From: a virus
IMG/VR virus record: IMGVR_UViG_3300050821_001428
Span: 80,268 to 144,267 of that record
DNA length: 64,000 bases
Direction: 5' to 3' (one strand)
The position numbers and the translations under genes were made by a program. Each line of letters opens with the position of its first letter. Positions within the stretch are counted from its first letter, which is position 1. Shown one piece after another: positions 1-64,000 of this stretch. The notes below the pieces were generated by a model. The model was given only the letters and a program-made list of their open reading frames with translations, made no database searches and was not told the DNA's origin.

Positions 1-765
1 TCTTCGCATATCGAAATATAAACTAGCAACAGCGTCCGAAGCGGGGAGAGCAGGACTCATCCAGTAATTCCCGATACCTCCGATATTTACCTGTGAAGCA
101 TTAATATTACTCACCGGGGTAGTTAGCACAACCGATCTATATGGATTATTCAAGAAATCCGTCCCGCTATCTCCCGCTAGACTTAATACCCTGAAATTAC
201 AGGATACGGGTTCGTTATCACTAGATAATGATGTTATCATATTTTGTGAGTATGGTGATGCTTCAAGATTCGTTACGATAAATCCTTGAATACGGTTATC
301 GTATCCGCCGGTTCCTAGATGGAAGAATGGGATATAATCGATATCCGTACACTCTAGCTGTATAATCCAGATATTATTGATCGTGTCTGTAGTCACCGGT
401 ATAGCCTGATCAAATATAATATCGAACCAGACCATACCGCTCTTAGATGCACCCTGGGTAGTGCCACTACCAACCTCGGTTATTTGGGATGTTACATTAC
501 CTACACCAAACACCGGTTGGGTAACGTATCCAATCGTCCAGTTAAAAGCCGCAGTAGTTGTATCTGTGATATGGGTTAATATTTGGAACCCACTAATATC
601 GGGGATACGTTGTTCGGCAGGGTTGGAGCCACGCGCATACCCATCTGGAAGCATGAAAGTTTGGCAAATTACACTGCTATCAGATGCATCCCATACGTGA
701 TCATAACCATAATTATAGTCAATGCTAATGCTAGAGTAGTCTCGACTTATGATATTCACATACAT
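1..765 (-). CDS. Baseplate/tail structural protein, partial (runs off the left edge)
   Basis: Not in the ORF track. Hand translation from the ATG overlapping the upstream stop (TAATG at 767-763) gives 255 open codons: MYVNIISRDYSS...DFLNNPYRSVV...YWMSPALPASDAVASLYFDMRR. It follows the baseplate genes. Confidence 0.7.
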   Translation of the reverse strand, partial: MYVNIISRDYSSISIDYNYGYDHVWDASDSSVICQTFMLPDGYARGSNPAEQRIPDISGFQILTHITDTTTAAFNWTIGYVTQPVFGVGNVTSQITEVGSGTTQGASKSGMVWFDIIFDQAIPVTTDTINNIWIIQLECTDIDYIPFFHLGTGGYDNRIQGFIVTNLEASPYSQNMITSLSSDNEPVSCNFRVLSLAGDSGTDFLNNPYRSVVLTTPVSNINASQVNIGGIGNYWMSPALPASDAVASLYFDMRR

Positions 766-3002
766 TACGCGGCTGAGGTAAATGAAACCCCAAAACTGTT
801 CGCAACACGGCCTATACGCAGGTTTCTAACCTCGATGCTATAAGCCGCCTGATTGCTGCCGATTTGGAAAGGCTCGCCTTGCGATGTGCGGGTAAATCCG
901 ATACGGATATAGCGTGAATAAATCATAGTATCGAGTGCATTAGTAATCGGTAGATACACAATCGTCCATGGATTGGTGTTAGATGCAGAATAAGATAATG
1001 AAGTGACACTTGGCAAGATTGTCGATATCTCTGCATCTATAAACTCTCGACTATTTGGCTGATCTAGAGATTCATAAGCCACTGAAATAGAGTATGGTTT
1101 GTTAGTAGCTTCAAAACATATGAAATTCACTGGTTGTGTAGATCCAAGATCAATCTCAAGATAATCTGTACCGGTTGCCCGTTCATATGAAGACCAGAAA
1201 GGACCGCCAGTCAGCGAGTTGTAATTAACTCCGGGTAAGTTTAAATATGATGTTGGATAAGTATCATTAATCAGTGTCACCAAATCATTTGTCACCGTAG
1301 TTATCAGAGGTTGATTCGGTTGGATAGCCTCAGCATACATGGGCTGATATATCGTTGAGCTATCCTGATACTGGGATAGCATGGGATACAGCAGTTGTTG
1401 TACCTGATTAAATTTGCCTACATGGGTATCATAATATGAAGCCCAAAAGGGCTGAACGGATGCGGCTTGTGGTGTGTTATAATTAGGATCGACAAGCGCA
1501 CCCTCATTATACGCTACGATATCAAGGATATTGTGAAAATTAGTATACTGACTCTGATAGCCGCCAGACAATTGTGGCGCTTCATGCTCTATATCTGGTT
1601 CTATCCAATTGGTTATATTATCGGGGGATGGCCAATTAACAGCCGGGTTACCAGTCACATAAGGTTGTACCGTGACATAAGCCTGATCAGCGAAATAAGA
1701 GCTTGGTGATTGACGTGTGTATAAGCTCTGTCCATCAACGACAGATATTAGAGATGTTTGGGGACGAAGAATATCCACCGCCTCCAACATCAATGCCAGG
1801 TCAGCCTCGGCAAAATTAATCCCTAACCCATCGATATCTGTGCCCGCTATACCTACATCAACAATAGGGGTAGTCGCCGGGGTAAGGCCCGACGATCCGC
1901 TCGTTACATCGGCTATGGTCTTGATAACCAATGACCCAATACTGGTATTAGCAAGTTCCCCGGTAAAGATCACCTGGATAGGTTTATAAGGCAATGGACC
2001 ACCTAGACAAACTACATTTTGTAATCCGCCGATAATAGGCAGTACACCAAGTGCTTCACGTACTGTGTCAGCCGTGGCATTATAAGGGATTGGTGCTGTC
2101 TCAGCGCGACTAATAGATATTCCTCCGGTAAATGTGGCACCGGTTGTGTATACGGGGTTTGTAGTTATAGTGTGACTACCGAGGATAGCTGTGCATGTCC
2201 ACACGTTACTTGGATTACCGCCGTCGATATTTGGGCCATAAAACCAACCATTAGCTGAGAACAATTTGCTATTGGGGACAGTGACCGTACCATCAGCATT
2301 AAATGTCATAGATATTTTGGAGGTTACGAAAGGTGGCCCGATAGGAACAATGATTGTAAATTCCCCACTAGTAGGAATAGTCGAGAACTCAAATGTCTGT
2401 GCTACATTTTGAGGTATATTATTACGAGGTATGAGGACAACTTCATCTAAACTATCAGTAGATCCCAAATAAGGTAAGCGAAGGGGCGCATCTGTGTACT
2501 GATCGACTAATGCCTTGTAATTCTCTATTGCCTCGACGTTCTGCCCTAGTCCCGAGGATGCGGTTAGAGAAATACCTAAAACACTACCACCTGCGCGAAC
2601 CGCCTGAATCCATAAACGGGCGCGGTTGCGGAATGAGGCATCTGCTGCTAGTATTTGCGCCCTTTGTGCCACCGGTAAAAGTTGCGCCTGGGCGTCCCAC
2701 AAGTATGATTCCTCAGTTAGACGCTGAAAACCAAACGCACCTGTATATAAGGCATCTAGATTAGCATCTGTAATATTACCTGCTTCGGTCTGAAGACGTT
2801 CAAGAAAGTATGACTCTTCAAGTAGTCCGGCACCAGCCGGACCTAGCAATGCATACATCAGGATCGATAAATGCGAATCTACAGATTTGTTATAAACCGC
2901 ATCCGGGAAATTACTAAGGAATGTAGAACTATTCGAAGCCCCATTCAGCGCATCGATAAAGAAACTTTGGTCGATTATGTTCGTAAGAATCGGCGCAGAC
3001 AT
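765..3002 (-). CDS. Baseplate wedge/structural protein with C-terminal discoidin-like beta-sandwich
   Basis: 745 aa, directly after baseplate J. N-terminal wedge-like segment (LDALYTGAFGFQR...FRNR). C-terminal YLEIDLG...VNFICFE...RYIRI pattern. Confidence 0.65.
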   Translation of the reverse strand: MSAPILTNIIDQSFFIDALNGASNSSTFLSNFPDAVYNKSVDSHLSILMYALLGPAGAGLLEESYFLERLQTEAGNITDANLDALYTGAFGFQRLTEESYLWDAQAQLLPVAQRAQILAADASFRNRARLWIQAVRAGGSVLGISLTASSGLGQNVEAIENYKALVDQYTDAPLRLPYLGSTDSLDEVVLIPRNNIPQNVAQTFEFSTIPTSGEFTIIVPIGPPFVTSKISMTFNADGTVTVPNSKLFSANGWFYGPNIDGGNPSNVWTCTAILGSHTITTNPVYTTGATFTGGISISRAETAPIPYNATADTVREALGVLPIIGGLQNVVCLGGPLPYKPIQVIFTGELANTSIGSLVIKTIADVTSGSSGLTPATTPIVDVGIAGTDIDGLGINFAEADLALMLEAVDILRPQTSLISVVDGQSLYTRQSPSSYFADQAYVTVQPYVTGNPAVNWPSPDNITNWIEPDIEHEAPQLSGGYQSQYTNFHNILDIVAYNEGALVDPNYNTPQAASVQPFWASYYDTHVGKFNQVQQLLYPMLSQYQDSSTIYQPMYAEAIQPNQPLITTVTNDLVTLINDTYPTSYLNLPGVNYNSLTGGPFWSSYERATGTDYLEIDLGSTQPVNFICFEATNKPYSISVAYESLDQPNSREFIDAEISTILPSVTSLSYSASNTNPWTIVYLPITNALDTMIYSRYIRIGFTRTSQGEPFQIGSNQAAYSIEVRNLRIGRVANSFGVSFTSAA

Positions 3003-6000
3003 TAGTTGATTACTGGTCTATAAAATGTGTTCTCGGCGCGTGTCTGAGCAATCAAACCTGGCAACGTGTCGCCTGCAACCATACCCATTGGTAAGGCGGG
3101 AAGCTCGTCATCCATTAGAAAGAAATCGGTATTATATAGATATATACCCTGGGAAATAGTATTCAATACAGTAGGTACAACTGGCTGTGGGGGAGTAACA
3201 ACCCCGCCAGTTGTCAATATCCCTGACGGGACTCCACCAGCTATAGTGTTACACCCTGTAAACGTTGTGCTTGTTGTACCTGTATAAGAAATTACAGCGA
3301 TACCATTACCAGTCTCAACATTGATCGTTCCGGTCGTTGGATATGCGGGTGATACGGTAGTAGAGGCAACGTTTAGCACACCGGACCCGGTAAAGGTAGA
3401 TACATCAATATTATTAGATCCGGACGCCACGGTAGTCGCGGGAGTAGCGTAAGTAACCAGATATTGCGTGTATGGATTAAGAGTATCCGGAGATCGATAT
3501 AGCTGTGTGACTGTAACCCCATTTTGATATGGCAATGCAAAACTTTCTATTACCGTGTTGATTGCAGTTTGTATATCCGAAGCTGAGGCCGTGTAAGATA
3601 TAGGATTGGTTGTAAATGTCCCTAGCACGCTATCATTCCATGTTAATCTGTAATTATCGGTTGAACCGAAATTAGCCCCGGTGACCTGGAGGGTAAAGGA
3701 TGCTTTGTTAGCCGATGAGTATGGGGCATAACGGTCTGTTTGAACCCCAGCTAGAGGATTTCCGTTAATATCGGTTTCAATCACTCTAATCTGATTTGGT
3801 GGAGTAGGTAGGTCATTGCTCCAGCGTACATTTTGCACACCAGATACGGCACCAATCTGCTCCAAGATGCTAGATAGCTGTACAATCGTTCCAAAATACT
3901 GATTATTAAGATAATTAGATAAGGTTGACGTGATAGCTGACTGCACACCGGCAGCGCCAGCATTTTGTGCGTACATTAAGGTAACGTCAAATTTGAAATA
4001 ACGTATCTTAGCACCATGCGCCAGCACATCTGTAGTTACAGGAGATTGTGCGTCATAGGTCGCCTGCATATTGATGATATTCGCATCGTTGGAATAATTA
4101 TCTACTTCAATAGGAAGTTTACTCTGACCATAATTCATCACCGTAGATGTGCTATCCCCACCGGGTAGATATCCGGAGTTGTCGATAGGTGGTGTAGTTT
4201 GATTGTCGCCCCAGAATTGATAGGACCATTCAATACCATCCCGGCCTCTAATGCTATTAGCTAACTCATCGATTTCATGGACTAACCAATAATGTACGTC
4301 CAAGAAGAAGGTTGCGCCGTCTGGTCCTGTAATAGAAGCTGGTAAGCTTGTGATAGGGGGATTGAAAAGAGGGGTCCAGTGATTACCAATGTTAGGACGA
4401 CGCTCGGGTTCGCCATCTCTACGGAAATTATCTACATAAAACGGACTAGATGTCGTGTTAGTAAAGATTGCAGTCAGCGGGTTCGTGCTAGATGATGGGG
4501 GCATGAATACGCACGATGTCTGCTGGGGATTAGATCCATTGACGTATACATCAATACAGTTATTAAGATTAATATTTAGATTATTACGTGATGCCGTCGA
4601 GACATAGCGGAATTCAGACTGGATCACTTGGCCAGGGGTAAGGGTCTGCACGGTGATTAGATTATCTGCTGGGTTAACTATTTCTGAATTAGTTACCCAT
4701 TCCCCAGTAGTCGTATCAAATAGTCTTGTGTATTGGCCAGTAGCGACATCAATAACGCTATTGATATTAGTAAACGTGAAATTAGGACGTTCTTCCGTAT
4801 CGGTGGGAATTAGGTAGATCGGGTATCCAACAAATGTCTTAGCTGTTCCACCATACGTCGGGACTGTGTTACAACCCGTAAACTCCGGTGTATACTGACC
4901 GCCACTCGTATTGATATCGATGTTTGTATAAGTGACCGTGTACCAATTAAGATCACTAGCATATAGGTATAAAGATCCTGAGGTTGGGAAACCTGTGGTG
5001 GATTCTACCGGTATTGCGAAATTAGTCCCGTTTAGCGAAATCTCGCCCGTAGAAGGAGGGCCAGCCGCAGTAGTCACATGTTCGCGCAACGCATCTCCTT
5101 GTAGGAGAGGTGGGGTATTATATGTATAATCTACATCCTGTTGGTAGTAGTAGGTGCCCGTACCATTATCAGAAATAAATGTAGGAATAGAAGTGAAAAG
5201 ATTCTTTGCGTACGGAATATCGGATAGTGCCGTGGTCCATAAACCACCGGCACTTGCGCCAGCGGTCATCGCTTGAATATTCCCATTGATCAATTGGATA
5301 GAGCTATTAACAATCCCTGCATCATCGGCGTTAGGGACTTGGATATATTCGATAAATGTAGATTGTTGACCAATACATACAGCTTTGGTAGTAAATGCCC
5401 CTGCAAGAGCTACTGCTAGATATGAACTGGTTGTACCAGATAGGTTGCGCGCCCATGTGTTCTGGAAACGCGATTTAAAGATATCATCATCTTCCGGATC
5501 TAATCCATTTGTAATCGCCGTAGGATTAGATACCGATGAAACTCCTGCGGGGATTGTCCCTACAAACTGATTTAAGGCACCAGCAGGAACGTTTGTCGCA
5601 ACACCAGCGGTAACGGCCTGCACTGGTACAGGGGCGCTAGCGGTTTCGCCTTGGGCAATTGTTCCCGGGGAGGATGTAGAGTATTGTACGGTTGTCGGGC
5701 TATTAGTATTAACACCATTAGCTTGAATTACCAACCCTTGTGAGATAGTAATGTTAGTAGGGGCGGGGGATGGCCGTCTAAACACAACATAACCCTGGGC
5801 GGGCGTAGCCTTCTGGCGTTGCATACCAAAATTAGCTGTAAATTGATCAAGTTGGGAGCCGACCTTTGAGTTAATATTCAAGGCGTTAGATAGCCCCGTC
5901 ATGTTTACTTGGCTAGCGGCAAGCGTCTGGGCTACAGACGAGAACATCTTGTATTCTGGACTTCCAACCGCGCCACTAAAGCTAGGATCAAGCAAGCGGG

Positions 6001-6052
6001 CTTGTACTATCATCTGGTTTAGCCAGTCGTCTGCTGTTAATACGATAGACAT
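3002..6052 (-). CDS. Baseplate J-like wedge protein with inserted Ser/Thr-rich beta domains
   Basis: 1016 aa. LDQFTANFGMQRQKATPAQGYVVF...VPVQAVTAG..TNVPAG...VSNPTAITNGLDPEDD..FKSR is typical of baseplate J. Confidence 0.9.
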   Translation of the reverse strand: MSIVLTADDWLNQMIVQARLLDPSFSGAVGSPEYKMFSSVAQTLAASQVNMTGLSNALNINSKVGSQLDQFTANFGMQRQKATPAQGYVVFRRPSPAPTNITISQGLVIQANGVNTNSPTTVQYSTSSPGTIAQGETASAPVPVQAVTAGVATNVPAGALNQFVGTIPAGVSSVSNPTAITNGLDPEDDDIFKSRFQNTWARNLSGTTSSYLAVALAGAFTTKAVCIGQQSTFIEYIQVPNADDAGIVNSSIQLINGNIQAMTAGASAGGLWTTALSDIPYAKNLFTSIPTFISDNGTGTYYYQQDVDYTYNTPPLLQGDALREHVTTAAGPPSTGEISLNGTNFAIPVESTTGFPTSGSLYLYASDLNWYTVTYTNIDINTSGGQYTPEFTGCNTVPTYGGTAKTFVGYPIYLIPTDTEERPNFTFTNINSVIDVATGQYTRLFDTTTGEWVTNSEIVNPADNLITVQTLTPGQVIQSEFRYVSTASRNNLNINLNNCIDVYVNGSNPQQTSCVFMPPSSSTNPLTAIFTNTTSSPFYVDNFRRDGEPERRPNIGNHWTPLFNPPITSLPASITGPDGATFFLDVHYWLVHEIDELANSIRGRDGIEWSYQFWGDNQTTPPIDNSGYLPGGDSTSTVMNYGQSKLPIEVDNYSNDANIINMQATYDAQSPVTTDVLAHGAKIRYFKFDVTLMYAQNAGAAGVQSAITSTLSNYLNNQYFGTIVQLSSILEQIGAVSGVQNVRWSNDLPTPPNQIRVIETDINGNPLAGVQTDRYAPYSSANKASFTLQVTGANFGSTDNYRLTWNDSVLGTFTTNPISYTASASDIQTAINTVIESFALPYQNGVTVTQLYRSPDTLNPYTQYLVTYATPATTVASGSNNIDVSTFTGSGVLNVASTTVSPAYPTTGTINVETGNGIAVISYTGTTSTTFTGCNTIAGGVPSGILTTGGVVTPPQPVVPTVLNTISQGIYLYNTDFFLMDDELPALPMGMVAGDTLPGLIAQTRAENTFYRPVIN

Positions 6053-6514
6053 TTAGCCACCCACACTCGATGTTAGTAGTGATGTGCCAGAACCGGTTGT
6101 TAATGTCGCGGTCATATGTACCATTGTTTCTACTTGTTGAATATTAATATTTGAAACACCTAGTAATGCCTCACCAGCGGTCAGTGTGGAAGATCCGTAG
6201 GTCGAGAGATCATTCTGGTTACGTTGAACCTGTAGCATTTGATAGTTCTGACAAATACGTTGAATTTCAGCCTGAATCATAGCGGCTACATCCTGATCGT
6301 TATTACTACCAATTAATCCATGGTAAACATTACCATCGGCATCAATTCCGCCTTCGATGATAGACCCAAAATTAGGATCATTATAATCTGTACCTAGGGG
6401 TTCAAGAATGCAGCAAGACAGGTCTTGCACAAGTTTGTTTGCACCTGTTACGGTATTCAAACCCTTTGGGCCGTAGGAGATATCTCCATTAGATATTGCT
6501 AGTGACCAACTCAT
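6053..6514 (-). CDS. Baseplate wedge subunit (gp25/W-like)
   Basis: 153 aa. KLVQDL..ILEPLGTDYNDPNFGS motif, located between the spike and baseplate J. Confidence 0.8.
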   Translation of the reverse strand: MSWSLAISNGDISYGPKGLNTVTGANKLVQDLSCCILEPLGTDYNDPNFGSIIEGGIDADGNVYHGLIGSNNDQDVAAMIQAEIQRICQNYQMLQVQRNQNDLSTYGSSTLTAGEALLGVSNINIQQVETMVHMTATLTTGSGTSLLTSSVGG

Positions 6515-6544
6515 TCAATGATTACACTTGTGTAGTAGTAAAAA

Positions 6545-7468
6545 TCATGAACCGTGGACAATAAACCAATTGACAACGCTTACCGGAGGTAGAATATTCA
6601 TAGGGGTACTGCTACCCACCGAGGAAGTGATAGCCTCCCCGCCATAATGCGAGACACCGTTTAAGGGAGGTGAGTTGCTATCTCCCCCTAGCCAGATACT
6701 AGTTGTGTCACTACCATGGCTGATATCTAATCCGGTAGTATGCGTGTGGCTCGTTATCTCCGATGTTAGCTGTACATGAGATTGCTCTCCACCCGGGCCA
6801 TATACCGGTTCGTTACCAATATCCCAAGTAGTTCCGTGGTCAGCATCGCTAACACCAGCGCCCAAAGGTACACGTCCGGTAAGTTTAGGCACCCTTAGAC
6901 CACTTCCAGATTTATACGCCGGGTGAATATTAGCGAATAGATTAGGGTAATCTGTCTCGGCGTTAGGGTAGAACTGTCCATCGCATAATAGGGCACCTGG
7001 GTAAGTAGCCGTCGCAGCCGGGACTAACGCCCCTGGTCTAATTGGCATCAATTGTGTAACAACACCCGCATGAGAGTAAGCTAGATTTTCTCCGTTAAAA
7101 AATATCTCAAAGTCAACATTGTTGTTATCGGCGTCGGGGATACTACCAACGACCGCCACCTTACCCGTGTCTGAGTTTAGAACTAAATCACCTTGGTCGT
7201 AATCTGTAAAGGAATTCGCCGCAGCCGTCTGCTGGGGAAATAATCCATCCAAATACCAAGACCCGTTATATTGAATAACCATCCATGTTTCCCCAACCAC
7301 CGGCCAACGAAAAGCAGGGGAGATATTATATAAACAAATCTGGATGGCTTTACCGGATTTGATAGCGCCTTCGATGATAGGCGCGGGCGCTCCGATTGAC
7401 GTTGTAGCATTAGGATCAACCGTGGTTATTACGCATGTGTATCTAATTGTACCCGATTGTATAGCCAT
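6545..7468 (-). CDS. Baseplate spike-like (OB-fold) protein fused to a tail-collar/short-fibre domain
   Basis: N-terminal RWPVVGETWMV. C-terminal LLCDGQ..YPNLFA..VPKLTGRVPLGAG..GGEQSH..HTH..MNILPP..VNWFI matches the phage tail collar pattern. Confidence 0.7.
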   Translation of the reverse strand: MAIQSGTIRYTCVITTVDPNATTSIGAPAPIIEGAIKSGKAIQICLYNISPAFRWPVVGETWMVIQYNGSWYLDGLFPQQTAAANSFTDYDQGDLVLNSDTGKVAVVGSIPDADNNNVDFEIFFNGENLAYSHAGVVTQLMPIRPGALVPAATATYPGALLCDGQFYPNAETDYPNLFANIHPAYKSGSGLRVPKLTGRVPLGAGVSDADHGTTWDIGNEPVYGPGGEQSHVQLTSEITSHTHTTGLDISHGSDTTSIWLGGDSNSPPLNGVSHYGGEAITSSVGSSTPMNILPPVSVVNWFIVHGS

Positions 7469-7495
7469 ACTAATTATGTTACTGATCCGTAGATT

Positions 7496-10363
7496 TTAGC
7501 CCCGAATAATATGGTGGCCACCGCCGCCTTGCGCTGGCTTTTTCGGTGTTTTAGGAGGCTTAACTTGGGCATTGCCCGCATCCTGAACCGGCTCACCTAA
7601 GGCAGCAACCATATTAGGCGGTAGTCCGGTTTCACTAGAGGAAAACCCCTTCATGATACTCGGGGAATTAAGCTGTGCCGTTGTCGTGAAACCCGATGTG
7701 TAATCAAAAGTATGAGTTACTTGATTCACATACATCATCAACCCATGTGATGGGAATCCGATCTTCCCTCCCGGGAAGATTTCCGGCATAAAGGTAAAAT
7801 CAAAATGAGATTCAAACTGATTAGACCAAGCTTTCATGAAAAGCTGATAAGCCATAAACATTTCGAATACACCGGAGCGCACCATTGGATATTCTTGGAC
7901 ATAAGGTCTGGCCCCATATCTCTTAATGAAATTCAAAGCGTCTTTGGTTCCCATTACCTCACCGAGTCCAGATTGATCTGTACCATTTTCGATTAGACCC
8001 GGAGATTGAAATGCGTTAAACACTGTAATAGTACCGGCTGAGAATAACTCATTTAACATTGAGTCGTTGATAGGATATGTATTATCTCCGATTGCGTATA
8101 CATGGGTAGCTAGAGAATCATCTGAGATATTGATTGTACCGCTAGTAATTTCGATATCATCAACATACCAATAAGGATCATGGTGGCCCATTTCGCCAAA
8201 ATAATCTGGGTAAAACGCATAGAATGACCCATCGGGCAAGCTCATAAACTCACGCATAGATGCCTGGCATACCTGTTGGATAAATGGCAATAGCGATTGA
8301 TCATGCATCAGACCCTTGCCTTCTGAGCCTAACAAGATAGCGACGATAGAATCTTGAATTGAAGGGAAATCAAGACTCTGCGTAAATGCCTCGGCAGAGG
8401 TCTGACTAATCGTATTACCGCTATTACCACCTCCATCACTACCACCACCCGACGCATCGTTAATCGTCGTTGATCCCGCCGCTATATCCAATCTATATTG
8501 GGCATTAGGGGTAAGAAAGGATGCGGGAATATGATAAGGTTTATATCCTTGATCTGATCTAGCATACAATGGATTACTATCTCCCTTAGATAACCATCGT
8601 GGACCATTGCCAGGTGCGCTGCCATCCGCAGTACCCCAATAATACCCTTTGGTACCTCCAATACGCATAAAAATATGCTCCCCAGGATTATCCCAAATAG
8701 TTATTGACTGTGATGAGTTATCAACATTAGGTACTAATATCCCTTTCTCAATTAATGCATGAACAAGTCTTGAGTCGTTGGGCACCGAACCAGCAGGTAA
8801 TAATCCATCATACAATCCCGCCGCATATAATACAGCAGCAACCGATCCCGAACAATCATATCCCTTTCCGGGAGTCCCCCCGTTTTCTCCCGATGTGCCG
8901 ATAGACGGGACGCCGACTTTGGTATGACCTCCGCCCCAAATATACGGATATTTTTCGTTAGCAATAGCATTCGCGGCCTGTACTATCACATCGTAAGTAC
9001 TAGTAATGGTATCCCCTAGAGCGTTAACATTACCTAACCCATTGGAGTTCATGTATTTAGCTAATGGGCCTGAAAGAGTAAATTTCTTTGTTTTATCTGA
9101 TTTGGACGCTCCGGGTTTACTGCCATCCTTATTATTTGATGAAATTCCTTGTCCGTATTGCTTATATACTTGCTCAGCATGTTGCTGACGCCCTTTCAAA
9201 TTTAATGCCGCCTGGGTTGAGGGCGAATTTTTGGCCTGGCCGTCTTCAAATCCTATCAAAAATGTAAATGCTGCCTGGGATGGGGTACCGGCAGAATTCA
9301 GTTCTGCAATCAGAGCAGAAGACATGTGATTATATATATATAATATCTGACCATTTAGCGTGGTTGGATCTTGTCCATGGTTTTTGCACCACTGAATCAA
9401 ATCAGCATATAAACCGACTCCATTAGCATAGCTGTTGGTAAACTGGGCAATGCCGTAACCCACGCCCTTTTGTCCTAATTGGGCTGTAGTATCCCCTATT
9501 TGGACGGTGGTGGGGCTGAGTGTAGAATCTTCTACGAGAAAATTACCCATCATGCCAGAGGCTGCTATCTCGGTTAAACCAAGGCTTGTTAATCCATTGA
9601 AAATCTTCTGTGCATTGGTATTCCCCGTGAGCGAGGGATTCATGGCTCCGTTTCCTGAACCCTGTCCGTTAGCGCCGAGCATCATCGTAAATACCTGCTG
9701 TAGTTCTGTAGCCGCAGCGGCATCCAATGTATCCATCGCATTCATAAGCGTCAGGACACGATTAACGATACCATTAGCGCCTTGTGGCAATGGCTCGATC
9801 CAGATGTCGCCATCATCCCATTGGCCTACGTCGTACAACAATCCCCAGAGTAATCTGGAGATACTACCATCTTCCAGTTTTGCCTTATTCTGCTTAAGAT
9901 TTTTAGCATTAATACCTGACGCAGAGATAATTGAACCTTGTCCGGTATTGATCCATCCATACTTCTCAAAGAACGAAATCATAAATGGTAACGATGGATC
10001 AAAATATGAATATAACAAACGTTTCAAAGTACATGATGCTTGTAATTGGATAACGGCGGGCTGAAGTTGTAGATAAGGCGTCTGATCTAGATACCCTGTG
10101 AAGACCCTGACCGGAAATCCGGCGATACGCTCCATATAAATCGTAATGGGGTCTTGGGGATGGAACGCAATACCATTGCTAGGGGTAGTAAAAATCTTAT
10201 CCGGGTTACGCAATACCAAAGTAGCCGTAGACACCTGACCGATATTACGTTCGATTTCGCCAGATACAATAAATGGCGAAATATCTAGCGTTACATTCTG
10301 CGCGTTCTTAGTATAAGCATAAACTTTTGGTGAATAAACCAGGCGGTTAGGCATTACCGCCAC
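7496..10363 (-). CDS. Baseplate hub / tail-associated lysin with tail-lysozyme and NlpC/P60 domains
   Basis: 955 aa with hub-like N- and C-termini. Internal AASGMMGNFLVE..GYGIAQFT..QAAFTF..FE (Phage_lysozyme2-like) and YPYIWGGGH...YDCSG...HIFM (NlpC/P60 Cys-His). Confidence 0.85.
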   Translation of the reverse strand: MAVMPNRLVYSPKVYAYTKNAQNVTLDISPFIVSGEIERNIGQVSTATLVLRNPDKIFTTPSNGIAFHPQDPITIYMERIAGFPVRVFTGYLDQTPYLQLQPAVIQLQASCTLKRLLYSYFDPSLPFMISFFEKYGWINTGQGSIISASGINAKNLKQNKAKLEDGSISRLLWGLLYDVGQWDDGDIWIEPLPQGANGIVNRVLTLMNAMDTLDAAAATELQQVFTMMLGANGQGSGNGAMNPSLTGNTNAQKIFNGLTSLGLTEIAASGMMGNFLVEDSTLSPTTVQIGDTTAQLGQKGVGYGIAQFTNSYANGVGLYADLIQWCKNHGQDPTTLNGQILYIYNHMSSALIAELNSAGTPSQAAFTFLIGFEDGQAKNSPSTQAALNLKGRQQHAEQVYKQYGQGISSNNKDGSKPGASKSDKTKKFTLSGPLAKYMNSNGLGNVNALGDTITSTYDVIVQAANAIANEKYPYIWGGGHTKVGVPSIGTSGENGGTPGKGYDCSGSVAAVLYAAGLYDGLLPAGSVPNDSRLVHALIEKGILVPNVDNSSQSITIWDNPGEHIFMRIGGTKGYYWGTADGSAPGNGPRWLSKGDSNPLYARSDQGYKPYHIPASFLTPNAQYRLDIAAGSTTINDASGGGSDGGGNSGNTISQTSAEAFTQSLDFPSIQDSIVAILLGSEGKGLMHDQSLLPFIQQVCQASMREFMSLPDGSFYAFYPDYFGEMGHHDPYWYVDDIEITSGTINISDDSLATHVYAIGDNTYPINDSMLNELFSAGTITVFNAFQSPGLIENGTDQSGLGEVMGTKDALNFIKRYGARPYVQEYPMVRSGVFEMFMAYQLFMKAWSNQFESHFDFTFMPEIFPGGKIGFPSHGLMMYVNQVTHTFDYTSGFTTTAQLNSPSIMKGFSSSETGLPPNMVAALGEPVQDAGNAQVKPPKTPKKPAQGGGGHHIIRG

Positions 10364-11267
10364 CTCCTAATGTTGAGATAACATTGTTAGTAGCGCCCGC
10401 AACCGACTGTAGAGTCTTAACGTTATTCTTTTCGTTCTGCTTAGTAAGCCAGTTTTGTGATTTAGTTCCGTGAAGCATAGCTAGCCATGTCTGGGTTGGT
10501 TTCTCAAATGCTTCTGATTCTGTGAATAACGGGCTACGAAGCATCTGAACGACAATGAAATGCGCCGTCCACGTTGGACGATGATTACCTGCTTGGTGAC
10601 TGCGGGATATGGTGTCTATATACCCCAGGCACATAATTTTGCCATGTCCGCCTACAATGTTCTGATTGTAAGCATGTGGAATTGGTTTTTCATTATTGAT
10701 TTCAAGCGTTACCTTGCGACCATCGGTACGCCCACCTTCCGGAACCGTACCGATACTACGCGCTAGATAAAATTGCACCAAATCTGGCGTTCCACTATGA
10801 TTGATCAATGCATTATGCTGAGACATGTGGATATATTCGGTCAGCGCCCCATAATGCGCTGTGCTATAACATTGCCCTTGAATAGTAAATGATGGTATAG
10901 TGATATTATGTGGATAAAAATCTCTAGTCTTCTGAGACTGAGCGGTCGTTCCTGAAATCCCTAAATCAATTTTAAGGTCATTAACGAATAATGGTACATA
11001 GTATTCGGAATTACAGAAATTAGCGTTAGCGTGTTTTAGGAGATTCCTCCAGCGGTTCTGATAGGCTACTTGGCTAGCCCTTGCATCATAACCGCTGTTC
11101 CAGTCTTGGGAAACCGGCGCGAGCTGACCGTTAGGCCATTGTTGGTATGTAAATCCCAACGCCCCCGGTCCTATAGTTGAAGCAAATTCCGATGAGGGAA
11201 GGGTATCATCCCAAAGCTTGATTGATGGGTTATTCCAGTTGTATGGTATCGCTGGTGGTTTAGCCAT
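10347..11267 (-). CDS. Tail/baseplate structural protein
   Basis: 306 aa, co-oriented between the tape measure region and the hub. Confidence 0.55.
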   Translation of the reverse strand: MAKPPAIPYNWNNPSIKLWDDTLPSSEFASTIGPGALGFTYQQWPNGQLAPVSQDWNSGYDARASQVAYQNRWRNLLKHANANFCNSEYYVPLFVNDLKIDLGISGTTAQSQKTRDFYPHNITIPSFTIQGQCYSTAHYGALTEYIHMSQHNALINHSGTPDLVQFYLARSIGTVPEGGRTDGRKVTLEINNEKPIPHAYNQNIVGGHGKIMCLGYIDTISRSHQAGNHRPTWTAHFIVVQMLRSPLFTESEAFEKPTQTWLAMLHGTKSQNWLTKQNEKNNVKTLQSVAGATNNVISTLGGGGNA

Positions 11268-11269
11268 TA

Positions 11270-12094
11270 TTAACCCTTCTTAGGTTTGGTCGGAGTCTTT
11301 TTCTGTTGAAGCGAGTTATGAGTCGCATTTTGATTATTCTTACCAAAATTAGGCTGTGAGCCAACCGCACCAACTAAGCTGGAGAAATCACCCTTCATAT
11401 ACGCTGGGATAAGAGAACTATAATAATCGGCCCATTTAGATGCTTGTGCTTGGGCCGCTGAGTCGGACTGATCGCCAGACTGAAAGGGATTGGTATTCGG
11501 GTTGTTAGAATGAGGGCTAATATTACCGGTAAGGCTAAAGGTTCCAATCTGCTTGGCCGAACCGCCATCTAGGGTTGAGCTAATATCCTTGATAGCTGCT
11601 GCCTTTATGCCATCCTTAATCACAGATAAATCTGGTGAATCATCAATAATATGCGCTTGTAATTGCCATTGTGGGCCTACCATACCTGTTTGATAACCAA
11701 ACCCCGGGACTGATTTAGGATAAATAGCGAATTGCCAATTACGAGTTGGATATGAACAGATCATTGGCTCTAGATTATAAGATTCATTTGGCGTAGGAGA
11801 TTGAGCCTTACCTTGGGTTGCGATAATTAGGTATCTAGAGAAAAACTTATAAATATGCTCTAATTGTTTATATGTAGCACAAGTACCAGTCATCGTTAGA
11901 TCATCAATATATACAGATAAAATCTGCACAACTTCTCCACCATAAGTAGGATAAGTTTGGGTATTGAGTCCATATGCCCATTGAGCTTCATCAATACCGT
12001 TATCTATAGTTAATGATCCAAGATACTTATGCGAGAATCTTATAGTATTAGTAAACCCATGGTCCTTATTTTTATGTGGAGAAGCTGTTGTCAT
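11270..12094 (-). CDS. Tail tube initiator-like / baseplate protein
   Basis: 274 aa, immediately after the tape measure. WAYGLNTQTYPTYGGEVVQILSVYIDDLTMTG motif. Confidence 0.6.
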   Translation of the reverse strand: MTTASPHKNKDHGFTNTIRFSHKYLGSLTIDNGIDEAQWAYGLNTQTYPTYGGEVVQILSVYIDDLTMTGTCATYKQLEHIYKFFSRYLIIATQGKAQSPTPNESYNLEPMICSYPTRNWQFAIYPKSVPGFGYQTGMVGPQWQLQAHIIDDSPDLSVIKDGIKAAAIKDISSTLDGGSAKQIGTFSLTGNISPHSNNPNTNPFQSGDQSDSAAQAQASKWADYYSSLIPAYMKGDFSSLVGAVGSQPNFGKNNQNATHNSLQQKKTPTKPKKG

Positions 12095-12097
12095 TGT

Positions 12098-14185
12098 TTA
12101 GTAGGCGTAGGACTGGGTGGCTGGATGATATGGCTGAGTACTTCCTGTTGGGTGATCATTCAACCCCGCCCAAGCCTTACGATGTATAACGTCGGACTGA
12201 TCGCCACCGACTTGGTTCTTCTTTATATTAATAGGCGTTCTTCCTGCATTAGACTCGCGCTTGCTTTGTGATGGTCCCTGCACAATCTGAAGAATCCTGG
12301 CGGCCTGAGGTGTTAAACCAACGGTTACGTTTGTCGCATTTATCTTGTTATCCTTGCCGCCACCGCCGATACCTGATAAATATCTATCTGTCTGATTTAG
12401 ACGATCTTTCCAATTCTTGTCATTACTTAGTTCCCGAATATGTTTAGCACTAATTCCTGCTTCGCGCAAGGCGGGGATGACCTGGGCATTCCAATCTCTG
12501 TTCAATGTTTCTCGGTTAGCACCTGTTACTTGTCCATGACCGGCCTTTCTAGCCACCTGGAAGGCGTCCCACATACCAATGCCATTGGTAGACGATCCTA
12601 ATACTTCCTCGGCAGCAGCGACATGGGAGTATCGAGTATCTTCGCCAAGCATACGTTGTACTACGGACTTACTAATACCTAACATTGAGGCTATCTGTGC
12701 GGCCTCCATCTCAGAACCATTGCGGGTTCTTAAAGACGTACCATCCTTACGTGAGTACGTATCGTAATTAATGCTCTTAAGACCTTGATTTAACATTCGG
12801 ACAGCTTGTAACGTCGTGCTAGTGAATTGCCCGCCACCCATGCTGCCAAGACCAGATGGCAAAACACCCTGACCGAGAGCTAGACCTTGTACAATTGGAG
12901 ATTGTGCCAATTGAGCAGCCACATGAGGGTCCAAGCCGGTAGCTTCTGTGAAGCCCGTTACCGTACCGATTGATTGCGCTAATCCTGATCCCATGTTTGC
13001 TAATGCCTGTGCCGAATCAGCTACAGAGCTACCAAATGTATTAACAGATTCTTTCGCAGCGCGAGCCTGGACATCCATATTGGAAAGAGCATCCGCTAAC
13101 TGGGAAGCTGATGTGCCACCATTACGTAGAGCCGGGTCAAATTGACCTAATGTTTCGGCAGACAAACCTGGCATTTTAGAAATCAAAGGCCCCATAAAAT
13201 TCTTAGCTATTGTTGTCGCATCTCCACCAGGGGTAGACCATGGTGTAGGCGCGACATTAGGGGCAAATCCTTGATTCAAAATAACATCAAGCATCGACTG
13301 TGCTTGATTGCTAGTCAGACCTTGACCCGTGCCAAAGTTGACTAGATCCCTGCCGGTAAGGTAGTTCTGTAATGCCAGAGCGCCCATACCGATGCCTTGA
13401 GCCTGGCTGATATCTCGCGTAAATAGTTGATGACCTAAAATAGCATTGCCACCCGCACCAGGGCCATATCCAAATGTCTGTCCGATAGTTGCCTGGGTAC
13501 CTAGCCAATCATCAATGTGACCAACGCCTTTTCCTACCGACGATAGAATTTGAGATGCACCTTGTGCTAACCCCGGCGTTAGAGTTCTATCACCAAATTT
13601 TATACCTTGCGCGACAAGATTATTATGGGCATCGTAGACCATTTGACCATAATTATCACTAGTTTTATCCTGATTCGTATAATCAATAAATTGATTGGTA
13701 AATCCCTGCCCGAAACCTCTACTTAGATTGCCTATCATCCCCGGGCTAGTGGCGTCCGTCATGTTCTGACCAACATTAGATGCCATATTTAGATTTTGTT
13801 GGAGATTATATGAACCCAAACGCCATCTGCGGTAAAACTGTGGTCCGCCCTCACCAATCTGAGCGGCGGCGATCACCTGACCGAGATTATCTCGGTCATC
13901 ATCAATATTTTTTGCTACAGTAGCCGGATCACTTACGGCAATATTCTTCTCGTTACCCAGACTAGGTATACTCGTCGGCATACTCTGTCTAGCTTGTCTA
14001 ATCGAAGCGGCAGCATCGGCAACATTGGTCGAGAATCCATTTGTTTGTATTGCCATTTGGACAGCCGAAGCAGAATCATAAGTACCAACGTTAGGCGACA
14101 CTCTCTGTTCCGTATAGAACTGATTTAGTTGTGAAATCTGCGTTGTTAAACTCTGCAACGCATTGACTAGCTGATCATCTGGCAT
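12098..14185 (-). CDS. Tape measure protein (short)
   Basis: 695 aa, Ala/Gly/Gln-rich and helical, located downstream of tube and tail chaperones. Confidence 0.75.
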   Translation of the reverse strand: MPDDQLVNALQSLTTQISQLNQFYTEQRVSPNVGTYDSASAVQMAIQTNGFSTNVADAAASIRQARQSMPTSIPSLGNEKNIAVSDPATVAKNIDDDRDNLGQVIAAAQIGEGGPQFYRRWRLGSYNLQQNLNMASNVGQNMTDATSPGMIGNLSRGFGQGFTNQFIDYTNQDKTSDNYGQMVYDAHNNLVAQGIKFGDRTLTPGLAQGASQILSSVGKGVGHIDDWLGTQATIGQTFGYGPGAGGNAILGHQLFTRDISQAQGIGMGALALQNYLTGRDLVNFGTGQGLTSNQAQSMLDVILNQGFAPNVAPTPWSTPGGDATTIAKNFMGPLISKMPGLSAETLGQFDPALRNGGTSASQLADALSNMDVQARAAKESVNTFGSSVADSAQALANMGSGLAQSIGTVTGFTEATGLDPHVAAQLAQSPIVQGLALGQGVLPSGLGSMGGGQFTSTTLQAVRMLNQGLKSINYDTYSRKDGTSLRTRNGSEMEAAQIASMLGISKSVVQRMLGEDTRYSHVAAAEEVLGSSTNGIGMWDAFQVARKAGHGQVTGANRETLNRDWNAQVIPALREAGISAKHIRELSNDKNWKDRLNQTDRYLSGIGGGGKDNKINATNVTVGLTPQAARILQIVQGPSQSKRESNAGRTPINIKKNQVGGDQSDVIHRKAWAGLNDHPTGSTQPYHPATQSYAY

Positions 14186-14206
14186 ATCATATATTAAAGA
14201 TGCGCC

Positions 14207-14235
14207 TTGACAAAAAATCTCTCATGGCGTAACAT
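14207..14235 (+). promoter_or_regulatory. Host sigma70/SigA-type promoter for a leaderless transcript
   Basis: TTGACA (14207-14212), 17 nt spacer, TAACAT (14230-14235), then 6 nt to the ATG at 14242. Confidence 0.75.
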
Positions 14236-14241
14236 ATAGAC

Positions 14242-14577
14242 ATGAGCAGATACGCTCCCCGTGATAAAGCAGTAGAACAATTATATCAAGAAATGAACCG
14301 ACCGAATCAGAGTCGAAGCGAAGACATCTTCGACTTTATCATTGCAGGCGGAATGATTCTGAGTATTATTCTGGTGCCGCCTTTTAATGTGATCTTTGGT
14401 CTGGCGCTTGTCGTTAATACCTTTCGGTGGGCATCTCAAAAGTTGAAAAGTCGAAAGGCGCGTCGTCTGGCAAGAAAGGCGCTGGTAAGAAAGGCGAGGC
14501 TAAAGGTTGAGGTTGATCAAATTCGCCAGGATCAGGCGCGGTTTGCTGTGGAACAAGAGCGTCTAAACCGTCCATAG
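14242..14577 (+). CDS. Small membrane protein (moron-like), antisense to the tail operon
   Basis: 111 aa. Hydrophobic hairpin IFDFIIAGGMILSIILVPPFNVIFGLALVV followed by a basic tail. Has its own promoter. Confidence 0.65.
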   Translation: MSRYAPRDKAVEQLYQEMNRPNQSRSEDIFDFIIAGGMILSIILVPPFNVIFGLALVVNTFRWASQKLKSRKARRLARKALVRKARLKVEVDQIRQDQARFAVEQERLNRP

Positions 14578-15399
14578 CCTCCCATTCATCCATCATCGAC
14601 CATAGTTCGTTAAGGTCGCTGGGCTGATAGAAGTTCACACCACTTGGATCATCATCAACGGCGTCACTTGGCAACTGCTGTGGTTCGAATAAGCGTTGAT
14701 ATAGGTATGGGTCTACTACGCCAATAGACGTAGCAAAAATGCGCTGCTTGAAGTTCTCTTCGCGTTCAGCGACAACAGACTTGTCATCCCATCTCTGTAG
14801 ATGCGAGACTAGGATTCGTTGGAAGGTAGAGAGGGCGGGATACCCGTATTCATCGCGCCTGTCAAAGACTCCGATTCGTTCAAGATATCTTCCAAATCCT
14901 GCAAGAACGCTGGCTGCGGACTCGTCTGTTGAGATAAAAAATTTAGTTGCTCAACCGCCTTGGTCGCCTTGAGTTCCAGTATTTGATACTGATACCATAG
15001 ATATTCTATAGTAGGCTCGTACCAACCGTCGTCCTTATTACTAATGAAGTTTAGACGACCTTGAACAAAGTCTTCTATATTAGGTCCAATAGAATCGCAG
15101 AAATCGGACCTACCGTCAACGTGCGTCAACGCCGCTGCGACATGAGCATTACGCCAAATCTTGTCGGCTATTATAGTATTACGATAAGGCTGAATAACCT
15201 GGGCGATTGCATAATGGTATTCCGGACGCAATGTTTGCAATCCAAATGTGTGTCCTGATAATTTAACAGTTTCCGTGACACGACCTAGATATGCTACACC
15301 CTCGATTATATGCTGTACCGCAGGGGTGAATAGCCGAATAGGGTCTATCGTATCGTCTTGCTTCTGACCTTGACTTTGCTCTGGCGTTTTATCCGCCAT
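14414..15399 (-). CDS. Tail assembly chaperone, long -1 frameshift product (G-T type)
   Basis: Slippery A-AAT-TTT-TTA at 14944-14935. The -1 frame is open from 14938 to the stop at 14414 (FISTDESAASVLAGFGRYLERIG...FEPQQLPSDAVDDD...) and includes track ORF 14414..14674. Confidence 0.8.
14809..15399 (-). CDS. Tail assembly chaperone, short form
   Basis: 196 aa, between tail tube and tape measure. Contains the slippery site. Confidence 0.85.
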   Translation of the reverse strand: MADKTPEQSQGQKQDDTIDPIRLFTPAVQHIIEGVAYLGRVTETVKLSGHTFGLQTLRPEYHYAIAQVIQPYRNTIIADKIWRNAHVAAALTHVDGRSDFCDSIGPNIEDFVQGRLNFISNKDDGWYEPTIEYLWYQYQILELKATKAVEQLNFLSQQTSPQPAFLQDLEDILNESESLTGAMNTGIPPSLPSNES

Positions 15400-15425
15400 A
15401 CTTGACTACTTTCCTTTGTTGATAT

Positions 15426-16112
15426 TTAAACGCCGTTACGAAGAGCTAAGGCTGAATTAGTAGAGCCTTGCCTCGTAGAATAAGTATAGTTAACCGTAAT
15501 TTGCTTTACGATTTCCAATGTGCCAACCTGAATAGTTTCATCGTCGCGCACATCGGTAATAGTGCAACCGTGATATTGAGTGTATCCAGATCTAGCGGGA
15601 CCACCTATGCCTTGCATATTAGGAATCTGACGAATATATTGTACGATACTCATTTGGGATGGTGTCGCTTGAGCCTGGGCAATTACCACATCTAGAATAT
15701 CTGAAGCATTTTTAAAGATACCGCCGCCAGTGACACTGGCAGATCCCTGACCGGTTCCTGTGGTATCTGCGCCGGGGATACTGCCATCCGCGTTCGGCGT
15801 GCCGTCACTCGCGCCGCCTCCATTACCTAAACGATCCCAAATCTTATCTACATTTTTATCGCTTTGGGACCATAGATCTAATAGGTTTAGTACCAGTGTA
15901 CCCGGGCCAGCAGCGACAGGGGTAAGAATCTCGACAACATATGGCTCGTCCATCGGTTGAATAAATGAGGGATTATTTACTAAACGTGGAGACTGATGCG
16001 AAACCTGCTGTGCGAAAGCAATCGGCATACCGCCGAATAAGAATACCGTGAAACCAGAACCACCACGACGAGTGTATCGTAGATTATTTTGTGGGAGTGT
16101 GTTATCCGCCAT
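15426..16112 (-). CDS. Tail tube protein
   Basis: 228 aa, directly after the sheath. RRGGSGFTVF...YHGCTITDVRDDETIQVGTLEIVKQITVNYT. Confidence 0.85.
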   Translation of the reverse strand: MADNTLPQNNLRYTRRGGSGFTVFLFGGMPIAFAQQVSHQSPRLVNNPSFIQPMDEPYVVEILTPVAAGPGTLVLNLLDLWSQSDKNVDKIWDRLGNGGGASDGTPNADGSIPGADTTGTGQGSASVTGGGIFKNASDILDVVIAQAQATPSQMSIVQYIRQIPNMQGIGGPARSGYTQYHGCTITDVRDDETIQVGTLEIVKQITVNYTYSTRQGSTNSALALRNGV

Positions 16113-16138
16113 TACTAGTTAATATTCCGATCTAGCAA

Positions 16139-17812
16139 TTAACTAATCGAAGTAGTTACTGTCCCGGTTGTTAGGTTCAAGCCAAATGTAATGTTAATGT
16201 AATTTAGTGGGAAGGCTGGTTGATAGCTAAACGATACACTGATCGTCGTTGGATTAAGACTAGTTAATGTCGCATTTGGTGCCGTGAACCCGACAATGAT
16301 CTTTGATCCCTGAAGGATCTGTAGGATACTATTGATAGTGGTTTCCACAATCATTGGTGAATTAGCGTTGGCTATGATCTGACCGATGATCTGATTATCT
16401 AGCGTCTGCTGGATGCTTTCGATCATTACGAACTGCGAGCGGACAACTGAAATTTCCTGACCAGATGAACCATCGGCAAGATCGACCGTAATACCCTGAC
16501 GGCAACGAATACCGTTATTTATATTCTCTAATACAAGTAGACCGTTAGCAGCGTCATTGTTTTTATCGGAAGGGGAACGGTTGTCAACGATAGATGAGAA
16601 TCCGCTGATGTATTGGCGGGTCAGGGCACTCGATGTTGCACGGGATACTAACGCTCCACCAATTGCAGCCGCAGCATACTGACCGCCGACCGTTATGGTT
16701 CCACCCTGAGCACCCGGTACATTGATATTGAAAGAGCTGGTATTTAGAAGGATACATTGCTTACTCAATGCGCCACCATAGTTGGAACGTAACGCGCTAG
16801 CATGAGTCCACAGCAGGCTATTTGGTGGTGACAGAGTACGTAGCTGCGCCGGGTTATAAGTACCATCTTCAGCTAAGACGGTCACCATGAAATCATTCTG
16901 TGAATTCTGATATGCGATATGTGCCTGAATCGATTCAAAAATCTCAAGGATCTGAGCGTTAGTCGTAACGCTTGCATTATCAAATCCGACTACAGGAATG
17001 ATAACATCCAAATTCGTAATAGAACGCAGAGTGTACAGTGTGTCACTCCAAGTCTGAGGGTTACCGATAGCTGTCGCCGTTGCTGGCTGCTGGGCACTTG
17101 TAGGATCACCCGGAGTTGCACGTTCAAATAAAGGCTGAAGGATAACTGACTGGGCACCATTCTGGAAAGCAAATGCTGCTGCTAGGGATAGCGGAGAATT
17201 GACGCCTGTGTATACAGTCAAACCATTGGATAGCGTATCGGTTGCCCATGCGTTACCAAATCGAGACTGAACCGCTCCAATGTCATACATGCGTATCGGA
17301 TTCCAATAATCGGTTGGCGTATACGTATAAGTGACGTTGACTAACTTAGGAACCCATGTGGTACCATCGTTGCTTGGATTAAAGGCACCACCTTGGATTG
17401 GGGTGAGCGTACCTGTTGAAGCAGAAGGGGTGATTGAGTTTACGCCACCATCGGGTGGGCCTTCACCAGATTGTACCGAGTAATCCCCAGGGACGCTACC
17501 GGTGTGCTGGATATAACCGGTACCGGGTGGAGTACCATAAGAAGGATTAATCGCATCCGTCATGCTCAAGACTTCAACAAGGACTGCATCATCATTAATT
17601 GACTCAATGGTCGGAAGCACCATCGGGGAACTATTGACACCGAAGAGAATCGTATCTGTAACGGTTATAGGAGATAGCCCGCTAGCCGAATTACCAGGGA
17701 CACCGACAAGGCATAGATTTGATCCAGAGATAACGTTAGGTGTGATCTGTTGAGTGGTGATTCCGGTGACGGTCACTCCGGGAGGTGTATAATTCGAATT
17801 AGAGACAGACAT
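16139..17812 (-). CDS. Tail sheath protein
   Basis: 557 aa. N-terminal YTPPGVTV. C-terminal QEISVVR...ISVSFSYQPAFPLNYINITF. Confidence 0.9.
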   Translation of the reverse strand: MSVSNSNYTPPGVTVTGITTQQITPNVISGSNLCLVGVPGNSASGLSPITVTDTILFGVNSSPMVLPTIESINDDAVLVEVLSMTDAINPSYGTPPGTGYIQHTGSVPGDYSVQSGEGPPDGGVNSITPSASTGTLTPIQGGAFNPSNDGTTWVPKLVNVTYTYTPTDYWNPIRMYDIGAVQSRFGNAWATDTLSNGLTVYTGVNSPLSLAAAFAFQNGAQSVILQPLFERATPGDPTSAQQPATATAIGNPQTWSDTLYTLRSITNLDVIIPVVGFDNASVTTNAQILEIFESIQAHIAYQNSQNDFMVTVLAEDGTYNPAQLRTLSPPNSLLWTHASALRSNYGGALSKQCILLNTSSFNINVPGAQGGTITVGGQYAAAAIGGALVSRATSSALTRQYISGFSSIVDNRSPSDKNNDAANGLLVLENINNGIRCRQGITVDLADGSSGQEISVVRSQFVMIESIQQTLDNQIIGQIIANANSPMIVETTINSILQILQGSKIIVGFTAPNATLTSLNPTTISVSFSYQPAFPLNYINITFGLNLTTGTVTTSIS

Positions 17813-17848
17813 TATAAGATCACTTTTTAAATTGTAGGAAAACGAGGT

Positions 17849-18634
17849 TTATATATCTGATTCGGCAGAAGCCGGACTGGTGAACTCATAGAAATCCGTA
17901 CCTACGTTGGTAGTCGGATCATTTAGTTGCAAACTCTCTGTAACCGTTAGATCAACAACCTCGATTAGTGATGACCCTCCGTAATTAGAATTAGCGTTAG
18001 GAGTGGCTGAGTATAAGTCTCCCATAATCTCTACGCTGTACCCGGCGCAATAAGCTAGCTTATCTTTGGCGTTCCAAGGGAGGGGGCTTTGTGTCTCTGA
18101 AATAGGGTAAATTCTGTCTGTATTTAGGAACGGCATATTGTAGTATCCGTAGGGAGTTTGATTCATATAGAAGTACAGACGCTGTATGAATTTATTACCC
18201 CATGGAGTAGCATCAGTGGTTGCTAGAATTTCCACCAAAGCGTCACGAACCAAACCAAGGTCAGTTGAGGACTGTGCATATGCTTCAAATACTATCTGGC
18301 CGTGATACAGACGATGATAATACTTCATAAAGACGCTCGGGTTCTGCGGATCGGGATCATATGGTGAGGGTAGCCATTCTTCATGGCCTACACCGGCATT
18401 AATATTATCTCGCTCTATATACTTAACCAAGACAGCAGGTAGCGTGTATTCATCCTGATTGAATGAAACAGCTACTTTGGTCGCATTAATACGCTTGGAT
18501 ATATGTGCGTCGAAGGCATCTTGCATAGACTCAGCCGCCCAACGCTTAATGAACGTAACATATTGCCATGATGAAGTCTGCAACACATAATTACGAGGTG
18601 GTTGATAGAATTCGGGATCGTGAGTAAAGCTCAT
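17849..18634 (-). CDS. Tail terminator/completion protein
   Basis: 261 aa, immediately upstream of the sheath in the neck block. Confidence 0.6.
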   Translation of the reverse strand: MSFTHDPEFYQPPRNYVLQTSSWQYVTFIKRWAAESMQDAFDAHISKRINATKVAVSFNQDEYTLPAVLVKYIERDNINAGVGHEEWLPSPYDPDPQNPSVFMKYYHRLYHGQIVFEAYAQSSTDLGLVRDALVEILATTDATPWGNKFIQRLYFYMNQTPYGYYNMPFLNTDRIYPISETQSPLPWNAKDKLAYCAGYSVEIMGDLYSATPNANSNYGGSSLIEVVDLTVTESLQLNDPTTNVGTDFYEFTSPASAESDI

Positions 18635-19398
18635 CTATCCACCTCTATGCTATACGCAATATCAAAATCCGGTATCTTGCTGATTTCACCAGCATATCCA
18701 ATAATCATGCGATTATTATTTGCTGTGATAGGGCCATCTCCAACGCCGCGAGCACCACGGCGATTGACACCATGCATACTGATTGGACTCATTTGTTTCA
18801 ATTGATAACGTTCGTAAGTTTCTGTGATACGGCCTTGATTATCTAATGCACACGTTATTAAGATATCATTATCACCAACCTCTGGATACCATGGCAGTTG
18901 TACAGTCGCCGTTTGCATACGTGTCAAAGCTCCCTGTTCGGATAATTTCCATTGATCTTCTGGGCGGTCGGGGAGGATGACATAAGTTAGGAAACCGGGA
19001 CCATACCCACGATACTTAGGGGCAGGGACAAACCAAGGGAACGGCTGTTCATTTGATTCGATAATTGTAAAGATATCGGGGTTGTCTGGGTCTTCTGATC
19101 CAAACCACTCTCCTGGTTGAGTCTCTATCGAGCAGATACCAATACCATGTGAAAGTACATCACCCCAATACTCAGATTGTCCCATAACATAATCAAAAGT
19201 AGCAACCTTCTGAGCAATCCCATCGGTAACATCCCTTGTCGTGTACATCTTTTTTATCAATACTGGCGTACCAATATATTGATAAACATCTGCCGATGTA
19301 CGCCGTAAATCCCTAACCTCCCAAGGAACCCCCGGTGTATTAGCCAATGTTATAGATGTTACGTCAGTATACTGCGGGGGGTTCAGAGGCATATTCAA
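18631..19398 (-). CDS. Head closure/neck protein
   Basis: 255 aa in the neck block. LPWYPEVGDNDILI..ERYQLKQ stopper-like motif. Confidence 0.6.
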   Translation of the reverse strand: MNMPLNPPQYTDVTSITLANTPGVPWEVRDLRRTSADVYQYIGTPVLIKKMYTTRDVTDGIAQKVATFDYVMGQSEYWGDVLSHGIGICSIETQPGEWFGSEDPDNPDIFTIIESNEQPFPWFVPAPKYRGYGPGFLTYVILPDRPEDQWKLSEQGALTRMQTATVQLPWYPEVGDNDILITCALDNQGRITETYERYQLKQMSPISMHGVNRRGARGVGDGPITANNNRMIIGYAGEISKIPDFDIAYSIEVDR

Positions 19399-19454
19399 CC
19401 ATTATGCTCTGGGAATTAGGTAATCTGTGATACAGGCTCCCAGGCATGTTGTAT

Positions 19455-19778
19455 CTAATGAAGTCCAATCCTCACGGAATACCAATGTCCATGTACCCGT
19501 TGGTCCATGTGGTTGGGAACAGCAACTGGCGCTCTAGAGGGGCCAGTGGGACCAACGGGTAACGCCAAAGCAGCCTGTAACTCACTTAGAGCATCAGCAA
19601 CGTATACCTGTGCGTCACTTACGGTAGTCGCAGCTTTAATCAAACTAGCCTTACCGCCCTTATTGATCATTACCTCCTGAGCATTGTGAATGGAGTTTGC
19701 TATCGATGTTAGATATGTTTGAATGCTCGTAATATACGTTTGGGCGACGGTAAGATCTATTTGTAATGAATTAGCCAT
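19455..19778 (-). CDS. Hypothetical helical protein
   Basis: 107 aa, co-oriented, Ala-rich helices. Confidence 0.5.
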   Translation of the reverse strand: MANSLQIDLTVAQTYITSIQTYLTSIANSIHNAQEVMINKGGKASLIKAATTVSDAQVYVADALSELQAALALPVGPTGPSRAPVAVPNHMDQRVHGHWYSVRIGLH

Positions 19779-19787
19779 AAAGTTAAA

Positions 19788-20186
19788 TTACTTATGCGCA
19801 GGATGGTATAATGTATTTAGATTAGTAACGGATATACAGTTAACAGGGCCAATCTGCTTAGCAATCGATCTAATTTCTTTAATAGATGCATCGGCTTGGG
19901 TCACCGATATCAGATGCTTGTGCTCCTGCGCCCTAACCTCTGGGATAAACCCCAATGTGATATTTTTCAGAGAAACACGGAGCTTATTGCCTCGTTTACA
20001 TTGTTGGACGAGAACTGATTGTGTGTTCGTCTTTAAACGGTGGAAAATCTCCTGTGTTAACATCTTCTGGTTATGATTTTCCATATTAGAATGGGCACGC
20101 TCCTGATGAAGAGTGTAAATAACCACCGCCGTAAGCATTGCGTAGGCTACTACGTGCCAATTTATCTTGCTAAATAAATTACGCAA
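19788..20186 (-). CDS. Single-pass membrane protein with two Cys (possible lysis accessory)
   Basis: AGGAGG RBS upstream. N-terminal TM segment WHVVAYAMLTAVVIYTL, then QCKRGN...PVNC. Confidence 0.55.
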   Translation of the reverse strand: MRNLFSKINWHVVAYAMLTAVVIYTLHQERAHSNMENHNQKMLTQEIFHRLKTNTQSVLVQQCKRGNKLRVSLKNITLGFIPEVRAQEHKHLISVTQADASIKEIRSIAKQIGPVNCISVTNLNTLYHPAHK

Positions 20187-20236
20187 TTTGATATAACCTC
20201 CTATATATTAGACACACCGATTTGTTAGTTATATAA

Positions 20237-21331
20237 CTAAAAACCTCGATATACGCCCCGAGTTGAATAGTTCGAATAGGGATATAAACGCCCTGCTTTG
20301 GATAGAGTAAGTAATGCAGAGTGGCCCAGGCGAAGTTCGGTTCTCTTCATGAGGCGAACAGCAGCGATATAGTCCTCGTATTCAATTTGATAGATCTGCC
20401 CCCACGCTTGTTGATAACGAGTACGGTCAGCCCAAACCAACTGTCCCTGTCCGGTTGGGGTGAAGATTTCCGTATAAGAACGCATGAGGTGGCGGATAGT
20501 CAATACTAATACGCCCTTTGTTAGCAGGGGCATATTGGGATTCGGTACAGCACCGGCATGTGCTGTAAAATTGTCAATAGTGTAATTAGTAGGAGGCATC
20601 TGCACGTTGATATCGAACAGAGCTTCGGGGATAAACCGGGAGATTTTCTCCTTGTCGAAATGATTCAAAGTACGGTCGCGCAGCCACGGACCTCCTTCAT
20701 TAGAATCAAACACATCTTCAAGGCGCATCCAGACCGAATCGGTAATCTGATCTATCGCTGTCGGCTCAGGTAGATTAAAGGGATCAACTACCGTAAACGA
20801 TGTAATAACCGAACGCTTCTCGCCTGTAACGAGGTTGAATTGTGCAGTAGCTATATAAGGGCCAATAGCTTGGGTTTCTGTCCATAATAGGGTAGCTTCT
20901 CCGCTATCAAGGATCGTGCCTCTATCGGAGATCGTCGTTAAAAATGTACCAGGGGTATTGAATGCAATTACGGCACCATTAGTTCCGCCCGATACACCGG
21001 TAATCTTAGTACCGTTAACGCCTGTATAAGTGAATTCTTCAACACCGATACTATCCTGAATAAATACGGTTCCTGACGATGGTATATCCTCTAAGGACTG
21101 AAAATTAATTTCGGTCACCGGTAGAGTATAAGAAACCCCACCATCCGTCATCTGTAGTACGGTCGGTGTTTGTACGGTATAGTTGACCCCAGTGACTTGA
21201 TCGGCGGTTACTGGCTGTCCGTTGATTTCAAGATTACAAAGCAGATTAAGACTATCTCCTTGAAATACCGAACCTAAGTATGAATTATATACGCCAAGAC
21301 TCAATTTAAACACCACCATATAGGAATGCAA
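20237..21331 (-). CDS. Head-tail adaptor with N-terminal Ig-like domains
   Basis: C-terminal VWMRLEDVFDS..GGPWL...ALFDIN..PP...RSYTE...DRTRYQQAW adaptor-like region. Start is uncertain. Confidence 0.7.
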   Translation of the reverse strand: MHSYMVVFKLSLGVYNSYLGSVFQGDSLNLLCNLEINGQPVTADQVTGVNYTVQTPTVLQMTDGGVSYTLPVTEINFQSLEDIPSSGTVFIQDSIGVEEFTYTGVNGTKITGVSGGTNGAVIAFNTPGTFLTTISDRGTILDSGEATLLWTETQAIGPYIATAQFNLVTGEKRSVITSFTVVDPFNLPEPTAIDQITDSVWMRLEDVFDSNEGGPWLRDRTLNHFDKEKISRFIPEALFDINVQMPPTNYTIDNFTAHAGAVPNPNMPLLTKGVLVLTIRHLMRSYTEIFTPTGQGQLVWADRTRYQQAWGQIYQIEYEDYIAAVRLMKRTELRLGHSALLTLSKAGRLYPYSNYSTRGVYRGF

Positions 21332-21913
21332 TCAAGGTCACTAGCACCAGTAAACAAGATATGTAGAGAACAAGCATCATCTATTATCGATCTGCTAGAA
21401 TGTATTCATATGAACGTAGAATATAAAGCCGTACTGATTTACAATTACTCGGACGGGGGATTCGTGGGCTACGGAATCCAGGGGTTAAATAAACTTCAGA
21501 GTACCAACATTTGGACCGAAGGAGAAGAAGTCGATCTTTTTAATAGGTTGCAAGCCCTAAACGAATCCAACGATATCAAATCATGCTGGCCACATCCTCA
21601 AGATCCGGATGTGGTGTCGCTACTAGACGATCATAACTTCCACCCAATCGAATATACCGTTACTGACGTTATTGATAAGGATCGTTCCACCTTGGTATAT
21701 GAGCAGATTGAAGATCGAGATATAACAGGAATCACAACTGGTAAATTTGTAGACGGAGATATTGATTTGTCCCGCAGCGATGTGGTATATAAATCAATTC
21801 AGATTCCTAAGAATCCATCGGATATGAAGATGCGCCTTCAAGATGCAATGGAAACTATTGCTAGACGTAGGGTTGCGAATAGTCAAGCTAGACGTGCTAG
21901 ACTAGAGATATGA
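21326..21913 (+). CDS. Hypothetical protein (true start probably Met at about 21410)
   Basis: Long ORF coupled to the next gene by an ATAT/GA overlap. Confidence 0.55.
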   Translation: MQSRSLAPVNKICREQASSIIDLLECIHMNVEYKAVLIYNYSDGGFVGYGIQGLNKLQSTNIWTEGEEVDLFNRLQALNESNDIKSCWPHPQDPDVVSLLDDHNFHPIEYTVTDVIDKDRSTLVYEQIEDRDITGITTGKFVDGDIDLSRSDVVYKSIQIPKNPSDMKMRLQDAMETIARRRVANSQARRARLEI

Positions 21914-22698
21914 GCGATTCATTCCTAATAGGTGATGTTCAGGGCCAAGATGCCCTACTTAAGCGACTCTTGATCCAAGAGGGCTTAATGAGCGAGGCCG
22001 GTGAACGGCTCCGTCCAGAAGTCACTGTGATCCAACTCGGTGACCTGGGACATTTTGCAAGATATCATATGGGTAGTGATCGTATCGATCCAGAAAACGA
22101 TGAGGCTTGCTTCAAGCTGCTTGAGGATGGAGTGATCGACTTGATGCTTTGGGGCAATCATGATCGTCCTATCATGTGCCACCTAAGCATAGACAATATC
22201 TTTGGTGGATACCTAGCGCCGTCACTAGATTTCGTTCATAAAGTTCAGGGACTTAGAGCACAGGGTAAGATCAAACTTGCTCAATCTATTGACGGATTCT
22301 TACTAACCCACGCGGGCTTACATTCTCATTGGGAGCATATGGATATCACTGATCCAGAGGATATCGCTGGCATACTAAATTCATATGACGAATTCCACTT
22401 CGATGGCGCATCGTCCGTACATAGAGAGGTCGAACAGTTTATCGACACGATTGGACCAACACGCGGAGGCCGGGACAAATTTGGTGGCATCTTGTGGCGC
22501 GATAATAATGATGAGCCTTTATGGAATGGTGTACGCCAAATCTATGGCCACTCGGCATATGAAACAGTACAGACGCAACCCTCACGAAGTGAGGTTTCAT
22601 ATTGCCTCGATGTGAGTAAATACGATCGTATTGGTGGGATTTGGCTACCAAGCGAAAAGATCGTCACAATCGGGTTAGATGATGTTACCCTCGACTAG
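21910..22698 (+). CDS. Calcineurin-like metallophosphoesterase
   Basis: GDVQG, LGDLG, GNHD, THAG and YGHS motifs. Confidence 0.85.
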   Translation: MSDSFLIGDVQGQDALLKRLLIQEGLMSEAGERLRPEVTVIQLGDLGHFARYHMGSDRIDPENDEACFKLLEDGVIDLMLWGNHDRPIMCHLSIDNIFGGYLAPSLDFVHKVQGLRAQGKIKLAQSIDGFLLTHAGLHSHWEHMDITDPEDIAGILNSYDEFHFDGASSVHREVEQFIDTIGPTRGGRDKFGGILWRDNNDEPLWNGVRQIYGHSAYETVQTQPSRSEVSYCLDVSKYDRIGGIWLPSEKIVTIGLDDVTLD

Positions 22699-22828
22699 AA
22701 TCGTGCTGGTTGTCGTAGCTTGTACATCTTTTGCCTTACTAGGCATTGTAAATCTATTTACTGGCGATACTAATGCAGGTATCGCTAGCATTTTGCTAGC
22801 GATAGCAAATGCTTTATTGCTACTTTAA
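22682..22828 (+). CDS. 48-aa two-TM membrane protein (not in ORF track)
   Basis: Hand translation: MLPSTRIVLVVVACTSFALLGIVNLFTGDTNAGIASILLAIANALLLL*. Fills the gap exactly. Confidence 0.6.
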   Translation: MLPSTRIVLVVVACTSFALLGIVNLFTGDTNAGIASILLAIANALLLL

Positions 22829-23140
22829 CCTATATGGCTGATATAGGTCGTTAGTACGATCTGATGATAACGAGTCTGGGGACCAATACACTTCTGTTAG
22901 CGTATTAGAAGTATCTACTTCCCAATAGTAATCATTTAAATCAGATTGCACCTGTACTTGTTGCCCAGATATATCGGTCGGTTGATATATATACCCCATA
23001 ATAGGATACGTATTGTAACCCGCTTCGATCCCTAAGGTAGTAGTCGTTGTATTTTCGACCACCCATTGTTTTTCAATTGAAATATCAAGGCTAGGTGCTA
23101 CATTCTCTGTAATATTGATATTTGTATTATGAGTAGGCAT
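22820..23140 (-). CDS. Hypothetical (probable virion) protein
   Basis: 106 aa, co-oriented with the fibre genes. Confidence 0.5.
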   Translation of the reverse strand: MPTHNTNINITENVAPSLDISIEKQWVVENTTTTTLGIEAGYNTYPIMGYIYQPTDISGQQVQVQSDLNDYYWEVDTSNTLTEVYWSPDSLSSDRTNDLYQPYRLK

Positions 23141-23149
23141 TGCTAATCG

Positions 23150-23779
23150 TTACTGATTTAAGAATTCCCAAGATAATACAAGGGTATCTCCCTCTGTCAA
23201 CCCAAGTGGAGCAAAATTAGCCTTAGCAAATAGATTACCACCTGTTACAGTAGAAACACCCGGAGGATTTCCTTGGGTAACAGGATCATTAGTAACTAGC
23301 GTAGATAATGCCGTAGTACCCTTCTGTGCCCGCACAACCGTTAGAGTAGTCGTACCCGAACCGGCTGTGACTTGCATAACCTCAGTGCGTATCTGGATAT
23401 ATCCGCCATTTCCGGGGGTTAAAGGAGTATTAGTGACGACTTGAGTACCGCTAAATGATCCAATTACAGTCGATGACGATTGTAGTACACCGACAAGGGG
23501 TACCGTAAATACATCGGAGATACCAGCTTCGGAGATAGTAATAGAACCACTTGGTTGAATCGTACCTGTAATCTTTAGAGTATCATTAGTCGTAACTGTC
23601 GTAACAGCCGATGCAGTGGCTAGAACCCGAGGCCCAGCTTCTTTGAACAAGGCGATATCAGTAGCCGCAGACGTTAGGGCAAGCGGATTACTACCTGAAG
23701 ATAGATAGTAGGAAATTGGACTGCCAGCCATTATGCTGACCGCCATCGACTTTCCTGTATTCGTTAATACATAAGCCAT
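23150..23779 (-). CDS. Virion structural protein (collar/fibre-associated beta protein)
   Basis: VLTNTG..DIALFKE..TNDTLKITGT..ISEAG..F..LGLTEGDTL pattern, with an inserted Thr-rich module. Confidence 0.6.
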   Translation of the reverse strand: MAYVLTNTGKSMAVSIMAGSPISYYLSSGSNPLALTSAATDIALFKEAGPRVLATASAVTTVTTNDTLKITGTIQPSGSITISEAGISDVFTVPLVGVLQSSSTVIGSFSGTQVVTNTPLTPGNGGYIQIRTEVMQVTAGSGTTTLTVVRAQKGTTALSTLVTNDPVTQGNPPGVSTVTGGNLFAKANFAPLGLTEGDTLVLSWEFLNQ

Positions 23780-23787
23780 TACATTTA

Positions 23788-24846
23788 TTATGCCGATGGT
23801 ACTTCATAGAAACCTTGGCCAAATAATGTTTGCAAATGTCTGAAATATTTATCATATTCAGGGCCAATCGCTGCTAGCGAAAATCTTTGTATTGTTTCGG
23901 TACGAAAAATAGTCCGATGAAGAGATGTTAGCTGCTGTGCCTCAGCGACTGCGTTACAGAATGATGCAATCGAATTACAACGCCATTTTGGAGATATGTT
24001 CTCTGCAAATGCCCCCCAATTAGTTGTAATTGCTGGCGTACCCATAAACAAGGATTCAATAGTCACACCGCCAAACGGTTCGATATATAGTGTAGGGGCT
24101 AATAGGGCAATTGCTCCACCCATTAATTTCGAACGTTCCTGAGGTCCGACAACGCCATGATATTCAACCCAATTAGGTAGAGGGTAATTGCCTGACCCAG
24201 CTATATGTAGTGGTAATCCGGTACGTTCAGCTACTTCAAGAACAATTTGTAATCCCTTGCGTTCGATGAGTCTGCCTACATAAAGAAGATAATTACGATC
24301 ATTAGACATGTATTTTGATGGAAATTCGCACTTATCGAAATAGTTCGGGATTACCGTATCATAAAAACGTCCATTCAGATCATGGGCATCATTGATTTGA
24401 CTTCCATAAACCGAATGCATCCAAGCAAAAGATTCAAATACATGGTGTGTATCCGGAATAATCCCCGAATATCCAATGCCGAATTCGCAAACTATATGAT
24501 TAGGAAATGCTTCCTTAATTGGTAGCTGCGCCCGTCCACCAATAAGACAGATGATATCGTGTTGTTCGATGCGATCTTTAATCAACATGATAGATTTATC
24601 ATTAAAGCGTTTGAAAATACGGTTATCGGGATTAAATTCGGGTATAAATCCATCGAGATATTTCTCATCGGTAACGGCTAGGTATTCCGTGCATCTAGCT
24701 TCGTTTTCAACACCGGCATAAAGGTAAACTTCATGCCCTTGGTCCATCATCATGTCACAGAATTTCTTGACTTTTTGTGTATACGCGCACCATGAATATT
24801 CAGCAGTAGTGCAAGTATGAGGTAAGCTAGGGATATGAAGGCGCAT
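23788..24846 (-). CDS. Glycosyltransferase, GT-B / family 4-like
   Basis: LLYVGRLIERKG...LHIAG...PTLYIEPFGGVTIESLFMGTPAITTNWGAFAE contains the EX7E motif. Confidence 0.9.
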   Translation of the reverse strand: MRLHIPSLPHTCTTAEYSWCAYTQKVKKFCDMMMDQGHEVYLYAGVENEARCTEYLAVTDEKYLDGFIPEFNPDNRIFKRFNDKSIMLIKDRIEQHDIICLIGGRAQLPIKEAFPNHIVCEFGIGYSGIIPDTHHVFESFAWMHSVYGSQINDAHDLNGRFYDTVIPNYFDKCEFPSKYMSNDRNYLLYVGRLIERKGLQIVLEVAERTGLPLHIAGSGNYPLPNWVEYHGVVGPQERSKLMGGAIALLAPTLYIEPFGGVTIESLFMGTPAITTNWGAFAENISPKWRCNSIASFCNAVAEAQQLTSLHRTIFRTETIQRFSLAAIGPEYDKYFRHLQTLFGQGFYEVPSA

Positions 24847-24853
24847 AGCTTAT

Positions 24854-24862
24854 ATTATATCA
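24854..24862 (-). promoter_or_regulatory. Extended -10 promoter, leaderless start of the glycosyltransferase
   Basis: Minus-strand TGaTATAAT, 7 nt before the ATG at 24846. Confidence 0.65.
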
Positions 24863-24948
24863 TACTAAAAGAAAAATCCACCGGGATCGAATCGAACCTA
24901 CTGATTAGCGATACGCCGTAGTGCCGCGCGATTTGTTGCGACTAGGTA

Positions 24949-27900
24949 TTATGAGAGGGCAGTCCAATATGGGACCGATGTGGCCACAAATGCGGCTAGG
25001 TTTGCTGGCATCGAGGTGGTCCGGCCTGTGTCGGCTGAGGCGAAGCGCGAGTTTGCGAGCGACAGTCCTGCGTTTGGGGTGCCTACGGAAGTCGTTCCGA
25101 CCTTGAATGTCGGGAGTGTGGTTCCGTTGGCGAAGAATGCGACGATATATAGGCCGGACGTGAGGTTCGTCTGTTGCGTGGTGAGCGCCATTGTTTGCAA
25201 GCCGCCGGAAGACCAGTTTGTCGATTGGTCAGCGGTCGCGGACAGCAAGGTGCCGGAGGGGCTGTAGAGCGCCGCGAAACACTGCCCTGCTGTAAGTCCC
25301 GATCCTGCGCCGTTGATGGCCAAGAGGATGTTACTCACAGTTGTCGCAGCGGGAACCTTCACCTTCATGCAGTACACGGTTCCCGCTGCGGGCGGAACCT
25401 GTGATGCGTTGTAGGAAGCGGGATCTCCTGTCCACGTAATCAGTCCTTGGTCAGATGCACACCACAACGCGCTTGTGCTTACCACCGATGGCGGTAGCTC
25501 GGCTGTCTTCAATAAGCCCCCAGCATCTAGTCCAGCGTACCCGTTAGCTACATCTTTCTGGGAAGTCTGTTGGATACTTGACGGCGCATAAGTGAACTGG
25601 GAGAATGTTACGGCGTCTGTACCAACAGTATTAACTGTGGAAGTGACAACCCAACTTGTAGAGGCGTTTGCAGTACCGTTAATTACAGGGATCGCGCCCG
25701 TGTTATTGATATCTGATGGTTGATCGAAATCAAGAACCCTGGTTAAGATATAAGGCAGAATCCCAGTACCAAGCTGCGTGATGTTATAGATGCCATTCTG
25801 GAATGCAGAAGCCTGGTTCTTTACAAGCAATCGCTGATTCAGAGTAGGTGTATACCCATCTATTGTAAGTACAGCATTAGCCCCAGCCGTCAGTGTAGCT
25901 CCTATACCTGCTGCACCATTTGAGTAAGTTGGCGTATTAGGCAACACTCCTGTCGTGGCAGCTTGGACCGCGACGGCGGGGTTCACTCCAGCAATAGCGT
26001 TATTAACAGCAGTAGTTACAAAAGCATCGGTGGCTATCTTAGTAGAGTTATCGCCAGCGGTTTGCGTAGGAGCAGTGGGCGAGCCTGTTAATGCTGGTGA
26101 AGCTGAAGGAGCAGCACCTGTAATTTGGGCTACTGTATAGTCGCCAGTAGTAGCTACTACTGTACCCGAACGGCCAAAGACCGATGATACTGTACCAGCA
26201 GCCTGTTGCCATTCGGTACCATCATAAATTAATGAGACAACGGTAGTTGTATTAGCTACGACTGGAACCGCAGAAGTGATATTATAGCTAGTGCCCCATG
26301 TGACTGCATATGGAGTAGACCCCTGCTGAATAATAAAGGTCATTCGCATTCCCTGATATAACCAAGTACCAGAAGTAAATACGCCACCGCTGTAGGCATT
26401 GGCAATAGTAGTTGCGCCAGTTAAATAAAGCTCACTTGTGGCACCATAATACGGATTTGGATTATAAGTCCCAGAAACTCCACCATTAGCTTGGTTGCTC
26501 CAAGGACTGTACCCATAACCTTGTTGGTTGAAACTAAGATCAAGACCTGCTGGTGCCGCAGACGTAGCAGTAAGAGGAGGCATAAGCGTCGTGCCATTAT
26601 TGAGCGTCCCAAAGTATTGTAGGTCAATCTTACCATTTGCATTTACACTATTTAGGTGTAATGCAGCAGCCTGCTTATTAAGATTCGCGCCGCGGTCCCA
26701 GGAGACGCTGCCGGTGATCGAGAACGCGGGGTTGTTGCCGGTGCCGTCGACGTCGAAGCCGGCGTAGGACCCGACTGGTGTTCCGCCTGTGGTGCCGTTG
26801 GCGGTGCCGTTGTTGTTGTTGGAGTCGGCGACGCAGCTGGCGAGGCTGATGCCGCCGGTGCTGCGGATGTAGAACCCGGAGCGGCCGCAGTCCTGCGCGA
26901 TGCAGCTCGCGAGGGTTGAGAGTGATGCCCAGTTGCCGGCGGGGTCGGTGGTCCGGAATCCGTTCCCGAAGCCGTTGGCGTAGCTGTAGGTGATGCCGCT
27001 TCCGCCGTCCCATGGGTTTGGTGGGGAGCTGACGGTCTTCGCTACCGCGTTCTGGCCGGCGCTGTTGCCGCTGGTCAGCGCGGTGCCGCAGAACCAGGCT
27101 TTGCAGTTCGCGACGGTAACGGAGTCGCCGATGATGAACCCGTCGAGGCCGTTGGGTCCGACGTCGCACCCGCTGAGGTGGTCGTCTTGGCTGGTGATGA
27201 TCCCGAACCCTTGGCAGCGGAACGCCTGACAGTCGGTGATCGCGCACACGCCGTTGCCCCAGGAGACGATCCCGTCACCGGTGAAGTTCTGCACCACCAC
27301 ATTATTGATTTCATGTCGTGCGTCAAGGTACTCGTAACCGCTTGAAGGACTAGGGTTTTGAAATACAATTCCACAATTATAAAAGCTTGTACCAGTAACT
27401 CCAGAACCATCAATAAGCATATCTCTAACACCGCACATTGAGGCGCTTGTGCCGCTAACTCCTTCATTTTGTTCATTAGTGATGAAATTAGCATACTGTG
27501 TCCCACTGTTCATGTATAAACGCGTAGCACCAGCGCCAGCGCCAGCCAGAGTCACACGTTCTGGAAGTACGATTCCTGCATTGCAGTACCAATCACCATA
27601 AGGAATAAATACAGTTCCAGACTGTCCTGTAATCGTGCTAGGGGTAACGGCGGCGATAGCATTGGTGATAGCCGTAGTGACATTAGCACCTCTAACAGCG
27701 CCATAGTCCATAATATTAGCATATAGAGATGTATGAGAAGTCAACAATCGCGCATACCACTTGCTCTCAGAAGGCAAGTACGTCATCTGAACATGATCTA
27801 GTGCATTATTTACCGTCGATAATGTTGGGTTATTTTCCCATACAACATTAGATGGCCATGTCGCAGTCCCGGCGGCTCCAGATGAAGGCTGCGTAATATA

Positions 27901-30276
27901 GAGATCAATCTTGGCAGCCAGCCCAGTTGGCGCGTTATTAAATGTTAATGTTGTATTTCCATTTCCAAGCTGAAAAGATGTGATGTCCCCATCAAAGTAG
28001 ATATTACCTAGATATAAATTTCCTCCAGATCCACCCCCGGTTAATGTTCCTAACTCGGTATAGAGGGAAGTTAAGCCTGCCTGAGCCATCTGCGAGTGCC
28101 CTACCGTTGGCAATGAAATAAATCCAGAAAAGGTTAAGTTATTTGAAATAAGAAGATTAACCGGATTCTGCCAGTCAAGGTGAAAGATTAGGCGTCCATT
28201 AGCATAAATCCCTGAGGTTCCTGACCCCATAGAAATTGGAATAGCTGCCTTAGTGATAGGTGAAGCTGTTCCTGTTTCAAAAGTGATATCTAATGTACTG
28301 TCATCAATAATCGAACCACCGCTACCGGTAACGTCCATCCCAATAGCATAACTGGTATTAGTACCACTCGACGCTATATTGAAATTACCTCGTCCCTTAA
28401 TCTCGCAACCATAAAGACTTGCGCTATTCTGGAGAGAGATACCATTTTGATTTGCACCAGCTACAATAATAAAATCATAGTTGCTGTAATCCCAACTAGA
28501 TGTATCAAAGGTAACAGCATTACCATTGCTTATGAGGCTAATGCTGGTCCATTCACCCTGTTCACTGTACCCGCTAACATTCTTCAATAAGGCTCCTGTG
28601 CCAGCAAAACCATATATTGATATGTCATTATTACGGGCGGCCGTCATATCGCCAAAATAGAAACCTACTGGCGTACCGCTGGCACTATAACCTAGAATAC
28701 TATATCCACCAAATCGCCCTGCGTGTCCGCTAGGGTTCCATGTTCCAGGTAGAGCCTTAATCGCTATTCCACTACCAACATAGTTAATAGTTGTATGAGG
28801 TGATCCTTGCCCGATAATACCCTGATTATATCCAAATGATAGAATATCCCCAGTAGTACCCCATTTATATATTCCCTCTCCCAGAACAATCAGGTATCCG
28901 TTACTTCCTTGGGCAGTCTGTAGTGAACGGATAAGTGTTGTTTGATCTGTAGTTCCTGTAGGATCGCCACCATGAGCATCGAGATAAATCAGGTTTAGAC
29001 TAGGACCAACTGGCCCAGTAGCACCGGTTGGTCCCGTAACTCCAGCGGCTCCCGCCGTACCCGTTGGGCCTGTTGATCCTGTTATACCCACTAAACCGGC
29101 CAGCGAGAATTGCCAGGTAGAAATTGTACCGGCACCGTTCACATTTGTACTAGTTACCGTTATAACACTGCCAGCTATACTTGTGATGACACCTTCAATC
29201 CAGTTGGTTGTGCTAGCCGTGTTGATAACGCGAACACGGTCGCCAACAATATAAGCCCCGACACCGGATACGGTGAATGCGGGGGTAGCAGCACCAATAG
29301 TAATAGTAGTAGTACTTGTAGTATTACCATATCCTAAGCCATTAGCTCCGGTAGCTCCCGTTGGTCCCGTTGGTCCTGTGACACCTGTCGGACCAGTTGG
29401 TCCTGTAAGACCTTGAATACCCTGAGGTCCGGTAGCTCCAGTAGCACCGGTTGGTCCCGTAACTCCAGCTTGTCCAGCAGCATACACGTATCCCGAGTTG
29501 TCTGACCAAACTATAATTCCTTGATTTGGCTGTAGCGTAAGATTACTATTTAATCCGTTTAGAGGTAATCCGTTAGGATTTACAGTCAATGACGAATTGT
29601 GGATATTAATGATGGTGACTAGCCAAGGTGGAGATGGCGAGACAGATGGGAGAATAGCGTCTAGATTAGTGCCATTAAAAACAAATTCAGTACCATTATC
29701 GGAGTCGAGAATCGTATAGCTAACGGTCTTCGTAATCGCACTACCAAATCCTAAACCGCTATCTCCTGTCACACCTGTAGGCCCGGTTGAACCAGAAGGT
29801 CCGGCAACGCCCGTAGGTCCAGTGGAACCGCTCGGTCCAGTTAGACCTTGAATACCTGTAGGCCCGGTTGAACCGCTCGGGCCGGTAACACCGGTTGGAC
29901 CTGTGGCACCCGAAGCGCCAGAAGCGCCAGAAGGTCCGGCGATACCTGTCGCACCGGTTGGACCTGTAACACCAGTAGCACCTGTGGGTCCACTGACACC
30001 TGTAGGGCCGCTAGCACCTGTAGGACCGGTTACACCTGATGGTCCGGTTGGGCCACCTGATGGTCCGGTTGGGCCTGATGGACCTGTTGGTCCTGTGGCA
30101 CCGGGGGAGCCAATCTGATAAGGCAGGCTGCTATAAACGGTAACACCGTCACCAATCTTCCATTTATGTGTATCCCATTCAACCCCCGGTTCGCCTTCAG
30201 CGAGCACAGGATTGACAGTCGCCCAATTAGCAGCGGTGTCATTACGTAATTGAATACGAATTAGCTCATCGGTCAT
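24949..30276 (-). CDS. Long fibre/tailspike protein: hyaluronidase/Mtd-N-like anchor, collagen repeats, two pectate-lyase-like beta-helix regions
   Basis: 1775 aa. [31 protein letters not shown], then (GPT/GAT)n, then [28 protein letters not shown], then parallel beta-helix repeats. Confidence 0.85.
29760..30110 (-). repeat. Collagen-like Gly-X-Thr/Ser triplet repeats (further blocks at about 29340-29470 and 29000-29100)
   Basis: [13 protein letters not shown]...[10 protein letters not shown] in translation, with 9-nt degenerate DNA repeats. Confidence 0.9.
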
Positions 30277-30731
30277 GCGCCGCCGCCGTTAAGGTCGGTA
30301 TTAAAAATTGAGAATGCATTACCACCATTTATTACATTAGTGGGCGGGGGATTTCCTATATATAATTCGGTATTAGCATTGATAATTGAGCCAAATAACA
30401 ATGGTACAGAGGTTGCCTCAGGCGGGGTCACTAGGAATTGATAATTAGCTGGGCCTAGAAGCGCTGTTGTATCGTTAGCAATTAGTATTAAATCGATAAT
30501 ACCATTAGTAGGATCGACACCATCGCCACCAAAGAAGATACCACTGTGACCTGTGGTGCCTAAATGATATGTAATTACCGCGCCATTAGTGTCGGTGACA
30601 ATCCATTGTGCCGTATAGTTAGTGAGGTCTACGGGATTGGTCGAACCGGATGGACCTTGAATATATTGAAAGCGGAAATCAAATAGTACACCGGGTATGT
30701 ATTTTAATAGGTGGTTGGCGGGCAGGATCAT
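30273..30731 (-). CDS. Fibre-associated Ig-like virion protein
   Basis: [33 protein letters not shown]. Overlaps the fibre start codon. Confidence 0.6.
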
Positions 30732-30752
30732 TACTACCTATTAAAACCAAAG

Positions 30753-30777
30753 AAAGCGGCTATTTAGTAGCCGCTTT
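30753..30777 (-). terminator. Rho-independent terminator
   Basis: AAAGCGGCTA-tttag-TAGCCGCTTT hairpin, followed on the minus strand by a T-rich run. Confidence 0.7.
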
Positions 30778-30861
30778 GATTGGTTCTATTTTTTCTACAG
30801 TTCCGTCCTTACGAATGACCTGTATCTTGAGTGTGGCCGTTACTGGCCGTTTGATTTCCAT
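30760..30861 (-). CDS. 33-aa small protein (not in ORF track)
   Basis: MEIKRPVTATLKIQVIRKDGTVEKIEPIKAATK*. The ATG immediately follows the upstream TAA. Confidence 0.55.
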   Translation of the reverse strand: MEIKRPVTATLKIQVIRKDGTVEKIEPIKAATK

Positions 30862-31344
30862 TTATACGCGGTGTACATGCCCCTCGGCTACTGGCGACTG
30901 ATGATTCTTGAATCGGTCAGCCCACTCCTGAGTCGTGTTAACTGCCTCAGCAACAGCATCTTTAGCATCGACAACGGCCTGATCAGCAACTTCCGCAGCA
31001 ACTTCTGTTACATCCTTGACAGCTTCGCCAGTTAACACGGTGGCGTCGGCCTGTGCTTCTGTTACAATAGCTCCCGGGTTACCTTCTGTAATATCAGCAG
31101 GGGCACCTACGGCAATAGTCTCTGCATCCTTGACAGCTTCATCGGCAACCTTAGTTGCATCAGTTTCGACCGTCTTAACGTCAGCCTCAACCTGTGGCTT
31201 AACGTCCTTAGCAACCTTTGCTACTACAGCCTTTGCATCAGTTTCGACCGCTGCACCAACCTTTTCTACTTCAGTTTCTACTTTCTTGACTTCAGTTTCG
31301 ATAGCCGCTTCAACAGCCTGTATATCTTTCTTTACATTTGCCAT
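30862..31344 (-). CDS. Ala/Val/Glu/Lys-rich repetitive helical protein
   Basis: 160 aa with repeats such as VETEVEKV and VETDAK. AAGGA RBS. Confidence 0.65.
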   Translation of the reverse strand: MANVKKDIQAVEAAIETEVKKVETEVEKVGAAVETDAKAVVAKVAKDVKPQVEADVKTVETDATKVADEAVKDAETIAVGAPADITEGNPGAIVTEAQADATVLTGEAVKDVTEVAAEVADQAVVDAKDAVAEAVNTTQEWADRFKNHQSPVAEGHVHRV

Positions 31345-31405
31345 ATTGATTCCTTAAATTAGTGAATATTTCACTTATTACCTTGATGAATATAATCCTT
31401 ATTAA

Positions 31406-32383
31406 CTACGTACGTTGCGTAGGTGCAACCGTTACGGTCATATTTCCCAAACCAGCGGCTGGGCCTTCAAGACCCTTACGACGCGCAATATCATCCTGAA
31501 TACGGTTGATCGCTAGAGGATCAAACGAGATAGAAGCTGGGTTACCTCCGGTCGGGATAAACTGAGAAGATGATTGATCTGACTGATTTCCTCTGTTTAG
31601 TCCTGCGCCAAGATTGCCAGCACGGTTGAATTGCTTATCGTCTACACGACCCTGCTGAACGCTCTGATCAATCGTCGCAACGGTAATACCCTGAGAGTTG
31701 TACTCAGCTTCAATCTTGATAACCGGATTCTCTGCTACATTACGTCCATTATCGCGGAGTATCTTATACTCATTGCTGAGGATCTGGGTCGGTGTATGAA
31801 CACGGGTATTCATATTACGAGTTTGCTTCTCGATAATAATCTGAGCTTCACCGGCGGGGATTACTTCGATAAATCCCATGTTTAGGTTAGTTATTAGAAC
31901 CGTGTCAAGTGCATCTTCTTCTCTGATCGGGTGCATATCACCAGGAACGCCCCTCGGCTTTAGTTCAATACGGCGAGGGCGATGATTACTATTCCCTTGC
32001 TGACTATCTAGGCGCAAGTTAAATGGGTTATTCATCATATTACGGATATAAGCTGGCCCGGTTGCATTAAGATGGGCGACACGCTCATTTAGCTTGTCTT
32101 GCGCCGACTGAATTGCAGCTTCCTGCTCTTCGATCTGCTTCGATTGAACATTAGTAATCCAATCTTCAACAGGGATACGAATAGGATCAGGAATCGGAGC
32201 ACCGACATTCTTCAGAGTCCAGTAGCTATCTACTAGAGCTTGACGATGGGATGCATCTTCTGGTAATGAGATTTCGTAGCCTACAGGTTCGACCTGAGGT
32301 TCTATAGCCTTGGGCTTAGAGGTACGCGGGGTAGTAGTTTTACGCTGCGTTGTCTTTGTGGCAGCAGTAGTGGGAGTAGCCAT
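31406..32383 (-). CDS. Conserved-looking head-associated protein of unknown function
   Basis: 325 aa, co-oriented with the capsid operon. YIRN..FNLRL...IELKPRG.PGD core. Confidence 0.55.
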   Translation of the reverse strand: MATPTTAATKTTQRKTTTPRTSKPKAIEPQVEPVGYEISLPEDASHRQALVDSYWTLKNVGAPIPDPIRIPVEDWITNVQSKQIEEQEAAIQSAQDKLNERVAHLNATGPAYIRNMMNNPFNLRLDSQQGNSNHRPRRIELKPRGVPGDMHPIREEDALDTVLITNLNMGFIEVIPAGEAQIIIEKQTRNMNTRVHTPTQILSNEYKILRDNGRNVAENPVIKIEAEYNSQGITVATIDQSVQQGRVDDKQFNRAGNLGAGLNRGNQSDQSSSQFIPTGGNPASISFDPLAINRIQDDIARRKGLEGPAAGLGNMTVTVAPTQRT

Positions 32384-32539
32384 AATTTCTTTCTTGTCGA
32401 TATATTACTGAACTTTTTACTATTTGTGGTTGTGAGCCACAGACTTTCCTAACTTTTATGTATAGGACTTATAGGATTTAGTAGGTCTGTATCGTAACTA
32501 ATAGTAAATAGCGATTTGATTTGAAAAGGAAAGATTGAT

Positions 32540-33331
32540 ATGGAAACTCATATTACACAGGCTGATCGGGCCGCAATGGTATCGTTTGGCGAATATCTTA
32601 TTCAGCATAATGGCCTGATTCATTATGCTGAAGAAAGACCAATGCAGTTGTGGTCCGAAGCTGAAGTTAAGACTAGATTTTCTAAAGGCGAGTCTATTAC
32701 TATGGACTGTTCTTGGGCAGTTACCGAAATCTGTTATGCCTGTGGGCTTTTAAGTCCTAGCGGCCCAGGTTTTGGATACGACGGGTATGGTAATACGCAA
32801 ACTATGCTAAACTATCTGCCTCATATCACCGATTGGAACGAAGTCCACGCCGGTACGATCATTATTTTCGGTGGTCCAATGAATCTGCAACATGCTGTTA
32901 TGGTTCTTGAACCCAACGGTGACAATCCAGTAGTTTTCTCCCACGGTACAGAGGCTGGACCAGTTCGTACAACTCTTGCATACGAGGCCACAGGGCATCG
33001 CGGACAGCCTATTATCCCGTTAGCAATCGCGGGACTAGGTACTACGCCCGTTGATACATATCATTATTTATGGTTTGATGATGCAAGAGTTCAATTAGCT
33101 AATGATACGAATAGTGAACGTGCAGTAGTTGAAAACTATGATATAGCTAGATTAAAACCCGTAAGTAATGTTCAGCAATTAAAAAAGATTAAAGAGAATC
33201 TAAATTATTTAATTGCTCGTATTGAGACTAATATGAAGACCTCACATGATCCCCATGGCAAGCTATATCATCGCGCTTGGAGATTAGCGCAGCTAAAGGA
33301 ACGCGCTGCGGGTCGTCAGGTGGTGTCATAA
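32540..33331 (+). CDS. NlpC/P60-like peptidoglycan hydrolase (candidate endolysin)
   Basis: HY.E.RP...MDCSWAV...GYGNTQT...GTIIIFG..QHAVMV..SHG Cys-His pattern. AAGGA RBS. Confidence 0.75.
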   Translation: METHITQADRAAMVSFGEYLIQHNGLIHYAEERPMQLWSEAEVKTRFSKGESITMDCSWAVTEICYACGLLSPSGPGFGYDGYGNTQTMLNYLPHITDWNEVHAGTIIIFGGPMNLQHAVMVLEPNGDNPVVFSHGTEAGPVRTTLAYEATGHRGQPIIPLAIAGLGTTPVDTYHYLWFDDARVQLANDTNSERAVVENYDIARLKPVSNVQQLKKIKENLNYLIARIETNMKTSHDPHGKLYHRAWRLAQLKERAAGRQVVS

Positions 33332-33337
33332 CATCTT

Positions 33338-34180
33338 ATGACTGAACCAATGCTAAAGACCGGAAAACGCCCCGCCCAGTATCACCCCGAGCTAACAAGA
33401 CTAGTTGATATTAAAACCTCAATTGGGCTAGCGACACCTATTTATAAATCCAGCTTTGGTTATGGAAATGATTTTCATAACGGTCCTACTGGGTGGAAGA
33501 TATTAGGCAACGGACCTCCCGATGATAATTCAATCCCTCAAGCGGATGCCGCTGCTTTACAAGGCGCGGGAGATTGCGCATGGGCTGGATCCGCGCATGA
33601 AACTATGCTATTATGCAAGAATGCACGCCGCCCAGTGCCCAAGTTCACTGGCCTAAATATTCTACAGCAGTATTCCGCATATTCGGGTTATGATTTGGTC
33701 ACGGGTGCTAATGATAATGGGTCTGATGTCGTAGAAGTTCTCAAATGGCGTCAGACTAAAGGTTTAGTAGACGCTAGCGGCGGTATCCACAAGATTGGAG
33801 TCTTTGTATCATTGGAAGTAGGTAATCTCACCGAATTATGGGAGGCGCTATACTACTTTGATACCGTAGGTTTGGGTATAAATTTCCCCGAGAGCGCTAT
33901 GACCCAGCTAAATCAAGGTCAGATATGGTCTGTCGTATCTGGCGCACAGATTGAAGGAGGACATTATATACCACTAGTCGGTCGCCCAACAGCAAATACA
34001 TGGACTTGTATAACATGGGGTCAGAGACAGATTATGACTGAACAATTTGTTACTACATATATGGATGAAGCATATTGTTATATAACTTTAGAGCGTTACA
34101 ATGCCGTAACCGGAGAGACACCTCAAGGCGTGAAGGATTACGATCTTGAGAAGTACCTGTATTCCCTACCAAAGCAGTGA
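33338..34180 (+). CDS. Papain-like (C1-type) cysteine peptidase
   Basis: GDCAWAG...DNG...GGHYI.LVG...ITWG...YMDEAY. Confidence 0.75.
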   Translation: MTEPMLKTGKRPAQYHPELTRLVDIKTSIGLATPIYKSSFGYGNDFHNGPTGWKILGNGPPDDNSIPQADAAALQGAGDCAWAGSAHETMLLCKNARRPVPKFTGLNILQQYSAYSGYDLVTGANDNGSDVVEVLKWRQTKGLVDASGGIHKIGVFVSLEVGNLTELWEALYYFDTVGLGINFPESAMTQLNQGQIWSVVSGAQIEGGHYIPLVGRPTANTWTCITWGQRQIMTEQFVTTYMDEAYCYITLERYNAVTGETPQGVKDYDLEKYLYSLPKQ

Positions 34181-34237
34181 TACCTTGTTACGAAGATTCA
34201 TGGTATACTAGGATAGATTGAGCATCACAAGAGCATT

Positions 34238-34265
34238 GAAAGCCTCCAAGAAATTGGAGGCTTTC
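34238..34265. terminator. Hairpin/terminator after the peptidase pair
   Basis: GAAAGCCTCCAA-GAAA-TTGGAGGCTTTC. Confidence 0.65.
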
Positions 34266-34281
34266 GTGTATACTGTGATGA

Positions 34282-35625
34282 GTGGAGCCATTATCATCCC
34301 AACCACCATCCTATATCACCAAGAAGATGCTACCGGGAGCGCTACCGGTAAAGAACCAGGCCGCCAAAATGGGAGTTGATCCGAGATCCGCGCAAGTTGG
34401 CCTTGCATCGGGTCGTTCGTTGCTACCGCCGTGGCCCCCCGGGTCGCCGGTGCAGAAGAATAACGTGACCTGGCAATGGGGGGACGAACTATCTGAGATA
34501 TCTCAGATAGTTACTAATATCAATCAAACCCTTGAAGAAACCGATAACATGAGTATCAGTGTTGCACAACTAAAGACATATATCAAGACGGATCTAAACG
34601 TCTTGATAGTTGGTCCCGCCGGGACAGGTAAGACCGCTATGCTTCAGGAAGCATGTGAGGGCCTTGGATTACGAATGAAATACTATCACGCAGCTACTTT
34701 GGACCCATTCGCAGACCTTATAGGAATCCCGGTGCCCGATCAGGAAACAAAGACCGTTGAGTATTATCGCCCACATGACGTGGATAACGCAGAGGTTATT
34801 TTCTGCGATGAGCTAAACCGCGCGTCTACGCAGACGACCAACGCTATCTTCGAAATGATTCAGTTCCGTTCAATTAACGGTGAGCCTCTACCTAAGCTGC
34901 GATGCGTAGTAGCTGCTATGAATCCAGTCGAGGATGCATACGATACCGACGAATTAGATATCGCTCTTCTAGACCGGTTCGATGTATATCTAAACGCCCC
35001 GGCGCAGGTTCATGCGGAATATTTTATCAAGAAGTATGGTCGGGATTACGCTAGGGTCGGTATTGAGATTTTCAATGAATATCAGGCTGATTATAATGCC
35101 CCGCAGCGTAGTAAGGATAACAAGCCAATAGGCTACTTTTCCCCACGTCGCTTGGATAAGTTAATGGATATTTTCCAGAAGTTTCCGACACCCCAGACGG
35201 TTAGTGTGGTGCTACCTCATAATGTCATCTTAAACAATAAGATGATAGCGAATAAATTCAATATTGCTCTTGGTAATCAACCCGCTCCTTCTCCTGAGAA
35301 ATCCAAGGAAGAAACCCACACAGAATTCTTGGATCAATATTACCAGAGCGATATTAGCTATAGACGTAATATCAAGCAAGCACCCAAATTGGTAGAGGCT
35401 TATAAGTGGGTAGTAGCTAAGAGAGATCAATCCATGGCTGCGAGTATCCGTGATCACCTTGCCGTCGATCTAAATCAGCAGGTTGGTGTTGATAAGATTG
35501 TTGGTAACTTTAAACTAATTATTCAGGATTTTGACGATAAACAACTGGAGATACTTATGAACAAGTGGAATTATACCAAGATGCGTAAGTTTAGTCAATC
35601 CTCTATGAATTGGTCGGGTTGGTAA
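34282..35625 (+). CDS. MoxR-like AAA+ ATPase
   Basis: Walker A GPAGTGKT, Walker B IFCDELNR, AAMNP, ALLDRF, SPRR. Alternative start at about 34549 (MSISV). Confidence 0.9.
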   Translation: MEPLSSQPPSYITKKMLPGALPVKNQAAKMGVDPRSAQVGLASGRSLLPPWPPGSPVQKNNVTWQWGDELSEISQIVTNINQTLEETDNMSISVAQLKTYIKTDLNVLIVGPAGTGKTAMLQEACEGLGLRMKYYHAATLDPFADLIGIPVPDQETKTVEYYRPHDVDNAEVIFCDELNRASTQTTNAIFEMIQFRSINGEPLPKLRCVVAAMNPVEDAYDTDELDIALLDRFDVYLNAPAQVHAEYFIKKYGRDYARVGIEIFNEYQADYNAPQRSKDNKPIGYFSPRRLDKLMDIFQKFPTPQTVSVVLPHNVILNNKMIANKFNIALGNQPAPSPEKSKEETHTEFLDQYYQSDISYRRNIKQAPKLVEAYKWVVAKRDQSMAASIRDHLAVDLNQQVGVDKIVGNFKLIIQDFDDKQLEILMNKWNYTKMRKFSQSSMNWSGW

Positions 35626-35635
35626 AGTAAAAATC

Positions 35636-36940
35636 ATGTTTGGATCCCCTGAACTTAAAAAGTACAGAGAAGCCATCAAAGAGTTACTATGGATTCACCC
35701 AGCGGTTGGATCAGTAGCACGATCAATGGGTGAACCTATTTTCACTCATGATGAACCGACGGCGTTTTTAGAGTTAGATGATAATAAAGAAATTCGCTTC
35801 AATTTTAATCCAGAATTTATTCTAGATACAGATATAGAAATAGTCTCTGCGGTGATTGCTCATGAGTCGTATCATTTGGTTCTTGATCATTTTCAGGAAT
35901 TGGTAGACAAGGTAATATTCCCCAATACCAAGACTCTAGTAATTGCTCAGGAGATTATCGTAAATGATACTATTGAAAATATCTATCATATGACTCTTCC
36001 CGACTTCGTTTATCGAGGTTTGCAAACTCTAGGCGAGGATTGTTCACAGTACACATCCAAGCAGGTATATGATAAGTTACTTGAAGATCAAGATGAGAAT
36101 CAAGATCAGAACGGCGGTCAAGGTAAGGACGAGCACGGATGCGGCGGACTTCATAATAGTGACGGAATATCAGATGAAGATGCTAAAACTGCCAAGGGTA
36201 TACAGGATGCGTTTAATGATCTCATTGATGATATTGCCAAATCAGAGGGTAAAACACCAGATGAGGTAAAAAACGATCTTCTAAATGACCACGGCGGAGG
36301 ATTTTCAATAGGTAATTTACAGGGAGATCGTGATGGTGCGCTTAGCCGCGAGCGGCTAAATTGGAAGCACCTGTTAGCCCAGATCAATCCTAAGATCATG
36401 GATTCAGGGTCACCTAAACGTCGTACGGAGAGCAATTGGATGAAGCCAAATCGTCGTATGGTTGCCATATATCCAAAGGTAATTGTACCTGTATCACAAC
36501 CAAAGGAGAAATCTTCTGACAACGATAATGGTGATATGATTCCTTCCTTCGTAATCGCCTTAGACCTATCAGGTAGTATTCCTCTGACATTAGTCGATAC
36601 GCTACAAGGGTTTCTAGAAGATATTCCAAGTGATCTGATTAATGCTTTCCCTTGCACTTGGAGTAGTCATTTAGTGCCATTTGACCCTGAGACTCGAAAA
36701 ATCTGTAGACGCGACGGAACGTCTATTAGCAGGGTATCTCGATATGTCAATGAGGTTAAATCTGAGACAGGGAGAGATCCATACGTCCTTGTAATTACGG
36801 ATGGTCAAATTTATGGAGATTTTACTAGGCCCGGAAAGCAATGGTACTGGATGGCTATCAATGCTAACTCTGTAAGTCAATGTCAGAAACATGCAGATAA
36901 ACCTGAATATGTGTATAATATTGAGGATTTCACAAATTAA
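35636..36940 (+). CDS. Metallopeptidase-like + VWA domain protein (MoxR partner)
   Basis: HESYH (HExxH) in the N-domain, acidic linker, DLSGS MIDAS and ITDG. Confidence 0.85.
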   Translation: MFGSPELKKYREAIKELLWIHPAVGSVARSMGEPIFTHDEPTAFLELDDNKEIRFNFNPEFILDTDIEIVSAVIAHESYHLVLDHFQELVDKVIFPNTKTLVIAQEIIVNDTIENIYHMTLPDFVYRGLQTLGEDCSQYTSKQVYDKLLEDQDENQDQNGGQGKDEHGCGGLHNSDGISDEDAKTAKGIQDAFNDLIDDIAKSEGKTPDEVKNDLLNDHGGGFSIGNLQGDRDGALSRERLNWKHLLAQINPKIMDSGSPKRRTESNWMKPNRRMVAIYPKVIVPVSQPKEKSSDNDNGDMIPSFVIALDLSGSIPLTLVDTLQGFLEDIPSDLINAFPCTWSSHLVPFDPETRKICRRDGTSISRVSRYVNEVKSETGRDPYVLVITDGQIYGDFTRPGKQWYWMAINANSVSQCQKHADKPEYVYNIEDFTN

Positions 36941-36956
36941 CAAGGAAAACTAATCA

Positions 36957-37133
36957 ATGATGCAAATTCTACCCAATTGGACCGTTACTTATAAGCAAAT
37001 CGATGGTGGTGAGGAACAATTAATTGTACCAAACGGCGATTTAGAAGCAATTGTACGTATCTTTAAATATAGTGGAATAAAATACTTTTTCGTTCATGAG
37101 CAGGAGCTAGATAATATTCGGTCTATTGTATGA
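36957..37133 (+). CDS. 58-aa hypothetical protein (not in ORF track)
   Basis: AAGGA RBS. MMQILPNWTVTYKQIDGGEEQLIV...RSIV*. ATGA overlap with the next gene. Confidence 0.55.
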   Translation: MMQILPNWTVTYKQIDGGEEQLIVPNGDLEAIVRIFKYSGIKYFFVHEQELDNIRSIV

Positions 37134-37441
37134 TGTATAGAAGGAAATTAAATAGTGTAAAGCGTAGAAAAAGACTAGTGACAATAGGTGAGCGTGACGG
37201 TTGGATTTGCCAACTGTGTCATGGCGAAGTAGACCGTCTAGATAGCGTAAATCATAAAAACAATGTCGGAGAGCATCGTGCTAGTCTGGATCACATCAAT
37301 CCATTATGCTTAGGTGGTAACGATGATAATAACAATGTACGTTTAGCACACCAAAGCTGTAATAATTATATAATCGGTGATAATGTGGAACCTTATCAAC
37401 CGTTTGATAAAACACCCCTATTTGGTATCGATCAAGAATGA
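37130..37441 (+). CDS. HNH endonuclease
   Basis: RDGWICQLC...SLDHINP..GG....NVRLAHQSCN. Confidence 0.85.
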   Translation: MMYRRKLNSVKRRKRLVTIGERDGWICQLCHGEVDRLDSVNHKNNVGEHRASLDHINPLCLGGNDDNNNVRLAHQSCNNYIIGDNVEPYQPFDKTPLFGIDQE

Positions 37442-37494
37442 CTTATGATTGATCATCATAAGATATTAGGTATCTTATAAAATTGCTCTACTTA

Positions 37495-37503
37495 TGCTAT
37501 AAT
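37495..37503 (+). promoter_or_regulatory. Extended -10 promoter, leaderless start of the HNH-Mom gene
   Basis: TGcTATAAT, 6 nt before the ATG at 37510. Confidence 0.75.
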
Positions 37504-37509
37504 GAATGA

Positions 37510-38958
37510 ATGCAGTTTTGTGCATATCATCAAATAGAGCATCTAGAAGGGGATTTCAACGCCACCCAACTCAAGCGCAAGAATAGTGCTTGGTGTCGCA
37601 AGGCTCTAGCTGAAAATAAACGCCTAAAGACCCATGGATTAGAGTCCAACTCTAAGGCCAAAGGAAAGGGCGGAAGACCCAATTGGTATACCCTTGAGGA
37701 TTTAGAGAAGATTCAAAAATGGCTTCAAGAGGGTAAATCTTATAGCTGGATCGGAAGGCAATATAACCCCGATAGACAAGCTGCGGTTATATCCAAATTG
37801 GCGCAAGAACAAGGATGGCAAAGCCAAGACGCCCTAAAACTTCAGACAAAGTTTGTTGAACCGGAAAGCAAGGTTTGCACCTGGTGTCATGAAGAAAAAC
37901 CCATTGAAAAGTTTCCTTTAAGATCAGATAGGGAAGATAATAATGGCATTTCTCGCTATGAAGCAAAATGTCATATTTGTCGTAGATTAGTAGTCCCAGA
38001 ACGACAAGCGTATAATCGTAATTATCATCAGATTAATGCAGATGCTATTCGCCAAAATAAACGCGATTATCGTAAACGTCATCCCGAGACTCATAGGAGA
38101 GCGAGTCATGTTAGGCGTGCTACTAAGAATGCCACCCGCGTAGAAGCCTACGATGAACGCCAAATATGGGAATCTTATGATGGATTATGCTATGTGTGTC
38201 AGAAGTCCGTAGATTTCAATAAGCGTGGACACGAAGGCGATTCTTTTACATTAGAACATATTGTTCCTATAAAAAAGAAAGGGCCAACTTCATATAATAA
38301 TTTAGCCGTATCACACAAACGTTGTAATTCTAGTAAGAAACGTTTGATAGTTCCTGATGTATTCGCTGAGGACAATTATTCGGTAAAAGAAATGATAGAT
38401 AAATCCGAAGCATATCGTCTATCTTTAGAAAAACATTATCTACATCGGAAACGATCATTTAGTTATGTATATGGGTTGTATAGGCATGATCAATTGATGG
38501 GATTTGTGGGATTTAGTTCGCCAACTTCGAATCGTATCTCGAAATCAGTATGCCCTGATGATACGCGCCTAGTCATTGAATTAAGTCGTTTATGGATAGA
38601 TCCTCAAGCTGCCGTTAATGCTGGATCGTGGCTAATATCTCGGGCATTAAAAATGCTCCCTCCGTATATTGTAATTTCATATGCAGATTCGGCTATCCAA
38701 GATACTAGACATACTAAACCACGCAATCATAATGGCCTGGTTTACCAGGCAACTAATTTCTATTTTGCTGGTAAAACCAAACCCTCGCATGAATACGTTG
38801 CTAATAATAGTAGATCGGTAACTAAGGATACACCTGGTGCTATCAAGCAAGAAGTATCCTCTAAATATCGCTACTGGACTTTGACCGGTAGCAAAAGAGA
38901 TAAAAAGAATCTTTTCCGATTATGTAATTGGCCTATACTGGACCCGAAAGATTCCTAA
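37510..38958 (+). CDS. HTH/Zn-finger + HNH endonuclease fused to a Mom-like (GNAT-fold) DNA-modification domain
   Basis: HNH part: CTWC/CHIC, CYVC..LEHIVP..GPTSYNNLAVSHKRCN. Mom-like part: KHYLHR..YGLY..GFVGFSSP..IELSRLW..NAGSWLISRALK..ISYAD..HNGLVYQATNF. Confidence 0.8.
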   Translation: MQFCAYHQIEHLEGDFNATQLKRKNSAWCRKALAENKRLKTHGLESNSKAKGKGGRPNWYTLEDLEKIQKWLQEGKSYSWIGRQYNPDRQAAVISKLAQEQGWQSQDALKLQTKFVEPESKVCTWCHEEKPIEKFPLRSDREDNNGISRYEAKCHICRRLVVPERQAYNRNYHQINADAIRQNKRDYRKRHPETHRRASHVRRATKNATRVEAYDERQIWESYDGLCYVCQKSVDFNKRGHEGDSFTLEHIVPIKKKGPTSYNNLAVSHKRCNSSKKRLIVPDVFAEDNYSVKEMIDKSEAYRLSLEKHYLHRKRSFSYVYGLYRHDQLMGFVGFSSPTSNRISKSVCPDDTRLVIELSRLWIDPQAAVNAGSWLISRALKMLPPYIVISYADSAIQDTRHTKPRNHNGLVYQATNFYFAGKTKPSHEYVANNSRSVTKDTPGAIKQEVSSKYRYWTLTGSKRDKKNLFRLCNWPILDPKDS

Positions 38959-38961
38959 AGA

Positions 38962-38989
38962 AAAAGGGCACCCAATTGGGTGCCCTTTT
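38962..38989. terminator. Bidirectional terminator between HNH-Mom (+) and capsid (-)
   Basis: AAAAGGGCACCC-AATT-GGGTGCCCTTTT. Confidence 0.85.
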
Positions 38990-39011
38990 CATTACTATGA
39001 TAGCTTTTAGA

Positions 39012-40100
39012 TTATAGCTGCCACTGAACAGGAGCACCTGTGGATAGACCACCGATGTCTAGCTTGCTCGGAGCCGCTGTCGAATCACTCTTTAGAACTC
39101 TTGCGATACCACGGGGGTTCAATACAAGCATTCCGATAAGTTCATCGAGTACCCATCCCTTGTAGAACTGCTCTACAAGGTGATTCTCTTCAACGTCTAG
39201 CGAGTACATGACTGGCATAACGCCGACGAACTCTGGCTCTGCGGTTAGGAAGACCTCGCCCTGAGGAACGATGATCGAACGTTGAATCTGGAACTCACCG
39301 AACGATGTGATCTTACCACCTGCAAACACCTCATCCTTGAACTTGAAGCCTGTAACATTCAGATCCCATGTGTAAAGGTCACGAATATCAACCGGGTGTG
39401 CTAGCACGCGGCGAGCCTCAAGCTGGTTGATTTCGATCTGCGATACAGCGGAGTAGAAGTCCGATGGCTCTAGTGGGTTACCTGCGCCTAGAAGAACGGT
39501 ATGCTCATTAGGAGCAACCGATGGACCGGCTGCGATACCAGAAGCAATACCACCCGTAGGTGCTAGACCAACTGTGCTACCCGACTGCAATGTCGAGCCA
39601 AGATTCACAATCGCCTGCTCTAGAAGAAGAATTAGACGAGCGTCCTCCTGCTTCTGAATTGCCTGACGAGTTTCATCCTGAGCATACTCAACCGCATTTA
39701 CACGTAGGAAGTAAAGGTCTTCCTTACGAATACGTGGGAAGGATGCGATACGGAATAGCTGTGGGAAAGCCTGCTTGCCTTCGAATGGAGTGATCTTGAC
39801 TTCAGCGTCAGTGCTGTTAAGCACGTAAGCTTGACCAAGGTCATCCAGAATATCATAAGGCATAAGTGGGCCACGCTCTAGAGTATCTTCCACAAGGACA
39901 TTACGTACAATACCCTCATAACGAAGACGGATCTGGATAGGACCAATCATTCCCTGACCAATTCGACGTAGAGCATTCTGCTTGTCGGCTAGAATAGCTT
40001 CCAAACGTGCTGACTTCTGCGTCTTGGAAAGCTTCGGAGAACCCGATAGCTTCATTTCATAATCTGCGGAACTAACCGCTTGTCTTGTAAATTCTGACAT
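39012..40100 (-). CDS. Major capsid protein (HK97 fold, Bxz1-like)
   Basis: 362 aa. LRRIGQGMIGPIQIRLRYEGIVRNVLVED...FRIASFPRIRKEDL...KQED...FGEFQIQRSIIVP...GWVLDELIGMLVLNPRG. AAGGA RBS and downstream terminator. Confidence 0.92.
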   Translation of the reverse strand: MSEFTRQAVSSADYEMKLSGSPKLSKTQKSARLEAILADKQNALRRIGQGMIGPIQIRLRYEGIVRNVLVEDTLERGPLMPYDILDDLGQAYVLNSTDAEVKITPFEGKQAFPQLFRIASFPRIRKEDLYFLRVNAVEYAQDETRQAIQKQEDARLILLLEQAIVNLGSTLQSGSTVGLAPTGGIASGIAAGPSVAPNEHTVLLGAGNPLEPSDFYSAVSQIEINQLEARRVLAHPVDIRDLYTWDLNVTGFKFKDEVFAGGKITSFGEFQIQRSIIVPQGEVFLTAEPEFVGVMPVMYSLDVEENHLVEQFYKGWVLDELIGMLVLNPRGIARVLKSDSTAAPSKLDIGGLSTGAPVQWQL

Positions 40101-40113
40101 AGTTATTATTTCC

Positions 40114-40713
40114 TTAGATCACTAGCTGGATTGTTAGAGCAGCATTGCTTTTACGTTCAATAACTCTTGCTACTGGAACGGAGCTAGTTGCTGCGGTACC
40201 GCCATCCGTGGTTAGAAGGCTTAGACGGCCATCTGTACCCGCGTAAAGTAGAACCTGCGAACCTGCACCCGCCGCTGCAATCTTCGCTGCTAGACCGGCA
40301 TCATTCCAAGCTGGAGCCAAAAGGTCATAGACTGAATCCGGACCCATCCATACGGAGATTTGATTATTCTGGCCTAGACCATCGAACGTTCCGCCGATCC
40401 ACTGACCTAGTAGACCCCAAGGCTGTACGCCTGCGGCACCGTTAGCTACTACTGCATTTGAGTTTTGATTCTTAACCATAACAGTTCCGGGAACAATGGA
40501 ACCATCATAAGTAAATGCGTTGGCGCTACGACTTAGCGGAGTCGTGTCGGTGCTAACAGGGACACGAATCGAGCCATCCGAATTTCTCAAAGACGGATCA
40601 AGGTAGGCCGCATAAGGGAAACCTTGTGTCTGTGCATAAGCAGGTCTAATTAGACGCTTTTGAGCCGTGATCGAGATATTGGTAGCTGCACCGGGTGAGT
40701 ATATGGTCTGCAT
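40114..40713 (-). CDS. Capsid decoration/minor capsid protein
   Basis: 199 aa, immediately upstream of the MCP. KRLIRPAYAQTQ...IVPGTVM...GTFD...VWMGPD. Confidence 0.75.
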   Translation of the reverse strand: MQTIYSPGAATNISITAQKRLIRPAYAQTQGFPYAAYLDPSLRNSDGSIRVPVSTDTTPLSRSANAFTYDGSIVPGTVMVKNQNSNAVVANGAAGVQPWGLLGQWIGGTFDGLGQNNQISVWMGPDSVYDLLAPAWNDAGLAAKIAAAGAGSQVLLYAGTDGRLSLLTTDGGTAATSSVPVARVIERKSNAALTIQLVI

Positions 40714-40870
40714 ATTTGTATATCAACCTTTGGTGTATTGTGCTCAAAAGCCCTAATCTACAGGGATTTTGAAACCATTTCAATTATTGTTTAGAGGGAG
40801 AAATATCAAAAAATAGTATGAGTAAGAAAAATTATAAGATATTCTTGGGGATTATGATAGTAATCAAAAC

Positions 40871-40910
40871 ACAAAGGGTCAGTGTAGAGAAATCTACACT
40901 GACCCTTTGT
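40871..40910. terminator. 18-bp perfect hairpin downstream of the protease/scaffold gene
   Basis: ACAAAGGGTCAGTGTAGA-GAAA-TCTACACTGACCCTTTGT. Confidence 0.75.
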
Positions 40911-40951
40911 AAGATATTCACGGCTCAATTACCAAATTACCGTATGATTAC

Positions 40952-43900
40952 TTACCTACCGAAAATAGCGGAATCCAATACATAGTCATCCATAGGAGCA
41001 TTGCTCGCAGCCGTGTGATCATTCGCTACGCGAGTGAAACCATTAGGTGCTGAGCTAAACTTGCCGAACATAGACGGAACCTTAGTTAGACCAGCGGTGC
41101 GGTGCTGTGCAATCTTAGCCAGACCAGCAGTCTTAACCTTACTTAATGATTCAATCTGTGCTAATACTACAGTTTCATCAGTATTATCGAGAGTAGCAAT
41201 ACGATTGAACTTTGCATCAACCGGGGATAAACCTAATTCAATTTCTAGTTCTGCTAGCTTGATAGATGAGATACGCACAGAGCCGGTGTGAAGCTTCACG
41301 TCAGGCGTAGGTACTCCACCAAACTCCATCTTATCCTTGGTGGTAGGATCTTGCTGCTTCAGTACGCCATTTCCGTCAGTACCGCTCCAAGTTGTTGTCG
41401 GACCAGAGTTATTGGCGGGAGTAGTCTGATGCTCAAGTAGATTGACGCGCTTATACGAGTCAGTCGCCACCGAATCAGTGGGCTGAACTCCCTGAACCGC
41501 TGAACCTCCCTGGGCAACAGGCTTGTTACCCTGCTGTTCATTCTGTTCTAACGTGTTATCGTCGTAAGAATAACGAGCTTGTGCATATGCATCTTGTGCC
41601 TGCTTGACAGCGGCATAATAAGCATTTGCAGCCTTTACTCCATCTTCGGTTGCTGGGAACGGGTCGCTGGTCACCGGATCAGTAATACCCTTTGCGGTAC
41701 CATCCGAATCGCCAAAGGTCTTAGTTGGACCAGAATCTTCAGTTGTCTTATCGGTATTGAAACCGGAATCATCGCTCTTTGGATCAGCGGTCGTAAGGGT
41801 TTCGGTCTTATCAGGCTCGACACCCTCGACACCCGTACCACCAATACCGGTTACATCAATTTGCTTCTGTGCAGTCGAAGCTGCTTCGTTTGATGCTTCA
41901 TCGAAACCACCAACACCGACAACATCAATGCGCTCCTTAGCGGAGGTGCCGTCAGGCGGGGTAGCTCCATCAGCAATCTTGGTATTACTCATAGATTCTC
42001 CTAAATGATTATGATTGTGATTGCGTTGTGCAGTTGCCATTAGACGTTGTGCAGTCAGCATTGCTGAGGTAATAGGCGTTCTCTGATCATTCAGAATAAC
42101 CTGATTACTTGGTTGATTGGTTACAATAGTATTAGGCTGCAAAACAGGGTTTTCAACCTTGTTAATTCTTGCAGCGGTCTTTTCTGTTACTAATGGAGTC
42201 CAACTCATTCTATTATTTACATTGGCGGTGGGTTGCTGTTTATTAGGCATTTGTCCGATTGGTGCCTGAGTTTGTGGACCAGCAGCAGTTTCTTCTTGAG
42301 TCTTCATCTCGTCACGAATTTGTTGTGCCTTTTGTAGATCGGGGTTGTCAAAATCCTTAGGACTTTGGACAAACCCACACACATCACAAGTTTCACCTTC
42401 CATTTGCGCCCCACAATTATGCACTAAAGCGCCCTCTACAACATATGTATGATCTACATCAACCTCTAGATTGTAAACATATCCATCATATGGTATTTCT
42501 TGAATCGAAGAAATCTTAGAAAGATTATATCCGCCAAATGCCCATTTGTTTTTGCCATACTTGGTTGAATAATCACAATTTGGATTAACTTTATAAGCAT
42601 TTTCTACCTGATACGTTATCTTTTTATTCAATGGGTATGTGGTAGTAATTGAAGGCTTATAACAATTAATACGATTACCATACTCTGCCACTTGTAGAGC
42701 TAATGTTCTTGATGTCTGCTTAAGGTTACCCTTTTTATCATGGCCATCTCCATTTAATACTCCTTCAATAATATATTGAATTTTATTATCAGGTAAGAGC
42801 ATTAATTCAGCCGGTATGATCTTATTATGAGAATGTTTACCAATCCAAGCAGGGAACCACCTAGCCAACACAGTGCTACCTACTACTACCCATATACTAT
42901 TAGGCTTATTAGGAACGGTGTAGAGCGTAGGATGATATCCTAATTCAGTAAATATCCTTATTAGACGATCTTGATATTCTGTTTCCTTACGATGTAAAGC
43001 GAAATTAATCTCTCGTTTATTATTGCTACCCTCGGCTATATACATACCAATAGCCCATAAGAAATCTGGAGTTAATTCAAACTCGGTTGGTCCTAAAGTA
43101 CGAGATCCAGATTTAATACCGATTTTACCTCGATAAATTTGACTTGCTATATGGCGCGAAACACCCGTAAGTTCCCCGATACGTTTCCATCCCAAATGAT
43201 CTACCTCACGCAACATCTTAATTTGAGGCTTGATATCAGAATAATCTACATATTCGTTACCCCTAAATTGCTCCGGTACAGATACAGTTGTGATATCACG
43301 AACAATGCTAGGACCAACATGCACCAAATAATTCTGATTTGTTAAAGACGATGCAGACTGGAAATGTAAATGATGATTTTCTTCAAATGACTGTGATTTG
43401 TCGCAGACGCCGGGGGCGCACTTTTGATGATGATCACCTGTTTGAGCAAGAGTATAAAATGGGTGATCAGGAGTAGCAATAACAGGTTGAGTAAATAAGC
43501 CAGAATCAATTTTGATGGCATTACCCGTAAATTTATTCTCCATCACATTGAGGACGGGATGGAAATGACCATCTCCGGTTAATACCTTGGTACCCATCTT
43601 AATCATCTCAATAGGTTCATACCCATTTTCAGTGCGTACCAATGTACCGGGTGCAAAGCAAATAGGACAGATATGTTCATCTCTCAATGTGTCGATATCG
43701 TCTGGGGCATGTACCTTCATTGACTGTGGAAGCTCGTTTTCGGAAGTATGTACGTGTGACCAACGAGGGTCATTCTGAGTGACTTGATTAGGAATCGCTT
43801 CAGGACCACCATGTAGTTCCTGATCGTAGATACCACCGGGAGGGGTTGGACGTGCAGGAGATGGAGAACCAATCGGTAATCCATTTTCATCTACTTCTTC

Positions 43901-44920
43901 ATTCTGCTTCATGAAGTATGGTAGCTGAACGCCCTGTTCGTCCAAATGAGGAACACCTTGATTATACTGGCCATAACTCGGATCTTCAAACTCCTGATAT
44001 GTCCCGTCAATACCTTGTGTATGTGGGGCAAATTTGTCACGGTCGTCAGGATGTATGATCCCTGGACCATTCGGATCATATTGACCCTCAGCTACAGGAT
44101 TATAATAGTTATTATCCCATCTACCACCATCTCGACCCGAAGCAATAATTTCCTTAGTTAAAGCTGTCTCGTCTGCTGGATTAAAGACACCGGAGATTTC
44201 AAAAAATTGAACACCACCAACATTTTCATAACTCTTCTTTTTGATCTTCTGACCAGAAGCGGTCTTATAATCATGTTCATGACCCTTAAGCTTCACATGT
44301 GAGCAGAATTCAGCAGCAGTATGCGCTTTATTGCCACAATGTGAACATGTAGAGAATTCACAATTACAACCCATAGAGAAACCGTCAATATGACCTAGCT
44401 TTACTGCATTAGCAAACTTAGGATAGCTCTTGGCATCAATCTCTAGCAGTAATTCAATCTCACAAGCAGGTAGATGTGAAGAATCTACTTCTCTAGATGA
44501 CCAATATGGATCAAGGTCGGCCGTTTTAGCATCTAAGACACGGAACTTAGAATCAACAATCATACCTCTAGTCTTCTTTGGATCACCGTTATTGTGATCG
44601 ACAAAGATAGGCTTATTCATAAAGGTAGCAAAGCCATACTTCTGATTACCGTTAGAAGCTTCTAGTGTGAAACCGTCTGTCGAATGGTGCTTTGCTAGAA
44701 TGTCAGGAGATCCAGCTAACTCTACCGTAGGCCAGCCGTCATGATTCTGATTTATGCGCGAACTGATAGAACGGATTCTTACATACAGAAAATCATCGTC
44801 TGTACGGAAGTCGTTATATTCCGACATCTTATTTAGGGAAGCGGTGTAGATGCGATCCTTAGATCCCTTGAGGTCTAAAACGTCGGCAATCTCGGCTGAT
44901 GCATATTTGGTCAGGCTCAT
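40952..44920 (-). CDS. Prohead (capsid maturation) serine protease fused to scaffold, intein-containing
   Basis: NQNHDGW, IFVDHNN (His), GFSMGC (Ser), CSHC..FCSH, FFEISGVFNPAD. Low-complexity scaffold-like C-terminus. Lies upstream of the capsid genes. Confidence 0.88.
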   Translation of the reverse strand: MSLTKYASAEIADVLDLKGSKDRIYTASLNKMSEYNDFRTDDDFLYVRIRSISSRINQNHDGWPTVELAGSPDILAKHHSTDGFTLEASNGNQKYGFATFMNKPIFVDHNNGDPKKTRGMIVDSKFRVLDAKTADLDPYWSSREVDSSHLPACEIELLLEIDAKSYPKFANAVKLGHIDGFSMGCNCEFSTCSHCGNKAHTAAEFCSHVKLKGHEHDYKTASGQKIKKKSYENVGGVQFFEISGVFNPADETALTKEIIASGRDGGRWDNNYYNPVAEGQYDPNGPGIIHPDDRDKFAPHTQGIDGTYQEFEDPSYGQYNQGVPHLDEQGVQLPYFMKQNEEVDENGLPIGSPSPARPTPPGGIYDQELHGGPEAIPNQVTQNDPRWSHVHTSENELPQSMKVHAPDDIDTLRDEHICPICFAPGTLVRTENGYEPIEMIKMGTKVLTGDGHFHPVLNVMENKFTGNAIKIDSGLFTQPVIATPDHPFYTLAQTGDHHQKCAPGVCDKSQSFEENHHLHFQSASSLTNQNYLVHVGPSIVRDITTVSVPEQFRGNEYVDYSDIKPQIKMLREVDHLGWKRIGELTGVSRHIASQIYRGKIGIKSGSRTLGPTEFELTPDFLWAIGMYIAEGSNNKREINFALHRKETEYQDRLIRIFTELGYHPTLYTVPNKPNSIWVVVGSTVLARWFPAWIGKHSHNKIIPAELMLLPDNKIQYIIEGVLNGDGHDKKGNLKQTSRTLALQVAEYGNRINCYKPSITTTYPLNKKITYQVENAYKVNPNCDYSTKYGKNKWAFGGYNLSKISSIQEIPYDGYVYNLEVDVDHTYVVEGALVHNCGAQMEGETCDVCGFVQSPKDFDNPDLQKAQQIRDEMKTQEETAAGPQTQAPIGQMPNKQQPTANVNNRMSWTPLVTEKTAARINKVENPVLQPNTIVTNQPSNQVILNDQRTPITSAMLTAQRLMATAQRNHNHNHLGESMSNTKIADGATPPDGTSAKERIDVVGVGGFDEASNEAASTAQKQIDVTGIGGTGVEGVEPDKTETLTTADPKSDDSGFNTDKTTEDSGPTKTFGDSDGTAKGITDPVTSDPFPATEDGVKAANAYYAAVKQAQDAYAQARYSYDDNTLEQNEQQGNKPVAQGGSAVQGVQPTDSVATDSYKRVNLLEHQTTPANNSGPTTTWSGTDGNGVLKQQDPTTKDKMEFGGVPTPDVKLHTGSVRISSIKLAELEIELGLSPVDAKFNRIATLDNTDETVVLAQIESLSKVKTAGLAKIAQHRTAGLTKVPSMFGKFSSAPNGFTRVANDHTAASNAPMDDYVLDSAIFGR
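42416..43660 (-). mobile_element. Intein with LAGLIDADG homing endonuclease (residues 421-835, 415 aa)
   Basis: Starts CFAPGTLV. Block B ATPDHPF. LAGLIDADG blocks IGMYIAEGS and EGVLNGDG. Ends VYNLEVDVDHTYVVEGALVHN, followed by Cys(+1). Confidence 0.93.
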
Positions 44921-44987
44921 TTATCTATTACCTTTACTACGAATGCATTGTTTTAAAGCCATATCGTATATTAATATGAAGGAAATC

Positions 44988-45170
44988 CTAGTTATCTTCT
45001 AAAAGATTAACTAGGACTGCCTCCTGATCATAAGTTATGCTTTTGAGTAAGGAAATAGCAGAACGCTCTTGACGTTCGTCAAGGCCCATAGCCTCGATCG
45101 CGCCAGCTAACCGACCGCGCAAGCGATTCATGCTATTATGTATCTCCTGCTCAAGCTCTTCGGAAGGCAT
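44988..45170 (-). CDS. Small helical hypothetical protein
   Basis: 60 aa, co-oriented, GAGGG RBS-like element. Confidence 0.6.
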   Translation of the reverse strand: MPSEELEQEIHNSMNRLRGRLAGAIEAMGLDERQERSAISLLKSITYDQEAVLVNLLEDN

Positions 45171-45180
45171 ATTACCCTCT

Positions 45181-46071
45181 TTAGTGCATTGAAATTACAG
45201 CACGCGCTATGCGCTCACCGGCTGGGTCAATAGCTTCTTCAAGCTGTGCTACTCGATATCCGCCACCAAGCTCGTTAGTTAAGGATACAAGCTCCGCATG
45301 AACATCACTAATTGGACGATTACCAATATGCTGTTCTGTAGGAATAGAAGCAACCTTACCTGCGACATGCTTCCATGGATGATTTTCACGTACATGGGAG
45401 AATGCAGGCGCTCCAATTGGAGTGCCGCCAGGAGGAACCTCGCCAGGCTTCAAAGCCTTTTCGTGGATAATGTGCTGATCGCCAGGGGCACCATGAGCGG
45501 AGCCACCATCTGGGCCAGCCGATCCACCAATGCCAGGAGGCGGTGGTGGAACGTTATCAGGACCACCGGGACCGAGAGGGGGCATACCGCCACTCGGGTC
45601 AGATGGGTCACCGCCAAGAGCATCTGATGGATTAGGAATACCAAGACCCTGGAAGAGAGCATCAAGCATTTGAATAATCTGCTCTTCCTTACCGCCCTTG
45701 CCATCCTTACCCTTAGATTTGTCACCCTCAGAGTCTCCTTCGGATGGAGGACCTTCTAGACCTTCTGTATCCTCAGGGCTTTCGCCCTCTGGGGATGGTG
45801 GACCTTCGGACTCGGGAGCAGTGTCATTTGGACCTTCGCTCTTTGGACCTGGGGCTTCTTCGGCTTGATCAGCAGGACCACCAAACGGTGAATCTGCATT
45901 AACTACTATTGCAGCTACCCAACGCCCCTCAAGCTGCTCAAGCGCATATGCAGCACCATTGGCAATCTTAGGACCAAACTTCTTGTTCTGGCGTAGTCCG
46001 GCCTCTGCTGCCTCGCGGGTAAATTCGCTGACTAGTGGACCTGGGACAAATTCTACGGAGTTTCCTGACAT
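45181..46071 (-). CDS. Pro/Gly/acidic head-associated protein
   Basis: 296 aa, low complexity, in the head operon. Confidence 0.6.
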   Translation of the reverse strand: MSGNSVEFVPGPLVSEFTREAAEAGLRQNKKFGPKIANGAAYALEQLEGRWVAAIVVNADSPFGGPADQAEEAPGPKSEGPNDTAPESEGPPSPEGESPEDTEGLEGPPSEGDSEGDKSKGKDGKGGKEEQIIQMLDALFQGLGIPNPSDALGGDPSDPSGGMPPLGPGGPDNVPPPPPGIGGSAGPDGGSAHGAPGDQHIIHEKALKPGEVPPGGTPIGAPAFSHVRENHPWKHVAGKVASIPTEQHIGNRPISDVHAELVSLTNELGGGYRVAQLEEAIDPAGERIARAVISMH

Positions 46072-46097
46072 ATCAAATCTTATCCTATTGTAAATCG

Positions 46098-46361
46098 TTA
46101 TTTATTAGTCTTAGGCGAGAAAGGATTATAACTTCCGGGTAAATTCACTACCACCGGGCCAACTTCGCCATAGTTTCCATAGCGATTGTTATCTTCGTCC
46201 TTACTTAAACCTTGACGCTCTTCAGTTAGGGTAAAATGGCGTGGTTGCGCATAGCTCTGATTACCACTACATAATCCACATTCGGGTGCTGGACCACCAT
46301 CACGGCCACAAATCGAACATTCTATATTAGAAGGTTCATTTGACTTGACTTGATCAGACAT
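46098..46361 (-). CDS. Small Zn-ribbon protein
   Basis: CSIC...CGLC. AAGGA RBS. Confidence 0.6.
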   Translation of the reverse strand: MSDQVKSNEPSNIECSICGRDGGPAPECGLCSGNQSYAQPRHFTLTEERQGLSKDEDNNRYGNYGEVGPVVVNLPGSYNPFSPKTNK

Positions 46362-46411
46362 ACTTTACTTTCCTTTTGATTGGGGTTTACTCGTTAATAT
46401 ACGGGAAAAGC

Positions 46412-49400
46412 CTAAAGGCCAAGAACAAGGTGTGAGTCAGGTACGTCCATCCCATTACCCTTGCGACGAGAGATATATTCTTCGTCCACGCGGTAATGAG
46501 TGTTATTCAGATCCAGTTGATCAAAATTACGTGCATGACCATGTTCATCAATCAGTGCCCGCTTCTCAGATTGACTGAAATTCTTACCGGCATTATGTTC
46601 CATCATTCCGCGTATAGATTGATTAGTTTCTAATCTTTCACGAATCTCAGCTAAACGTGGATCACGGGTTGCGATCTCTCTGATATTTCTAGAAGCACCA
46701 GAAGTATCTCGCGCTTCACGATGTGCGGCCATCTCAGCGGCGAAACTATCGTCGTCGCCATTCATTAACCAATCTAATTGTGAATTACCCTGATGTGAAC
46801 CATAGTCATTATCTTTGGTTTCCCATACAGCCGAGCATCGATAACACTCATGCATAGTCGTCGTAGGTGATGACATAAAATCGTTAGTATCATCACTGCC
46901 GCACTTATGACATGAACCATCATTGTTGTGAGCCGACGTTACACTATCATTAGGATACATATTTGTAGCCTCATCGGTGGTCGGTTCTGGGATTACATTG
47001 GCATTATCTAATGAGTGATTACCATGAGGTATCTCGTTATTGAAAGCTGCGCTGTTGGTAGCCGGTTCAAATGAATACTTACCGTTTTGTAGATCGCCTG
47101 GGCTAATTCTGAAATCAGCACTTGTACCGGCTAACTGGAGTTGTAACTCTCCGGGCTTCTTAGCAACTACTGTAACCTCATCTGGGACAGGTACGCCAGC
47201 GGTATATAATGAATACTGATCGCCCTCTTGAATTGGATGACCATTTGTATCTACCCAAGTACGCTGAGGATCTAGTGCCGGATTAGTTAGTGCTACCAAC
47301 CTCATTTGGCTTTGGCGGGCATTCTTTTCATGTAGCGGGAAATCGCGCTGACAACTATGACAATGACCATGCTTATGATCATCCTCGCCATCTCCACCAT
47401 CTAGGATTGAAGTAGTTGCCGAATCACAATAAGGGCAGCGATTAACAAGATTATTAGCATCGCCTGTATTAGCAATAACACCAGTATTAGATGGTAATTG
47501 TTTAATGTAACTCAATGTATATTGTGGGCCATAATGGGTCAACATATCATCAATCTGATGCTGTACCGCCATCGGTAGGTTACGACGTAGGTCAGCAATT
47601 GACCTTAATACACTCATGTCACTGAAAGCCGACATTGGTTGCATTGGCTGTCCGCCACCACCACCGGGTTGTGAGGGGTCTATAACAGGCATCGCACCAG
47701 GAGCCGATGGCATAGCACCAGGCGGCGCAGGTTGGGATTGACCAGGATCAATAAGCGGTGCAGTTGGCTGAGGATTCTGTTGAATTTCATTCATTAACCA
47801 GCCAAAGTTTTCAGGATGTTGATAAAGTTGCTGAATTAGTCCTTGTTGGCCATTTTGAGTTAGATACTGCGAAGCAGCTTCGAACTGCTCGGGGGTCTGT
47901 GGACCTTGATGACTTGCAGTAATCTGCTGTGGCATTGGCATCTGATTAGTAGGGAATCCTGCGCCTGCTGCTGGGAAACCACATTGTGGACATGTACCAT
48001 CGCCGTTAATAGTGCCTCCGCAATTAGGGCATGACTGTGGCTTGGCAAGTGATGGGTGTATATCGGAACCGGGCATAGCGCCTTGGCCTAGATTAGACGC
48101 AGGGGTTGGCACCGGGGCTAGAGGTACAGTCGCTAAACGAGACTGTGTTCGCTGATCTTTTCCCTTACCGTGCTGTTGAATAATAATTTCCATCATCTTT
48201 GGGCCATCCGGGTGTTCATTATTACGGTAGCCAGGATTTTCAGATTCTAATCTTTTATCTAGATCCTGAAGAATTGGATCATCGTCACCCGTAATACCAT
48301 TAGTGATATAATGAAGTAATAATGGCAGTACCCCTTGCATATGTTGAATAGCGGGTGAGTTAGGACCGAATCCATAACCCGGTGTTGCATCTCTTACGCC
48401 ATCCTCACCCGAAGCGCCAGAATCTTCATTATTTGGATTTTCGTGGTTAGATGGCGACTTATCACCATCATTAAATTCTTTCTGATCTTGCTCTTCCGGA
48501 TCATCGTGCTGTTCATCTACCGACTTGACTGAACCCGGGGTTTCTAGATCGGCTGTCTTTGCGGCTAATAATGCTGGAATATCGGCAGAATCAAATGAAC
48601 CAATGAGTTGATTGACAGGAGTCTGAGTTGGGAACATGCCACCGCCGGTTGCTCCACCACCCCCATTACCCCCAAACATGTTTGACGCCGCGTCTTGCGC
48701 TACGCCCTTTGCTGCACCACCGACTGCATGATTCATAAGAGTAGACGCAGCGCCACCAAGTAGAGAACCGTCAACAACACCGGCAGCCGCGTCAGCAGCA
48801 GGATTAAGTCCTAACTCACCAATAGCTAGTCCATTGGTGCCTAGTGCAAGAGCACCTTTGCCAATATCCTGAAGGATTCCTCCTAGACCAGCTACATGTT
48901 CATCGCTCCATAAAAGAGCATAAGGTTCTGTATTCAACGTTTCTCTACTATGAGTAGTGGTGTAATTATTCATATTTGTCGTTATATTAAATGTTTGATA
49001 TAATCCACCTGCATGCATCGGGCCTAAATTATTACGATCAATTTGATGTGTCACATCATCGGGTGAAATATTCTTAATACCCATTACGCCGTCATCACCT
49101 AGATTTGGTGCATATACAACACCCTTACCCCGACATGCTGGGCAACCTTGTCCAAAACACCCCGGACAGGTCATCTCGCCGGACGGACGCTGCCATTTAT
49201 AGTACATATCGGCGGGACCTTCTGGCAAACGCTCTTCGGCCTGTTTAACATGTGAATGTGTATATCCATCATATCCGTGAGTATCCGCATGAGGGCTTGG
49301 TTCACCATCTTGGCCTACAATAGTTCCTTCTGATAATGGGAATCCCGCTTGCCCTCTAGCTAGATCAGGATTATTACCTTGATTTGGAGCCATTGTTCCA

Positions 49401-49759
49401 GGCTCGCGTCTAATAGGAATACCAAATTGATCAATTTCCTGAGTATCCAGACCCGGAGCTTCGATATTACTTGTATATCCCAATCCCATTAGAGCAGCAA
49501 TAATAGAACCCTCACCTAGAGGATTACCACCCGTATCAGGTCCACCACCGGCCGGTGGCATATCCTTCATAATATTATCACCTGATAGATCATCGTGAAC
49601 AGGTGATGGTTGGGTACGGAAGAATCTCTTACCACCGCATTCCGAACAAGCCGATCCTGCGACATCACCAGCAGGGTCTAAGTCAAAATGTGCCGAACAA
49701 TCCCCACAAGTTACACCAATACCCGGGGACTGATTAAAAGCGTCAATACCATCAGGCAT
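46412..49759 (-). CDS. Large modular head protein with five CxxC-CxxC Zn ribbons
   Basis: CGDC/CSEC, CPGC/CPAC, CPNC/CPQC, CPYC/CHSC, CHKC/CYRC. C-terminal AGKNFSQSEKRALIDE..ARNFDQLDL..THY module. Confidence 0.7.
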   Translation of the reverse strand: MPDGIDAFNQSPGIGVTCGDCSAHFDLDPAGDVAGSACSECGGKRFFRTQPSPVHDDLSGDNIMKDMPPAGGGPDTGGNPLGEGSIIAALMGLGYTSNIEAPGLDTQEIDQFGIPIRREPGTMAPNQGNNPDLARGQAGFPLSEGTIVGQDGEPSPHADTHGYDGYTHSHVKQAEERLPEGPADMYYKWQRPSGEMTCPGCFGQGCPACRGKGVVYAPNLGDDGVMGIKNISPDDVTHQIDRNNLGPMHAGGLYQTFNITTNMNNYTTTHSRETLNTEPYALLWSDEHVAGLGGILQDIGKGALALGTNGLAIGELGLNPAADAAAGVVDGSLLGGAASTLMNHAVGGAAKGVAQDAASNMFGGNGGGGATGGGMFPTQTPVNQLIGSFDSADIPALLAAKTADLETPGSVKSVDEQHDDPEEQDQKEFNDGDKSPSNHENPNNEDSGASGEDGVRDATPGYGFGPNSPAIQHMQGVLPLLLHYITNGITGDDDPILQDLDKRLESENPGYRNNEHPDGPKMMEIIIQQHGKGKDQRTQSRLATVPLAPVPTPASNLGQGAMPGSDIHPSLAKPQSCPNCGGTINGDGTCPQCGFPAAGAGFPTNQMPMPQQITASHQGPQTPEQFEAASQYLTQNGQQGLIQQLYQHPENFGWLMNEIQQNPQPTAPLIDPGQSQPAPPGAMPSAPGAMPVIDPSQPGGGGGQPMQPMSAFSDMSVLRSIADLRRNLPMAVQHQIDDMLTHYGPQYTLSYIKQLPSNTGVIANTGDANNLVNRCPYCDSATTSILDGGDGEDDHKHGHCHSCQRDFPLHEKNARQSQMRLVALTNPALDPQRTWVDTNGHPIQEGDQYSLYTAGVPVPDEVTVVAKKPGELQLQLAGTSADFRISPGDLQNGKYSFEPATNSAAFNNEIPHGNHSLDNANVIPEPTTDEATNMYPNDSVTSAHNNDGSCHKCGSDDTNDFMSSPTTTMHECYRCSAVWETKDNDYGSHQGNSQLDWLMNGDDDSFAAEMAAHREARDTSGASRNIREIATRDPRLAEIRERLETNQSIRGMMEHNAGKNFSQSEKRALIDEHGHARNFDQLDLNNTHYRVDEEYISRRKGNGMDVPDSHLVLGL

Positions 49760-50437
49760 TTATGCCGCCTGACGACCGTTACCGAATACTCTCATGTGGA
49801 AACGGAATACACCTTGTGTCGTTGATCCATTAGAGTAAAGGAAAGATACATAAGGAGCTATCGTTTCTTGATCAATCCCAGAATTGACTGTGTTAGCGAC
49901 TACTGCGAATGTATTAGCAAGATCCCAGTTCACTCCGTCAAAAGATTGCAAGATAGCTAGAGTACCGGCTTGGTCTGAGAAGATCGATCCTGTTAAGCGA
50001 CTAGCAACTCCTGTACAGATATAGTAATCCTGGGTCGCGCTTGTAACTGCGGCTCCAGTAGCCAACGTACCGGGCTGGCCAGAAACATAAGTAACGCCGG
50101 TAAAGGTTGTACTGGTAATACCTTGATATGCCAGAAGTGCTATGCCGGTAGATGTCGCTACGACCAAAAATCCGTCAGTATTAGCTGGGGTTAAACCTGA
50201 GCCTGAATTTTTTACATATTGCCAGACATTTTGTGTTGACGAGCTTAATAGGTTAATTGCCGATGTACTTGCAACATTCAGAGTTTGTGTGCCGGTGAAT
50301 GTAGTGACATTCACTCCATTAGACGCAGAAGCAACGGTTGTGCTTTGAACACCAGTGAGAAATTCTTGCTGATTCGCTATTAACAGCGGTTGGGCTGTAG
50401 GACTTTGGGCTGAATCATATGCGAAAGTTGTAGACAT
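49760..50437 (-). CDS. Virion protein with Ser/Thr-rich beta module
   Basis: 225 aa. Internal module is nearly collinear with a baseplate J insertion. QSFDGVNWD motif. Confidence 0.6.
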   Translation of the reverse strand: MSTTFAYDSAQSPTAQPLLIANQQEFLTGVQSTTVASASNGVNVTTFTGTQTLNVASTSAINLLSSSTQNVWQYVKNSGSGLTPANTDGFLVVATSTGIALLAYQGITSTTFTGVTYVSGQPGTLATGAAVTSATQDYYICTGVASRLTGSIFSDQAGTLAILQSFDGVNWDLANTFAVVANTVNSGIDQETIAPYVSFLYSNGSTTQGVFRFHMRVFGNGRQAA

Positions 50438-50484
50438 CCTATTGTTTATCTTTCTGGGAGAAGCTAAAAGTAATAGGTAGTATT

Positions 50485-52614
50485 ATGTCCTTACCTTTAC
50501 CATATCCTAGTAAGCCACCTAGTAGTCAAGTACCACCTACAGCACCAAGCGGTGTGGGTGCTTCATCCGGCACGATTGCCGTAGCGGACGGAAATGGTGG
50601 ATGGAATGTCCGAAATTTGCTACCTGCTGACGTTGGCATTAATTTAACTACTACTATATTACCCGCAGATATTGGTGCTGCCGCTCAAACGGATCTGTTA
50701 ACCCATACTACAAATACTAGTAACCCTCACTCGACGACCGCCGCGCAGGTAGGAATCAACTCATCTATGTTAACTGCACTCACGGCGTTGGCTGCTGGAA
50801 CCTACTCGGGTGGATCTGGTGGTGGTGGCCTGGCGAGTGGCCTGCTTTATGGTGATGGTTCAGATGGTGTTGTTACGTTCGACGGGACCACGACTTTCAG
50901 CTTCGCAACCTTATCGGGATCGACCTATACGTTGACACGCGATATTAACCTGTCAGGCGGCTCTGTAATCAACTCAGGTGTTACGATTGAAGTTGCCTGT
51001 AGTCGAATCTTCTGCATCGGATTACTTACTAATAATGGAACTATCCAGTCCAACGGTATTACAGCAACGGGACAGCCAGCGGTTTCTTATAATCTTGCGG
51101 GCAACCTAACATCCCTCGGGCATCCCGGTAACGGTGGCGCTGGAGGAAACAAGGTAAACGGCTCCGCTGGTGGAGCAGGAGCAGGAGCAGGAGCAGGTGG
51201 TATCGGTGGAGTAACGGGTGCCAACACGCCCGGGGCGTCAGGAGCAAGTGCAGCAATAACTTTGCCTCACACATCTAATGTCGCACTTGGTGCTGTAATG
51301 GCCGTAGGAGTTTGGACACCATTCGGTCGCGGTGGAGGTGGAGGCGGAGGCTGCGGCGATAGCTCTAACACCGGTGGTGCTGGAGGTACCGGTGCGGGCC
51401 TCGTACTAATCACTGCTCAATCATTTATCAATAACGGTGTTATGCAGGCAATCGGAGGTAACGGTGCTCCGGGCACGGCTGGTAACGCATCGGGCGGAGG
51501 CGGAGGCGGAGGCGGTAGCATCGTCGTCGTTTCAGCAGCTTCAATTACAGGTAGTGGTTCAGTTACCTGTGCTGGCGGAACTGGTGGTTTAAAGGCAGCG
51601 GGCGGCACCGGCAACAACGGGGCTGCTGGGGCTGCCGGACCCGGCCTGACGAACATCGTTCTACCGCTTGACACCGTGACTGGTAACCCATACACATGGG
51701 CCTATGGTGACGGTAGCGACGGAGTTGTGACCTTCGACGGTACCACAACGAATGCTTTCTCATCACTCAGCGGTAGTACCTACACGTTGACCCGCGATGT
51801 ATTCCTTGCCAGTGGTTCAATTATCAACTCGGGCGTGACGGTAGTGCAGGGCTCCTATAACAGCACCCTCGCTAACCCGCAAGCATTCCGTATCTTCTGC
51901 AAGGGAACGCTGACCAACAACGGCACGATCAGCAACAACGGTGCTCCCGGATCGGTCACGAACTCCTACCTTGGAAGCGCAGTCAATCAGGGCACTGTCT
52001 CCGGGCCAAGTCGAGGCGGTCCAGGGGCAAGCGGCTCGGGTACCCCCGGGTTCACAGGCTCAGGTTCGTTTGGTGGTGGTGCTGGTGGTGGTGGTGGTAA
52101 GGGTTCAAGTGCCGCATCACAGAGCAACGCAACAGGAGGTAGCGGTGGTGGTTCATTTGGTACCACTGGCAGCATCCCTCGTAGTGCTCTCGCCACCATC
52201 GGCTCTTGCATGGAGGGCGGCAGTTGGCAGATGTTCGGTCAAGGCGGTTCTGGTGGTGGTGGTACCGCTGATGGTACTAATGTTGCAGGATCAGGCGGTC
52301 AAGGCGGCGGTCTGGTACTTATTGCGGCAGTTATCTTTATAAACAACGGCGTTATCCAAGCTCTTGGTGGTAACGGTGGTTCTCCAGTTACAGGAACATG
52401 CGGTGCCGGTGGAGGTGGTGGAGGTGGAATGATCTTAATGATCACAACCGCTGCGGTTACAGGAACCGGCTCAACCAGCACTGCCGGGGGTACCGGGGGT
52501 ATGGGAACGAACACCGCTGCTGGGCACGGTCAGATCACCACGAATGTTGCTTCATCCACGACGGACGGCAATAACGCGGGCACTGGTGCAGTCCTTAATC
52601 TATTGGTGGCATAA
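50485..52614 (+). CDS. Glycine-rich fibre-like virion protein with a tandemly duplicated domain
   Basis: Two copies of YGDGSDGVVTFDGTTT..LSGSTYTLTRD..INSGVT..RIFC.G.LTNNGTI followed by GGxGG runs (starting at about 50848 and 51703). Confidence 0.75.
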   Translation: MSLPLPYPSKPPSSQVPPTAPSGVGASSGTIAVADGNGGWNVRNLLPADVGINLTTTILPADIGAAAQTDLLTHTTNTSNPHSTTAAQVGINSSMLTALTALAAGTYSGGSGGGGLASGLLYGDGSDGVVTFDGTTTFSFATLSGSTYTLTRDINLSGGSVINSGVTIEVACSRIFCIGLLTNNGTIQSNGITATGQPAVSYNLAGNLTSLGHPGNGGAGGNKVNGSAGGAGAGAGAGGIGGVTGANTPGASGASAAITLPHTSNVALGAVMAVGVWTPFGRGGGGGGGCGDSSNTGGAGGTGAGLVLITAQSFINNGVMQAIGGNGAPGTAGNASGGGGGGGGSIVVVSAASITGSGSVTCAGGTGGLKAAGGTGNNGAAGAAGPGLTNIVLPLDTVTGNPYTWAYGDGSDGVVTFDGTTTNAFSSLSGSTYTLTRDVFLASGSIINSGVTVVQGSYNSTLANPQAFRIFCKGTLTNNGTISNNGAPGSVTNSYLGSAVNQGTVSGPSRGGPGASGSGTPGFTGSGSFGGGAGGGGGKGSSAASQSNATGGSGGGSFGTTGSIPRSALATIGSCMEGGSWQMFGQGGSGGGGTADGTNVAGSGGQGGGLVLIAAVIFINNGVIQALGGNGGSPVTGTCGAGGGGGGGMILMITTAAVTGTGSTSTAGGTGGMGTNTAAGHGQITTNVASSTTDGNNAGTGAVLNLLVA

Positions 52615-53690
52615 TGGCGCTCGCATCATTTAGTCCGCGCTCAATCTGGCGCACGGCGTTGGCAGATAACGCTCCTTTGGTTACCGGAGGTTCAAGCCAA
52701 GTACAAGGTCTGATTAATCAAATCCGGTCAAGCAAGACTCCACAATCAAGCCCCATCTGGAGTGCATTCTTCAATCCGCCATTTACTACCGCTTTAAGTC
52801 AGTCGTCTTACGGTATTCCGGTGTGGGTAGTTCCTACGGGACAAGCAACCCAGAAGGTACAACTTATCGTCAATGGTATTCCTCAGACGAATAGTCACCC
52901 TCTACAGGCTGCATGGAATAATGTGCCGCTACCAACTGGTATTTCACAGCTAGAGGCAAATGGTAGCGACGGGTCTTGCGTCGTATGGCGACCGTCCACA
53001 GATGAGCTATGGGAGTTCTGGCACTTCATTGATGACAACACCGGGATTACCCCGAATGGACCCTCGGCAGTATGGGGCGGGTATATCGAGAAGGTATCAG
53101 AGCATCCTGGCTACTATGTCGGTACCCCTGAGACAAACAACCTAAGCTGGGGCGTTCGTGCAGCGGGTTTCTCCGCGCTCGGTGGCCTTATTCGTGTCGA
53201 TGAGGTTAACGCGGGTCTTATTCCACACGCTCTTGTGTGTAGCCTCGGGCTGACACTGAATACGCTCGCTCCTGCACAGCGATCCGACTCATCAATATCA
53301 CCAACTAATTTGGGGTTCTTCGGGCCGTCTACCCTGTCTATTCTTGATGCTAATGCTGTTTCCGAGGGTGCGTTGTTTCGCTTCCCGCCCGGTGCAACGC
53401 CAAGCAATCTCACAACGATTCAGGCAATACTCTACAACGCAATCCGTGACTATGGTATGTATATTGGCGATACCGGCGACTGTATGTCTATCTACGCCGA
53501 AGATACACGCACGTTCGGGACGGGCTACACGGATAGTACGGCGCAGGTTAATGCTACTATGCCTATCTCTGCCGATATATATGCATTACCCTGGGAATCA
53601 ATTGAACAAGTCGCGTGGACGAATTCGGTCCCAACCGGCAAGAAACTCTGCCACTACCAGGGGTCCGTGGCGCTAATCACGGCATACTGA
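52614..53690 (+). CDS. Conserved-looking secreted/surface-type protein of unknown (possibly glycan-active) function
   Basis: 358 aa, coupled by TAATG. SIW..AP..YGIP..GSDG..LWEFW..RAAGFSALGGLIR..IPHAL..EG..FR..RDYG..IGDTG. Confidence 0.55.
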   Translation: MALASFSPRSIWRTALADNAPLVTGGSSQVQGLINQIRSSKTPQSSPIWSAFFNPPFTTALSQSSYGIPVWVVPTGQATQKVQLIVNGIPQTNSHPLQAAWNNVPLPTGISQLEANGSDGSCVVWRPSTDELWEFWHFIDDNTGITPNGPSAVWGGYIEKVSEHPGYYVGTPETNNLSWGVRAAGFSALGGLIRVDEVNAGLIPHALVCSLGLTLNTLAPAQRSDSSISPTNLGFFGPSTLSILDANAVSEGALFRFPPGATPSNLTTIQAILYNAIRDYGMYIGDTGDCMSIYAEDTRTFGTGYTDSTAQVNATMPISADIYALPWESIEQVAWTNSVPTGKKLCHYQGSVALITAY

Positions 53691-53726
53691 TCCAGCTATT
53701 GGGAAGCTATGATATGATTACACCAT

Positions 53727-54311
53727 ATGAACTATGGAGCCGTGATCTTAGATCCTCAATATGATCTCCTTGATGGAGGTAGTATTAATGCGTTAAATGC
53801 TGGTACGGCATTACAAAATATCGTAAAGTTAACTGCTGATGCTGATCTAGTAGTAGTTACTAGGGATCTACATCCCGATAATCACTTTTCTTTTAAAGAC
53901 GAGCCTTTATTCCAAGACGGATCATGGCCCGTCCATTGTGTAGAAGGCACCAAGGGTGCTAAGGTATTTCCTGCAATTCGTAAGCGGGCCGATTATATTA
54001 TATCCAAAGGTATGAGTCCTGTACCGCCAGATGCTTATTCGGCATTCTCAGCTAAGAAACTACGCCCTTTGGAAGACCTGATTGATATACTACGTAGACA
54101 TCCGGTAGATCGTCTTATAATAGCAGGATTTCTATTAGAGATAGGTGTCAAGTACACGGCTTTTGATGCTAATGCAATCGGTCATTGGACAGAAGTCATA
54201 GTACCGCTAGAAGCATGTGGTACTCTGTTAGATGCAGCCGGGATAGCAGAGGCGATAACACCTATGCGAAAGGCCGGAATCAAAATAGTCGATCATTTTA
54301 TCAACGAATAA
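53727..54311 (+). CDS. pncA: Nicotinamidase/isochorismatase-family protein (catalytic Cys appears replaced)
   Basis: DPQYD, TRDLHP..HFSF, WPVHCV.GT.GA, SKG...YSAF. Nucleophile position reads EIGV instead of DYCV. Confidence 0.8.
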   Translation: MNYGAVILDPQYDLLDGGSINALNAGTALQNIVKLTADADLVVVTRDLHPDNHFSFKDEPLFQDGSWPVHCVEGTKGAKVFPAIRKRADYIISKGMSPVPPDAYSAFSAKKLRPLEDLIDILRRHPVDRLIIAGFLLEIGVKYTAFDANAIGHWTEVIVPLEACGTLLDAAGIAEAITPMRKAGIKIVDHFINE

Positions 54312-54318
54312 CTAAATT

Positions 54319-54645
54319 ATGAATATTTCAATATCGCTAGTAATGAGTTTATCGCCAGATCCACAGTGGCTTATTTATAGGTCGCGTCAAGATACGCAGT
54401 CTGACGACCAACACATCCTTACAGAGACACAAGCCGAGCGCATTGCTACAGCGATCGATTTTACAATGGGAGTAGACCCAACAGATCCTGATGCATTGAT
54501 CCATGTTGTTAACAATGCCAACAGGATGATGTATAATGCACTTGAGCGTCAATTACAGGAGGCTGAGAGGCAAGCTGCTAAAATCAGTAGCCTCAGAGAA
54601 CGCCTCAGTCAACTAACCATAGAAAGCAATGAACAAGAACAGTAG
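54319..54645 (+). CDS. Hypothetical coiled-coil protein
   Basis: 108 aa in a tightly packed operon. Confidence 0.55.
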   Translation: MNISISLVMSLSPDPQWLIYRSRQDTQSDDQHILTETQAERIATAIDFTMGVDPTDPDALIHVVNNANRMMYNALERQLQEAERQAAKISSLRERLSQLTIESNEQEQ

Positions 54646-54877
54646 TGTATGCCCTATCTGTGATATGGATTGGTCTAATCACGGACTAGGAGGAAGTTGT
54701 TTAGTTACCCAACAAAATACAAGAGATAATGGCAAATTCAAAGAACTCAACTCGCAGGAAAAGAAAGTACGCCGATCCGCGCAAGATGACTACAGAGCGC
54801 AATCGTACCTTGACGAAGACTCGCCACGAACTAAGAACAGTTCGCATGGCCGAAAGAACTCTTTCCTTGATTGGTAA
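54629..54877 (+). CDS. Hypothetical protein with CxxC...H...C motif
   Basis: 82 aa, CPIC..NH..C. Overlaps both neighbours. Confidence 0.5.
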   Translation: MNKNSSVCPICDMDWSNHGLGGSCLVTQQNTRDNGKFKELNSQEKKVRRSAQDDYRAQSYLDEDSPRTKNSSHGRKNSFLDW

Positions 54878-55067
54878 GTCTGTATACTTCCGCTCACAAG
54901 GAAATCGTAAGCCTAGCGTCGGGACCGTAGTAGAGGTTATTACTAAGGGTGATGAGGCTTATCCTACAGACGCTAAGCGTAATGTAGGTACGTATCTCAA
55001 GATCAAGGACTCTTCTGGGATGCTACATATTAAGGCACGGTACCGTGTCAAGCCGGTAGGAGCATAA
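54846..55067 (+). CDS. Small SH3/Tudor-like protein (track ORF 54729..55067; start probably MAERTL)
   Basis: IGKSVYF..GTVVEVIT..YLKIKDSSG..HIK beta-barrel pattern. Confidence 0.5.
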   Translation: MAERTLSLIGKSVYFRSQGNRKPSVGTVVEVITKGDEAYPTDAKRNVGTYLKIKDSSGMLHIKARYRVKPVGA

Positions 55068-55379
55068 ATGCAATTTGATACTACTATAACCCCGCTACAA
55101 TTTAATATAGCGGTTTCAGAAGAAGATAATCATCTAGAATTCGTAGTTGTTTCCGGGACGCTATTGAATATGGGAGGCGGACAAGCTCTGCCCGTTCCTA
55201 TCGGTATCTATCGACTGCCTTTCCCAACCAAGGAATCGGCTAAGGAATTCCATACACAACTCGGTAAGGCAATTGAAGCAATGCCTGATGATACGCCCCA
55301 GAGCGATATTATGATCGCAAATAGTATCGGTCAAGTTAATGACTTGGCGAAGCAAATGGACAAAATTATAGTTAAGTAA
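55068..55379 (+). CDS. Hypothetical protein
   Basis: 103 aa, GGAG RBS, coupled to dcd. Confidence 0.6.
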   Translation: MQFDTTITPLQFNIAVSEEDNHLEFVVVSGTLLNMGGGQALPVPIGIYRLPFPTKESAKEFHTQLGKAIEAMPDDTPQSDIMIANSIGQVNDLAKQMDKIIVK

Positions 55380-55924
55380 TGTTAAGCGATTTTGATATAT
55401 TTCTACGTGGGGGAGAATTGGTTGAATCGTTTAATCATGAGATGGTTCAACCAGCTTCTATTGATCTACGTTTAGCTGAAAAGATCCTTATACCAACTGC
55501 AACAAATTACGTAAAAGAATGCAGCCCAATTGATCCTTTGCAACTTGACGTAGACTATACCACCGAATATCTCGATAAGCCATGGGCTATTCCACCCGGA
55601 GGGTTTATCCTCGGCTCTACCGTAGAGAAGGTTACAATGCCTCAGGACATCGTAGGTTGCGTCGAGGGTAAATCTTCTTTGGCCCGCCTGGGTCTGTTTA
55701 TCCATATCACTGCGGGCTTCATCGACCCTGGATTTCATGGTAATATCACCTTAGAGATTTATAACGTCAATCCTAGACCGATTATATTACGTAAGGATAT
55801 GAAGATTTGTCAGATTGCTTTTACAGCACTCGATAATCAATGCTTATATCCATACGGCCATGAAAGATTGAATAGTAAATATCAAGGACAAACAGGAGTT
55901 ACCGGGAGTCGTTATGAGTTATAA
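55379..55924 (+). CDS. dcd: dCTP deaminase
   Basis: MLSD..VQPASIDLRL...EGKSSLARLGL..TAGFIDPGFHGNITLE...ICQ..SKYQGQ.G.T.SR. Confidence 0.95.
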   Translation: MLSDFDIFLRGGELVESFNHEMVQPASIDLRLAEKILIPTATNYVKECSPIDPLQLDVDYTTEYLDKPWAIPPGGFILGSTVEKVTMPQDIVGCVEGKSSLARLGLFIHITAGFIDPGFHGNITLEIYNVNPRPIILRKDMKICQIAFTALDNQCLYPYGHERLNSKYQGQTGVTGSRYEL

Positions 55925-56816
55925 ATGTGAGATTTTAGCAGATAGTATCTCTGACCACGGAGATAGATTGACTACCTTTCTTGTTGAGTATCCCAGGATA
56001 GTATTATCCGAAACAAATACGCATCGTATGCTTTCTAAGAACACGGCTAGTAGTCGCGCTATCCCGGTCGCTAAGCAGATTGCCAAGGTTAGGGATGATC
56101 CATTTATTCCAACCGTCTTTGGTAAGAATCAAAAAGGCATGGTGGCCGAAGTTGATCTCACCCTTGATGATTCTGATAACGCCGAATTGATCTGGAATGA
56201 TGCACTATATGAGGCGGTACATTATGCGCAGTCACTAGACTATGTTGGAGTACATAAGCAGCTAGCTAATCGGATCATTGAGCCTTATACGTGGATTACG
56301 CAAATTATCACGGGTACAGATTGGAGTAATTTTTTTAAGCTACGCTGTGCCCCTGACGCACAACCAGAGATGCAAACGATTGCAATGATGATGCAGGAAG
56401 CGTATACAACGCATACACCCCAAGACCTACCTGAAAACGGTTGGCATCTTCCTTTGGTCACTCATCTAGATCAAAAGCCTTTTGAGGCTCGGTATAAAGA
56501 GATTGAGTATCTTAAACAATTATCTATCGGTCGATGTGCCAGAGTGAGTTATCTCACGCATGATGGTAAGCGTAATCCTGAGGCCGATATTGCTCTTTAC
56601 GAACGTTTATGGGCATCTGGGCACTTATCCCCCTTTGAACATGTCGCTAGACCATTTGGTGATGATGAGTGGGAAACCATCACAGCGATTCGTAATGAAA
56701 CCACTAATACTCATATTTATGGAGCATTTATTAAGCAAGCATTAAATGGTATGGAGTACGTGGGTAATCTACATGGTTGGATATCAGAGAGGATGGCGCT
56801 TGAATGCCATATTTAA
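55914..56816 (+). CDS. thyX: FAD-dependent thymidylate synthase (ThyX/Thy1)
   Basis: ETNTHRMLSKNTASSRAIP (RHRx7S variant), HKQLANRIIEP, FFKLR..AQPEM, RCARVSY, HLSPFEH. Adjacent to dcd. Confidence 0.85.
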   Translation: MSYKCEILADSISDHGDRLTTFLVEYPRIVLSETNTHRMLSKNTASSRAIPVAKQIAKVRDDPFIPTVFGKNQKGMVAEVDLTLDDSDNAELIWNDALYEAVHYAQSLDYVGVHKQLANRIIEPYTWITQIITGTDWSNFFKLRCAPDAQPEMQTIAMMMQEAYTTHTPQDLPENGWHLPLVTHLDQKPFEARYKEIEYLKQLSIGRCARVSYLTHDGKRNPEADIALYERLWASGHLSPFEHVARPFGDDEWETITAIRNETTNTHIYGAFIKQALNGMEYVGNLHGWISERMALECHI

Positions 56817-57076
56817 CAGAGTCAATGAAGTCACAAGCCGACGCCAATCCGCTATTTGGACGTGGTGATCCCGGTGTACTGAACTATCGTATCACTAAGA
56901 CTATTATTGAATGGCTTGATAAGGAGCCACGGTATTCAGATTATAACGCAGCTATTGGTGCCCTTGAATGTGCTAAGCTAGAGATGGTACGGAGATCTCT
57001 TAGTCCCTATGAAGATAAAGCTATTGAACGCAATGGCGATGTTTATCCATATTGGTTAGTACCTACCAATGATTAA
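56804..57076 (+). CDS. Small conserved phage protein associated with nucleotide-metabolism genes
   Basis: MPYL...G.LNY.IT...Y..YN.AIGALECAKLE..RR...PYED..I..NGDV. Confidence 0.7.
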   Translation: MPYLTESMKSQADANPLFGRGDPGVLNYRITKTIIEWLDKEPRYSDYNAAIGALECAKLEMVRRSLSPYEDKAIERNGDVYPYWLVPTND

Positions 57077-57084
57077 TAGGTGAT

Positions 57085-57513
57085 ATGTGGCATGATATTA
57101 CTAATTACTTTATAAATTTCTTTCATTATATGTATATACCTCATGGTGCTCCTTTTTATCAGGGTAATATTTGGGGAAATGCATTTGTTATCGCCGTTAT
57201 TGCTCCCTTGGGGTACATATGGTCTAAAACAGAGTCTTTCCCATTGAAACCTATTCAACATGGTTTAAAACATCTACATGACAAGGTAGACGGATTACAT
57301 GCACGTCACGATGCACATGATGAAATTCAAGCTAAGATTGTGGCCAGCTTGGAATTACTACATGAGAAACACGATGTGCTATATAATAGTCTTCATAAGC
57401 GCCTGGATCACCGTGATAACGTATTGAAGGAAGTGAAGGAGAGTTTATCCCCTCCAATGCCTCCTTTACCTTCTGGGTCACATACGGATCAGCTTCCGTT
57501 AGATCAGAATTAA
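57085..57513 (+). CDS. Membrane protein with coiled coil (possible holin/lysis accessory)
   Basis: TM segment NIWGNAFVIAVIAPLGYIW, then a His/Leu heptad region. Confidence 0.55.
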   Translation: MWHDITNYFINFFHYMYIPHGAPFYQGNIWGNAFVIAVIAPLGYIWSKTESFPLKPIQHGLKHLHDKVDGLHARHDAHDEIQAKIVASLELLHEKHDVLYNSLHKRLDHRDNVLKEVKESLSPPMPPLPSGSHTDQLPLDQN

Positions 57514-57721
57514 AGATACGATAGCCATTTTGTATAGGTAACGCATAACCATCTATTCGTTCTGGGTGATGAATCTCAATATCAGAATGATGGGGGTAAT
57601 CGGCAGGATGTTTACCAGCCGCATCTAATATATGAACTTTAGATGTAGAAGGGTCGAAAGACCAAAGGTGCTGAAATGGTTTGATTTGGTTTTTTTGTGA
57701 ACTTTGGATGGTAGAAGTCAT
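57332..57721 (-). CDS. Hypothetical protein with its own promoter
   Basis: 129 aa. GGAG RBS and TGgTATAAT upstream. Confidence 0.55.
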   Translation of the reverse strand: MTSTIQSSQKNQIKPFQHLWSFDPSTSKVHILDAAGKHPADYPHHSDIEIHHPERIDGYALPIQNGYRIFNSDLTEADPYVTQKVKEALEGINSPSLPSIRYHGDPGAYEDYYIAHRVSHVVIPSWPQS

Positions 57722-57751
57722 TGGCTATTCTCCATTCGTAATATAACAATT

Positions 57752-57760
57752 ATTATACCA
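57752..57760 (-). promoter_or_regulatory. Extended -10 promoter
   Basis: Minus-strand TGgTATAAT upstream of the GGAG RBS and the ATG at 57721. Confidence 0.6.
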
Positions 57761-57781
57761 TGCATGACTTAATTAAAGACA

Positions 57782-60700
57782 ATGATAGTAAATCCAAAAT
57801 TTAGCATCAGTTTATCAGAGATACATGATGAAATTTGTCATCGCGGTTGGGAGATCATTAAATGCAAGTATGATAAGAAGACAGATCGTTATACCGCTCA
57901 TGCAAAGAACGAGTTAGATCAAGAGGTTGAAGCTTTTGGCAAGAATCCGAAGCAGGCTCTTGCAAATCTTCTAAATAATGTAGCTTATGAACATGCGAAG
58001 GGGATTCAAAGACTCGCACGTTGGAAGCAAACGTTCGAAGGGCAATTACTACAAATTGCTGAGGCATACTCTAAGGCTCCTGCCTACGAGAAGAAGGCTG
58101 CTGCTGCGTTTCTAGAACTTTCCGCCGAATGCGAATCTCGCGCTAAGGTTATACGTCAGCATATTCAGGTGACTACGGTCAATAATCCCGAACCATATCC
58201 GACTTCCGACAAGATGTATGACGATGTGCGTAAACGTCGCAAACTTGAGGTCAGCGCAGTAGCAGCGGATAATCATCCTATCTGGACAAGAGAACAAGTA
58301 GTTGACTATCGTATTTGCATTGACGTTCTAGGATTCACGGCGGCTAACGCTAATTGGGGTTGGGAAGGTACAAATTATGCGTTTGGTGCTTTTGCCGCAT
58401 TGTTGCCAGAGCTAGCCCAGGAAGCACTCTTTAGCGAGCTTGTAGGACAGACGGCATATGCAACTTATTATCGTGCCTATGGCCCAGCCAAGATTTGCCT
58501 TTTGACTAAGTTTATCGAAAAAGCGATGAGGGAAGAAAATCCTCATCGTGGTTTCCGTGGTATCCATCCCTCCCAGATGTTATTGCCTAGCGAGACTCCA
58601 GAGGCGAAGCAAAAAACTGCTGGTATTGCCAAGAAAACTAAGCCAAACGCCGATGGTTCGATGCCCTTTGACATTAATGATGGCTGGTCATCAACTCTAG
58701 AGAATATTCCAACTGTTCACTATCCGACTGAATTTAGCGACTTCTTTAATCTACGCGGCGCAAGCGATGTTTTAGATGGTCTACATACTGATTGGGCCGA
58801 AACTATTCACGATAATTCTGATAGTGCGCATATACGTCAAGAATGGCGTACATATAAGTTAGATGACCCTGAAGGAGCCTTACGTATTAAGCACGCTGTG
58901 GCGAATGCCATCAAGGGTGCATTATTACTAGAAGATAATACGCTAGGTCATGGGGCCGTTCAATATCAAGCTCTTCTTCACAAGGTGTCTGATGATCCAG
59001 AAGAGCTTATCAAAACGCTTAATGGGGCACGTTCTGAATGGAACGTTGAGCGTTTTGGTGAACATACTTCAGAAGAGCATCGCCCTTGGGCTATTGCTGA
59101 TGCTAAATCTGGCCAAATTCCCATGTTTGCATTAGCAAACTTGATTTATGAAAAGAATCCAGATATGAAGTTGATGGATGCTCATAAAGAAGCACAACGC
59201 ACTATCCATCAGATGTTAAGTCGATTCCATGAACAGGCCAAGGCTGAAGAAAATACAGATAATATACCAAAAGATGAGGCTGGCTGGCAGACCGAATCCA
59301 AGGCTATTGAAAAGCTCATGAAGTGGTTAGATATAACCACCGGTTCGCACGGTAAGTTTGATCATTGGATGGTCCCTGGACAACATGTGTCGGCTATCGA
59401 TCCTATTAAGCCGCATAAATATGACCCTGGCTACGATCAGTACGATAATCATAAAGTATTTAACCTTCAACGCTTCCCGGCGATACATGGCAAGCATATC
59501 CAAACAATTTCTAAGTTAATCAAAAGCCTTGATCAAATCGTAGAAGAGGCGTTAATTGACGTTCATAATCATGACGGCAAGGGGCACCATTTCCGTGCAT
59601 TTATAATGCACTTGGTTGATATTGATCCTAAGACCGTAGGTGTTATGTGGCTATTACTCGCTCCGTATACGTCGCAGCTTTCAATGATTGATGAAGAAAT
59701 GGCTGGTGCCCTTGGTCATCATGCGGAAGGTCGCGCTGCAAGGAATTATTTTCTTCATGAAAGAGAATTAATTGCTCACCGTGACGGTATGGGTCTAGCT
59801 CATATACCTTTGGGGCATTTTAATCTTGCGCTTAAAGGAGGCCACGTCGCAGGTGGGTCTAAGCAATCATCCGAAAACGACAAACACGATCATCAGGACT
59901 TAAGTAGCTTGCGTATTGAGAATCCTACGCCCGCCTGGAAGGTTAAACTAAAATCCCCCGGTGATCTTTTATATAACTTCTCTTTAACTCCCGATGTTGT
60001 CAAGCCTATTCAAGAGCATTGGAATAACACGGTAGCTACACAATTTGCGCCAGATGAGACTCCTACCAAGAGCCATCGTCCTGGCTTTATGATGATCGCT
60101 ACCAATCCTATTGAACGCAAGATGGCATCTAAGATGCAGGAATATCGCAACCTTGGTATGAGTGTGCAGGACGTATGGAATAAGATAGATGAACCAAGTG
60201 ATATAATTGACAAATGGACAAAAAATACAAACGATCTGACACAGAAGAATTTATCAAACAGTTGGAAAACAGCGGCAGAGATTTGGGAATCCTCACCAAT
60301 CACCCCGAATGGCCACACTATCGCTCACATAGAAAATGCTCCATCAATCAATTCGACCCAGGCCCCCTATCTGATGACGAGTGGATCAACGAATTTATCG
60401 AATGGTTACGTGAGCGCAGTGCATCCAACCTGGCTGAATCAATGGATTCAGCATAACGGACCATATTTAACCCATTATACCCCCAACCCTAATACCGTTC
60501 AGGATATATATCGTAATGGACTCATCCCAGCTTCGCAACTAGATCAAGATCAAAAATTTTATAGTGGAAAGTTAACTTCTAGACCTGATCATGTATATCT
60601 TCAGGGATCTATTCCGGCCCCAAACTTTTCAAATAATTATGTTGCTGTGGATTTACGTAAATTAGATCCGTCTAATCTCAATCCAGATGAGGATTCCTTA

Positions 60701-61888
60701 TTACATACCAATCACCCATTTGATGATATACCATATGGTAATGGACGTACCCCTGTAAATTTCCCTTACCAAAGTTATGGTCATTGGGCACATCAATATA
60801 ATCTAGCGCATCCAAAACATACAAGTTGGAGTTTAAATTCAATAGGTACTGTTGCACATCAAGGTATGATTACTCCAGATCAATTAACTCCAATGGCGCA
60901 AGTATATACTGATTTGCAACAAAATTGGCCACATGTATTATCCAATTATGGTCCCACCCATCGAGTACCTTACAATTCACGGTGGGATGATCTTGGCACT
61001 AAAGAATCTGCGCAACCGGGCTGGACAGACTTTTACCACGCTACACCACGCGCTAATAGAGAATCAATTCAAAATCTTGGTTTGATGGGCGAAAATGGCT
61101 CATCGCCATGGGGTGACACGACACGAAGTTGGGGGCAGCCTTATGGTAACTATTTCTTTGATAATCCAAATGATGCTGTGACATATGCAAATTCAGCGTA
61201 TAATCGGTTCAAGCGCGATGGGGCTGATGACTATGAGCGTCAGTATACTCAGGCCGAGCCGCCTCAGGGTTGGGGTAATCTAAATGATGATGAATATGAT
61301 CAATGGCATGAAGATAATCCTCCTACACAGAGAACAGAAGATCCTGAAGGCTGGGATGTTTGGAAGGTAAATACCCGAGGATTGAATATCAATCGTGACC
61401 CCGAAGCAAACCTAGTATCTCCTCGCAGTCCTCAGGATATTCATCCCGATATGAATAATAGCGATGCTCCGTGGGATGAGCAATTGGAAGATGCAATTAA
61501 TATGTATGGCGGTAGTCCTAATCGTTATTATACACAAGATCATATAGAACCGGAACGTGTACAGCTACATCAGCATATTCCAATGTGGCAAAACCATGAC
61601 GATGACGAATACGAATACGAATACGAATATGAGACACATCACCCGATGCATTGGGATGAGGCGCTGCTACATAGGCCAAAGTTCCCTGCACATAGCTCTA
61701 TTAAGACAGCCGATAAACTACACGATTTCTTAATGAATCCAAAGAGTCGTCCTGATACCAATTTAAATCCACATTGGAATCCCGACACACATAAGTACGA
61801 GAATGAGCTATATCAATCATCACCGCAATCGGTACCCCAACAGTTACCACAACCTATACAACCAGTACCGGGAGGGGCTTGGAGCTAA
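57782..61888 (+). CDS. Large multidomain protein: degenerate zincin-like and HhH-like domains plus two ADP-ribosyltransferase-fold domains
   Basis: ART-like 1: THYT..QDIYRNGL..RPDHVYL..GMITPDQL. ART-like 2: FYHAT..ESIQNLGL..GNYFFDNPNDA..WKVN..DHIEPERV. Confidence 0.7.
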   Translation: MIVNPKFSISLSEIHDEICHRGWEIIKCKYDKKTDRYTAHAKNELDQEVEAFGKNPKQALANLLNNVAYEHAKGIQRLARWKQTFEGQLLQIAEAYSKAPAYEKKAAAAFLELSAECESRAKVIRQHIQVTTVNNPEPYPTSDKMYDDVRKRRKLEVSAVAADNHPIWTREQVVDYRICIDVLGFTAANANWGWEGTNYAFGAFAALLPELAQEALFSELVGQTAYATYYRAYGPAKICLLTKFIEKAMREENPHRGFRGIHPSQMLLPSETPEAKQKTAGIAKKTKPNADGSMPFDINDGWSSTLENIPTVHYPTEFSDFFNLRGASDVLDGLHTDWAETIHDNSDSAHIRQEWRTYKLDDPEGALRIKHAVANAIKGALLLEDNTLGHGAVQYQALLHKVSDDPEELIKTLNGARSEWNVERFGEHTSEEHRPWAIADAKSGQIPMFALANLIYEKNPDMKLMDAHKEAQRTIHQMLSRFHEQAKAEENTDNIPKDEAGWQTESKAIEKLMKWLDITTGSHGKFDHWMVPGQHVSAIDPIKPHKYDPGYDQYDNHKVFNLQRFPAIHGKHIQTISKLIKSLDQIVEEALIDVHNHDGKGHHFRAFIMHLVDIDPKTVGVMWLLLAPYTSQLSMIDEEMAGALGHHAEGRAARNYFLHERELIAHRDGMGLAHIPLGHFNLALKGGHVAGGSKQSSENDKHDHQDLSSLRIENPTPAWKVKLKSPGDLLYNFSLTPDVVKPIQEHWNNTVATQFAPDETPTKSHRPGFMMIATNPIERKMASKMQEYRNLGMSVQDVWNKIDEPSDIIDKWTKNTNDLTQKNLSNSWKTAAEIWESSPITPNGHTIAHIENAPSINSTQAPYLMTSGSTNLSNGYVSAVHPTWLNQWIQHNGPYLTHYTPNPNTVQDIYRNGLIPASQLDQDQKFYSGKLTSRPDHVYLQGSIPAPNFSNNYVAVDLRKLDPSNLNPDEDSLLHTNHPFDDIPYGNGRTPVNFPYQSYGHWAHQYNLAHPKHTSWSLNSIGTVAHQGMITPDQLTPMAQVYTDLQQNWPHVLSNYGPTHRVPYNSRWDDLGTKESAQPGWTDFYHATPRANRESIQNLGLMGENGSSPWGDTTRSWGQPYGNYFFDNPNDAVTYANSAYNRFKRDGADDYERQYTQAEPPQGWGNLNDDEYDQWHEDNPPTQRTEDPEGWDVWKVNTRGLNINRDPEANLVSPRSPQDIHPDMNNSDAPWDEQLEDAINMYGGSPNRYYTQDHIEPERVQLHQHIPMWQNHDDDEYEYEYEYETHHPMHWDEALLHRPKFPAHSSIKTADKLHDFLMNPKSRPDTNLNPHWNPDTHKYENELYQSSPQSVPQQLPQPIQPVPGGAWS

Positions 61889-62049
61889 TGCATTATCATT
61901 GGAAGACAGGACAACCTTGTAATTGTGGTTTTCATAAGCCAGTAGCAAACGAAGCACAATGGATTACGCCAGAATATACACCAAGAGGTGATGACAGCCG
62001 TGAAATTGTAGGACAGCGGCGGGATAATACAGATGAATCAGATAACTAG
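61888..62049 (+). CDS. 53-aa protein with H/C cluster (not in ORF track)
   Basis: MHYHWKTGQPCNCGFH...DESDN*. TAATG coupling upstream; the next ATG lies 1 nt after its stop. Confidence 0.55.
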   Translation: MHYHWKTGQPCNCGFHKPVANEAQWITPEYTPRGDDSREIVGQRRDNTDESDN

Positions 62050-63850
62050 TATGTCGGCTGATGAACTGCATGTGTCTCTTAAGGTACCACGTTATGCAGC
62101 TAAGGAGATATTTAGATGGGCCAGAGAACAGCAATGGCCCGAAGGCACCCAGCTTGAAGATTTTAATGAGTATCACTGCACGCTGCTCTACTCGCCAAAT
62201 GGATATCAATATTGGTCAGATGCCTGGTTTATTCCAAAGCTTGAAGTCTTAGAAGCACAGGTAGTAGGATTTGATAACTTTGGTGACGGCGAGGGGGAAC
62301 AGGTAGCTTATGTATTACGTCTACATGGTGAGGATCTTCAAGCCGAGGCGGAGAAGCTTCAATCGGAAGCTAGTCACGTCGGGGTCATCGACAATTTTCT
62401 AGGCGCTTATAAGCCACATATTACCATAGGTTACGGGCCAGTTAAGGTCAATGTTACACCGCCTGATATGTTATTAGATTTAGGTCCGGTAGAAGTCTCG
62501 CCACCGCGTCTAGAACTAACAGATACACCATCATTAGAAGGTATCGCCAAGGATTTACACCAAGAATATCAAGACGGTACATCGCCAACTGAAATTGTCA
62601 TGTATGCAGCAAATCGCCTCAATGTCGCAGGGTTCCCTGACGACGATATCACTATACAGGCAGCCCTAGAGTCTTGGCAGATCCTTTACCCTGAAGATGT
62701 TATTTTACAGCATACGGCGGAATGGGCTTGGAATTCTGGCTTTGAACATTTAATAGATCAATATTCACCTCATGGACTTTCATGTCTTTATGACGAAACC
62801 CCAAATATGATTGATATCTCACATATAGAGGTAGATCCTGCTCGTCGTAATACGGGAATTGGGTCTAAATTCATGGAAGCCGCCCATCAATATGCCCAGA
62901 GTGTTGGTAAGCAACTGAATATCTCAAGGGTGGACAATGCCCCATTCTTTAATAAATTTCCATTTTTACAGCAACAAGACGCTAAGACATTCGTTACCGC
63001 ATCGATATGGGATGAGACTAACAATTGGCGACCAAGCTCTCTTATAGCCGCACAGCATAGTAGTCAAAATATAATGCCTAATGATCATTCGTATTATCAT
63101 GCGGCTTTAAACCAATTTACACCAAATCCGAATAGTGGTGTCCATAAATCATTTATTAATACAGAAACACCTAATCAGCTTTATATCAAGCCAGAACAAC
63201 CAGATGACTATCATCGCGATTCTCCGATTAAAGAGCGTGGAGCATTTATATTAGGTAACGCTATGGGCATGAATGTGCCACAAGCAGTGGTTAGACCTGT
63301 GGTAATACCACAACATCAGTTGTATGCAACAAGTCGTGAGGCATTTCAAAAGAGAAACCCGCGACATCATCCGGATAAACCCATTAGAGCGTATGCGTCG
63401 GTACATCATGGCGTTCCTAATAGCCAGACATTGGAAGATTATCTATATGACCAGGGTATTTATAGTCACGAACTGCAATCACAGTGGATGGCTACGCAAC
63501 CCGAGGAACGTCGTAAGACGTTATTATTTGACCAAGTTATTGGTAATCAAGACAGACATAGTGGTAATCTATTAATAGATAATAATAATCAGTGGCATCA
63601 GATCGATCATGGAGGGGCATTCAGAAATGTGACCGATGATGGAGCAGATCATTTCTTTTTTAATAAAGATTTTTATGATCAACCACTAACGAATGAAGAA
63701 CGTCAGCGAGTACAAGCCGCGCGTCAGGCTATTGACAATCCCAAACATTCTGCTATATTTAGTCATCCCGACCTACATCCAAAGGTCTTAAATCAGCGCA
63801 TTAATACGCTGCTCAATACAGGGAAATTTATCACACCACCCGTATCATAA
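62033..63850 (+). CDS. Three-enzyme fusion: 2H phosphoesterase (Acb1-like) + GNAT acetyltransferase + HipA/PI3K-like kinase (start probably 62051)
   Basis: 2H: YHCTLLY and PHITIGY (two HxT). GNAT: ISHIEVDPARRNTGIGSKFM. Kinase: LYIKPE..ERGAF..VP..DQVIGNQDRHSGNLL..IDHG. Confidence 0.82.
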   Translation: MNQITSMSADELHVSLKVPRYAAKEIFRWAREQQWPEGTQLEDFNEYHCTLLYSPNGYQYWSDAWFIPKLEVLEAQVVGFDNFGDGEGEQVAYVLRLHGEDLQAEAEKLQSEASHVGVIDNFLGAYKPHITIGYGPVKVNVTPPDMLLDLGPVEVSPPRLELTDTPSLEGIAKDLHQEYQDGTSPTEIVMYAANRLNVAGFPDDDITIQAALESWQILYPEDVILQHTAEWAWNSGFEHLIDQYSPHGLSCLYDETPNMIDISHIEVDPARRNTGIGSKFMEAAHQYAQSVGKQLNISRVDNAPFFNKFPFLQQQDAKTFVTASIWDETNNWRPSSLIAAQHSSQNIMPNDHSYYHAALNQFTPNPNSGVHKSFINTETPNQLYIKPEQPDDYHRDSPIKERGAFILGNAMGMNVPQAVVRPVVIPQHQLYATSREAFQKRNPRHHPDKPIRAYASVHHGVPNSQTLEDYLYDQGIYSHELQSQWMATQPEERRKTLLFDQVIGNQDRHSGNLLIDNNNQWHQIDHGGAFRNVTDDGADHFFFNKDFYDQPLTNEERQRVQAARQAIDNPKHSAIFSHPDLHPKVLNQRINTLLNTGKFITPPVS

Positions 63851-63878
63851 TCCATGGATATAGTAACACGAAAGTAAC

Positions 63879-64000
63879 ATGAAACATACCCATATTCATA
63901 ATAACAATCATGAGGGGATCTTGTGGGTCGATGAGAATGGCGACCTTCAAGCCGGTGACAGGTATGCAAAGATGCATATGGACACGTTAAGCAGGTCTGG
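63879..64000 (+). CDS. Partial hypothetical protein (runs off the right edge)
   Basis: ATG at 63879, open to the end of the window (MKHTHIHNNNHEGILWVDENG...). Confidence 0.35.
   Translation, partial: MKHTHIHNNNHEGILWVDENGDLQAGDRYAKMHMDTLSRS

Follow-up and report, generated by a model that had tools for sequence, protein, structure and literature searches.

Directly behind the major capsid protein (MCP) gene of a 144-kb uncultured phage lies a gene that joins an HNH nuclease to a Mom-family domain in one protein (Table 1; the window is the whole 64,000-nt stretch of phage DNA that was analysed). Judged from its sequence and that of its relatives, the fusion gene is an optional, self-contained unit. 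Its HNH and Mom domains both look active, with catalytic residues kept at only 30-49% identity. The unit behaves like a selfish or mobile element, being optional in close relatives and always placed at the capsid 3' flank. We consider it a candidate cut-and-protect gene of the capsid 3' flank: a mobile nuclease of the homing type, protected by the adenine modification that its Mom domain would supply. We hold this explanation with about even confidence.

Table 1. The HNH-Mom gene, its modules and its surroundings, with positions in the window.
Feature	Position	Strand	Basis
Separate small HNH gene, 103 aa, same variable slot, just upstream	37130..37441	+	HNH/HNH_5, several PHROG HNH families
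Extended -10 box TGcTATAAT	37495..37503	+	Direct reading; layout kept in homologues
HNH-Mom fusion ORF, 482 aa	37510..38958	+	ORF reading, Pfam, PHROGs, AF2 model
Helix-turn-helix module, aa 61-111	37690..37842	+	AF2 helices, weak HTH_38, homologue HTH matches
Four-Cys zinc ribbon, C123/C126/C154/C157	37867..37980	+	Invariant Cys, PHROG overlap
HNH nuclease core, aa 222-280 (CxxC, catalytic His250, N264, H269, N273)	38173..38349	+	Pfam, alignment, 4h9d
Mom-family GNAT domain, aa 283-482	38356..38955	+	Pfam, phmmer, Foldseek, VIA, alignment
GC-rich hairpin between A-run and T-run	38963..38988	.	Folding; conserved after capsid stop
Major capsid protein gene, convergent neighbour, probable insertion-site anchor	39012..40100	-	PHROGs, capsid comparison

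The protein is read from a single open frame with zero internal stops, and its AF2 model has a mean pLDDT of 88.7. Two ORFs or a frameshift were ruled out, the frame being open from end to end and the fusion being kept in eight homologues. The preliminary description had seen a helix-turn-helix (HTH), a zinc finger, an intact HNH and a Mom-like domain in one ORF, and Pfam, PHROGs, the model and the alignments bear this out. The HTH region has a weak Pfam match only (HTH_38, E 0.056); in the model, aa 62-101 form a unit of three helices with good confidence (helices 62-73, 78-83 and 91-101, pLDDT around 90), and the N-terminal parts of homologues P0008, P0015, P0016 and P0018 give significant HTH matches (HTH_23/HTH_7). 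All four zinc-ribbon cysteines are invariant in the alignment of eight fused homologues, and the ribbon falls inside PHROG endonuclease VII / Lar-like matches. Further along, PHROG endonuclease VII/HNH families span aa 106-278, and Pfam HNH (PF01844) matches at aa 227-277 with 35.5 bits against a cut-off of 21.4. The HNH residues C227, C230, H250, N264, H269 and N273 are invariant across the eight fused homologues (30-49% identity). The beta-beta-alpha-Me motif and zinc ligands are intact, and the core aligns to the HNH endonuclease 4h9d. A Pfam search found no methyltransferase domain in the protein; the modifier is a Mom-type GNAT.

On the Mom-family identity of the C-terminal domain, proposed earlier from the letters alone, Pfam, Foldseek, VIA and the active-site residues all agree. 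The Pfam Mom model (PF25680) matches aa 295-434 with 80.5 bits against a cut-off of 27.1, covered only at its positions 6-142 of 202, and the Mom-like phrog_1384 matches aa 287-470 (1.7e-28). Compared with Mu Mom (8bv8), the domain gives a phmmer E of 1.3e-5; the same structure is the best Foldseek match for the modelled domain (E 4.4e-11), and in the VIA comparison it reaches Z 18.3 with an rmsd of 3.0 over 179 residues, the next GNAT scoring Z 11.7. Across 14 aligned sequences, among them Mu Mom and further Mom-family proteins, the equivalents of Mu H58, Y59, R111, S124, D149 and Y159 are invariant. Six of the seven residues placed in the Mu Mom active site by Silva et al. are thus kept here, and these active-site residues are important for Mu Mom activity (Silva et al. 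2026, PMC13219725). The same paper gives the Mom chemistry as Gly-tRNA(Gly)-dependent formation of N6-carbamoylmethyl-dA; adenine remains the modified base, as first described, and the acetamido-modification named then is to be corrected. Mom chemistry was solved only in 2026.

Some features of Mu Mom are not reproduced. In the 14-sequence alignment HNH-Mom has no Arg at D149+2, the place of R151, which is essential in Mu. Most of the aligned family members are also without R151 and show a His, nearly invariant, at Mu position 154, so R151 appears to be Mu-specific rather than family-defining. The region of the HTH-like insertion (Mu 175-209), which is needed for Mu Mom activity, is about 10 residues shorter here and is modelled as a loop plus a beta-hairpin. 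Stand-alone Mom relatives also have the short form; among them P0020, of the same subfamily and 49% identical, shares the short C-terminal region. A complex prediction for a Mom-domain homodimer scored 0.02 and was counted neither for nor against. The phage genome holds a single Mom gene.

The gene has the extended -10 leaderless promoter of its own that the preliminary description had reported. The -10 box ends 6 nt ahead of the ATG, a Shine-Dalgarno sequence is absent, and the same -10-then-ATG layout stands upstream of homologues in L001, L003, L013 and L109, with TTGACA-17-TATAAT in L013. A consensus promoter and terminator scanner listed neither the box nor the hairpin, both of which were seen by direct reading or folding; the box was missed because its -35 is poor. 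The hairpin (-22.1 kcal/mol, z -5.2) had been taken for the unit's own terminator, a claim that did not survive comparison. An equivalent hairpin stands after the capsid stop codon in 18 of 18 relatives with a readable capsid 3' end, whether the HNH gene is present or absent. Since the hairpin follows the capsid gene even without the HNH gene, it is the capsid gene's terminator, shared bidirectionally. The gene had also been described as antisense to the MCP gene; the two are convergent without any overlap, with stop codons 53 nt apart.

The position next to the capsid gene is constant. In the window this gene (phrog_2522 major head protein, 7e-94) encodes a capsid 54% identical to those of Mycobacterium cluster C myophages, the best capsid match in the phage collection, which yielded no close isolate relatives. 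All 10 informative contexts place the HNH-Mom gene immediately 3' of a major capsid gene; seven of them (L004, L107-L110, L112, L113) came from a protein search that made no use of the capsid gene. The arrangement is convergent in the window, L004, L013, L024-type contexts and L113, and co-directional in L107, L108, L109, L110 and L112. Capsid identity to the window's capsid in these contexts falls from 87% down to 50%, and L112 and L113 have another capsid family, phrog_14242. That the insertion site is fixed speaks for an element of the homing type rather than a restriction-modification-like one. The constant position also marks the capsid 3' junction, occupied in both orientations and beside two capsid families, as a likely hot spot of phage-versus-phage conflict.

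Presence at this location is patchy. Searching for the architecture and comparing presence and absence among relatives, as had been suggested at the outset, returned fused homologues and a slot with varied contents: in close relatives it holds HNH-Mom, an HNH with a second probable GNAT (phrog_24928), an HNH alone (L075) or no HNH gene. The presence label needs at least 3-5 changes within the 19-row capsid clade. DNA similarity between carriers and non-carriers ends at the capsid terminator and returns at the next conserved gene, and HNH-Mom proteins are 40-49% identical where the capsids are 80-87% identical. The HNH-only homologue of L075, on a 5.4-kb contig, has DNA in common with the 5' end of the HNH-Mom gene. 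Genes with no relation to HNH-Mom are also numerous in the slot, NAMPT and a methyltransferase among them. Counting against homing, a permissive site behind a strong terminator explains part of the slot pattern, and old vertical inheritance with repeated loss could also have produced it.

Traces of exchange were sought at the end of the capsid gene. In L028, L029 and L084, synonymous differences stand at 0-30% until the last ~45 capsid codons and jump to 59-72% there, and the protein is 97-100% identical. By this measure the capsid tip is an apparent exchange boundary in these near relatives, a pattern that general mosaic recombination around a variable slot may have produced, instead of conversion driven by a nuclease. 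The spike is clearest between relatives that currently have no HNH gene. In the window's own capsid gene an exchange tract is unreadable, as all available relatives differ strongly from it at synonymous positions from one end to the other; the closest, whose capsid genes are about 76-78% identical to it in DNA, are too diverged to reveal a cleavage site, a target or a conversion tract.

Mom has been joined repeatedly to homing-endonuclease modules, namely HNH, EndoVII, GIY-YIG, T5orf172, NUMOD and DUF2726. The EndoVII-Mom fusions have a fixed site of their own, always between the cement and prohead genes (L001, L002, L111). On the other side of the pairing, the alternative C-terminal domain of P0003/P0004 is a probable GNAT, on the basis of an ESM Atlas lead and phrog_24928; its profile comparison with Mom gave a probability of 1.2%, which is not significant, and its model (pLDDT 45) comes from a 2-sequence alignment only. 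The pairing has outlasted exchanges of the nuclease type and of the GNAT type, which argues for functional coupling. No HNH partner was found in the neighbourhoods of the stand-alone Mom-like genes (L086-L104). One of those loci has a weak PD-(D/E)xK match and a C5-methylase.

How might such a gene work? In the homing explanation that we favour, the N-terminal HTH and zinc ribbon would steer the HNH, which would cut a capsid-flank site in co-infecting relatives that are without the gene. Recombinational repair would then copy the gene into the cut genome, in the way that the T4 Seg/Mob enzymes carry out intron-less homing. The Mom domain, acting as Mu Mom does, would transfer glycine from Gly-tRNA(Gly) to adenine N6 in duplex phage DNA, giving N6-carbamoylmethyl-dA, and this modification would protect the carrier's DNA against its own nuclease, against host restriction or against the two together. 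With the two fused, the cutter would never be produced without the protector. Against a homing element with an active Mom stand the want of a clear equivalent of R151 and the shorter HTH-like insertion, as aligned and modelled. A narrower proposal, which we regard as rather unlikely, is a homing endonuclease whose self-immunity is chemical and not sequence-based. Here the HTH and zinc ribbon would steer HNH and Mom to the same capsid-flank site, and the target adenine would be N6-carbamoylmethylated, so that the constrained capsid sequence need not mutate. If true, this would amount to a gene drive of phage against phage in which homing and the logic of restriction-modification are combined, and it would explain why Mom-type GNATs recur on HNH, EndoVII, GIY-YIG and T5orf172 nucleases.

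The preliminary description had offered two readings, a selfish restriction-modification-like element and a homing nuclease with an anti-restriction function. The architecture behind them stands, and comparison supports both as far as sequence goes. Under the former, a non-homing single-chain weapon would use Mom to mark its own adenines genome-wide and HNH to degrade unmodified host or superinfecting DNA, the position being an expression or permissive slot. We think this has a smaller, though still appreciable, chance of being right. Both catalytic centres are conserved, the genome has only one Mom gene, the nuclease and GNAT pairing survives swaps of either partner, and the same model is put forward in the Mom account of Iyer et al. 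2021 for jumbo-phage REase-Mom fusions. However, a weapon of this kind leaves the family-specific fixed sites, the divergent capsid families and the use of both orientations unexplained, and the HNH-only homologue of L075 would be self-harmful if it cut all unmodified DNA. For L075, a protector could lie elsewhere, beyond the contig.

The homing part might be right and the Mom part wrong. Homing endonucleases are modular and take up many unrelated DNA-binding domains, and a Mom-like domain that no longer modifies DNA could serve a homing-type HNH as a DNA-binding or dimerisation module, or could acylate tRNA or protein. The partial coverage of the Pfam Mom model and the absence of the Mu-specific R151 and of the full-length HTH-like insertion are in keeping with this idea. 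We nevertheless consider it improbable: invariance of nearly the whole Mu Mom active site is unexpected for a purely structural role, the phrog_1384 match spans most of the domain, and the short C-terminal region is also found in stand-alone Mom-like proteins such as P0020. Even further from what we would expect, and very improbable, is an HNH protein that works in packaging or with the capsid, comparable to the one that stimulates terminase in HK97-type cos phages, and that has an incidental anti-restriction domain. HNH proteins that assist terminases are known, and the gene does sit within the structural module and adjoins the capsid gene. Yet it is missing from most close relatives with the same capsid, portal and prohead genes, no terminase gene is adjacent, and it has its own promoter and is transcribed against the late operon. 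Being optional among relatives, the gene is no essential morphogenesis factor, and a terminase-accessory role was ruled out.

Nuclease-Mom fusions have been predicted, and we know of no experimental test on record. As a compact system contained in one protein, HNH-Mom lets two questions be asked: can a DNA hypermodification other than methylation be a nuclease's 'self' mark, and can homing endonucleases make their target sites immune by modification? Should the enzyme prove site-specific, it may also yield new reagents for nicking or cutting DNA that are sensitive to adenine modification.

Among known systems, Mu Mom (PF25680; PDB 8bv8) is the closest to the C-terminal 200 aa, which score above the Pfam threshold, have it as their best structural match and keep six of its active-site residues. 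The two differ in that identity is about 27%, Mu Mom stands alone whereas this domain is fused to a nuclease, and HNH-Mom has a leaderless promoter in place of Com-type translational control; HNH-Mom also has no R151, has an 11-residue insertion after D149 and has the shorter HTH-like insertion. The combination of a nuclease with a Mom domain in one polypeptide is shared with the jumbo-phage REase-Mom proteins, for which the Mom account of Iyer, Anantharaman, Krishnan, Burroughs and Aravind (2021, PMC7824862) predicts that modification protects self DNA and the nuclease attacks other DNA. HNH-Mom is not new in principle, given that prediction; it is a variation on the predicted nuclease-Mom theme, and may be mentioned in other Iyer et al. 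papers. The nuclease of the earlier fusions has a restriction-endonuclease fold and their carriers are jumbo phages; HNH-Mom, from a phage of 144 kb, instead pairs Mom with an HNH nuclease of the beta-beta-alpha-Me type that is accompanied by a zinc ribbon and an HTH. The Mom account in PMC7824862 is silent on a fixed capsid-flank location, patchy presence and GNAT swapping.

Single-chain Type IIC/IIG restriction-modification enzymes (MmeI-type) likewise place cutter and modifier in one chain, where they could share a DNA-recognition module. The modifier of HNH-Mom is a tRNA-dependent GNAT and not a SAM methyltransferase, its nuclease is an HNH, and the gene is phage-borne and site-anchored; shared specificity is hypothetical here. 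The free-standing phage homing endonucleases (Seg, Mob, I-HmuI-type HNH; PMC2988022, PMC10448857) resemble it in being free-standing, with their own promoter, between conserved genes, sporadic in relatives, and at a family-specific fixed site; a position on a genetic-exchange boundary may be a further parallel. Homing by HNH-Mom is a proposal. The known enzymes carry DNA-binding modules only, whereas HNH-Mom adds a DNA-modifying enzyme domain to the nuclease.

A single uninterrupted ORF beside the major capsid gene encodes a 482-aa protein that joins, as the preliminary description had it, an HTH, a zinc finger, an intact HNH nuclease and a Mom-like domain. In Pfam, aa 227-277 score 35.5 bits for HNH (cut-off 21.4) and aa 295-434 score 80.5 bits for Mom (PF25680; cut-off 27.1); PHROGs assigns endonuclease VII/HNH families to aa 106-278 and 'Mom-like DNA modification protein' to aa 287-470 (1.7e-28). 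From the N-terminus, an AlphaFold2 model based on 58 homologues (mean pLDDT 88.7) shows a small Cys/His part, three helices forming an HTH (aa 62-101), a zinc ribbon of beta structure (aa 120-150), a stretch of long helices (aa 155-206), the beta-beta-alpha core of the HNH (aa 245-276) and, at aa 283-482, a GNAT domain. Across an alignment of eight fused homologues (30-49% identical), zinc-ribbon C123, C126, C154 and C157, HNH residues C227, C230, D235, H250, N264, H269 and N273, and many Mom residues are invariant.

Aligning the Mom domain of the fusion with further family members and with Mu Mom (L106, from NC_000929) gave invariant columns at H58, Y59, R62, R111, S124, S128, D149, G156, Y159, A161 and F164 (Mu numbering). 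The active-site residues named for Mu Mom are H58, Y59, R111, S124, D149, R151 and Y159, with R111, S124 and R151 reported essential (Silva et al. 2026, PMC13219725). Of these seven, R151 alone has no counterpart in the fusion protein; most family members also lack it and show an almost invariant His at Mu position 154. Mu Mom requires an HTH-like insertion (residues 175-209), which the subfamily of the fusion, stand-alone members included, has in a form roughly ten residues shorter. Among PDB structures the model is closest to Mu Mom 8bv8 (Foldseek E 4.4e-11); VIA aligns 179 residues at Z 18.3, while the next-best GNAT reaches 11.7. Given the conserved residues and this structural match, the C-terminal domain is classed as a Mom-family member and is probably active.

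The window takes up the rightmost 64 kb of an IMG/VR virus record that is 144,267 bp long (~90% complete). It has ~44% GC and a myovirus-type structural region, with a major capsid protein that shares 54% identity with the capsids of Mycobacterium cluster C myophages. The prohead protease/scaffold-type gene carries an intein, as judged from Hint/Intein_splicing matches in homologues at related loci (L001, L109, L110) and from tblastn, which splits the gene around the insert. A plus-strand accessory block lies in the tail-to-capsid interval and includes the MoxR-type AAA ATPase and the DUF2201_N metallopeptidase-like protein. Directly upstream of the fusion gene is a separate HNH gene, whose start overlaps the stop of a small ORF; the variable slot thus has two adjacent nuclease genes.

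Coordinates of features in the window and at related viral contig loci (L-handles)
Locus	Position	Strand	Feature
Window	12098-14185 / 14242-14577	- / +	ORFs from loose -10 scan
Window	23788-24846	-	ORF from loose -10 scan
Window	34282-36940	+	MoxR-type AAA ATPase (447 aa), then DUF2201_N metallopeptidase-like protein (434 aa)
Window	36957-37133	+	58-aa ORF
Window	37130-37441	+	103-aa HNH gene
Window	37495-37503		TGcTATAAT
Window	37510..38958	+	HNH-Mom fusion gene
Window	38963-38988		Hairpin
Window	40952-44920	-	Prohead protease/scaffold-type gene, 1322 aa
Window	53727-54311	+	ORF from loose -10 scan
L001	8657-10147	+	EndoVII-Mom; 3' end overlaps prohead gene end
L111	2245-3768	+	EndoVII-Mom; 3' end overlaps prohead gene end
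L109	3443-4228	+	Free-standing HNH gene, 261 aa
L112	1947-3400	+	Two NUMOD/HNH homing-endonuclease-like genes
L103	985-2248		Two Mom-like matches, 340 nt apart
L081	9136-10524	-	NAMPT/NAPRTase gene
L047	9160-9825	-	Class I methyltransferase

Viral contigs were scanned with the capsid protein (80 loci, 49-90% identity), window genes were mapped onto them, and ORFs were called in the slot that follows the capsid gene. This slot is hypervariable. HNH-Mom fills it in the window and in L004, L013 and L024/25/26/73. In L001/L002 and L003 (= L036) that N-terminus and HNH are joined to another C-terminal domain (phrog_24928, which an ESM Atlas lead hints may be GNAT-like), L075 has a homologue with HNH only, L047 and L081 are examples with unrelated genes, and L032/33/48, L034 and L084 have almost nothing there. 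On a quick capsid tree all HNH genes fall within a single 19-row clade, where they are scattered, with at least 3-5 gains or losses. Between carriers and non-carriers, DNA similarity ends at the capsid terminator and returns at the next conserved gene.

Protein-based searches, independent of the capsid gene, recovered the same architecture elsewhere: among 1.84 billion representative proteins, some twelve clusters at 50% identity cover the two domains. In all ten readable contexts, window clade included, HNH-Mom directly adjoins the 3' end of a major capsid gene. The two genes are co-directional in L107, L108, L109 and L110 (capsids of L107-L109 50-59% identical to the window's; those of L107 and L110 in its family, phrog_2522). 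A different HNH variant with a Mu-like Mom subfamily accompanies phrog_14242 capsids, co-directionally in L112 and convergently in L113. L112 also has two homing-endonuclease-like genes just upstream of its capsid gene.

Synonymous differences along the capsid gene mark a boundary at this flank. Three near-identical relatives (L028, L029, L084) show 0-30% through the gene body and 59-72% in the last ~45 codons, with the protein still 97-100% identical. This pattern indicates a recombination boundary within the capsid tip that travels with the variable slot. None of the three currently has the HNH gene, and among the window's own relatives divergence is too high for a tract to show; the comparison supports the tip as a hot spot of exchange and does not prove nuclease-driven conversion.

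The gene's proposed own extended -10 leaderless promoter held up: 6 nt separate the hexamer from the ATG, and direct reading found no Shine-Dalgarno sequence upstream. A leaderless transcript is supported by retention of this layout at homologues in L001 (TGcTATAGT, then 6 nt), L003 (TGcTATCAT, 6 nt), L013 (TTGACA-17-TATAAT, 7 nt) and L109 (TATAAT, 6 nt). A loose scan found -10-like boxes 5-8 nt before the start codon in 13/52 window ORFs, a few of them strongly TATAAT-like, and Shine-Dalgarno sequences are present at few ORFs; a host with frequent leaderless translation is suggested. The proposed terminator is a strong hairpin (-22.1 kcal/mol, z -5.2), but it is not the gene's own. An equivalent follows the capsid stop codon in 18/18 relatives with a readable capsid 3' end, HNH gene present or absent, which makes it the terminator of the capsid gene, shared bidirectionally.

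A second family fuses two endonuclease VII domains to Mom (proteins P0005, P0021) and is always antisense, between cement and prohead genes (L001/L002, L111). Near the equivalent site, just before the cement gene, L109 has a free-standing HNH gene. Other Mom partners are GIY-YIG with a Mor-like HTH (P0054), T5orf172 (P0074), NUMOD (P0012) and CapR/DUF4379/DUF2726 (P0010, P0055, P0134); most of these are nuclease or DNA-binding modules of the kind usually seen in homing endonucleases of phages. Among sampled loci, no stand-alone Mom-like gene had an HNH neighbour. The Mom-like matches in L103, with no single ORF across both, may represent either two tandem genes or one interrupted Mom gene.

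A family-specific fixed site used in both orientations, patchy presence, an own promoter and homing-type modules together point to HNH-Mom as a homing-type mobile nuclease gene. Domain swapping runs both ways, HNH and EndoVII each occurring on closely related Mom domains, and one N-terminal HNH scaffold bearing either Mom or another probable GNAT; this argues that nuclease and GNAT are functionally coupled rather than chance neighbours. The most economical coupling is 'cut and protect', with adenine modification of the Mom type as what would guard the carrier genome against its own nuclease, host restriction, or both. We give the combination of homing-type mobility with 'cut and protect' about an even chance. 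The first proposal of a selfish element is partly supported by sequence comparison, the gene being optional among close relatives and fixed in site, with homing ranked above a restriction-modification-like weapon. Such a non-homing weapon, the model of Iyer et al. 2021 (PMC7824862) for REase-Mom fusions, seems unlikely. An exapted Mom domain that modifies no DNA is less probable again, and a packaging role very improbable.

Nuclease-Mom fusions have already been proposed in print as one-protein restriction-modification-like systems, for REase-fold fusions of jumbo phages (PMC7824862); neither Mom mechanism paper mentions fusions. No description of HNH-Mom, its capsid-flank anchoring, the EndoVII-Mom site or GNAT swapping was found in the searchable literature, with two Iyer papers outside the search. 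Within that literature these features appear new, and the concept behind HNH-Mom is already known, as predicted for REase-Mom.

Follow-up and report, generated by a model that had tools for sequence, protein, structure and literature searches.

Lys-Thr-Ala (KTA) and its close variants form a conserved motif in the head proteins encoded by this virus, and we think it probable, if by no great measure, that the motif is the recognition and cut site of a prohead protease fused to its scaffold, with a 1115-aa protein and the capsid protein as further substrates. The motif exceeds chance only in the narrow form [K/R/H]-[T/V/L/I]-A, with KTA as its archetype, and mainly in the head-assembly block. 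The window, the whole stretch of 64,000 nucleotides that was analysed, belongs to the genome of a 144-kb myovirus, a distant relative of the Cluster C mycobacteriophages (G+C 44%, vs about 65% in Cluster C). No DNA similarity to any GenBank phage was found for the genome.

The head-assembly block encodes the capsid protein, a cement protein, the protease-scaffold with an intein, small head proteins and the 1115-aa protein, which is rich in zinc ribbons. Its features are as follows, a slash marking a candidate cut.

39012..40100, minus strand: major capsid protein, 362 aa (phrog_2522, E 7e-94; 54% identity to Cluster C mycobacteriophage capsid proteins)
40077-40085, minus strand: putative capsid N-terminal cut site R-Q-A/V, residues 6-8
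40114..40713, minus strand: capsid cement/decoration protein, 199 aa (PF23968 Phage_cement_3, E 5e-14)
40955..42415, minus strand: scaffold domain, residues 836-1322 of the precursor
42173-42181 and 41126-41134, minus strand: scaffold KTA, residues 914-916 and 1263-1265
42416..43660, minus strand: intein with homing-endonuclease insert, residues 421-835 (Hint_2 and Intein_splicing matches)
44108..44920, minus strand: prohead serine protease domain, residues 1-271 of the 1322-aa precursor (phrog_18299 head maturation protease, E 3e-15)
44519-44527 and 44258-44266, minus strand: protease-domain KTA, residues 132-134 and 219-221
45181..46071, minus strand: 296-aa Pro/Gly/Glu-rich head-block protein
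46412..49759, minus strand: 1115-aa zinc-ribbon-rich protein, syntenic with Myrna gp96, upstream of the protease-scaffold
48551-48559, minus strand: KTA of the 1115-aa protein, residues 401-403
46589-46597, minus strand: H-N-A/G of the 1115-aa protein, residues 1055-1057, before a C-terminal tail of residues 1058-1115

The order of large protein, protease-scaffold, cement and capsid protein is that of Myrna gp96-gp99; the protease-scaffold gene immediately precedes the cement and capsid genes, in synteny with gp97-gp99, and the C-terminal tails are similar. Unlike the Cluster C module, this one has an intein inserted, and the portal and terminase genes are elsewhere in the genome. Genes for two polyvalent proteins, of 1368 and 605 aa, lie 8 kb from the block.

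The fused protein is best read as an HK97-like prohead serine protease joined to a scaffold and arranged like herpesvirus assemblin. Among 20 homologues H109 and S182 (in GFSMG) are invariant; this Gly-x-Ser-x-Gly type motif, the invariant His and the position upstream of the capsid gene are those of the HK97-type protease (Pfam Peptidase_S78). Unlike that enzyme, it is fused to a scaffold of about 490 residues, and the Pfam family is matched only faintly, in one of 20 family members (E 0.085). A sequence search of solved structures gave no match. The intein, with its boundaries at Cys 421 and at His-Asn followed by Cys (834-836), interrupts a CxxC...CxxC zinc ribbon of the scaffold; homologues of 705-900 aa have no such insert.

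An earlier note on this DNA had proposed a cleavage code of [K/R/H/V]-x-A at the domain junctions of all the large proteins, using as its motif any Ala preceded by K, R, H, V or I at -2 or -3. Each instance that it listed is present within 1-3 residues of the position given, including GFSMG (protease residue 180) and the capsid protein start with R-Q-A/V. As used there, however, the motif fits 1418 of the 3320 Ala of the genome (43%), a site for every 31 residues, and a match near any domain junction is therefore expected; the broad code is at chance level. Against composition shuffles of each protein, [KRH]-x-A is raised only in the protease-scaffold (20 vs 11.8 expected, p about 0.008), which the note had rightly called dense in the motif, and in the 296-aa protein (7 vs 2.9), the other counts being 11 vs 8.8 in the 1115-aa, 17 vs 15.9 in the 1368-aa, 8 vs 5.4 in the 605-aa and 5 vs 3.3 in the capsid protein. 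Tested by group, it gives z 3.6 for the head block, 0.8 for the 1368- and 605-aa proteins together and 1.9 for the remaining ORFs. The narrow form [KRH][TVLI]A occurs 24 times in the head block vs 7.0 expected (z 6.7), and 11 vs 4.0 (z 3.6) once the scaffold is left out, compared with 6 vs 4.8 (z 0.6) in the two polyvalent proteins and 94 vs 82 in the remaining ORFs. The predicted enrichment over other ORFs thus holds for the narrow form, mainly in the head block, and fails for both forms in the polyvalent proteins. Three proteins making up 8.7% of the proteome hold eight of the 18 exact KTA copies of the genome (scaffold four, 1368-aa protein three, 1115-aa protein one); the probability that any non-scaffold protein carries at least three is 0.025 genome-wide.

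Is this no more than the ancestry of a few conserved stretches, together with a post hoc choice of motif and proteins, so that the motif has no function? The chance level of the broad motif speaks for such a reading, as do two results for the single genome: the KTA excess (Poisson 1.4e-5) is borderline once corrected for about 8000 tripeptides, and a comparison of the six candidate proteins with the remainder of the genome places KTA only third among 137 tripeptides. The homologues make it very improbable. In 32 protease-scaffold proteins KTA occurs 99 times vs 11.7 ± 3.6 expected, a count inflated, like the others across homologues, by common ancestry, but these copies occupy 18 alignment positions (1-6 per protein), extend into variable regions and in some proteins stand in tandem. 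In an unbiased ranking of all tripeptides by number of conserved positions, KTA comes first with 9, and TAS and TAA, which overlap it, come next. The same three residues in their five other orders stay at or below expectation (4-20 vs about 11.5), and RTA (53 vs 7.8), HTA (27 vs 4.5) and KVA (30 vs 11) are raised. Conserved [KRH]-x-[AS] columns number 16 in the scaffold family vs 1-8 for five control motifs; the same test is not above control motifs for the capsid protein (5), the 1115-aa family (3) or the 1368-aa core family (4). The effect also reaches the unrelated 1115-aa family (KTA 9 vs 1.8, z 5.4) and Myrna. In families from related loci KTA is found 150 times vs 18 in the scaffold and 11 vs 2.2 in the 1115-aa protein, compared with 3 vs 3.6 in the sheath and 2 vs 4 in the cement protein, where there is no enrichment. 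Over-representation, recurrence and conservation of the motif are thus directly seen.

The positions of the conserved sites suggest what the motif may do. About 58-60 residues from the scaffold end, VKTA/G is present in 26 of the 32 homologues and K/R-T/V-A in nearly all. The last 60 residues here also contain K-I-A, R-T-A, R-V-A and H-T-A and terminate in D-S-A-I-F-G-R, a D-S-A-L-F-like end that is conserved. Within the protease domain, most of 31 homologues read [HSE]-K-T-A-[AS] at the residue 132 site. Among about 45 distinct N-termini of capsid homologues, nearly all have R-[QKT]-A and then [VI]-[AS]-S, and residues 15-21 of the 296-aa protein equal the capsid N-terminus at six of seven positions, with [TS]-[RK]-x-x-A near residues 15-20 kept in its homologues. 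The 1115-aa protein belongs to no Pfam or PHROG family. Its site at 1055 is [KRH]-x-[ASG]/G-[KR] in homologues, about 58 residues from an end that is D-x-D-L-F-L-G-like, so that its tail and that of the scaffold have a similar D-x-x-L-F motif, and where its sites at 541 and 820 align, relatives have K-T-A, K-V-A and R-T-A. Matching sites occur in Myrna gp96, gp97 and gp99 as R-T-A/G, R-T-A/S and R-F-A/K, the last at the position of the capsid R-Q-A/V. That the motif is kept in the protease-scaffold, at the capsid N-terminus and in the 1115-aa protein fits a prohead-protease cut site, and the 1115-aa protein is probably an internal head protein and a protease substrate.

That the motif recurs and is conserved is evidence of selection but does not tell which function is selected. 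K/R-T-A might instead be a docking element that joins the scaffold and the 1115-aa protein to the shell, the portal or each other and is never cut, the polyvalent proteins being cytoplasmic early or middle products. The strongest site lies in a C-terminal tail with a probable role in binding the capsid protein, and several others are in helix-prone, Ala-rich scaffold stretches, as docking would have it. We nevertheless hold this to be unlikely: one would not look for such a motif at the very N-terminus of the capsid protein itself or inside the protease domain, a small P1 with a variable P1' (G, D, A or S) is typical of protease sites, and the layout mirrors the R, M and internal sites of herpesviruses.

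We infer, then, that the motif acts as a cleavage site. The fused protease would cut after the Ala of [K/R/H]-[T/V/L/I]-Ala, cleaving itself and breaking the scaffold into pieces as herpesvirus assemblin does. Removal of the last ~58 scaffold residues would take away the conserved end, acidic and hydrophobic, by which the capsid protein is probably held; eight residues would be trimmed from the capsid N-terminus, and the 1115-aa protein would be cut at the matching site before its similar tail. A search for a virion proteome or an N-terminal sequence from this clade or from Cluster C gave neither, and HK97-type proteases are not known to favour Ala at P1.

In herpesvirus protease-scaffold fusions, cleavage follows an Ala at the R site and at the M site, where it frees the scaffold from the capsid protein at the latter; internal sites are known as well (PMC4498786). 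As in assemblin/pUL26, an N-terminal serine protease is here in frame with a C-terminal scaffold, the P1 residue of the candidate sites is Ala, a conserved site stands a few dozen residues from the C-terminus before a probable capsid-binding tail, and further candidate sites fall within the protease domain. The two differ in that no sequence similarity is detected, P3 is basic (K/R/H) rather than V/L/I, and there are many more candidate sites and an intein in the gene, the cleavage here being predicted from sequence. T4 gp21 cuts L/I-x-E and the phiKZ/SPN3US prohead proteases cut A-x-E (PMC10052503), with internal and ejection proteins among those processed. A tripeptide-type code would likewise serve capsid protein, scaffold or core and internal head proteins here, large proteins being cut several times, but with Ala rather than Glu at P1, candidate C-terminal tails rather than N-terminal propeptides, and the protease fused to the scaffold.

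In the 1368- and 605-aa proteins enzyme modules are strung together, as the earlier note had recognised, and these modules are shuffled; the two belong to the already known class called "polyvalent proteins". Their module architecture, also directly seen, is this.

57782..60211, plus strand: conserved core of the 1368-aa protein, residues 1-810
58613-58621, plus strand: core KTA, residues 278-280
60119-60127, plus strand: core K-M-A/S, residues 780-782
60266..60274, plus strand: KTA in the linker from the core to the first added domain, residues 829-831
60410..60970, plus strand: domain A, ADP-ribosyltransferase (ART) fold, residues 877-1063
61013..61711, plus strand: domain B, possibly ART-like (residues about 1078-1305), with KTA at 1308-1310 (61703-61711)
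62033..63850, plus strand: 605-aa polyvalent protein (Pfam and PHROG matches), with 2H phosphoesterase/Acb1-like (12-141), GNAT (248-309) and HipA/PI3K-like kinase (about 359-548) modules and proposed sites H-T-A (227-229) and V-T-A (321-323)

The 23 homologues of the core, mostly of 800-880 aa, cover the core only and end at about 805-815. Its AlphaFold model has pLDDT 71, with sites 278-280 and 780-782 in segments below 50; where 780-782 aligns, homologues have K-T-A-A-[SV]. The fold matches of the core are large polyvalent-protein domains of phages, and its N-terminal domain matches a protein that also bears a phage head morphogenesis domain. Model confidence is low from residue 803 to 840 and over the 45 residues after that. 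Of the two ART-like domains claimed, domain A (pLDDT >90) has the fold: DarT1 (Z 6.3) and KptA/Tpt1 (Z 5.6) match it, ART-fold proteins make up most of the best 25 matches, and it also occurs by itself and as part of proteins as long as 2300 aa. Domain B is only possibly ART-like, its language-model neighbours in the PARP, Tox-ART-HYD1 and Arr families (scores 0.88-0.91) being a lead only. HMMER matches to it stop at query 476-486, which is the KTA, and the 20-residue linker with this KTA recurs at 95% identity in P0004 and at 76% in a 1558-aa protein of a related phage. The proposed zincin-like peptidase domain did not hold up, there being no HExxH motif in the 1368-aa protein and no Pfam match to such a domain.

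Are these proteins processed too? The three KTA of the 1368-aa protein (0.33 expected) all lie in low-confidence predicted linkers at module borders set independently by homologues, which bears out, for the exact KTA, the claim that the motif lies near domain boundaries. Cleavage of this protein is plausible but more weakly based, and its closest homologue, P0002 (78% identity), has no KTA. That sites always avoid folded domains does not hold more widely: two KTA are inside the protease domain, and one relative, P0137, has KTA within a strand of its 2H domain. Extension to the 605-aa protein is not supported. KTA is absent from it, and at its two proposed sites Ala/Ser is kept at P1 but K/R is not at P3; the homologue P0138 lacks exactly the GNAT module between them.

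The earlier note had the 1115-, 1368- and 605-aa proteins all packaged as effector polyproteins, cut at their junctions by the protease and injected with the DNA as single-domain enzymes. Multi-domain injected phage proteins have been described as polyvalent proteins in phages and conjugative elements, with packaging and injection predicted (Iyer et al. 2017, PMC5512222). The proteins here resemble them in joining ART, 2H, GNAT and kinase modules in one chain and in heavy domain shuffling among relatives (core with 2H in L043; 2H, domain B, GNAT and kinase in P0025; a Fic domain in P0024), and the L043 core-2H gene is just upstream of the head block on the same strand. Fourteen polyvalent proteins of related phages hold 11 KTA vs 2.7 expected, several at junctions, which are not independent because some sites are homologous; one directly precedes a 2H domain, at the point that corresponds to where the 605-aa protein itself begins. 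The full proposal is still unlikely in our view. The 1115-aa protein has no recognisable effector or enzyme domain, no common capsid-targeting tail was found on the other two, and their packaging is argued by analogy, their genes being on the strand opposite the head block, behind isochorismatase, dCTP deaminase and ThyX genes in the window and far from the portal gene. They also differ from the described class in having no zincin-like peptidase domain. If the polyvalent proteins are processed, the capsid protease would have to do it.

The window forms the final 64 kb of a single phage contig of 144,267 bp. Tail sheath, baseplate and fibre genes occupy its left part, and the portal and large terminase genes lie about 90 kb away on the same contig. 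The capsid protein has 54% identity to its counterparts in Cluster C mycobacteriophages such as Myrna, and the DNA of the head block had no match among GenBank phages. The head genes stand in the order large protein, protease-scaffold, cement, capsid protein, as do gp96-gp99 of Myrna, and the last three keep this order in about 60 related loci and in Myrna. The features on which the argument turns are the following.

39012-40100, minus strand: capsid protein
head block: cement protein, matching family PF23968
42416-43660, minus strand: intein of 415 residues (residues 421-835 of the 1322-aa protease-scaffold precursor), with Hint_2 and Intein_splicing matches
45181-46071, minus strand: 296-aa protein
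46412-49759, minus strand: 1115-aa zinc-ribbon-rich protein of the head block
57782-61888, plus strand: 1368-aa polyvalent protein, with its core at residues 1-810
62033-63850, plus strand: 605-aa polyvalent protein, with Acb1-like 2H phosphoesterase, GNAT and HipA/PI3K-like kinase modules identified by family searches

Residues 95-256 of the protease-scaffold match the head maturation protease family phrog_18299 (E 3.3e-15). The match to Pfam Peptidase_S78 is faint (E 0.085, in one of 20 homologues), and the protease profile had no match among solved structures. H109 and S182, the latter within G-F-S-M-G, are invariant across 20 homologues at 35-60% identity, an observation on conservation and not on activity. 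The protease is fused to its scaffold, with the cement gene 240 nt downstream and the capsid gene after it. By profile match, conserved Ser and His, and gene position, the fused enzyme is predicted to be a prohead serine protease.

The intein has a Hint domain, an N-terminal Cys, a C-terminal His-Asn and a Cys as the next residue, and the insert is absent from orthologues of 705-900 aa. It carries a homing-endonuclease-like block and splits a CxxC...CxxC zinc ribbon that lies between the protease and the scaffold. Inteins may be present at other positions in several homologues of 1000-1230 aa, one of which has a Hint match within its first 280 residues. Outside the window, the large terminase ORF (1538 aa; genome 34931-39547, minus strand; 6332-10948 of locus L085) also matches HNH endonuclease and other families, and is likely to contain at least one intein or inserted endonuclease. 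The family match of the ribonucleotide reductase ORF (1004 aa) is split into two stretches.

A scan of viral contigs for relatives gave 80 loci whose capsid proteins share 49-90% identity with that of the window, from which 31 distinct, full-length, intein-free protease-scaffolds were taken, making 32 proteins with the window's own. Among these 32 the tripeptide KTA occurs 99 times against 11.7±3.6 expected, at 18 alignment positions and in 1-6 copies per protein, some of them in tandem within variable stretches. None of the other five arrangements of K, T and A exceeds expectation; RTA, HTA, KVA, KIA and KLA are also in excess. When tripeptides were ranked, without prior choice, by the number of conserved positions at which they recur, KTA came first (9), ahead of TAS and TAA, which overlap it, and [KRH]-x-[AS] is conserved in 16 alignment columns against 1-8 for five control motifs. 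The strongest scaffold site is a near-invariant V-K-T-A/G about 60 residues before the C-terminus, where the slash marks the presumed cut. The remainder of the tail holds more R-T-A and x-T-A sites together with an acidic stretch, and its D-S-A-L-F-like terminus is conserved.

How specific is such a motif within this genome? An earlier note on this DNA had proposed a looser cleavage code, a basic residue or Val, any residue and Ala, at domain junctions of the head and polyvalent proteins. Every instance it listed is present in the sequence; the motif as implicitly defined there is unspecific, fitting 43% of all Ala, or one site per 31 residues. Compared with composition shuffles, the protease-scaffold and the 296-aa protein alone have an excess of [KRH]-x-A and [KRHV]-x-A; the 1115-aa, 1368-aa, 605-aa and capsid proteins show no enrichment. 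In the group comparison that the note had proposed, [KRH]-x-A is enriched in the head block (z 3.6) and not in the two polyvalent proteins (z 0.8).

Occurrence of the broad and narrow motifs in groups of ORFs: [KRH]-x-A as z, then [KRH][TVLI]A as observed vs expected
Head block: z 3.6; 24 vs 7.0
Head block without scaffold: z 2.7; 11 vs 4.0
1368-aa and 605-aa proteins: z 0.8; 6 vs 4.8
All other ORFs: z 1.9; 94 vs 82

The narrow motif, [K/R/H]-[T/V/L/I]-Ala with KTA as its archetype, and its link with the head block are real. Exact KTA has 18 copies genome-wide: four in the scaffold, three in the 1368-aa protein, one in the 1115-aa protein and 10 elsewhere, two of the latter being Walker A boxes. 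When every tripeptide was scanned blind in six candidate proteins, KTA ranked first against shuffles (8 vs 1.04), a result that is borderline after multiple testing. Immediately upstream of the tail sheath is the gene of a 261-aa protein (17849-18634, minus strand). Its homologues keep Y-I-K-T-A at residues 14-18, and its family has nine KTA where one is expected; Y-I-K-T-A is missing from the window copy.

The motif recurs in other head proteins. The 1115-aa protein had no family match and no usable match in a protein atlas. Its own family has KTA nine times against 1.8 expected, and RTA nine times. About 58 residues before the end it has a [KRH]-x-[ASG]/G-[KR] site, H-N-A/G in the window copy, and the terminal D-x-D-L-F-L-G-like motif is similar to the scaffold end. 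Relatives have K-T-A, K-V-A and R-T-A in alignment with two of the sites proposed earlier in this protein (541 and 820), and at 401 and 613 a small residue is retained just ahead of conserved blocks. Myrna gp96 and gp97 have R-T-A/G-R and R-T-A/S, with similar tails. In a strict test of conserved [KRH]-x-[AS] columns, the 1115-aa, 1368-aa core and capsid families were not above control motifs. The 1115-aa protein is probably a protease substrate.

At residues 6-10 of the capsid protein, R-[QKT]-A followed by [VI]-[AS]-S is kept in nearly all homologues, and Myrna gp99 has R-F-A/K at the corresponding N-terminal place. Residues 15-21 of the 296-aa protein (46009-46029, minus strand) and residues 2-8 of the capsid protein (40077-40097, minus strand) are identical at six of seven positions, S-E-F-T-R-x-A. 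This match may be partly chance, because a comparison across phages, made to see whether the two N-termini vary together, showed only a loose [TS]-[RK]-x-x-A in common.

The herpesvirus enzyme cuts after Ala at its release site and at the maturational site, where the scaffold is detached from the capsid protein; in some of these viruses it also cuts internally (PMC4498786). In the phage scaffold, the conserved K-T-A/G about 60 residues from the end, ahead of a conserved terminal motif, is a candidate for a cut of the maturational kind. Because this layout matches the herpesvirus protease-scaffold plan, we take K/R/H-T/V/L/I-Ala as the putative cut site. Conservation and analogy would then have the fused protease cut after the Ala, and the ~58-residue C-terminal tails of the scaffold and the 1115-aa protein would be capsid-binding handles removed at maturation. 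For T4 and phiKZ-like phages (A-x-E; PMC10052503), the use of tripeptide codes on capsid, scaffold and internal proteins is established; a literature search for proteomic data on Cluster C virions, or for N-terminal sequences from these phages, yielded nothing of use. We lean slightly towards the view that the narrow motif marks the sites of the protease.

Are the polyvalent proteins cut by the same enzyme? The sole family match of the 1368-aa protein is phrog_3170, of unknown function, and neither half had a match among GenBank phage proteins. Most of its 23 homologues are 800-880 aa long and cover residues 1-810 only. The AlphaFold model of this core (pLDDT 71) had no Foldseek match in the PDB at E up to 0.001; it matches phage proteins labelled as large polyvalent-protein domain and ART-PolyVal-like, and one phage head morphogenesis domain protein. 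An N-terminal alpha-beta-beta-beta-alpha domain (residues 11-78; 57782-58020, plus strand) has weak fold matches to double-stranded-RNA-binding domains and T7 Gp1.2 (E about 0.5-1). KTA-278, H-V-S-A-535, K-M-A/S-780 and KTA-829 all fall within segments of pLDDT <50, which make up 20% of the core, and core homologues have a conserved K-T-A-A-[SV] about 55 residues ahead of their end. In the relative P0003 a ParB-like insert stands right behind Q-K-T-A-G; PcfJ (P0004), Fic (P0024) and 2H (locus L043) are appended or inserted in other relatives.

An exhaustive HMMER search resolved residues 829-1368 into two mobile domains. Domain A (residues 877-1063, pLDDT >90) has a predicted ADP-ribosyltransferase (ART) fold, with DarT1 at Z 6.3, KptA at Z 5.6 and most top matches of ART fold. 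Domain B (residues about 1078-1305) ends exactly at KTA-1308; a language-model comparison places it nearest to ART families, which is no more than a lead. From KTA-1308 runs a 20-residue linker starting [IV]-K-T-A-D-K (residues 1306-1325; 61697-61756, plus strand). It is found again, each time between unrelated domains, in P0004 (residues 946-965, 95% identity) and in a 1558-aa protein encoded by a related complete phage (L091 957-5633, residue 677; 76%). From its sequence, it looks like a mobile linker cassette. The three KTA copies of the 1368-aa protein compare with 0.33 expected (genome-wide chance 0.025), and the nearest homologue, P0002, has none. That the 1368-aa protein is a protease substrate is possible.

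A zincin-like domain, which the earlier note had read in the 1368-aa protein, is ruled out, as HExxH is absent from it. Nor is the H-D-x-x-G-H stretch of the core family a zincin motif; the window protein retains neither of its His residues. The 605-aa protein likewise lacks HExxH, and neither chain matched a peptidase family at E up to 1. A zincin-like metallopeptidase for self-processing is common, and not obligatory, in polyvalent proteins (PMC5512222).

Multi-enzyme injected proteins are an established class, and solo GNATs occur among late structural genes of a Cluster C phage (PMC5512222). Both window proteins are polyvalent in architecture, with at least two disparate activities per chain: Acb1/2H, GNAT and HipA/PI3K-like kinase in the 605-aa protein, and in the 1368-aa protein the ART-fold domain A together with domain B and its ART-like neighbours. 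Relatives have the mosaic architectures core alone, core+2H, core+ParB-like insert, core+PcfJ, Fic+domain A and 2H+domain B+GNAT+kinase. At L043 the core-type gene lies just upstream of the head block on the same strand; in the window and at L083 it lies behind isochorismatase and ThyX genes, on the strand opposite to the head genes. On L083, a related phage contig, a ClpP-family protease gene (7348-8097, plus strand) stands beside ThyX, upstream of a core-only homologue of the 1368-aa protein, and is absent from that place in the window. Just upstream of the 1368-aa gene are two overlapping ORFs on opposite strands, of 129 aa (57332-57721, minus) and 142 aa (57085-57513, plus), of which likely one at most is real. 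A 709-aa Gly-rich protein (50485-52614, plus strand) has two copies of a long repeat (at about residues 123 and 408), each starting G-D-G-S-D-G-V-V-T-F, and weak tail-fibre PHROG matches; it is probably a fibre or beta-helix protein. When a shared upstream 8-mer that would set late genes apart from the polyvalent genes was sought in 73 upstream regions, no word occurred more than 4 times, and no promoter class was apparent by eye.

Fourteen polyvalent proteins of related phages have KTA 11 times against 2.7 expected (8 vs 2.4 without the window protein), counts in which some sites are mutually homologous and one lies inside a 2H strand. One of these KTA copies, in a related phage, immediately precedes a 2H domain, at the place of the 605-aa protein's own start. 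The 605-aa protein itself has no KTA. The two sites proposed in it do flank the GNAT module, which the homologue P0138 lacks, but only Ala or Ser at P1 is kept there; no positive evidence was found for this protein as a protease substrate. It is unlikely that the capsid protease, and not a built-in zincin, processes polyvalent effectors in this clade, with a portable K-T-A linker (the 20-residue cassette included) marking module insertion and later release in the head for injection. The complete system as first proposed is similarly doubtful. The phenomenon is a variation on known kinds and not a new category.

If K/R-T-A is the cut site, it would be a third specificity class of tailed-phage prohead protease, beside L/I-x-E (T4) and A-x-E (phiKZ-like), and the close parallel of the layout to herpesvirus assemblin would bear on the common ancestry of these assembly systems. 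From sequence, one could then predict internal head proteins and the ends of their mature forms, both in a large uncultured clade and in the Cluster C mycobacteriophages, which can be cultured. Should polyvalent proteins also be substrates, the motif would explain how multi-enzyme chains without a peptidase of their own are disassembled, and could be used to load chosen proteins into capsids.

Follow-up and report, generated by a model that had tools for sequence, protein, structure and literature searches.

A single intact open reading frame (ORF) encodes four modules in the window, by which we mean the whole stretch of 64,000 nucleotides analysed here. These modules are a 2H phosphoesterase domain, a three-helix connector, a minimal GNAT acetyltransferase domain and an atypical kinase domain. 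The source of the gene is an uncultured large tailed phage, a myovirus, represented by a 144-kb record that is about 90% complete. The 605-aa product joins the phage polyvalent proteins, a class that is already known, and we tentatively read it, with a confidence a little short of even, as an effector that is polyvalent as defined by Iyer et al. 2017 and serves counter-defence or host takeover. The gene and its modules are as follows.

62033..63850, + strand: ORF of the putative polyvalent effector, ATG start, 605 aa, stop codon counted in
62033..62512, + strand: 2H phosphoesterase domain of the Acb1/LigT clade, aa 1–160 (Pfam Acb1, model, Foldseek, VIA)
62525..62707, + strand: three-helix connector, aa 165–225, SLEGIAKDLH ... 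QAALESWQILYPED (model helices, conservation)
62723..62992, + strand: minimal GNAT acetyltransferase domain, aa 231–320 (Pfam, PDB profile, model)
63068..63847, + strand: atypical PI3/4K-like kinase domain, aa 346–605 (PHROG 3162, Pfam, Foldseek, VIA, PDB profile)

The ORF listing of the window returned the same span, strand and length that a sequence-only reading of this DNA had assigned to the gene. Pfam, the alignments and the models also agree with its description of three enzyme domains in one polypeptide, with their catalytic motifs kept. An orthologue of 600 aa (P0002) is about 60% identical across 99% of the length, placing the domain architecture beyond chance. It is encoded on an independent contig that runs well past its gene, in a gene order that is that of the effector locus. 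The identity to P0002 amounts to 74% in the 2H domain, 64% in the connector, 68% in the GNAT domain and 47% in the kinase domain, and the AlphaFold models of the two halves of the effector have mean pLDDT values of 88 and 82. The caveat of the sequence-only reading, that the fusion might be an assembly chimera, is refuted by the syntenic orthologues on independent contigs. The models show compact, well-folded domains, each of which lends itself to separate expression.

The 2H domain contains two HxT motifs, located in YHCTLLYS (aa 47–54, H48-x-T50) and KPHITIGYG (aa 127–135, H129-x-T131).

62174..62182, + strand: first HxT motif, H48-C-T50 (H48 and T50 invariant in alignments A1, A2 and A3; equivalent to H44/T46 of T4 Acb1)
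62417..62425, + strand: second HxT motif, H129-I-T131 ((near-)invariant in A1–A3; equivalent to H113/T115 of T4 Acb1)

Acb1, an anti-CBASS nuclease, is known as gp57B in T4 and also from the Erwinia phage FBB1 (Hobbs et al. 2022; PMC9117128). It cuts 3'3'-cGAMP, cA3 and similar signals and shields the phage against CBASS. Like Acb1, the effector domain has the 2H fold, modelled with a mean pLDDT of 88, and the HxT/HxT tetrad (H44, T46, H113 and T115 in T4 Acb1). The motif context HxTxxYS / Y.PHITxxY is common to the domain and T4 Acb1 but not to ThpR in alignment A3, and the residue following the second HxT is Tyr in the former two and Arg in ThpR. The Pfam Acb1 model (PF23474; gathering cut-off 27 bits) matched with 31.8 bits when the whole protein was used (aa 12–141) and with 34.8 bits when the domain was used alone, as compared to 202.7 bits for T4 Acb1 itself, and the match stops at position 117–118 of the 144 model positions. 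Pfam LigT_PEase gave no match to the domain, and 2_5_RNA_ligase2 reached 14.1–17.8 bits, under its cut-off of 27; ThpR scores 79 and 53 bits on the LigT/ThpR family models (PF02834, PF13563). In the PDB profile search, the best match was the Acb1 of phage BCSR5 (E 2.7e-5, vs 5e-3 for LigT), and Foldseek ranked Acb1 in the top three places (7t27, E 7.6e-7; drCPDase, E 1e-6). The best Pfam match above cut-off, the BCSR5 profile, the Foldseek ranking and the motif context thus favour the Acb1 side.

On the other hand, hhalign with the 2H family profile slightly preferred E. coli ThpR (prob 93.2, E 2.9e-7, 138 columns) to T4 Acb1 (prob 86, 83 columns). VIA returned Z scores of 14.5–12.4 across both the Acb1 and the CPDase groups, a tie between Acb1 7t26/7t27 (Z 13.4/12.7) and the CPDases (Z 14.5–13.0, rmsd 3.1–3.5). 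The LigT/ThpR enzymes, such as E. coli ThpR and the D. radiodurans CPDase, have the same fold and equal or slightly better structural scores. The identity to Acb1 is only 17–21%. In A3, at 19% identity, Acb1 Y12 aligns with H13, W74 with the invariant F83 and F107 with about F122, a plausible but alignment-dependent correspondence. LigT, too, has aromatics at some of the sites aligned with these three residues. The Trp of the C-terminal Acb1 lid, W147, is without a counterpart in the 2H domain, and no Trp lies between aa 136 and 214. Acb1 E141 aligns with E154, in a column that is E/K/A/S among close relatives and not conserved. A conserved GP..VS.PR motif stands where the lid would be, and a distinct signature, W..Q.WPEGT, sets the domain apart from Acb1. 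Moreover, Acb1 stands alone, with about 150 aa, whereas the effector 2H domain is fused to three more modules, and the stand-alone homologues of the 2H domain are divided between the Pfam Acb1 and LigT_PEase models. With the structure searches tied, the modelled 2H domain seems to stand between Acb1 and the LigT-type cyclic phosphodiesterases, and its Acb1 assignment is marginal. The term "Acb1-like", as used in the sequence-only reading, holds in so far as the Pfam cut-off is passed, but not in view of the 32–35 bits against 203, the absent Trp lid and the slight hhalign preference for ThpR. As for a grouping with LigT, named there as the refuting outcome, hhalign leans towards ThpR while Foldseek and VIA tie, and neither side wins.

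The effector gene lies in a conserved slot, next to three further ORFs.

57782..61888, + strand: upstream giant ORF of 1368 aa, same operon, with orthologues directly upstream of the effector in related loci
61888..62049, + strand: small coupled ORF (MHYH..TGQPCNC..), overlapping the giant ORF at its start and the effector at its end
63879..64000, + strand: first part of a small downstream ORF that runs off the contig (BLASTP E 2e-10)

The slot order is a nicotinamidase-like gene, dCTP deaminase, ThyX, DUF6899, the giant ORF, the effector and the small ORF. Orthologues of the giant ORF, of 890–1465 aa, lie directly 5' of the effector in loci L002, L005 and L007, and an end-truncated one, with 1367 aa present, occupies this position in L006. 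The giant ORF matched no Pfam family, and the Atlas feature search with its C-terminus gave weak PARP and Tox-ART-HYD1 leads (0.89–0.90, about 100 shared features). Fusions between neighbour and effector were sought in P0008 and P0009, but the additional regions of these proteins showed no similarity to the giant ORF. The ATG of the small coupled ORF overlaps the TAA of the giant ORF (TAATG), while its 3' end overlaps the effector start by 17 nt. L004, L005 and L006 all keep its motif M-H-Y..TG.PCNC.F.KP unchanged, and the motif also lies inside the effector relatives P0005 and P0009. The downstream small ORF matches a 113-aa ORF located 3' of the orthologue in L002, and NDTMWLN, the C-terminal motif of the latter, is fused onto the C-termini of P0003, P0005 and P0006. 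A promoter/terminator scan showed no enrichment over shuffles, and so says nothing on the timing of expression.

In five related phage loci, the effector slot is occupied by variants of 484–1673 aa, in which domains have been gained, lost or fused. The architectures comprise 2H+kinase, 2H+GNAT+kinase, kinase+2H+kinase and far longer fusions. Among the 150 representatives listed, most 2H matches are embedded in proteins of 400–3184 aa. A Pfam tally of 58 of these representatives, in which 14 families were matched at E <= 1e-4, counted Acb1 in 31, PI3_PI4_kinase in 11, cREC in 8, NUDIX in 4 (plus NUDIX_4 in 3) and KptA in 1. No RNA ligase family was among the 14, and Pfam detected no MuF or portal family in the effector or in the 58 relatives. 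Distant 2H polyvalents of 1390 and 1918 aa adjoin tail-collar or collagen fibre genes. The IMG/VR scan with the effector as a single protein found none; with the 2H alignment A8, no more than three loci were recovered, all of them distant. None of 185,579 species genomes matched A8, which thus leaves no prophage or host clue. The NCBIfam search yielded only SCO1664, far below threshold, and nothing relevant on a fusion of Acb1 with a kinase was found in the literature. The shuffling of architectures among the relatives is typical of arms-race effectors, and counts for the effector reading.

The same data can be read in terms of RNA-end healing or NAD-ADPr clean-up, which we regard as possible but unlikely. 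The 2H head would then resemble LigT/ThpR or the Trl1 CPDase, and would open RNA 2',3'-cyclic phosphates or the ADP-ribose 1''-2'' cyclic phosphate made by KptA/ART. Together with phosphorylation by the kinase, it would restore tRNAs or mRNAs that anticodon nucleases of the host have cut, or clear ADPr-derived products. The hhalign match to ThpR, which over 138 columns beats that to T4 Acb1, and the CPDases heading the VIA list at Z 14.5 are consistent with such a role, as are the nicotinamidase-like gene in the operon region and the weak ART-like lead in the upstream giant ORF. The cREC, NUDIX and Tpt1/KptA domains of the relatives point in the same direction, as these are parts of the ADPr>P and RNA-repair network (PMC9503650). 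However, neither PF09414 nor RtcB is present in the roughly 90%-complete phage record, and no such ligase occurs in the 58 architectures. The absence of LigT_PEase matches, the sub-threshold 14–18 bits with 2_5_RNA_ligase2 and the Acb1-type Tyr in place of the ThpR Arg after the second HxT likewise argue against this role, and the pathway has no place for a GNAT. No PI3/4K-fold enzyme is known to act as a polynucleotide 5'-kinase, which further counts against it. The absence of an RNA ligase agrees instead with the view of Iyer, Burroughs, Anand, de Souza and Aravind (2017), in which the 2H domains of polyvalent proteins are not ligase-linked and are predicted to degrade defence nucleotides (PMC5512222).

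Between the 2H and GNAT domains, the conserved three-helix connector (aa 165–225) is a module beyond the three named in the sequence-only reading. Its helices span model residues 4–16, 21–34 and 41–54, with pLDDT values of 85–91. The connector is kept in P0002–P0004 and P0006, has moved elsewhere in P0005, and is the only part matched in P0127 and P0134; it is assigned to no family.

The GNAT domain is of the minimal type and contains motif A.

62843..62872, + strand: GNAT motif A, RRNTGIGSKF, aa 271–280, predicted acetyl-CoA pyrophosphate loop (alignment A7)

In R272-N-T-G275-I-G277, the Arg and both Gly residues are invariant in A7, and the motif aligns with motif A of 8osp, RibT and 1u6m. 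Pfam matched aa 248–309 with Acetyltransf_CG, _1, _7 and _10 (E 6e-6 to 3e-2), just below the cut-offs; the effector copy reaches 26.8 bits against 30 for Acetyltransf_CG (PF14542), and 19.9 against 20.7. The orthologues P0003 (23.6 bits), P0009 (26.8 and 32.6 bits) and P0008 (30.7 bits) exceed the Pfam cut-offs. When compared with the PDB, the GNAT profile matched GNATs almost exclusively, with a best E value of 1.9e-4. The model contains only an α-β-β-α-β core, and the N-terminal half of the canonical GNAT is missing or replaced. The short core, motif A and FF.KF.F are shared with the minimal GNATs of PF14542, the best GNAT family for the effector and its orthologues, although the effector copy is embedded in a multi-domain protein.

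The kinase domain retains the predicted nucleotide-binding and catalytic elements in two regions.

63188..63235, + strand: predicted ATP-binding Lys386 (LYIKPE) and α-C Glu401 (IKERGAF), from alignment only
63542..63622, + strand: catalytic loop GNQDRHSGN (D507, H509, N512) and predicted metal-binding IDHGGAF (D525), from alignment A4

In the first region (LYIKPE, aa 383–388; IKERGAF, aa 399–405), the K-P and E-R-A-A-F columns are conserved in A4 and align with FKP and AEIAAF of Fam20. In the second (GNQDRHSGN, aa 504–512; IDHGGAF, aa 524–530), D507 is invariant in A4 and the remaining catalytic-loop positions are kept in most rows. The Pfam models PF00454 and PF20613, as well as Fam20B and PI4K, align to this second region. 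Over aa 486–544, HipA_2 (E 2.5e-5, 24.1 bits vs cut-off 27) and PI3_PI4_kinase PF00454 (E 7e-5, 23.2 bits vs cut-off 27.1) remain below their thresholds, while the kinase domains of the orthologues P0002, P0004 and P0010 pass that of PF00454 with 31.1, 39.9 and 40.7 bits. Foldseek matched the kinase model to PI4KIIα (E 6e-7), VIA to PI4KIIβ (Z 13.1), CtkA (Z 12.2, rmsd 3.7) and Fam20 (Z 10), and the profile search against the PDB to Fam20B (E 1.4e-5) and PI4K2B (E 1.4e-4). By its modelled fold and its profile, the kinase is nearest to the type II PI4K, Fam20 and CtkA kinases. With the type II PI 4-kinases, H. pylori CtkA, Fam20 and the HipA family, it shares the GN.DRH..N loop, DxG, the Lys/Glu pair and the fold, but the identity is 11–18%, and no lipid-binding or HipA N-terminal elements were detected in the effector. 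These relatives act on lipids, proteins or sugars, and so give no lead on the substrate class of the kinase. Among its fold relatives are phage proteins whose annotations name head morphogenesis (MuF), portal, ART or NUDIX fusions.

HipA/HipT and TacT/AtaT are translation toxins. A toxin-like or exclusion role, in which a HipA-like kinase and the GNAT would act as such toxins to shut down the host or exclude rival phages and the 2H domain would be a Usb1-type RNase, is very unlikely on the evidence. The HipA_2 match and a "putative HipA family kinase" cluster among the Atlas structural neighbours of the kinase are in line with it, and an RNase role is one of the options that Iyer et al. list for polyvalent 2H domains (PMC5512222). 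However, that match is sub-threshold, HipT reached only E 0.22 against the kinase profile, and the closest folds are those of type II PI4K, CtkA and Fam20. In addition, the effector lacks the HipA N-terminal domain, the locus has no adjacent same-strand HipB-like antitoxin gene, and the GNAT, truncated and PF14542-like, falls short of a full TacT-type enzyme. The PADLOC families matched only as fragments of 13–15 bits, none of them convincing. The idea of a HipA-type translation toxin, raised in the sequence-only reading, is thus unsupported. An artefact, be it an assembly chimera or a decaying pseudogene with motifs surviving by chance, is practically negligible: the linear metagenomic contig does end 150 nt past the gene, and 50,697 cultured-phage records contain no match to the protein (tblastn) or to 14 kb (megablast), but the architecture recurs in P0002, the GNAT–kinase junction is kept in P0008 and P0009 and the 2H–connector–GNAT junction in P0003, and every module is conserved and confidently folded in the models.

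As a polyvalent effector, the protein would carry several enzymatic "heads" on one polypeptide, acting independently on the host during infection. The metal-independent 2H head would cleave a cyclic phosphodiester by means of its His-x-Thr pair. By analogy with Acb1, the most likely substrate would be a host immune nucleotide signal, a cyclic oligonucleotide or related messenger, although we hold this with distinctly less than even confidence. The minimal GNAT would bind acetyl-CoA and acetylate a host protein or small molecule, and the PI4K-II/Fam20/CtkA-like kinase would phosphorylate a host target, which may be a protein, a sugar or a lipid.

As in the polyvalent proteins described previously (PMC5512222), unrelated catalytic heads are joined on one phage protein, the architectures differ between related elements, and small cassette ORFs adjoin; 2H, GNAT and kinase are all in the domain list of Iyer et al. 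On the other hand, their kinases are C-lobe-less Ser/Thr/Tyr or zeta-toxin kinases, whereas that of the effector is PI4K-II/Fam20/CtkA-like. Furthermore, the effector is not fused to MuF or portal domains, and its own neighbours are nucleotide-metabolism genes. The protein may be injected from the virion or be made after entry. The "combined anti-defence/host-takeover cassette" of the sequence-only reading thus stands in that the protein fits the polyvalent class and its kinase fold occurs in MuF, portal, ART and NUDIX fusions, but not in its components, as the Acb1 assignment is marginal and the HipA toxin unsupported.

The recurrent pairing of a lid-less 2H domain with a kinase, in 11 of the 58 architectures, suggests a further scheme, which we consider a long shot. 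The 2H and PI4K-II/Fam20-like kinase domains may inactivate an immune messenger in two steps: the 2H domain would open the cyclic phosphodiester, after which the kinase would add a phosphate to the resulting linear nucleotide or ADP-ribose-derived product, or to its sugar hydroxyl, to block re-cyclisation or sensing, with the GNAT capping a third target. If true, signals would be destroyed by an enzymatic route of a new kind, and the PI3/4K-fold kinases would gain a new class of substrates.

Only a few phage enzymes, among them Acb1 and Apyc1, destroy immune second messengers, and those known are mostly small stand-alone proteins. The 2H clade between Acb1 and the RNA-repair CPDases is an uncharacterised one, and it is almost always found inside phage effectors that are large and quickly reshuffled, along with atypical kinases, cREC, NUDIX and a mini-GNAT. 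If its 2H domains act on cyclic phosphates of RNA or ADPr, the locus would amount to a form of the NAD-ADPr network that does not depend on a ligase. If they cleave defence signals, Acb1-type counter-defence would reach a large set of uncultured phages, and the effector would be a natural case of several counter-defence activities on one polypeptide. New host-modifying activities may also reside in its kinase and GNAT heads.

The effector is encoded by a single 605-aa ORF at 62033–63850 (+), exactly as the sequence-only reading had placed it, and all of the motifs quoted there were found: H48-C-T50, H129-I-T131, RRNTGIG (271–277), K386, E401, D507-R-H-S-G-N512 and I-D525-H-G. The window is the final 64 kb of a linear 144,267-bp IMG/VR virus record with an estimated completeness of 90%, and the tail sheath, baseplate wedge, fibre and head-protease genes identify the phage as a myovirus. 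Among 50,697 cultured-phage records, neither the effector protein nor the surrounding 14 kb had a match. The full-length orthologue P0002 (600 aa) is about 60% identical to the effector across 99% of its length, and resides on an independent contig that derives from a different sample and runs 10 kb past the gene. The end of our contig, 150 nt past the effector, is therefore an assembly break, and the caveat that the fusion might be an assembly chimera is ruled out, excluding an artefact. Each module is conserved between the two proteins (2H, 74%; connector, 64%; GNAT, 68%; kinase, 47% identity), indicating that all four are maintained.

Elsewhere in the window, two further ORFs were noted in PHROGs comparisons.

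37510–38958 (+), 482-aa ORF with endonuclease VII/HNH-type matches (aa 106–312) and a Mom-like DNA-modification domain (aa 287–470)
40952–44920 (-), 1321-aa head-maturation-protease-like protein; aa 416–490 match PHROGs annotated as anaerobic ribonucleotide reductase, which would fit an inserted element

The top Pfam family for the 2H domain (aa 1–160) was Acb1 (PF23474; cut-off, 27 bits), scoring 31.8 bits when the whole protein was searched and 34.8 bits with the domain by itself, and the LigT_PEase model gave no match to the domain. In the calibration, T4 Acb1 scored 202.7 bits with PF23474, which did not match E. coli ThpR; ThpR matched LigT_PEase at 79 bits. The stand-alone homologues are divided between the two models. 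For a profile of the effector domain and 24 stand-alone homologues, the best solved relative was the Acb1 of Burkholderia phage BCSR5 (E 2.7e-5), followed by LigT-type CPDases (~5e-3) and FBB1 Acb1 (0.07). In hhalign, this profile aligned with T4 Acb1 over 83 columns (probability 86, E 5e-6) and with ThpR over 138 columns (probability 93, E 3e-7). The AlphaFold model of the domain (pLDDT 88) matched Acb1 and CPDases equally, both in Foldseek (7t27, 7.6e-7; 9q2g, 9e-7; drCPDase, 1e-6) and in the VIA structure comparison (drCPDase, Z 14.5; LigT, 14.4–13.0; Acb1, 13.4–12.4), where rows differing by less than 1 Z are ties.

Compared with the Acb1 determinants (Hobbs et al. 2022, PMC9117128), the HxT/HxT tetrad is complete. 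The effector shares HxTxxYS and Y.PHITxxY with T4 Acb1, whereas ThpR has HxTLAF and HITLLR. In the alignment, the invariant F83 falls opposite W74 of T4 Acb1, about F122 opposite F107 and His13 opposite Y12; the lid tryptophan W147 has no counterpart, and the column equivalent to E141 is not conserved among the relatives. The clade carries the signature W..Q.WPEGT.L.D..YH.T..YS. The tetrad, the shared motifs, the missing lid tryptophan and the mixed model and fold scores together mark the domain as a distinct 2H clade between Acb1 and LigT, which by sequence models lies marginally nearer Acb1. The earlier label "Acb1-like" has only marginal support: the above-threshold PF23474 match, the tetrad and the motif context speak for it, while the hhalign preference for ThpR, the absent lid and the tied folds speak against it.

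The AlphaFold model of aa 165–605 (pLDDT 82) has three parts. The connector (aa 165–225) forms a three-helix bundle, a mobile unit that is conserved across many relatives and carries no family assignment. The GNAT has a short α-β-β-α-β core, similar in type to the minimal PF14542 GNATs and unlike a full-size toxin GNAT. This domain assignment was borne out: nearly all PDB matches of its profile were GNAT acetyltransferases, aligned across motif A and the adjoining FF.KF.F segment, and orthologues passed the Acetyltransf_1 and Acetyltransf_CG Pfam cut-offs. The kinase fold was closest to type II PI 4-kinases (Foldseek 6e-7; VIA Z 13.1), followed by H. pylori CtkA (Z 12.2, rmsd 3.7) and Fam20 kinases (Z 10), with PRPK, PIKKs and PI3Ks lower. 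Among solved proteins, the sequence profile placed the Fam20B xylosylkinase (1.4e-5), Fam20A and PI4K2B (1.4e-4) closest, and conservation extends to every one of the Lys, Glu, DRHxxN and DxG elements. Of the proposed HipA/PI3K-like kinase, the kinase stands as PI4K-II/Fam20-like; support for the HipA affinity is slight, HipT reaching only 0.22 against the profile. The solved type II PI4K, CtkA and Fam20 relatives act on lipids, proteins or sugars.

The effector occupies a slot with the following neighbours.

53727–54311 (+), nicotinamidase/pyrazinamidase-like gene (isochorismatase family; 76.6 bits, cut-off 174), kept at the same position in related loci L002, L005 and L007
57782–61888 (+), giant ORF (1368 aa) with no Pfam family; C-terminal tandem modules HYTPNP...GL...HVYL and FYHATPR...GL, for which the Atlas feature search yielded no more than weak PARP/Tox-ART-HYD1 leads
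61888–62049 (+), small ORF in which M-H-Y..TG.PCNC.F.KP is invariant
63879–64000 (+), downstream small ORF cut by the contig end; counterpart L002:11805–12146, 113 aa

The giant ORF terminates in TAATG, which starts the small ORF, whose 3′ end overlaps the effector ATG by 17 nt; the three genes are thus coupled in translation. Five related loci share the order nicotinamidase-like gene, (dCTP deaminase), ThyX, DUF6899, giant ORF (890–1465 aa; in one locus it carries a PcfJ domain), effector and a further ORF (113–210 aa). The effector itself varies.

Effector variants and their lengths
2H+kinase, 484 aa
2H+GNAT+kinase, 600–605 aa
kinase'+2H+kinase, 758 aa
2H+X+GNAT+kinase, 1084 aa
kinase'+2H+...+GNAT+kinase, 1673 aa

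In P0004 (L005:8001–10277) and P0008 (L003:3036–8057), the N-terminal ~250 aa before the 2H domain form a second kinase-like module (..NVLW...IDHGSSFE..), which gives some effectors a pair of kinase-type heads. The HYH..TG.PCNC ORF possibly encodes a small metal-binding Cys/His module; it stands as a gene of its own in this phage and in L004, L005 and L006, and the motif is internal to homologues P0005 and P0009. The L002 downstream ORF ends in ...DDNWQDYQGE..ERRHNDVSFSNDTMWLN, and its C-terminal NDTMWLN motif, which may be a shared targeting or interaction peptide, is fused onto the C-termini of P0003, P0005 and P0006. Such cassette-like shuffling is shown by polyvalent proteins (Iyer et al. 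2017, PMC5512222).

An exhaustive family search yielded 171 representatives. Among the 150 listed, most 2H matches lie within proteins of 400–3184 aa, and stand-alone forms (150–240 aa) are mostly lower-scoring. In Pfam, the 58 multi-domain members matched 14 families, with Acb1 (31), PI3_PI4_kinase (11), 2_5_RNA_ligase2 (11), cREC (8), NUDIX (4) and NUDIX_4 (3), LigT_PEase (3), KptA (1) and PcfJ (1) among them; RNA ligase, MuF and portal families were absent from the 14. Kinase-fold matches in BFVD were tailed-phage proteins of 500–1340 aa annotated as PI3K/PI4K domain, head morphogenesis (MuF), HK97 portal, NUDIX or ADP-ribosyltransferase. Two distant relatives, L012:7839–12011 (1390 aa, 2H and cREC) and L011:7443–13199 (1918 aa), come from IMG/VR phages of 160–170 kb, where tail-collar or collagen-repeat fibre genes directly precede them; L012 also has a gene for a BCS1-like AAA ATPase ~270 nt further downstream, beyond a 93-aa ORF. 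A search of 185,579 species genomes turned up no relative.

Most safely, the protein can be called a polyvalent phage effector. As the role of its 2H head, we tentatively favor Acb1-like signal degradation, a reading that falls somewhat short of probable, on the strength of the sequence models, the context of the motifs, the lack of a ligase (neither PF09414 nor RtcB ligases were found in this phage record) and the published prediction that polyvalent-type 2H domains act in signal degradation (PMC5512222). Processing of RNA>p or ADPr>P is the somewhat less likely alternative; the ThpR profile match, the missing Acb1-type lid and the cREC, NUDIX and KptA companions among relatives speak for it, as do the nearby nicotinamidase-like gene and the weak ART-like lead in the giant ORF. 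A HipA/GNAT toxin function has little support.

Acb1 has been characterised, and the class of polyvalent proteins bearing 2H, GNAT and kinase heads has been described before. What is new is the particular architecture of this effector, the recurrent pairing of a PI4K-II/Fam20-like kinase with a lid-less 2H clade of which no member has been studied, and a conserved yet shuffled slot in an uncultured myovirus lineage.
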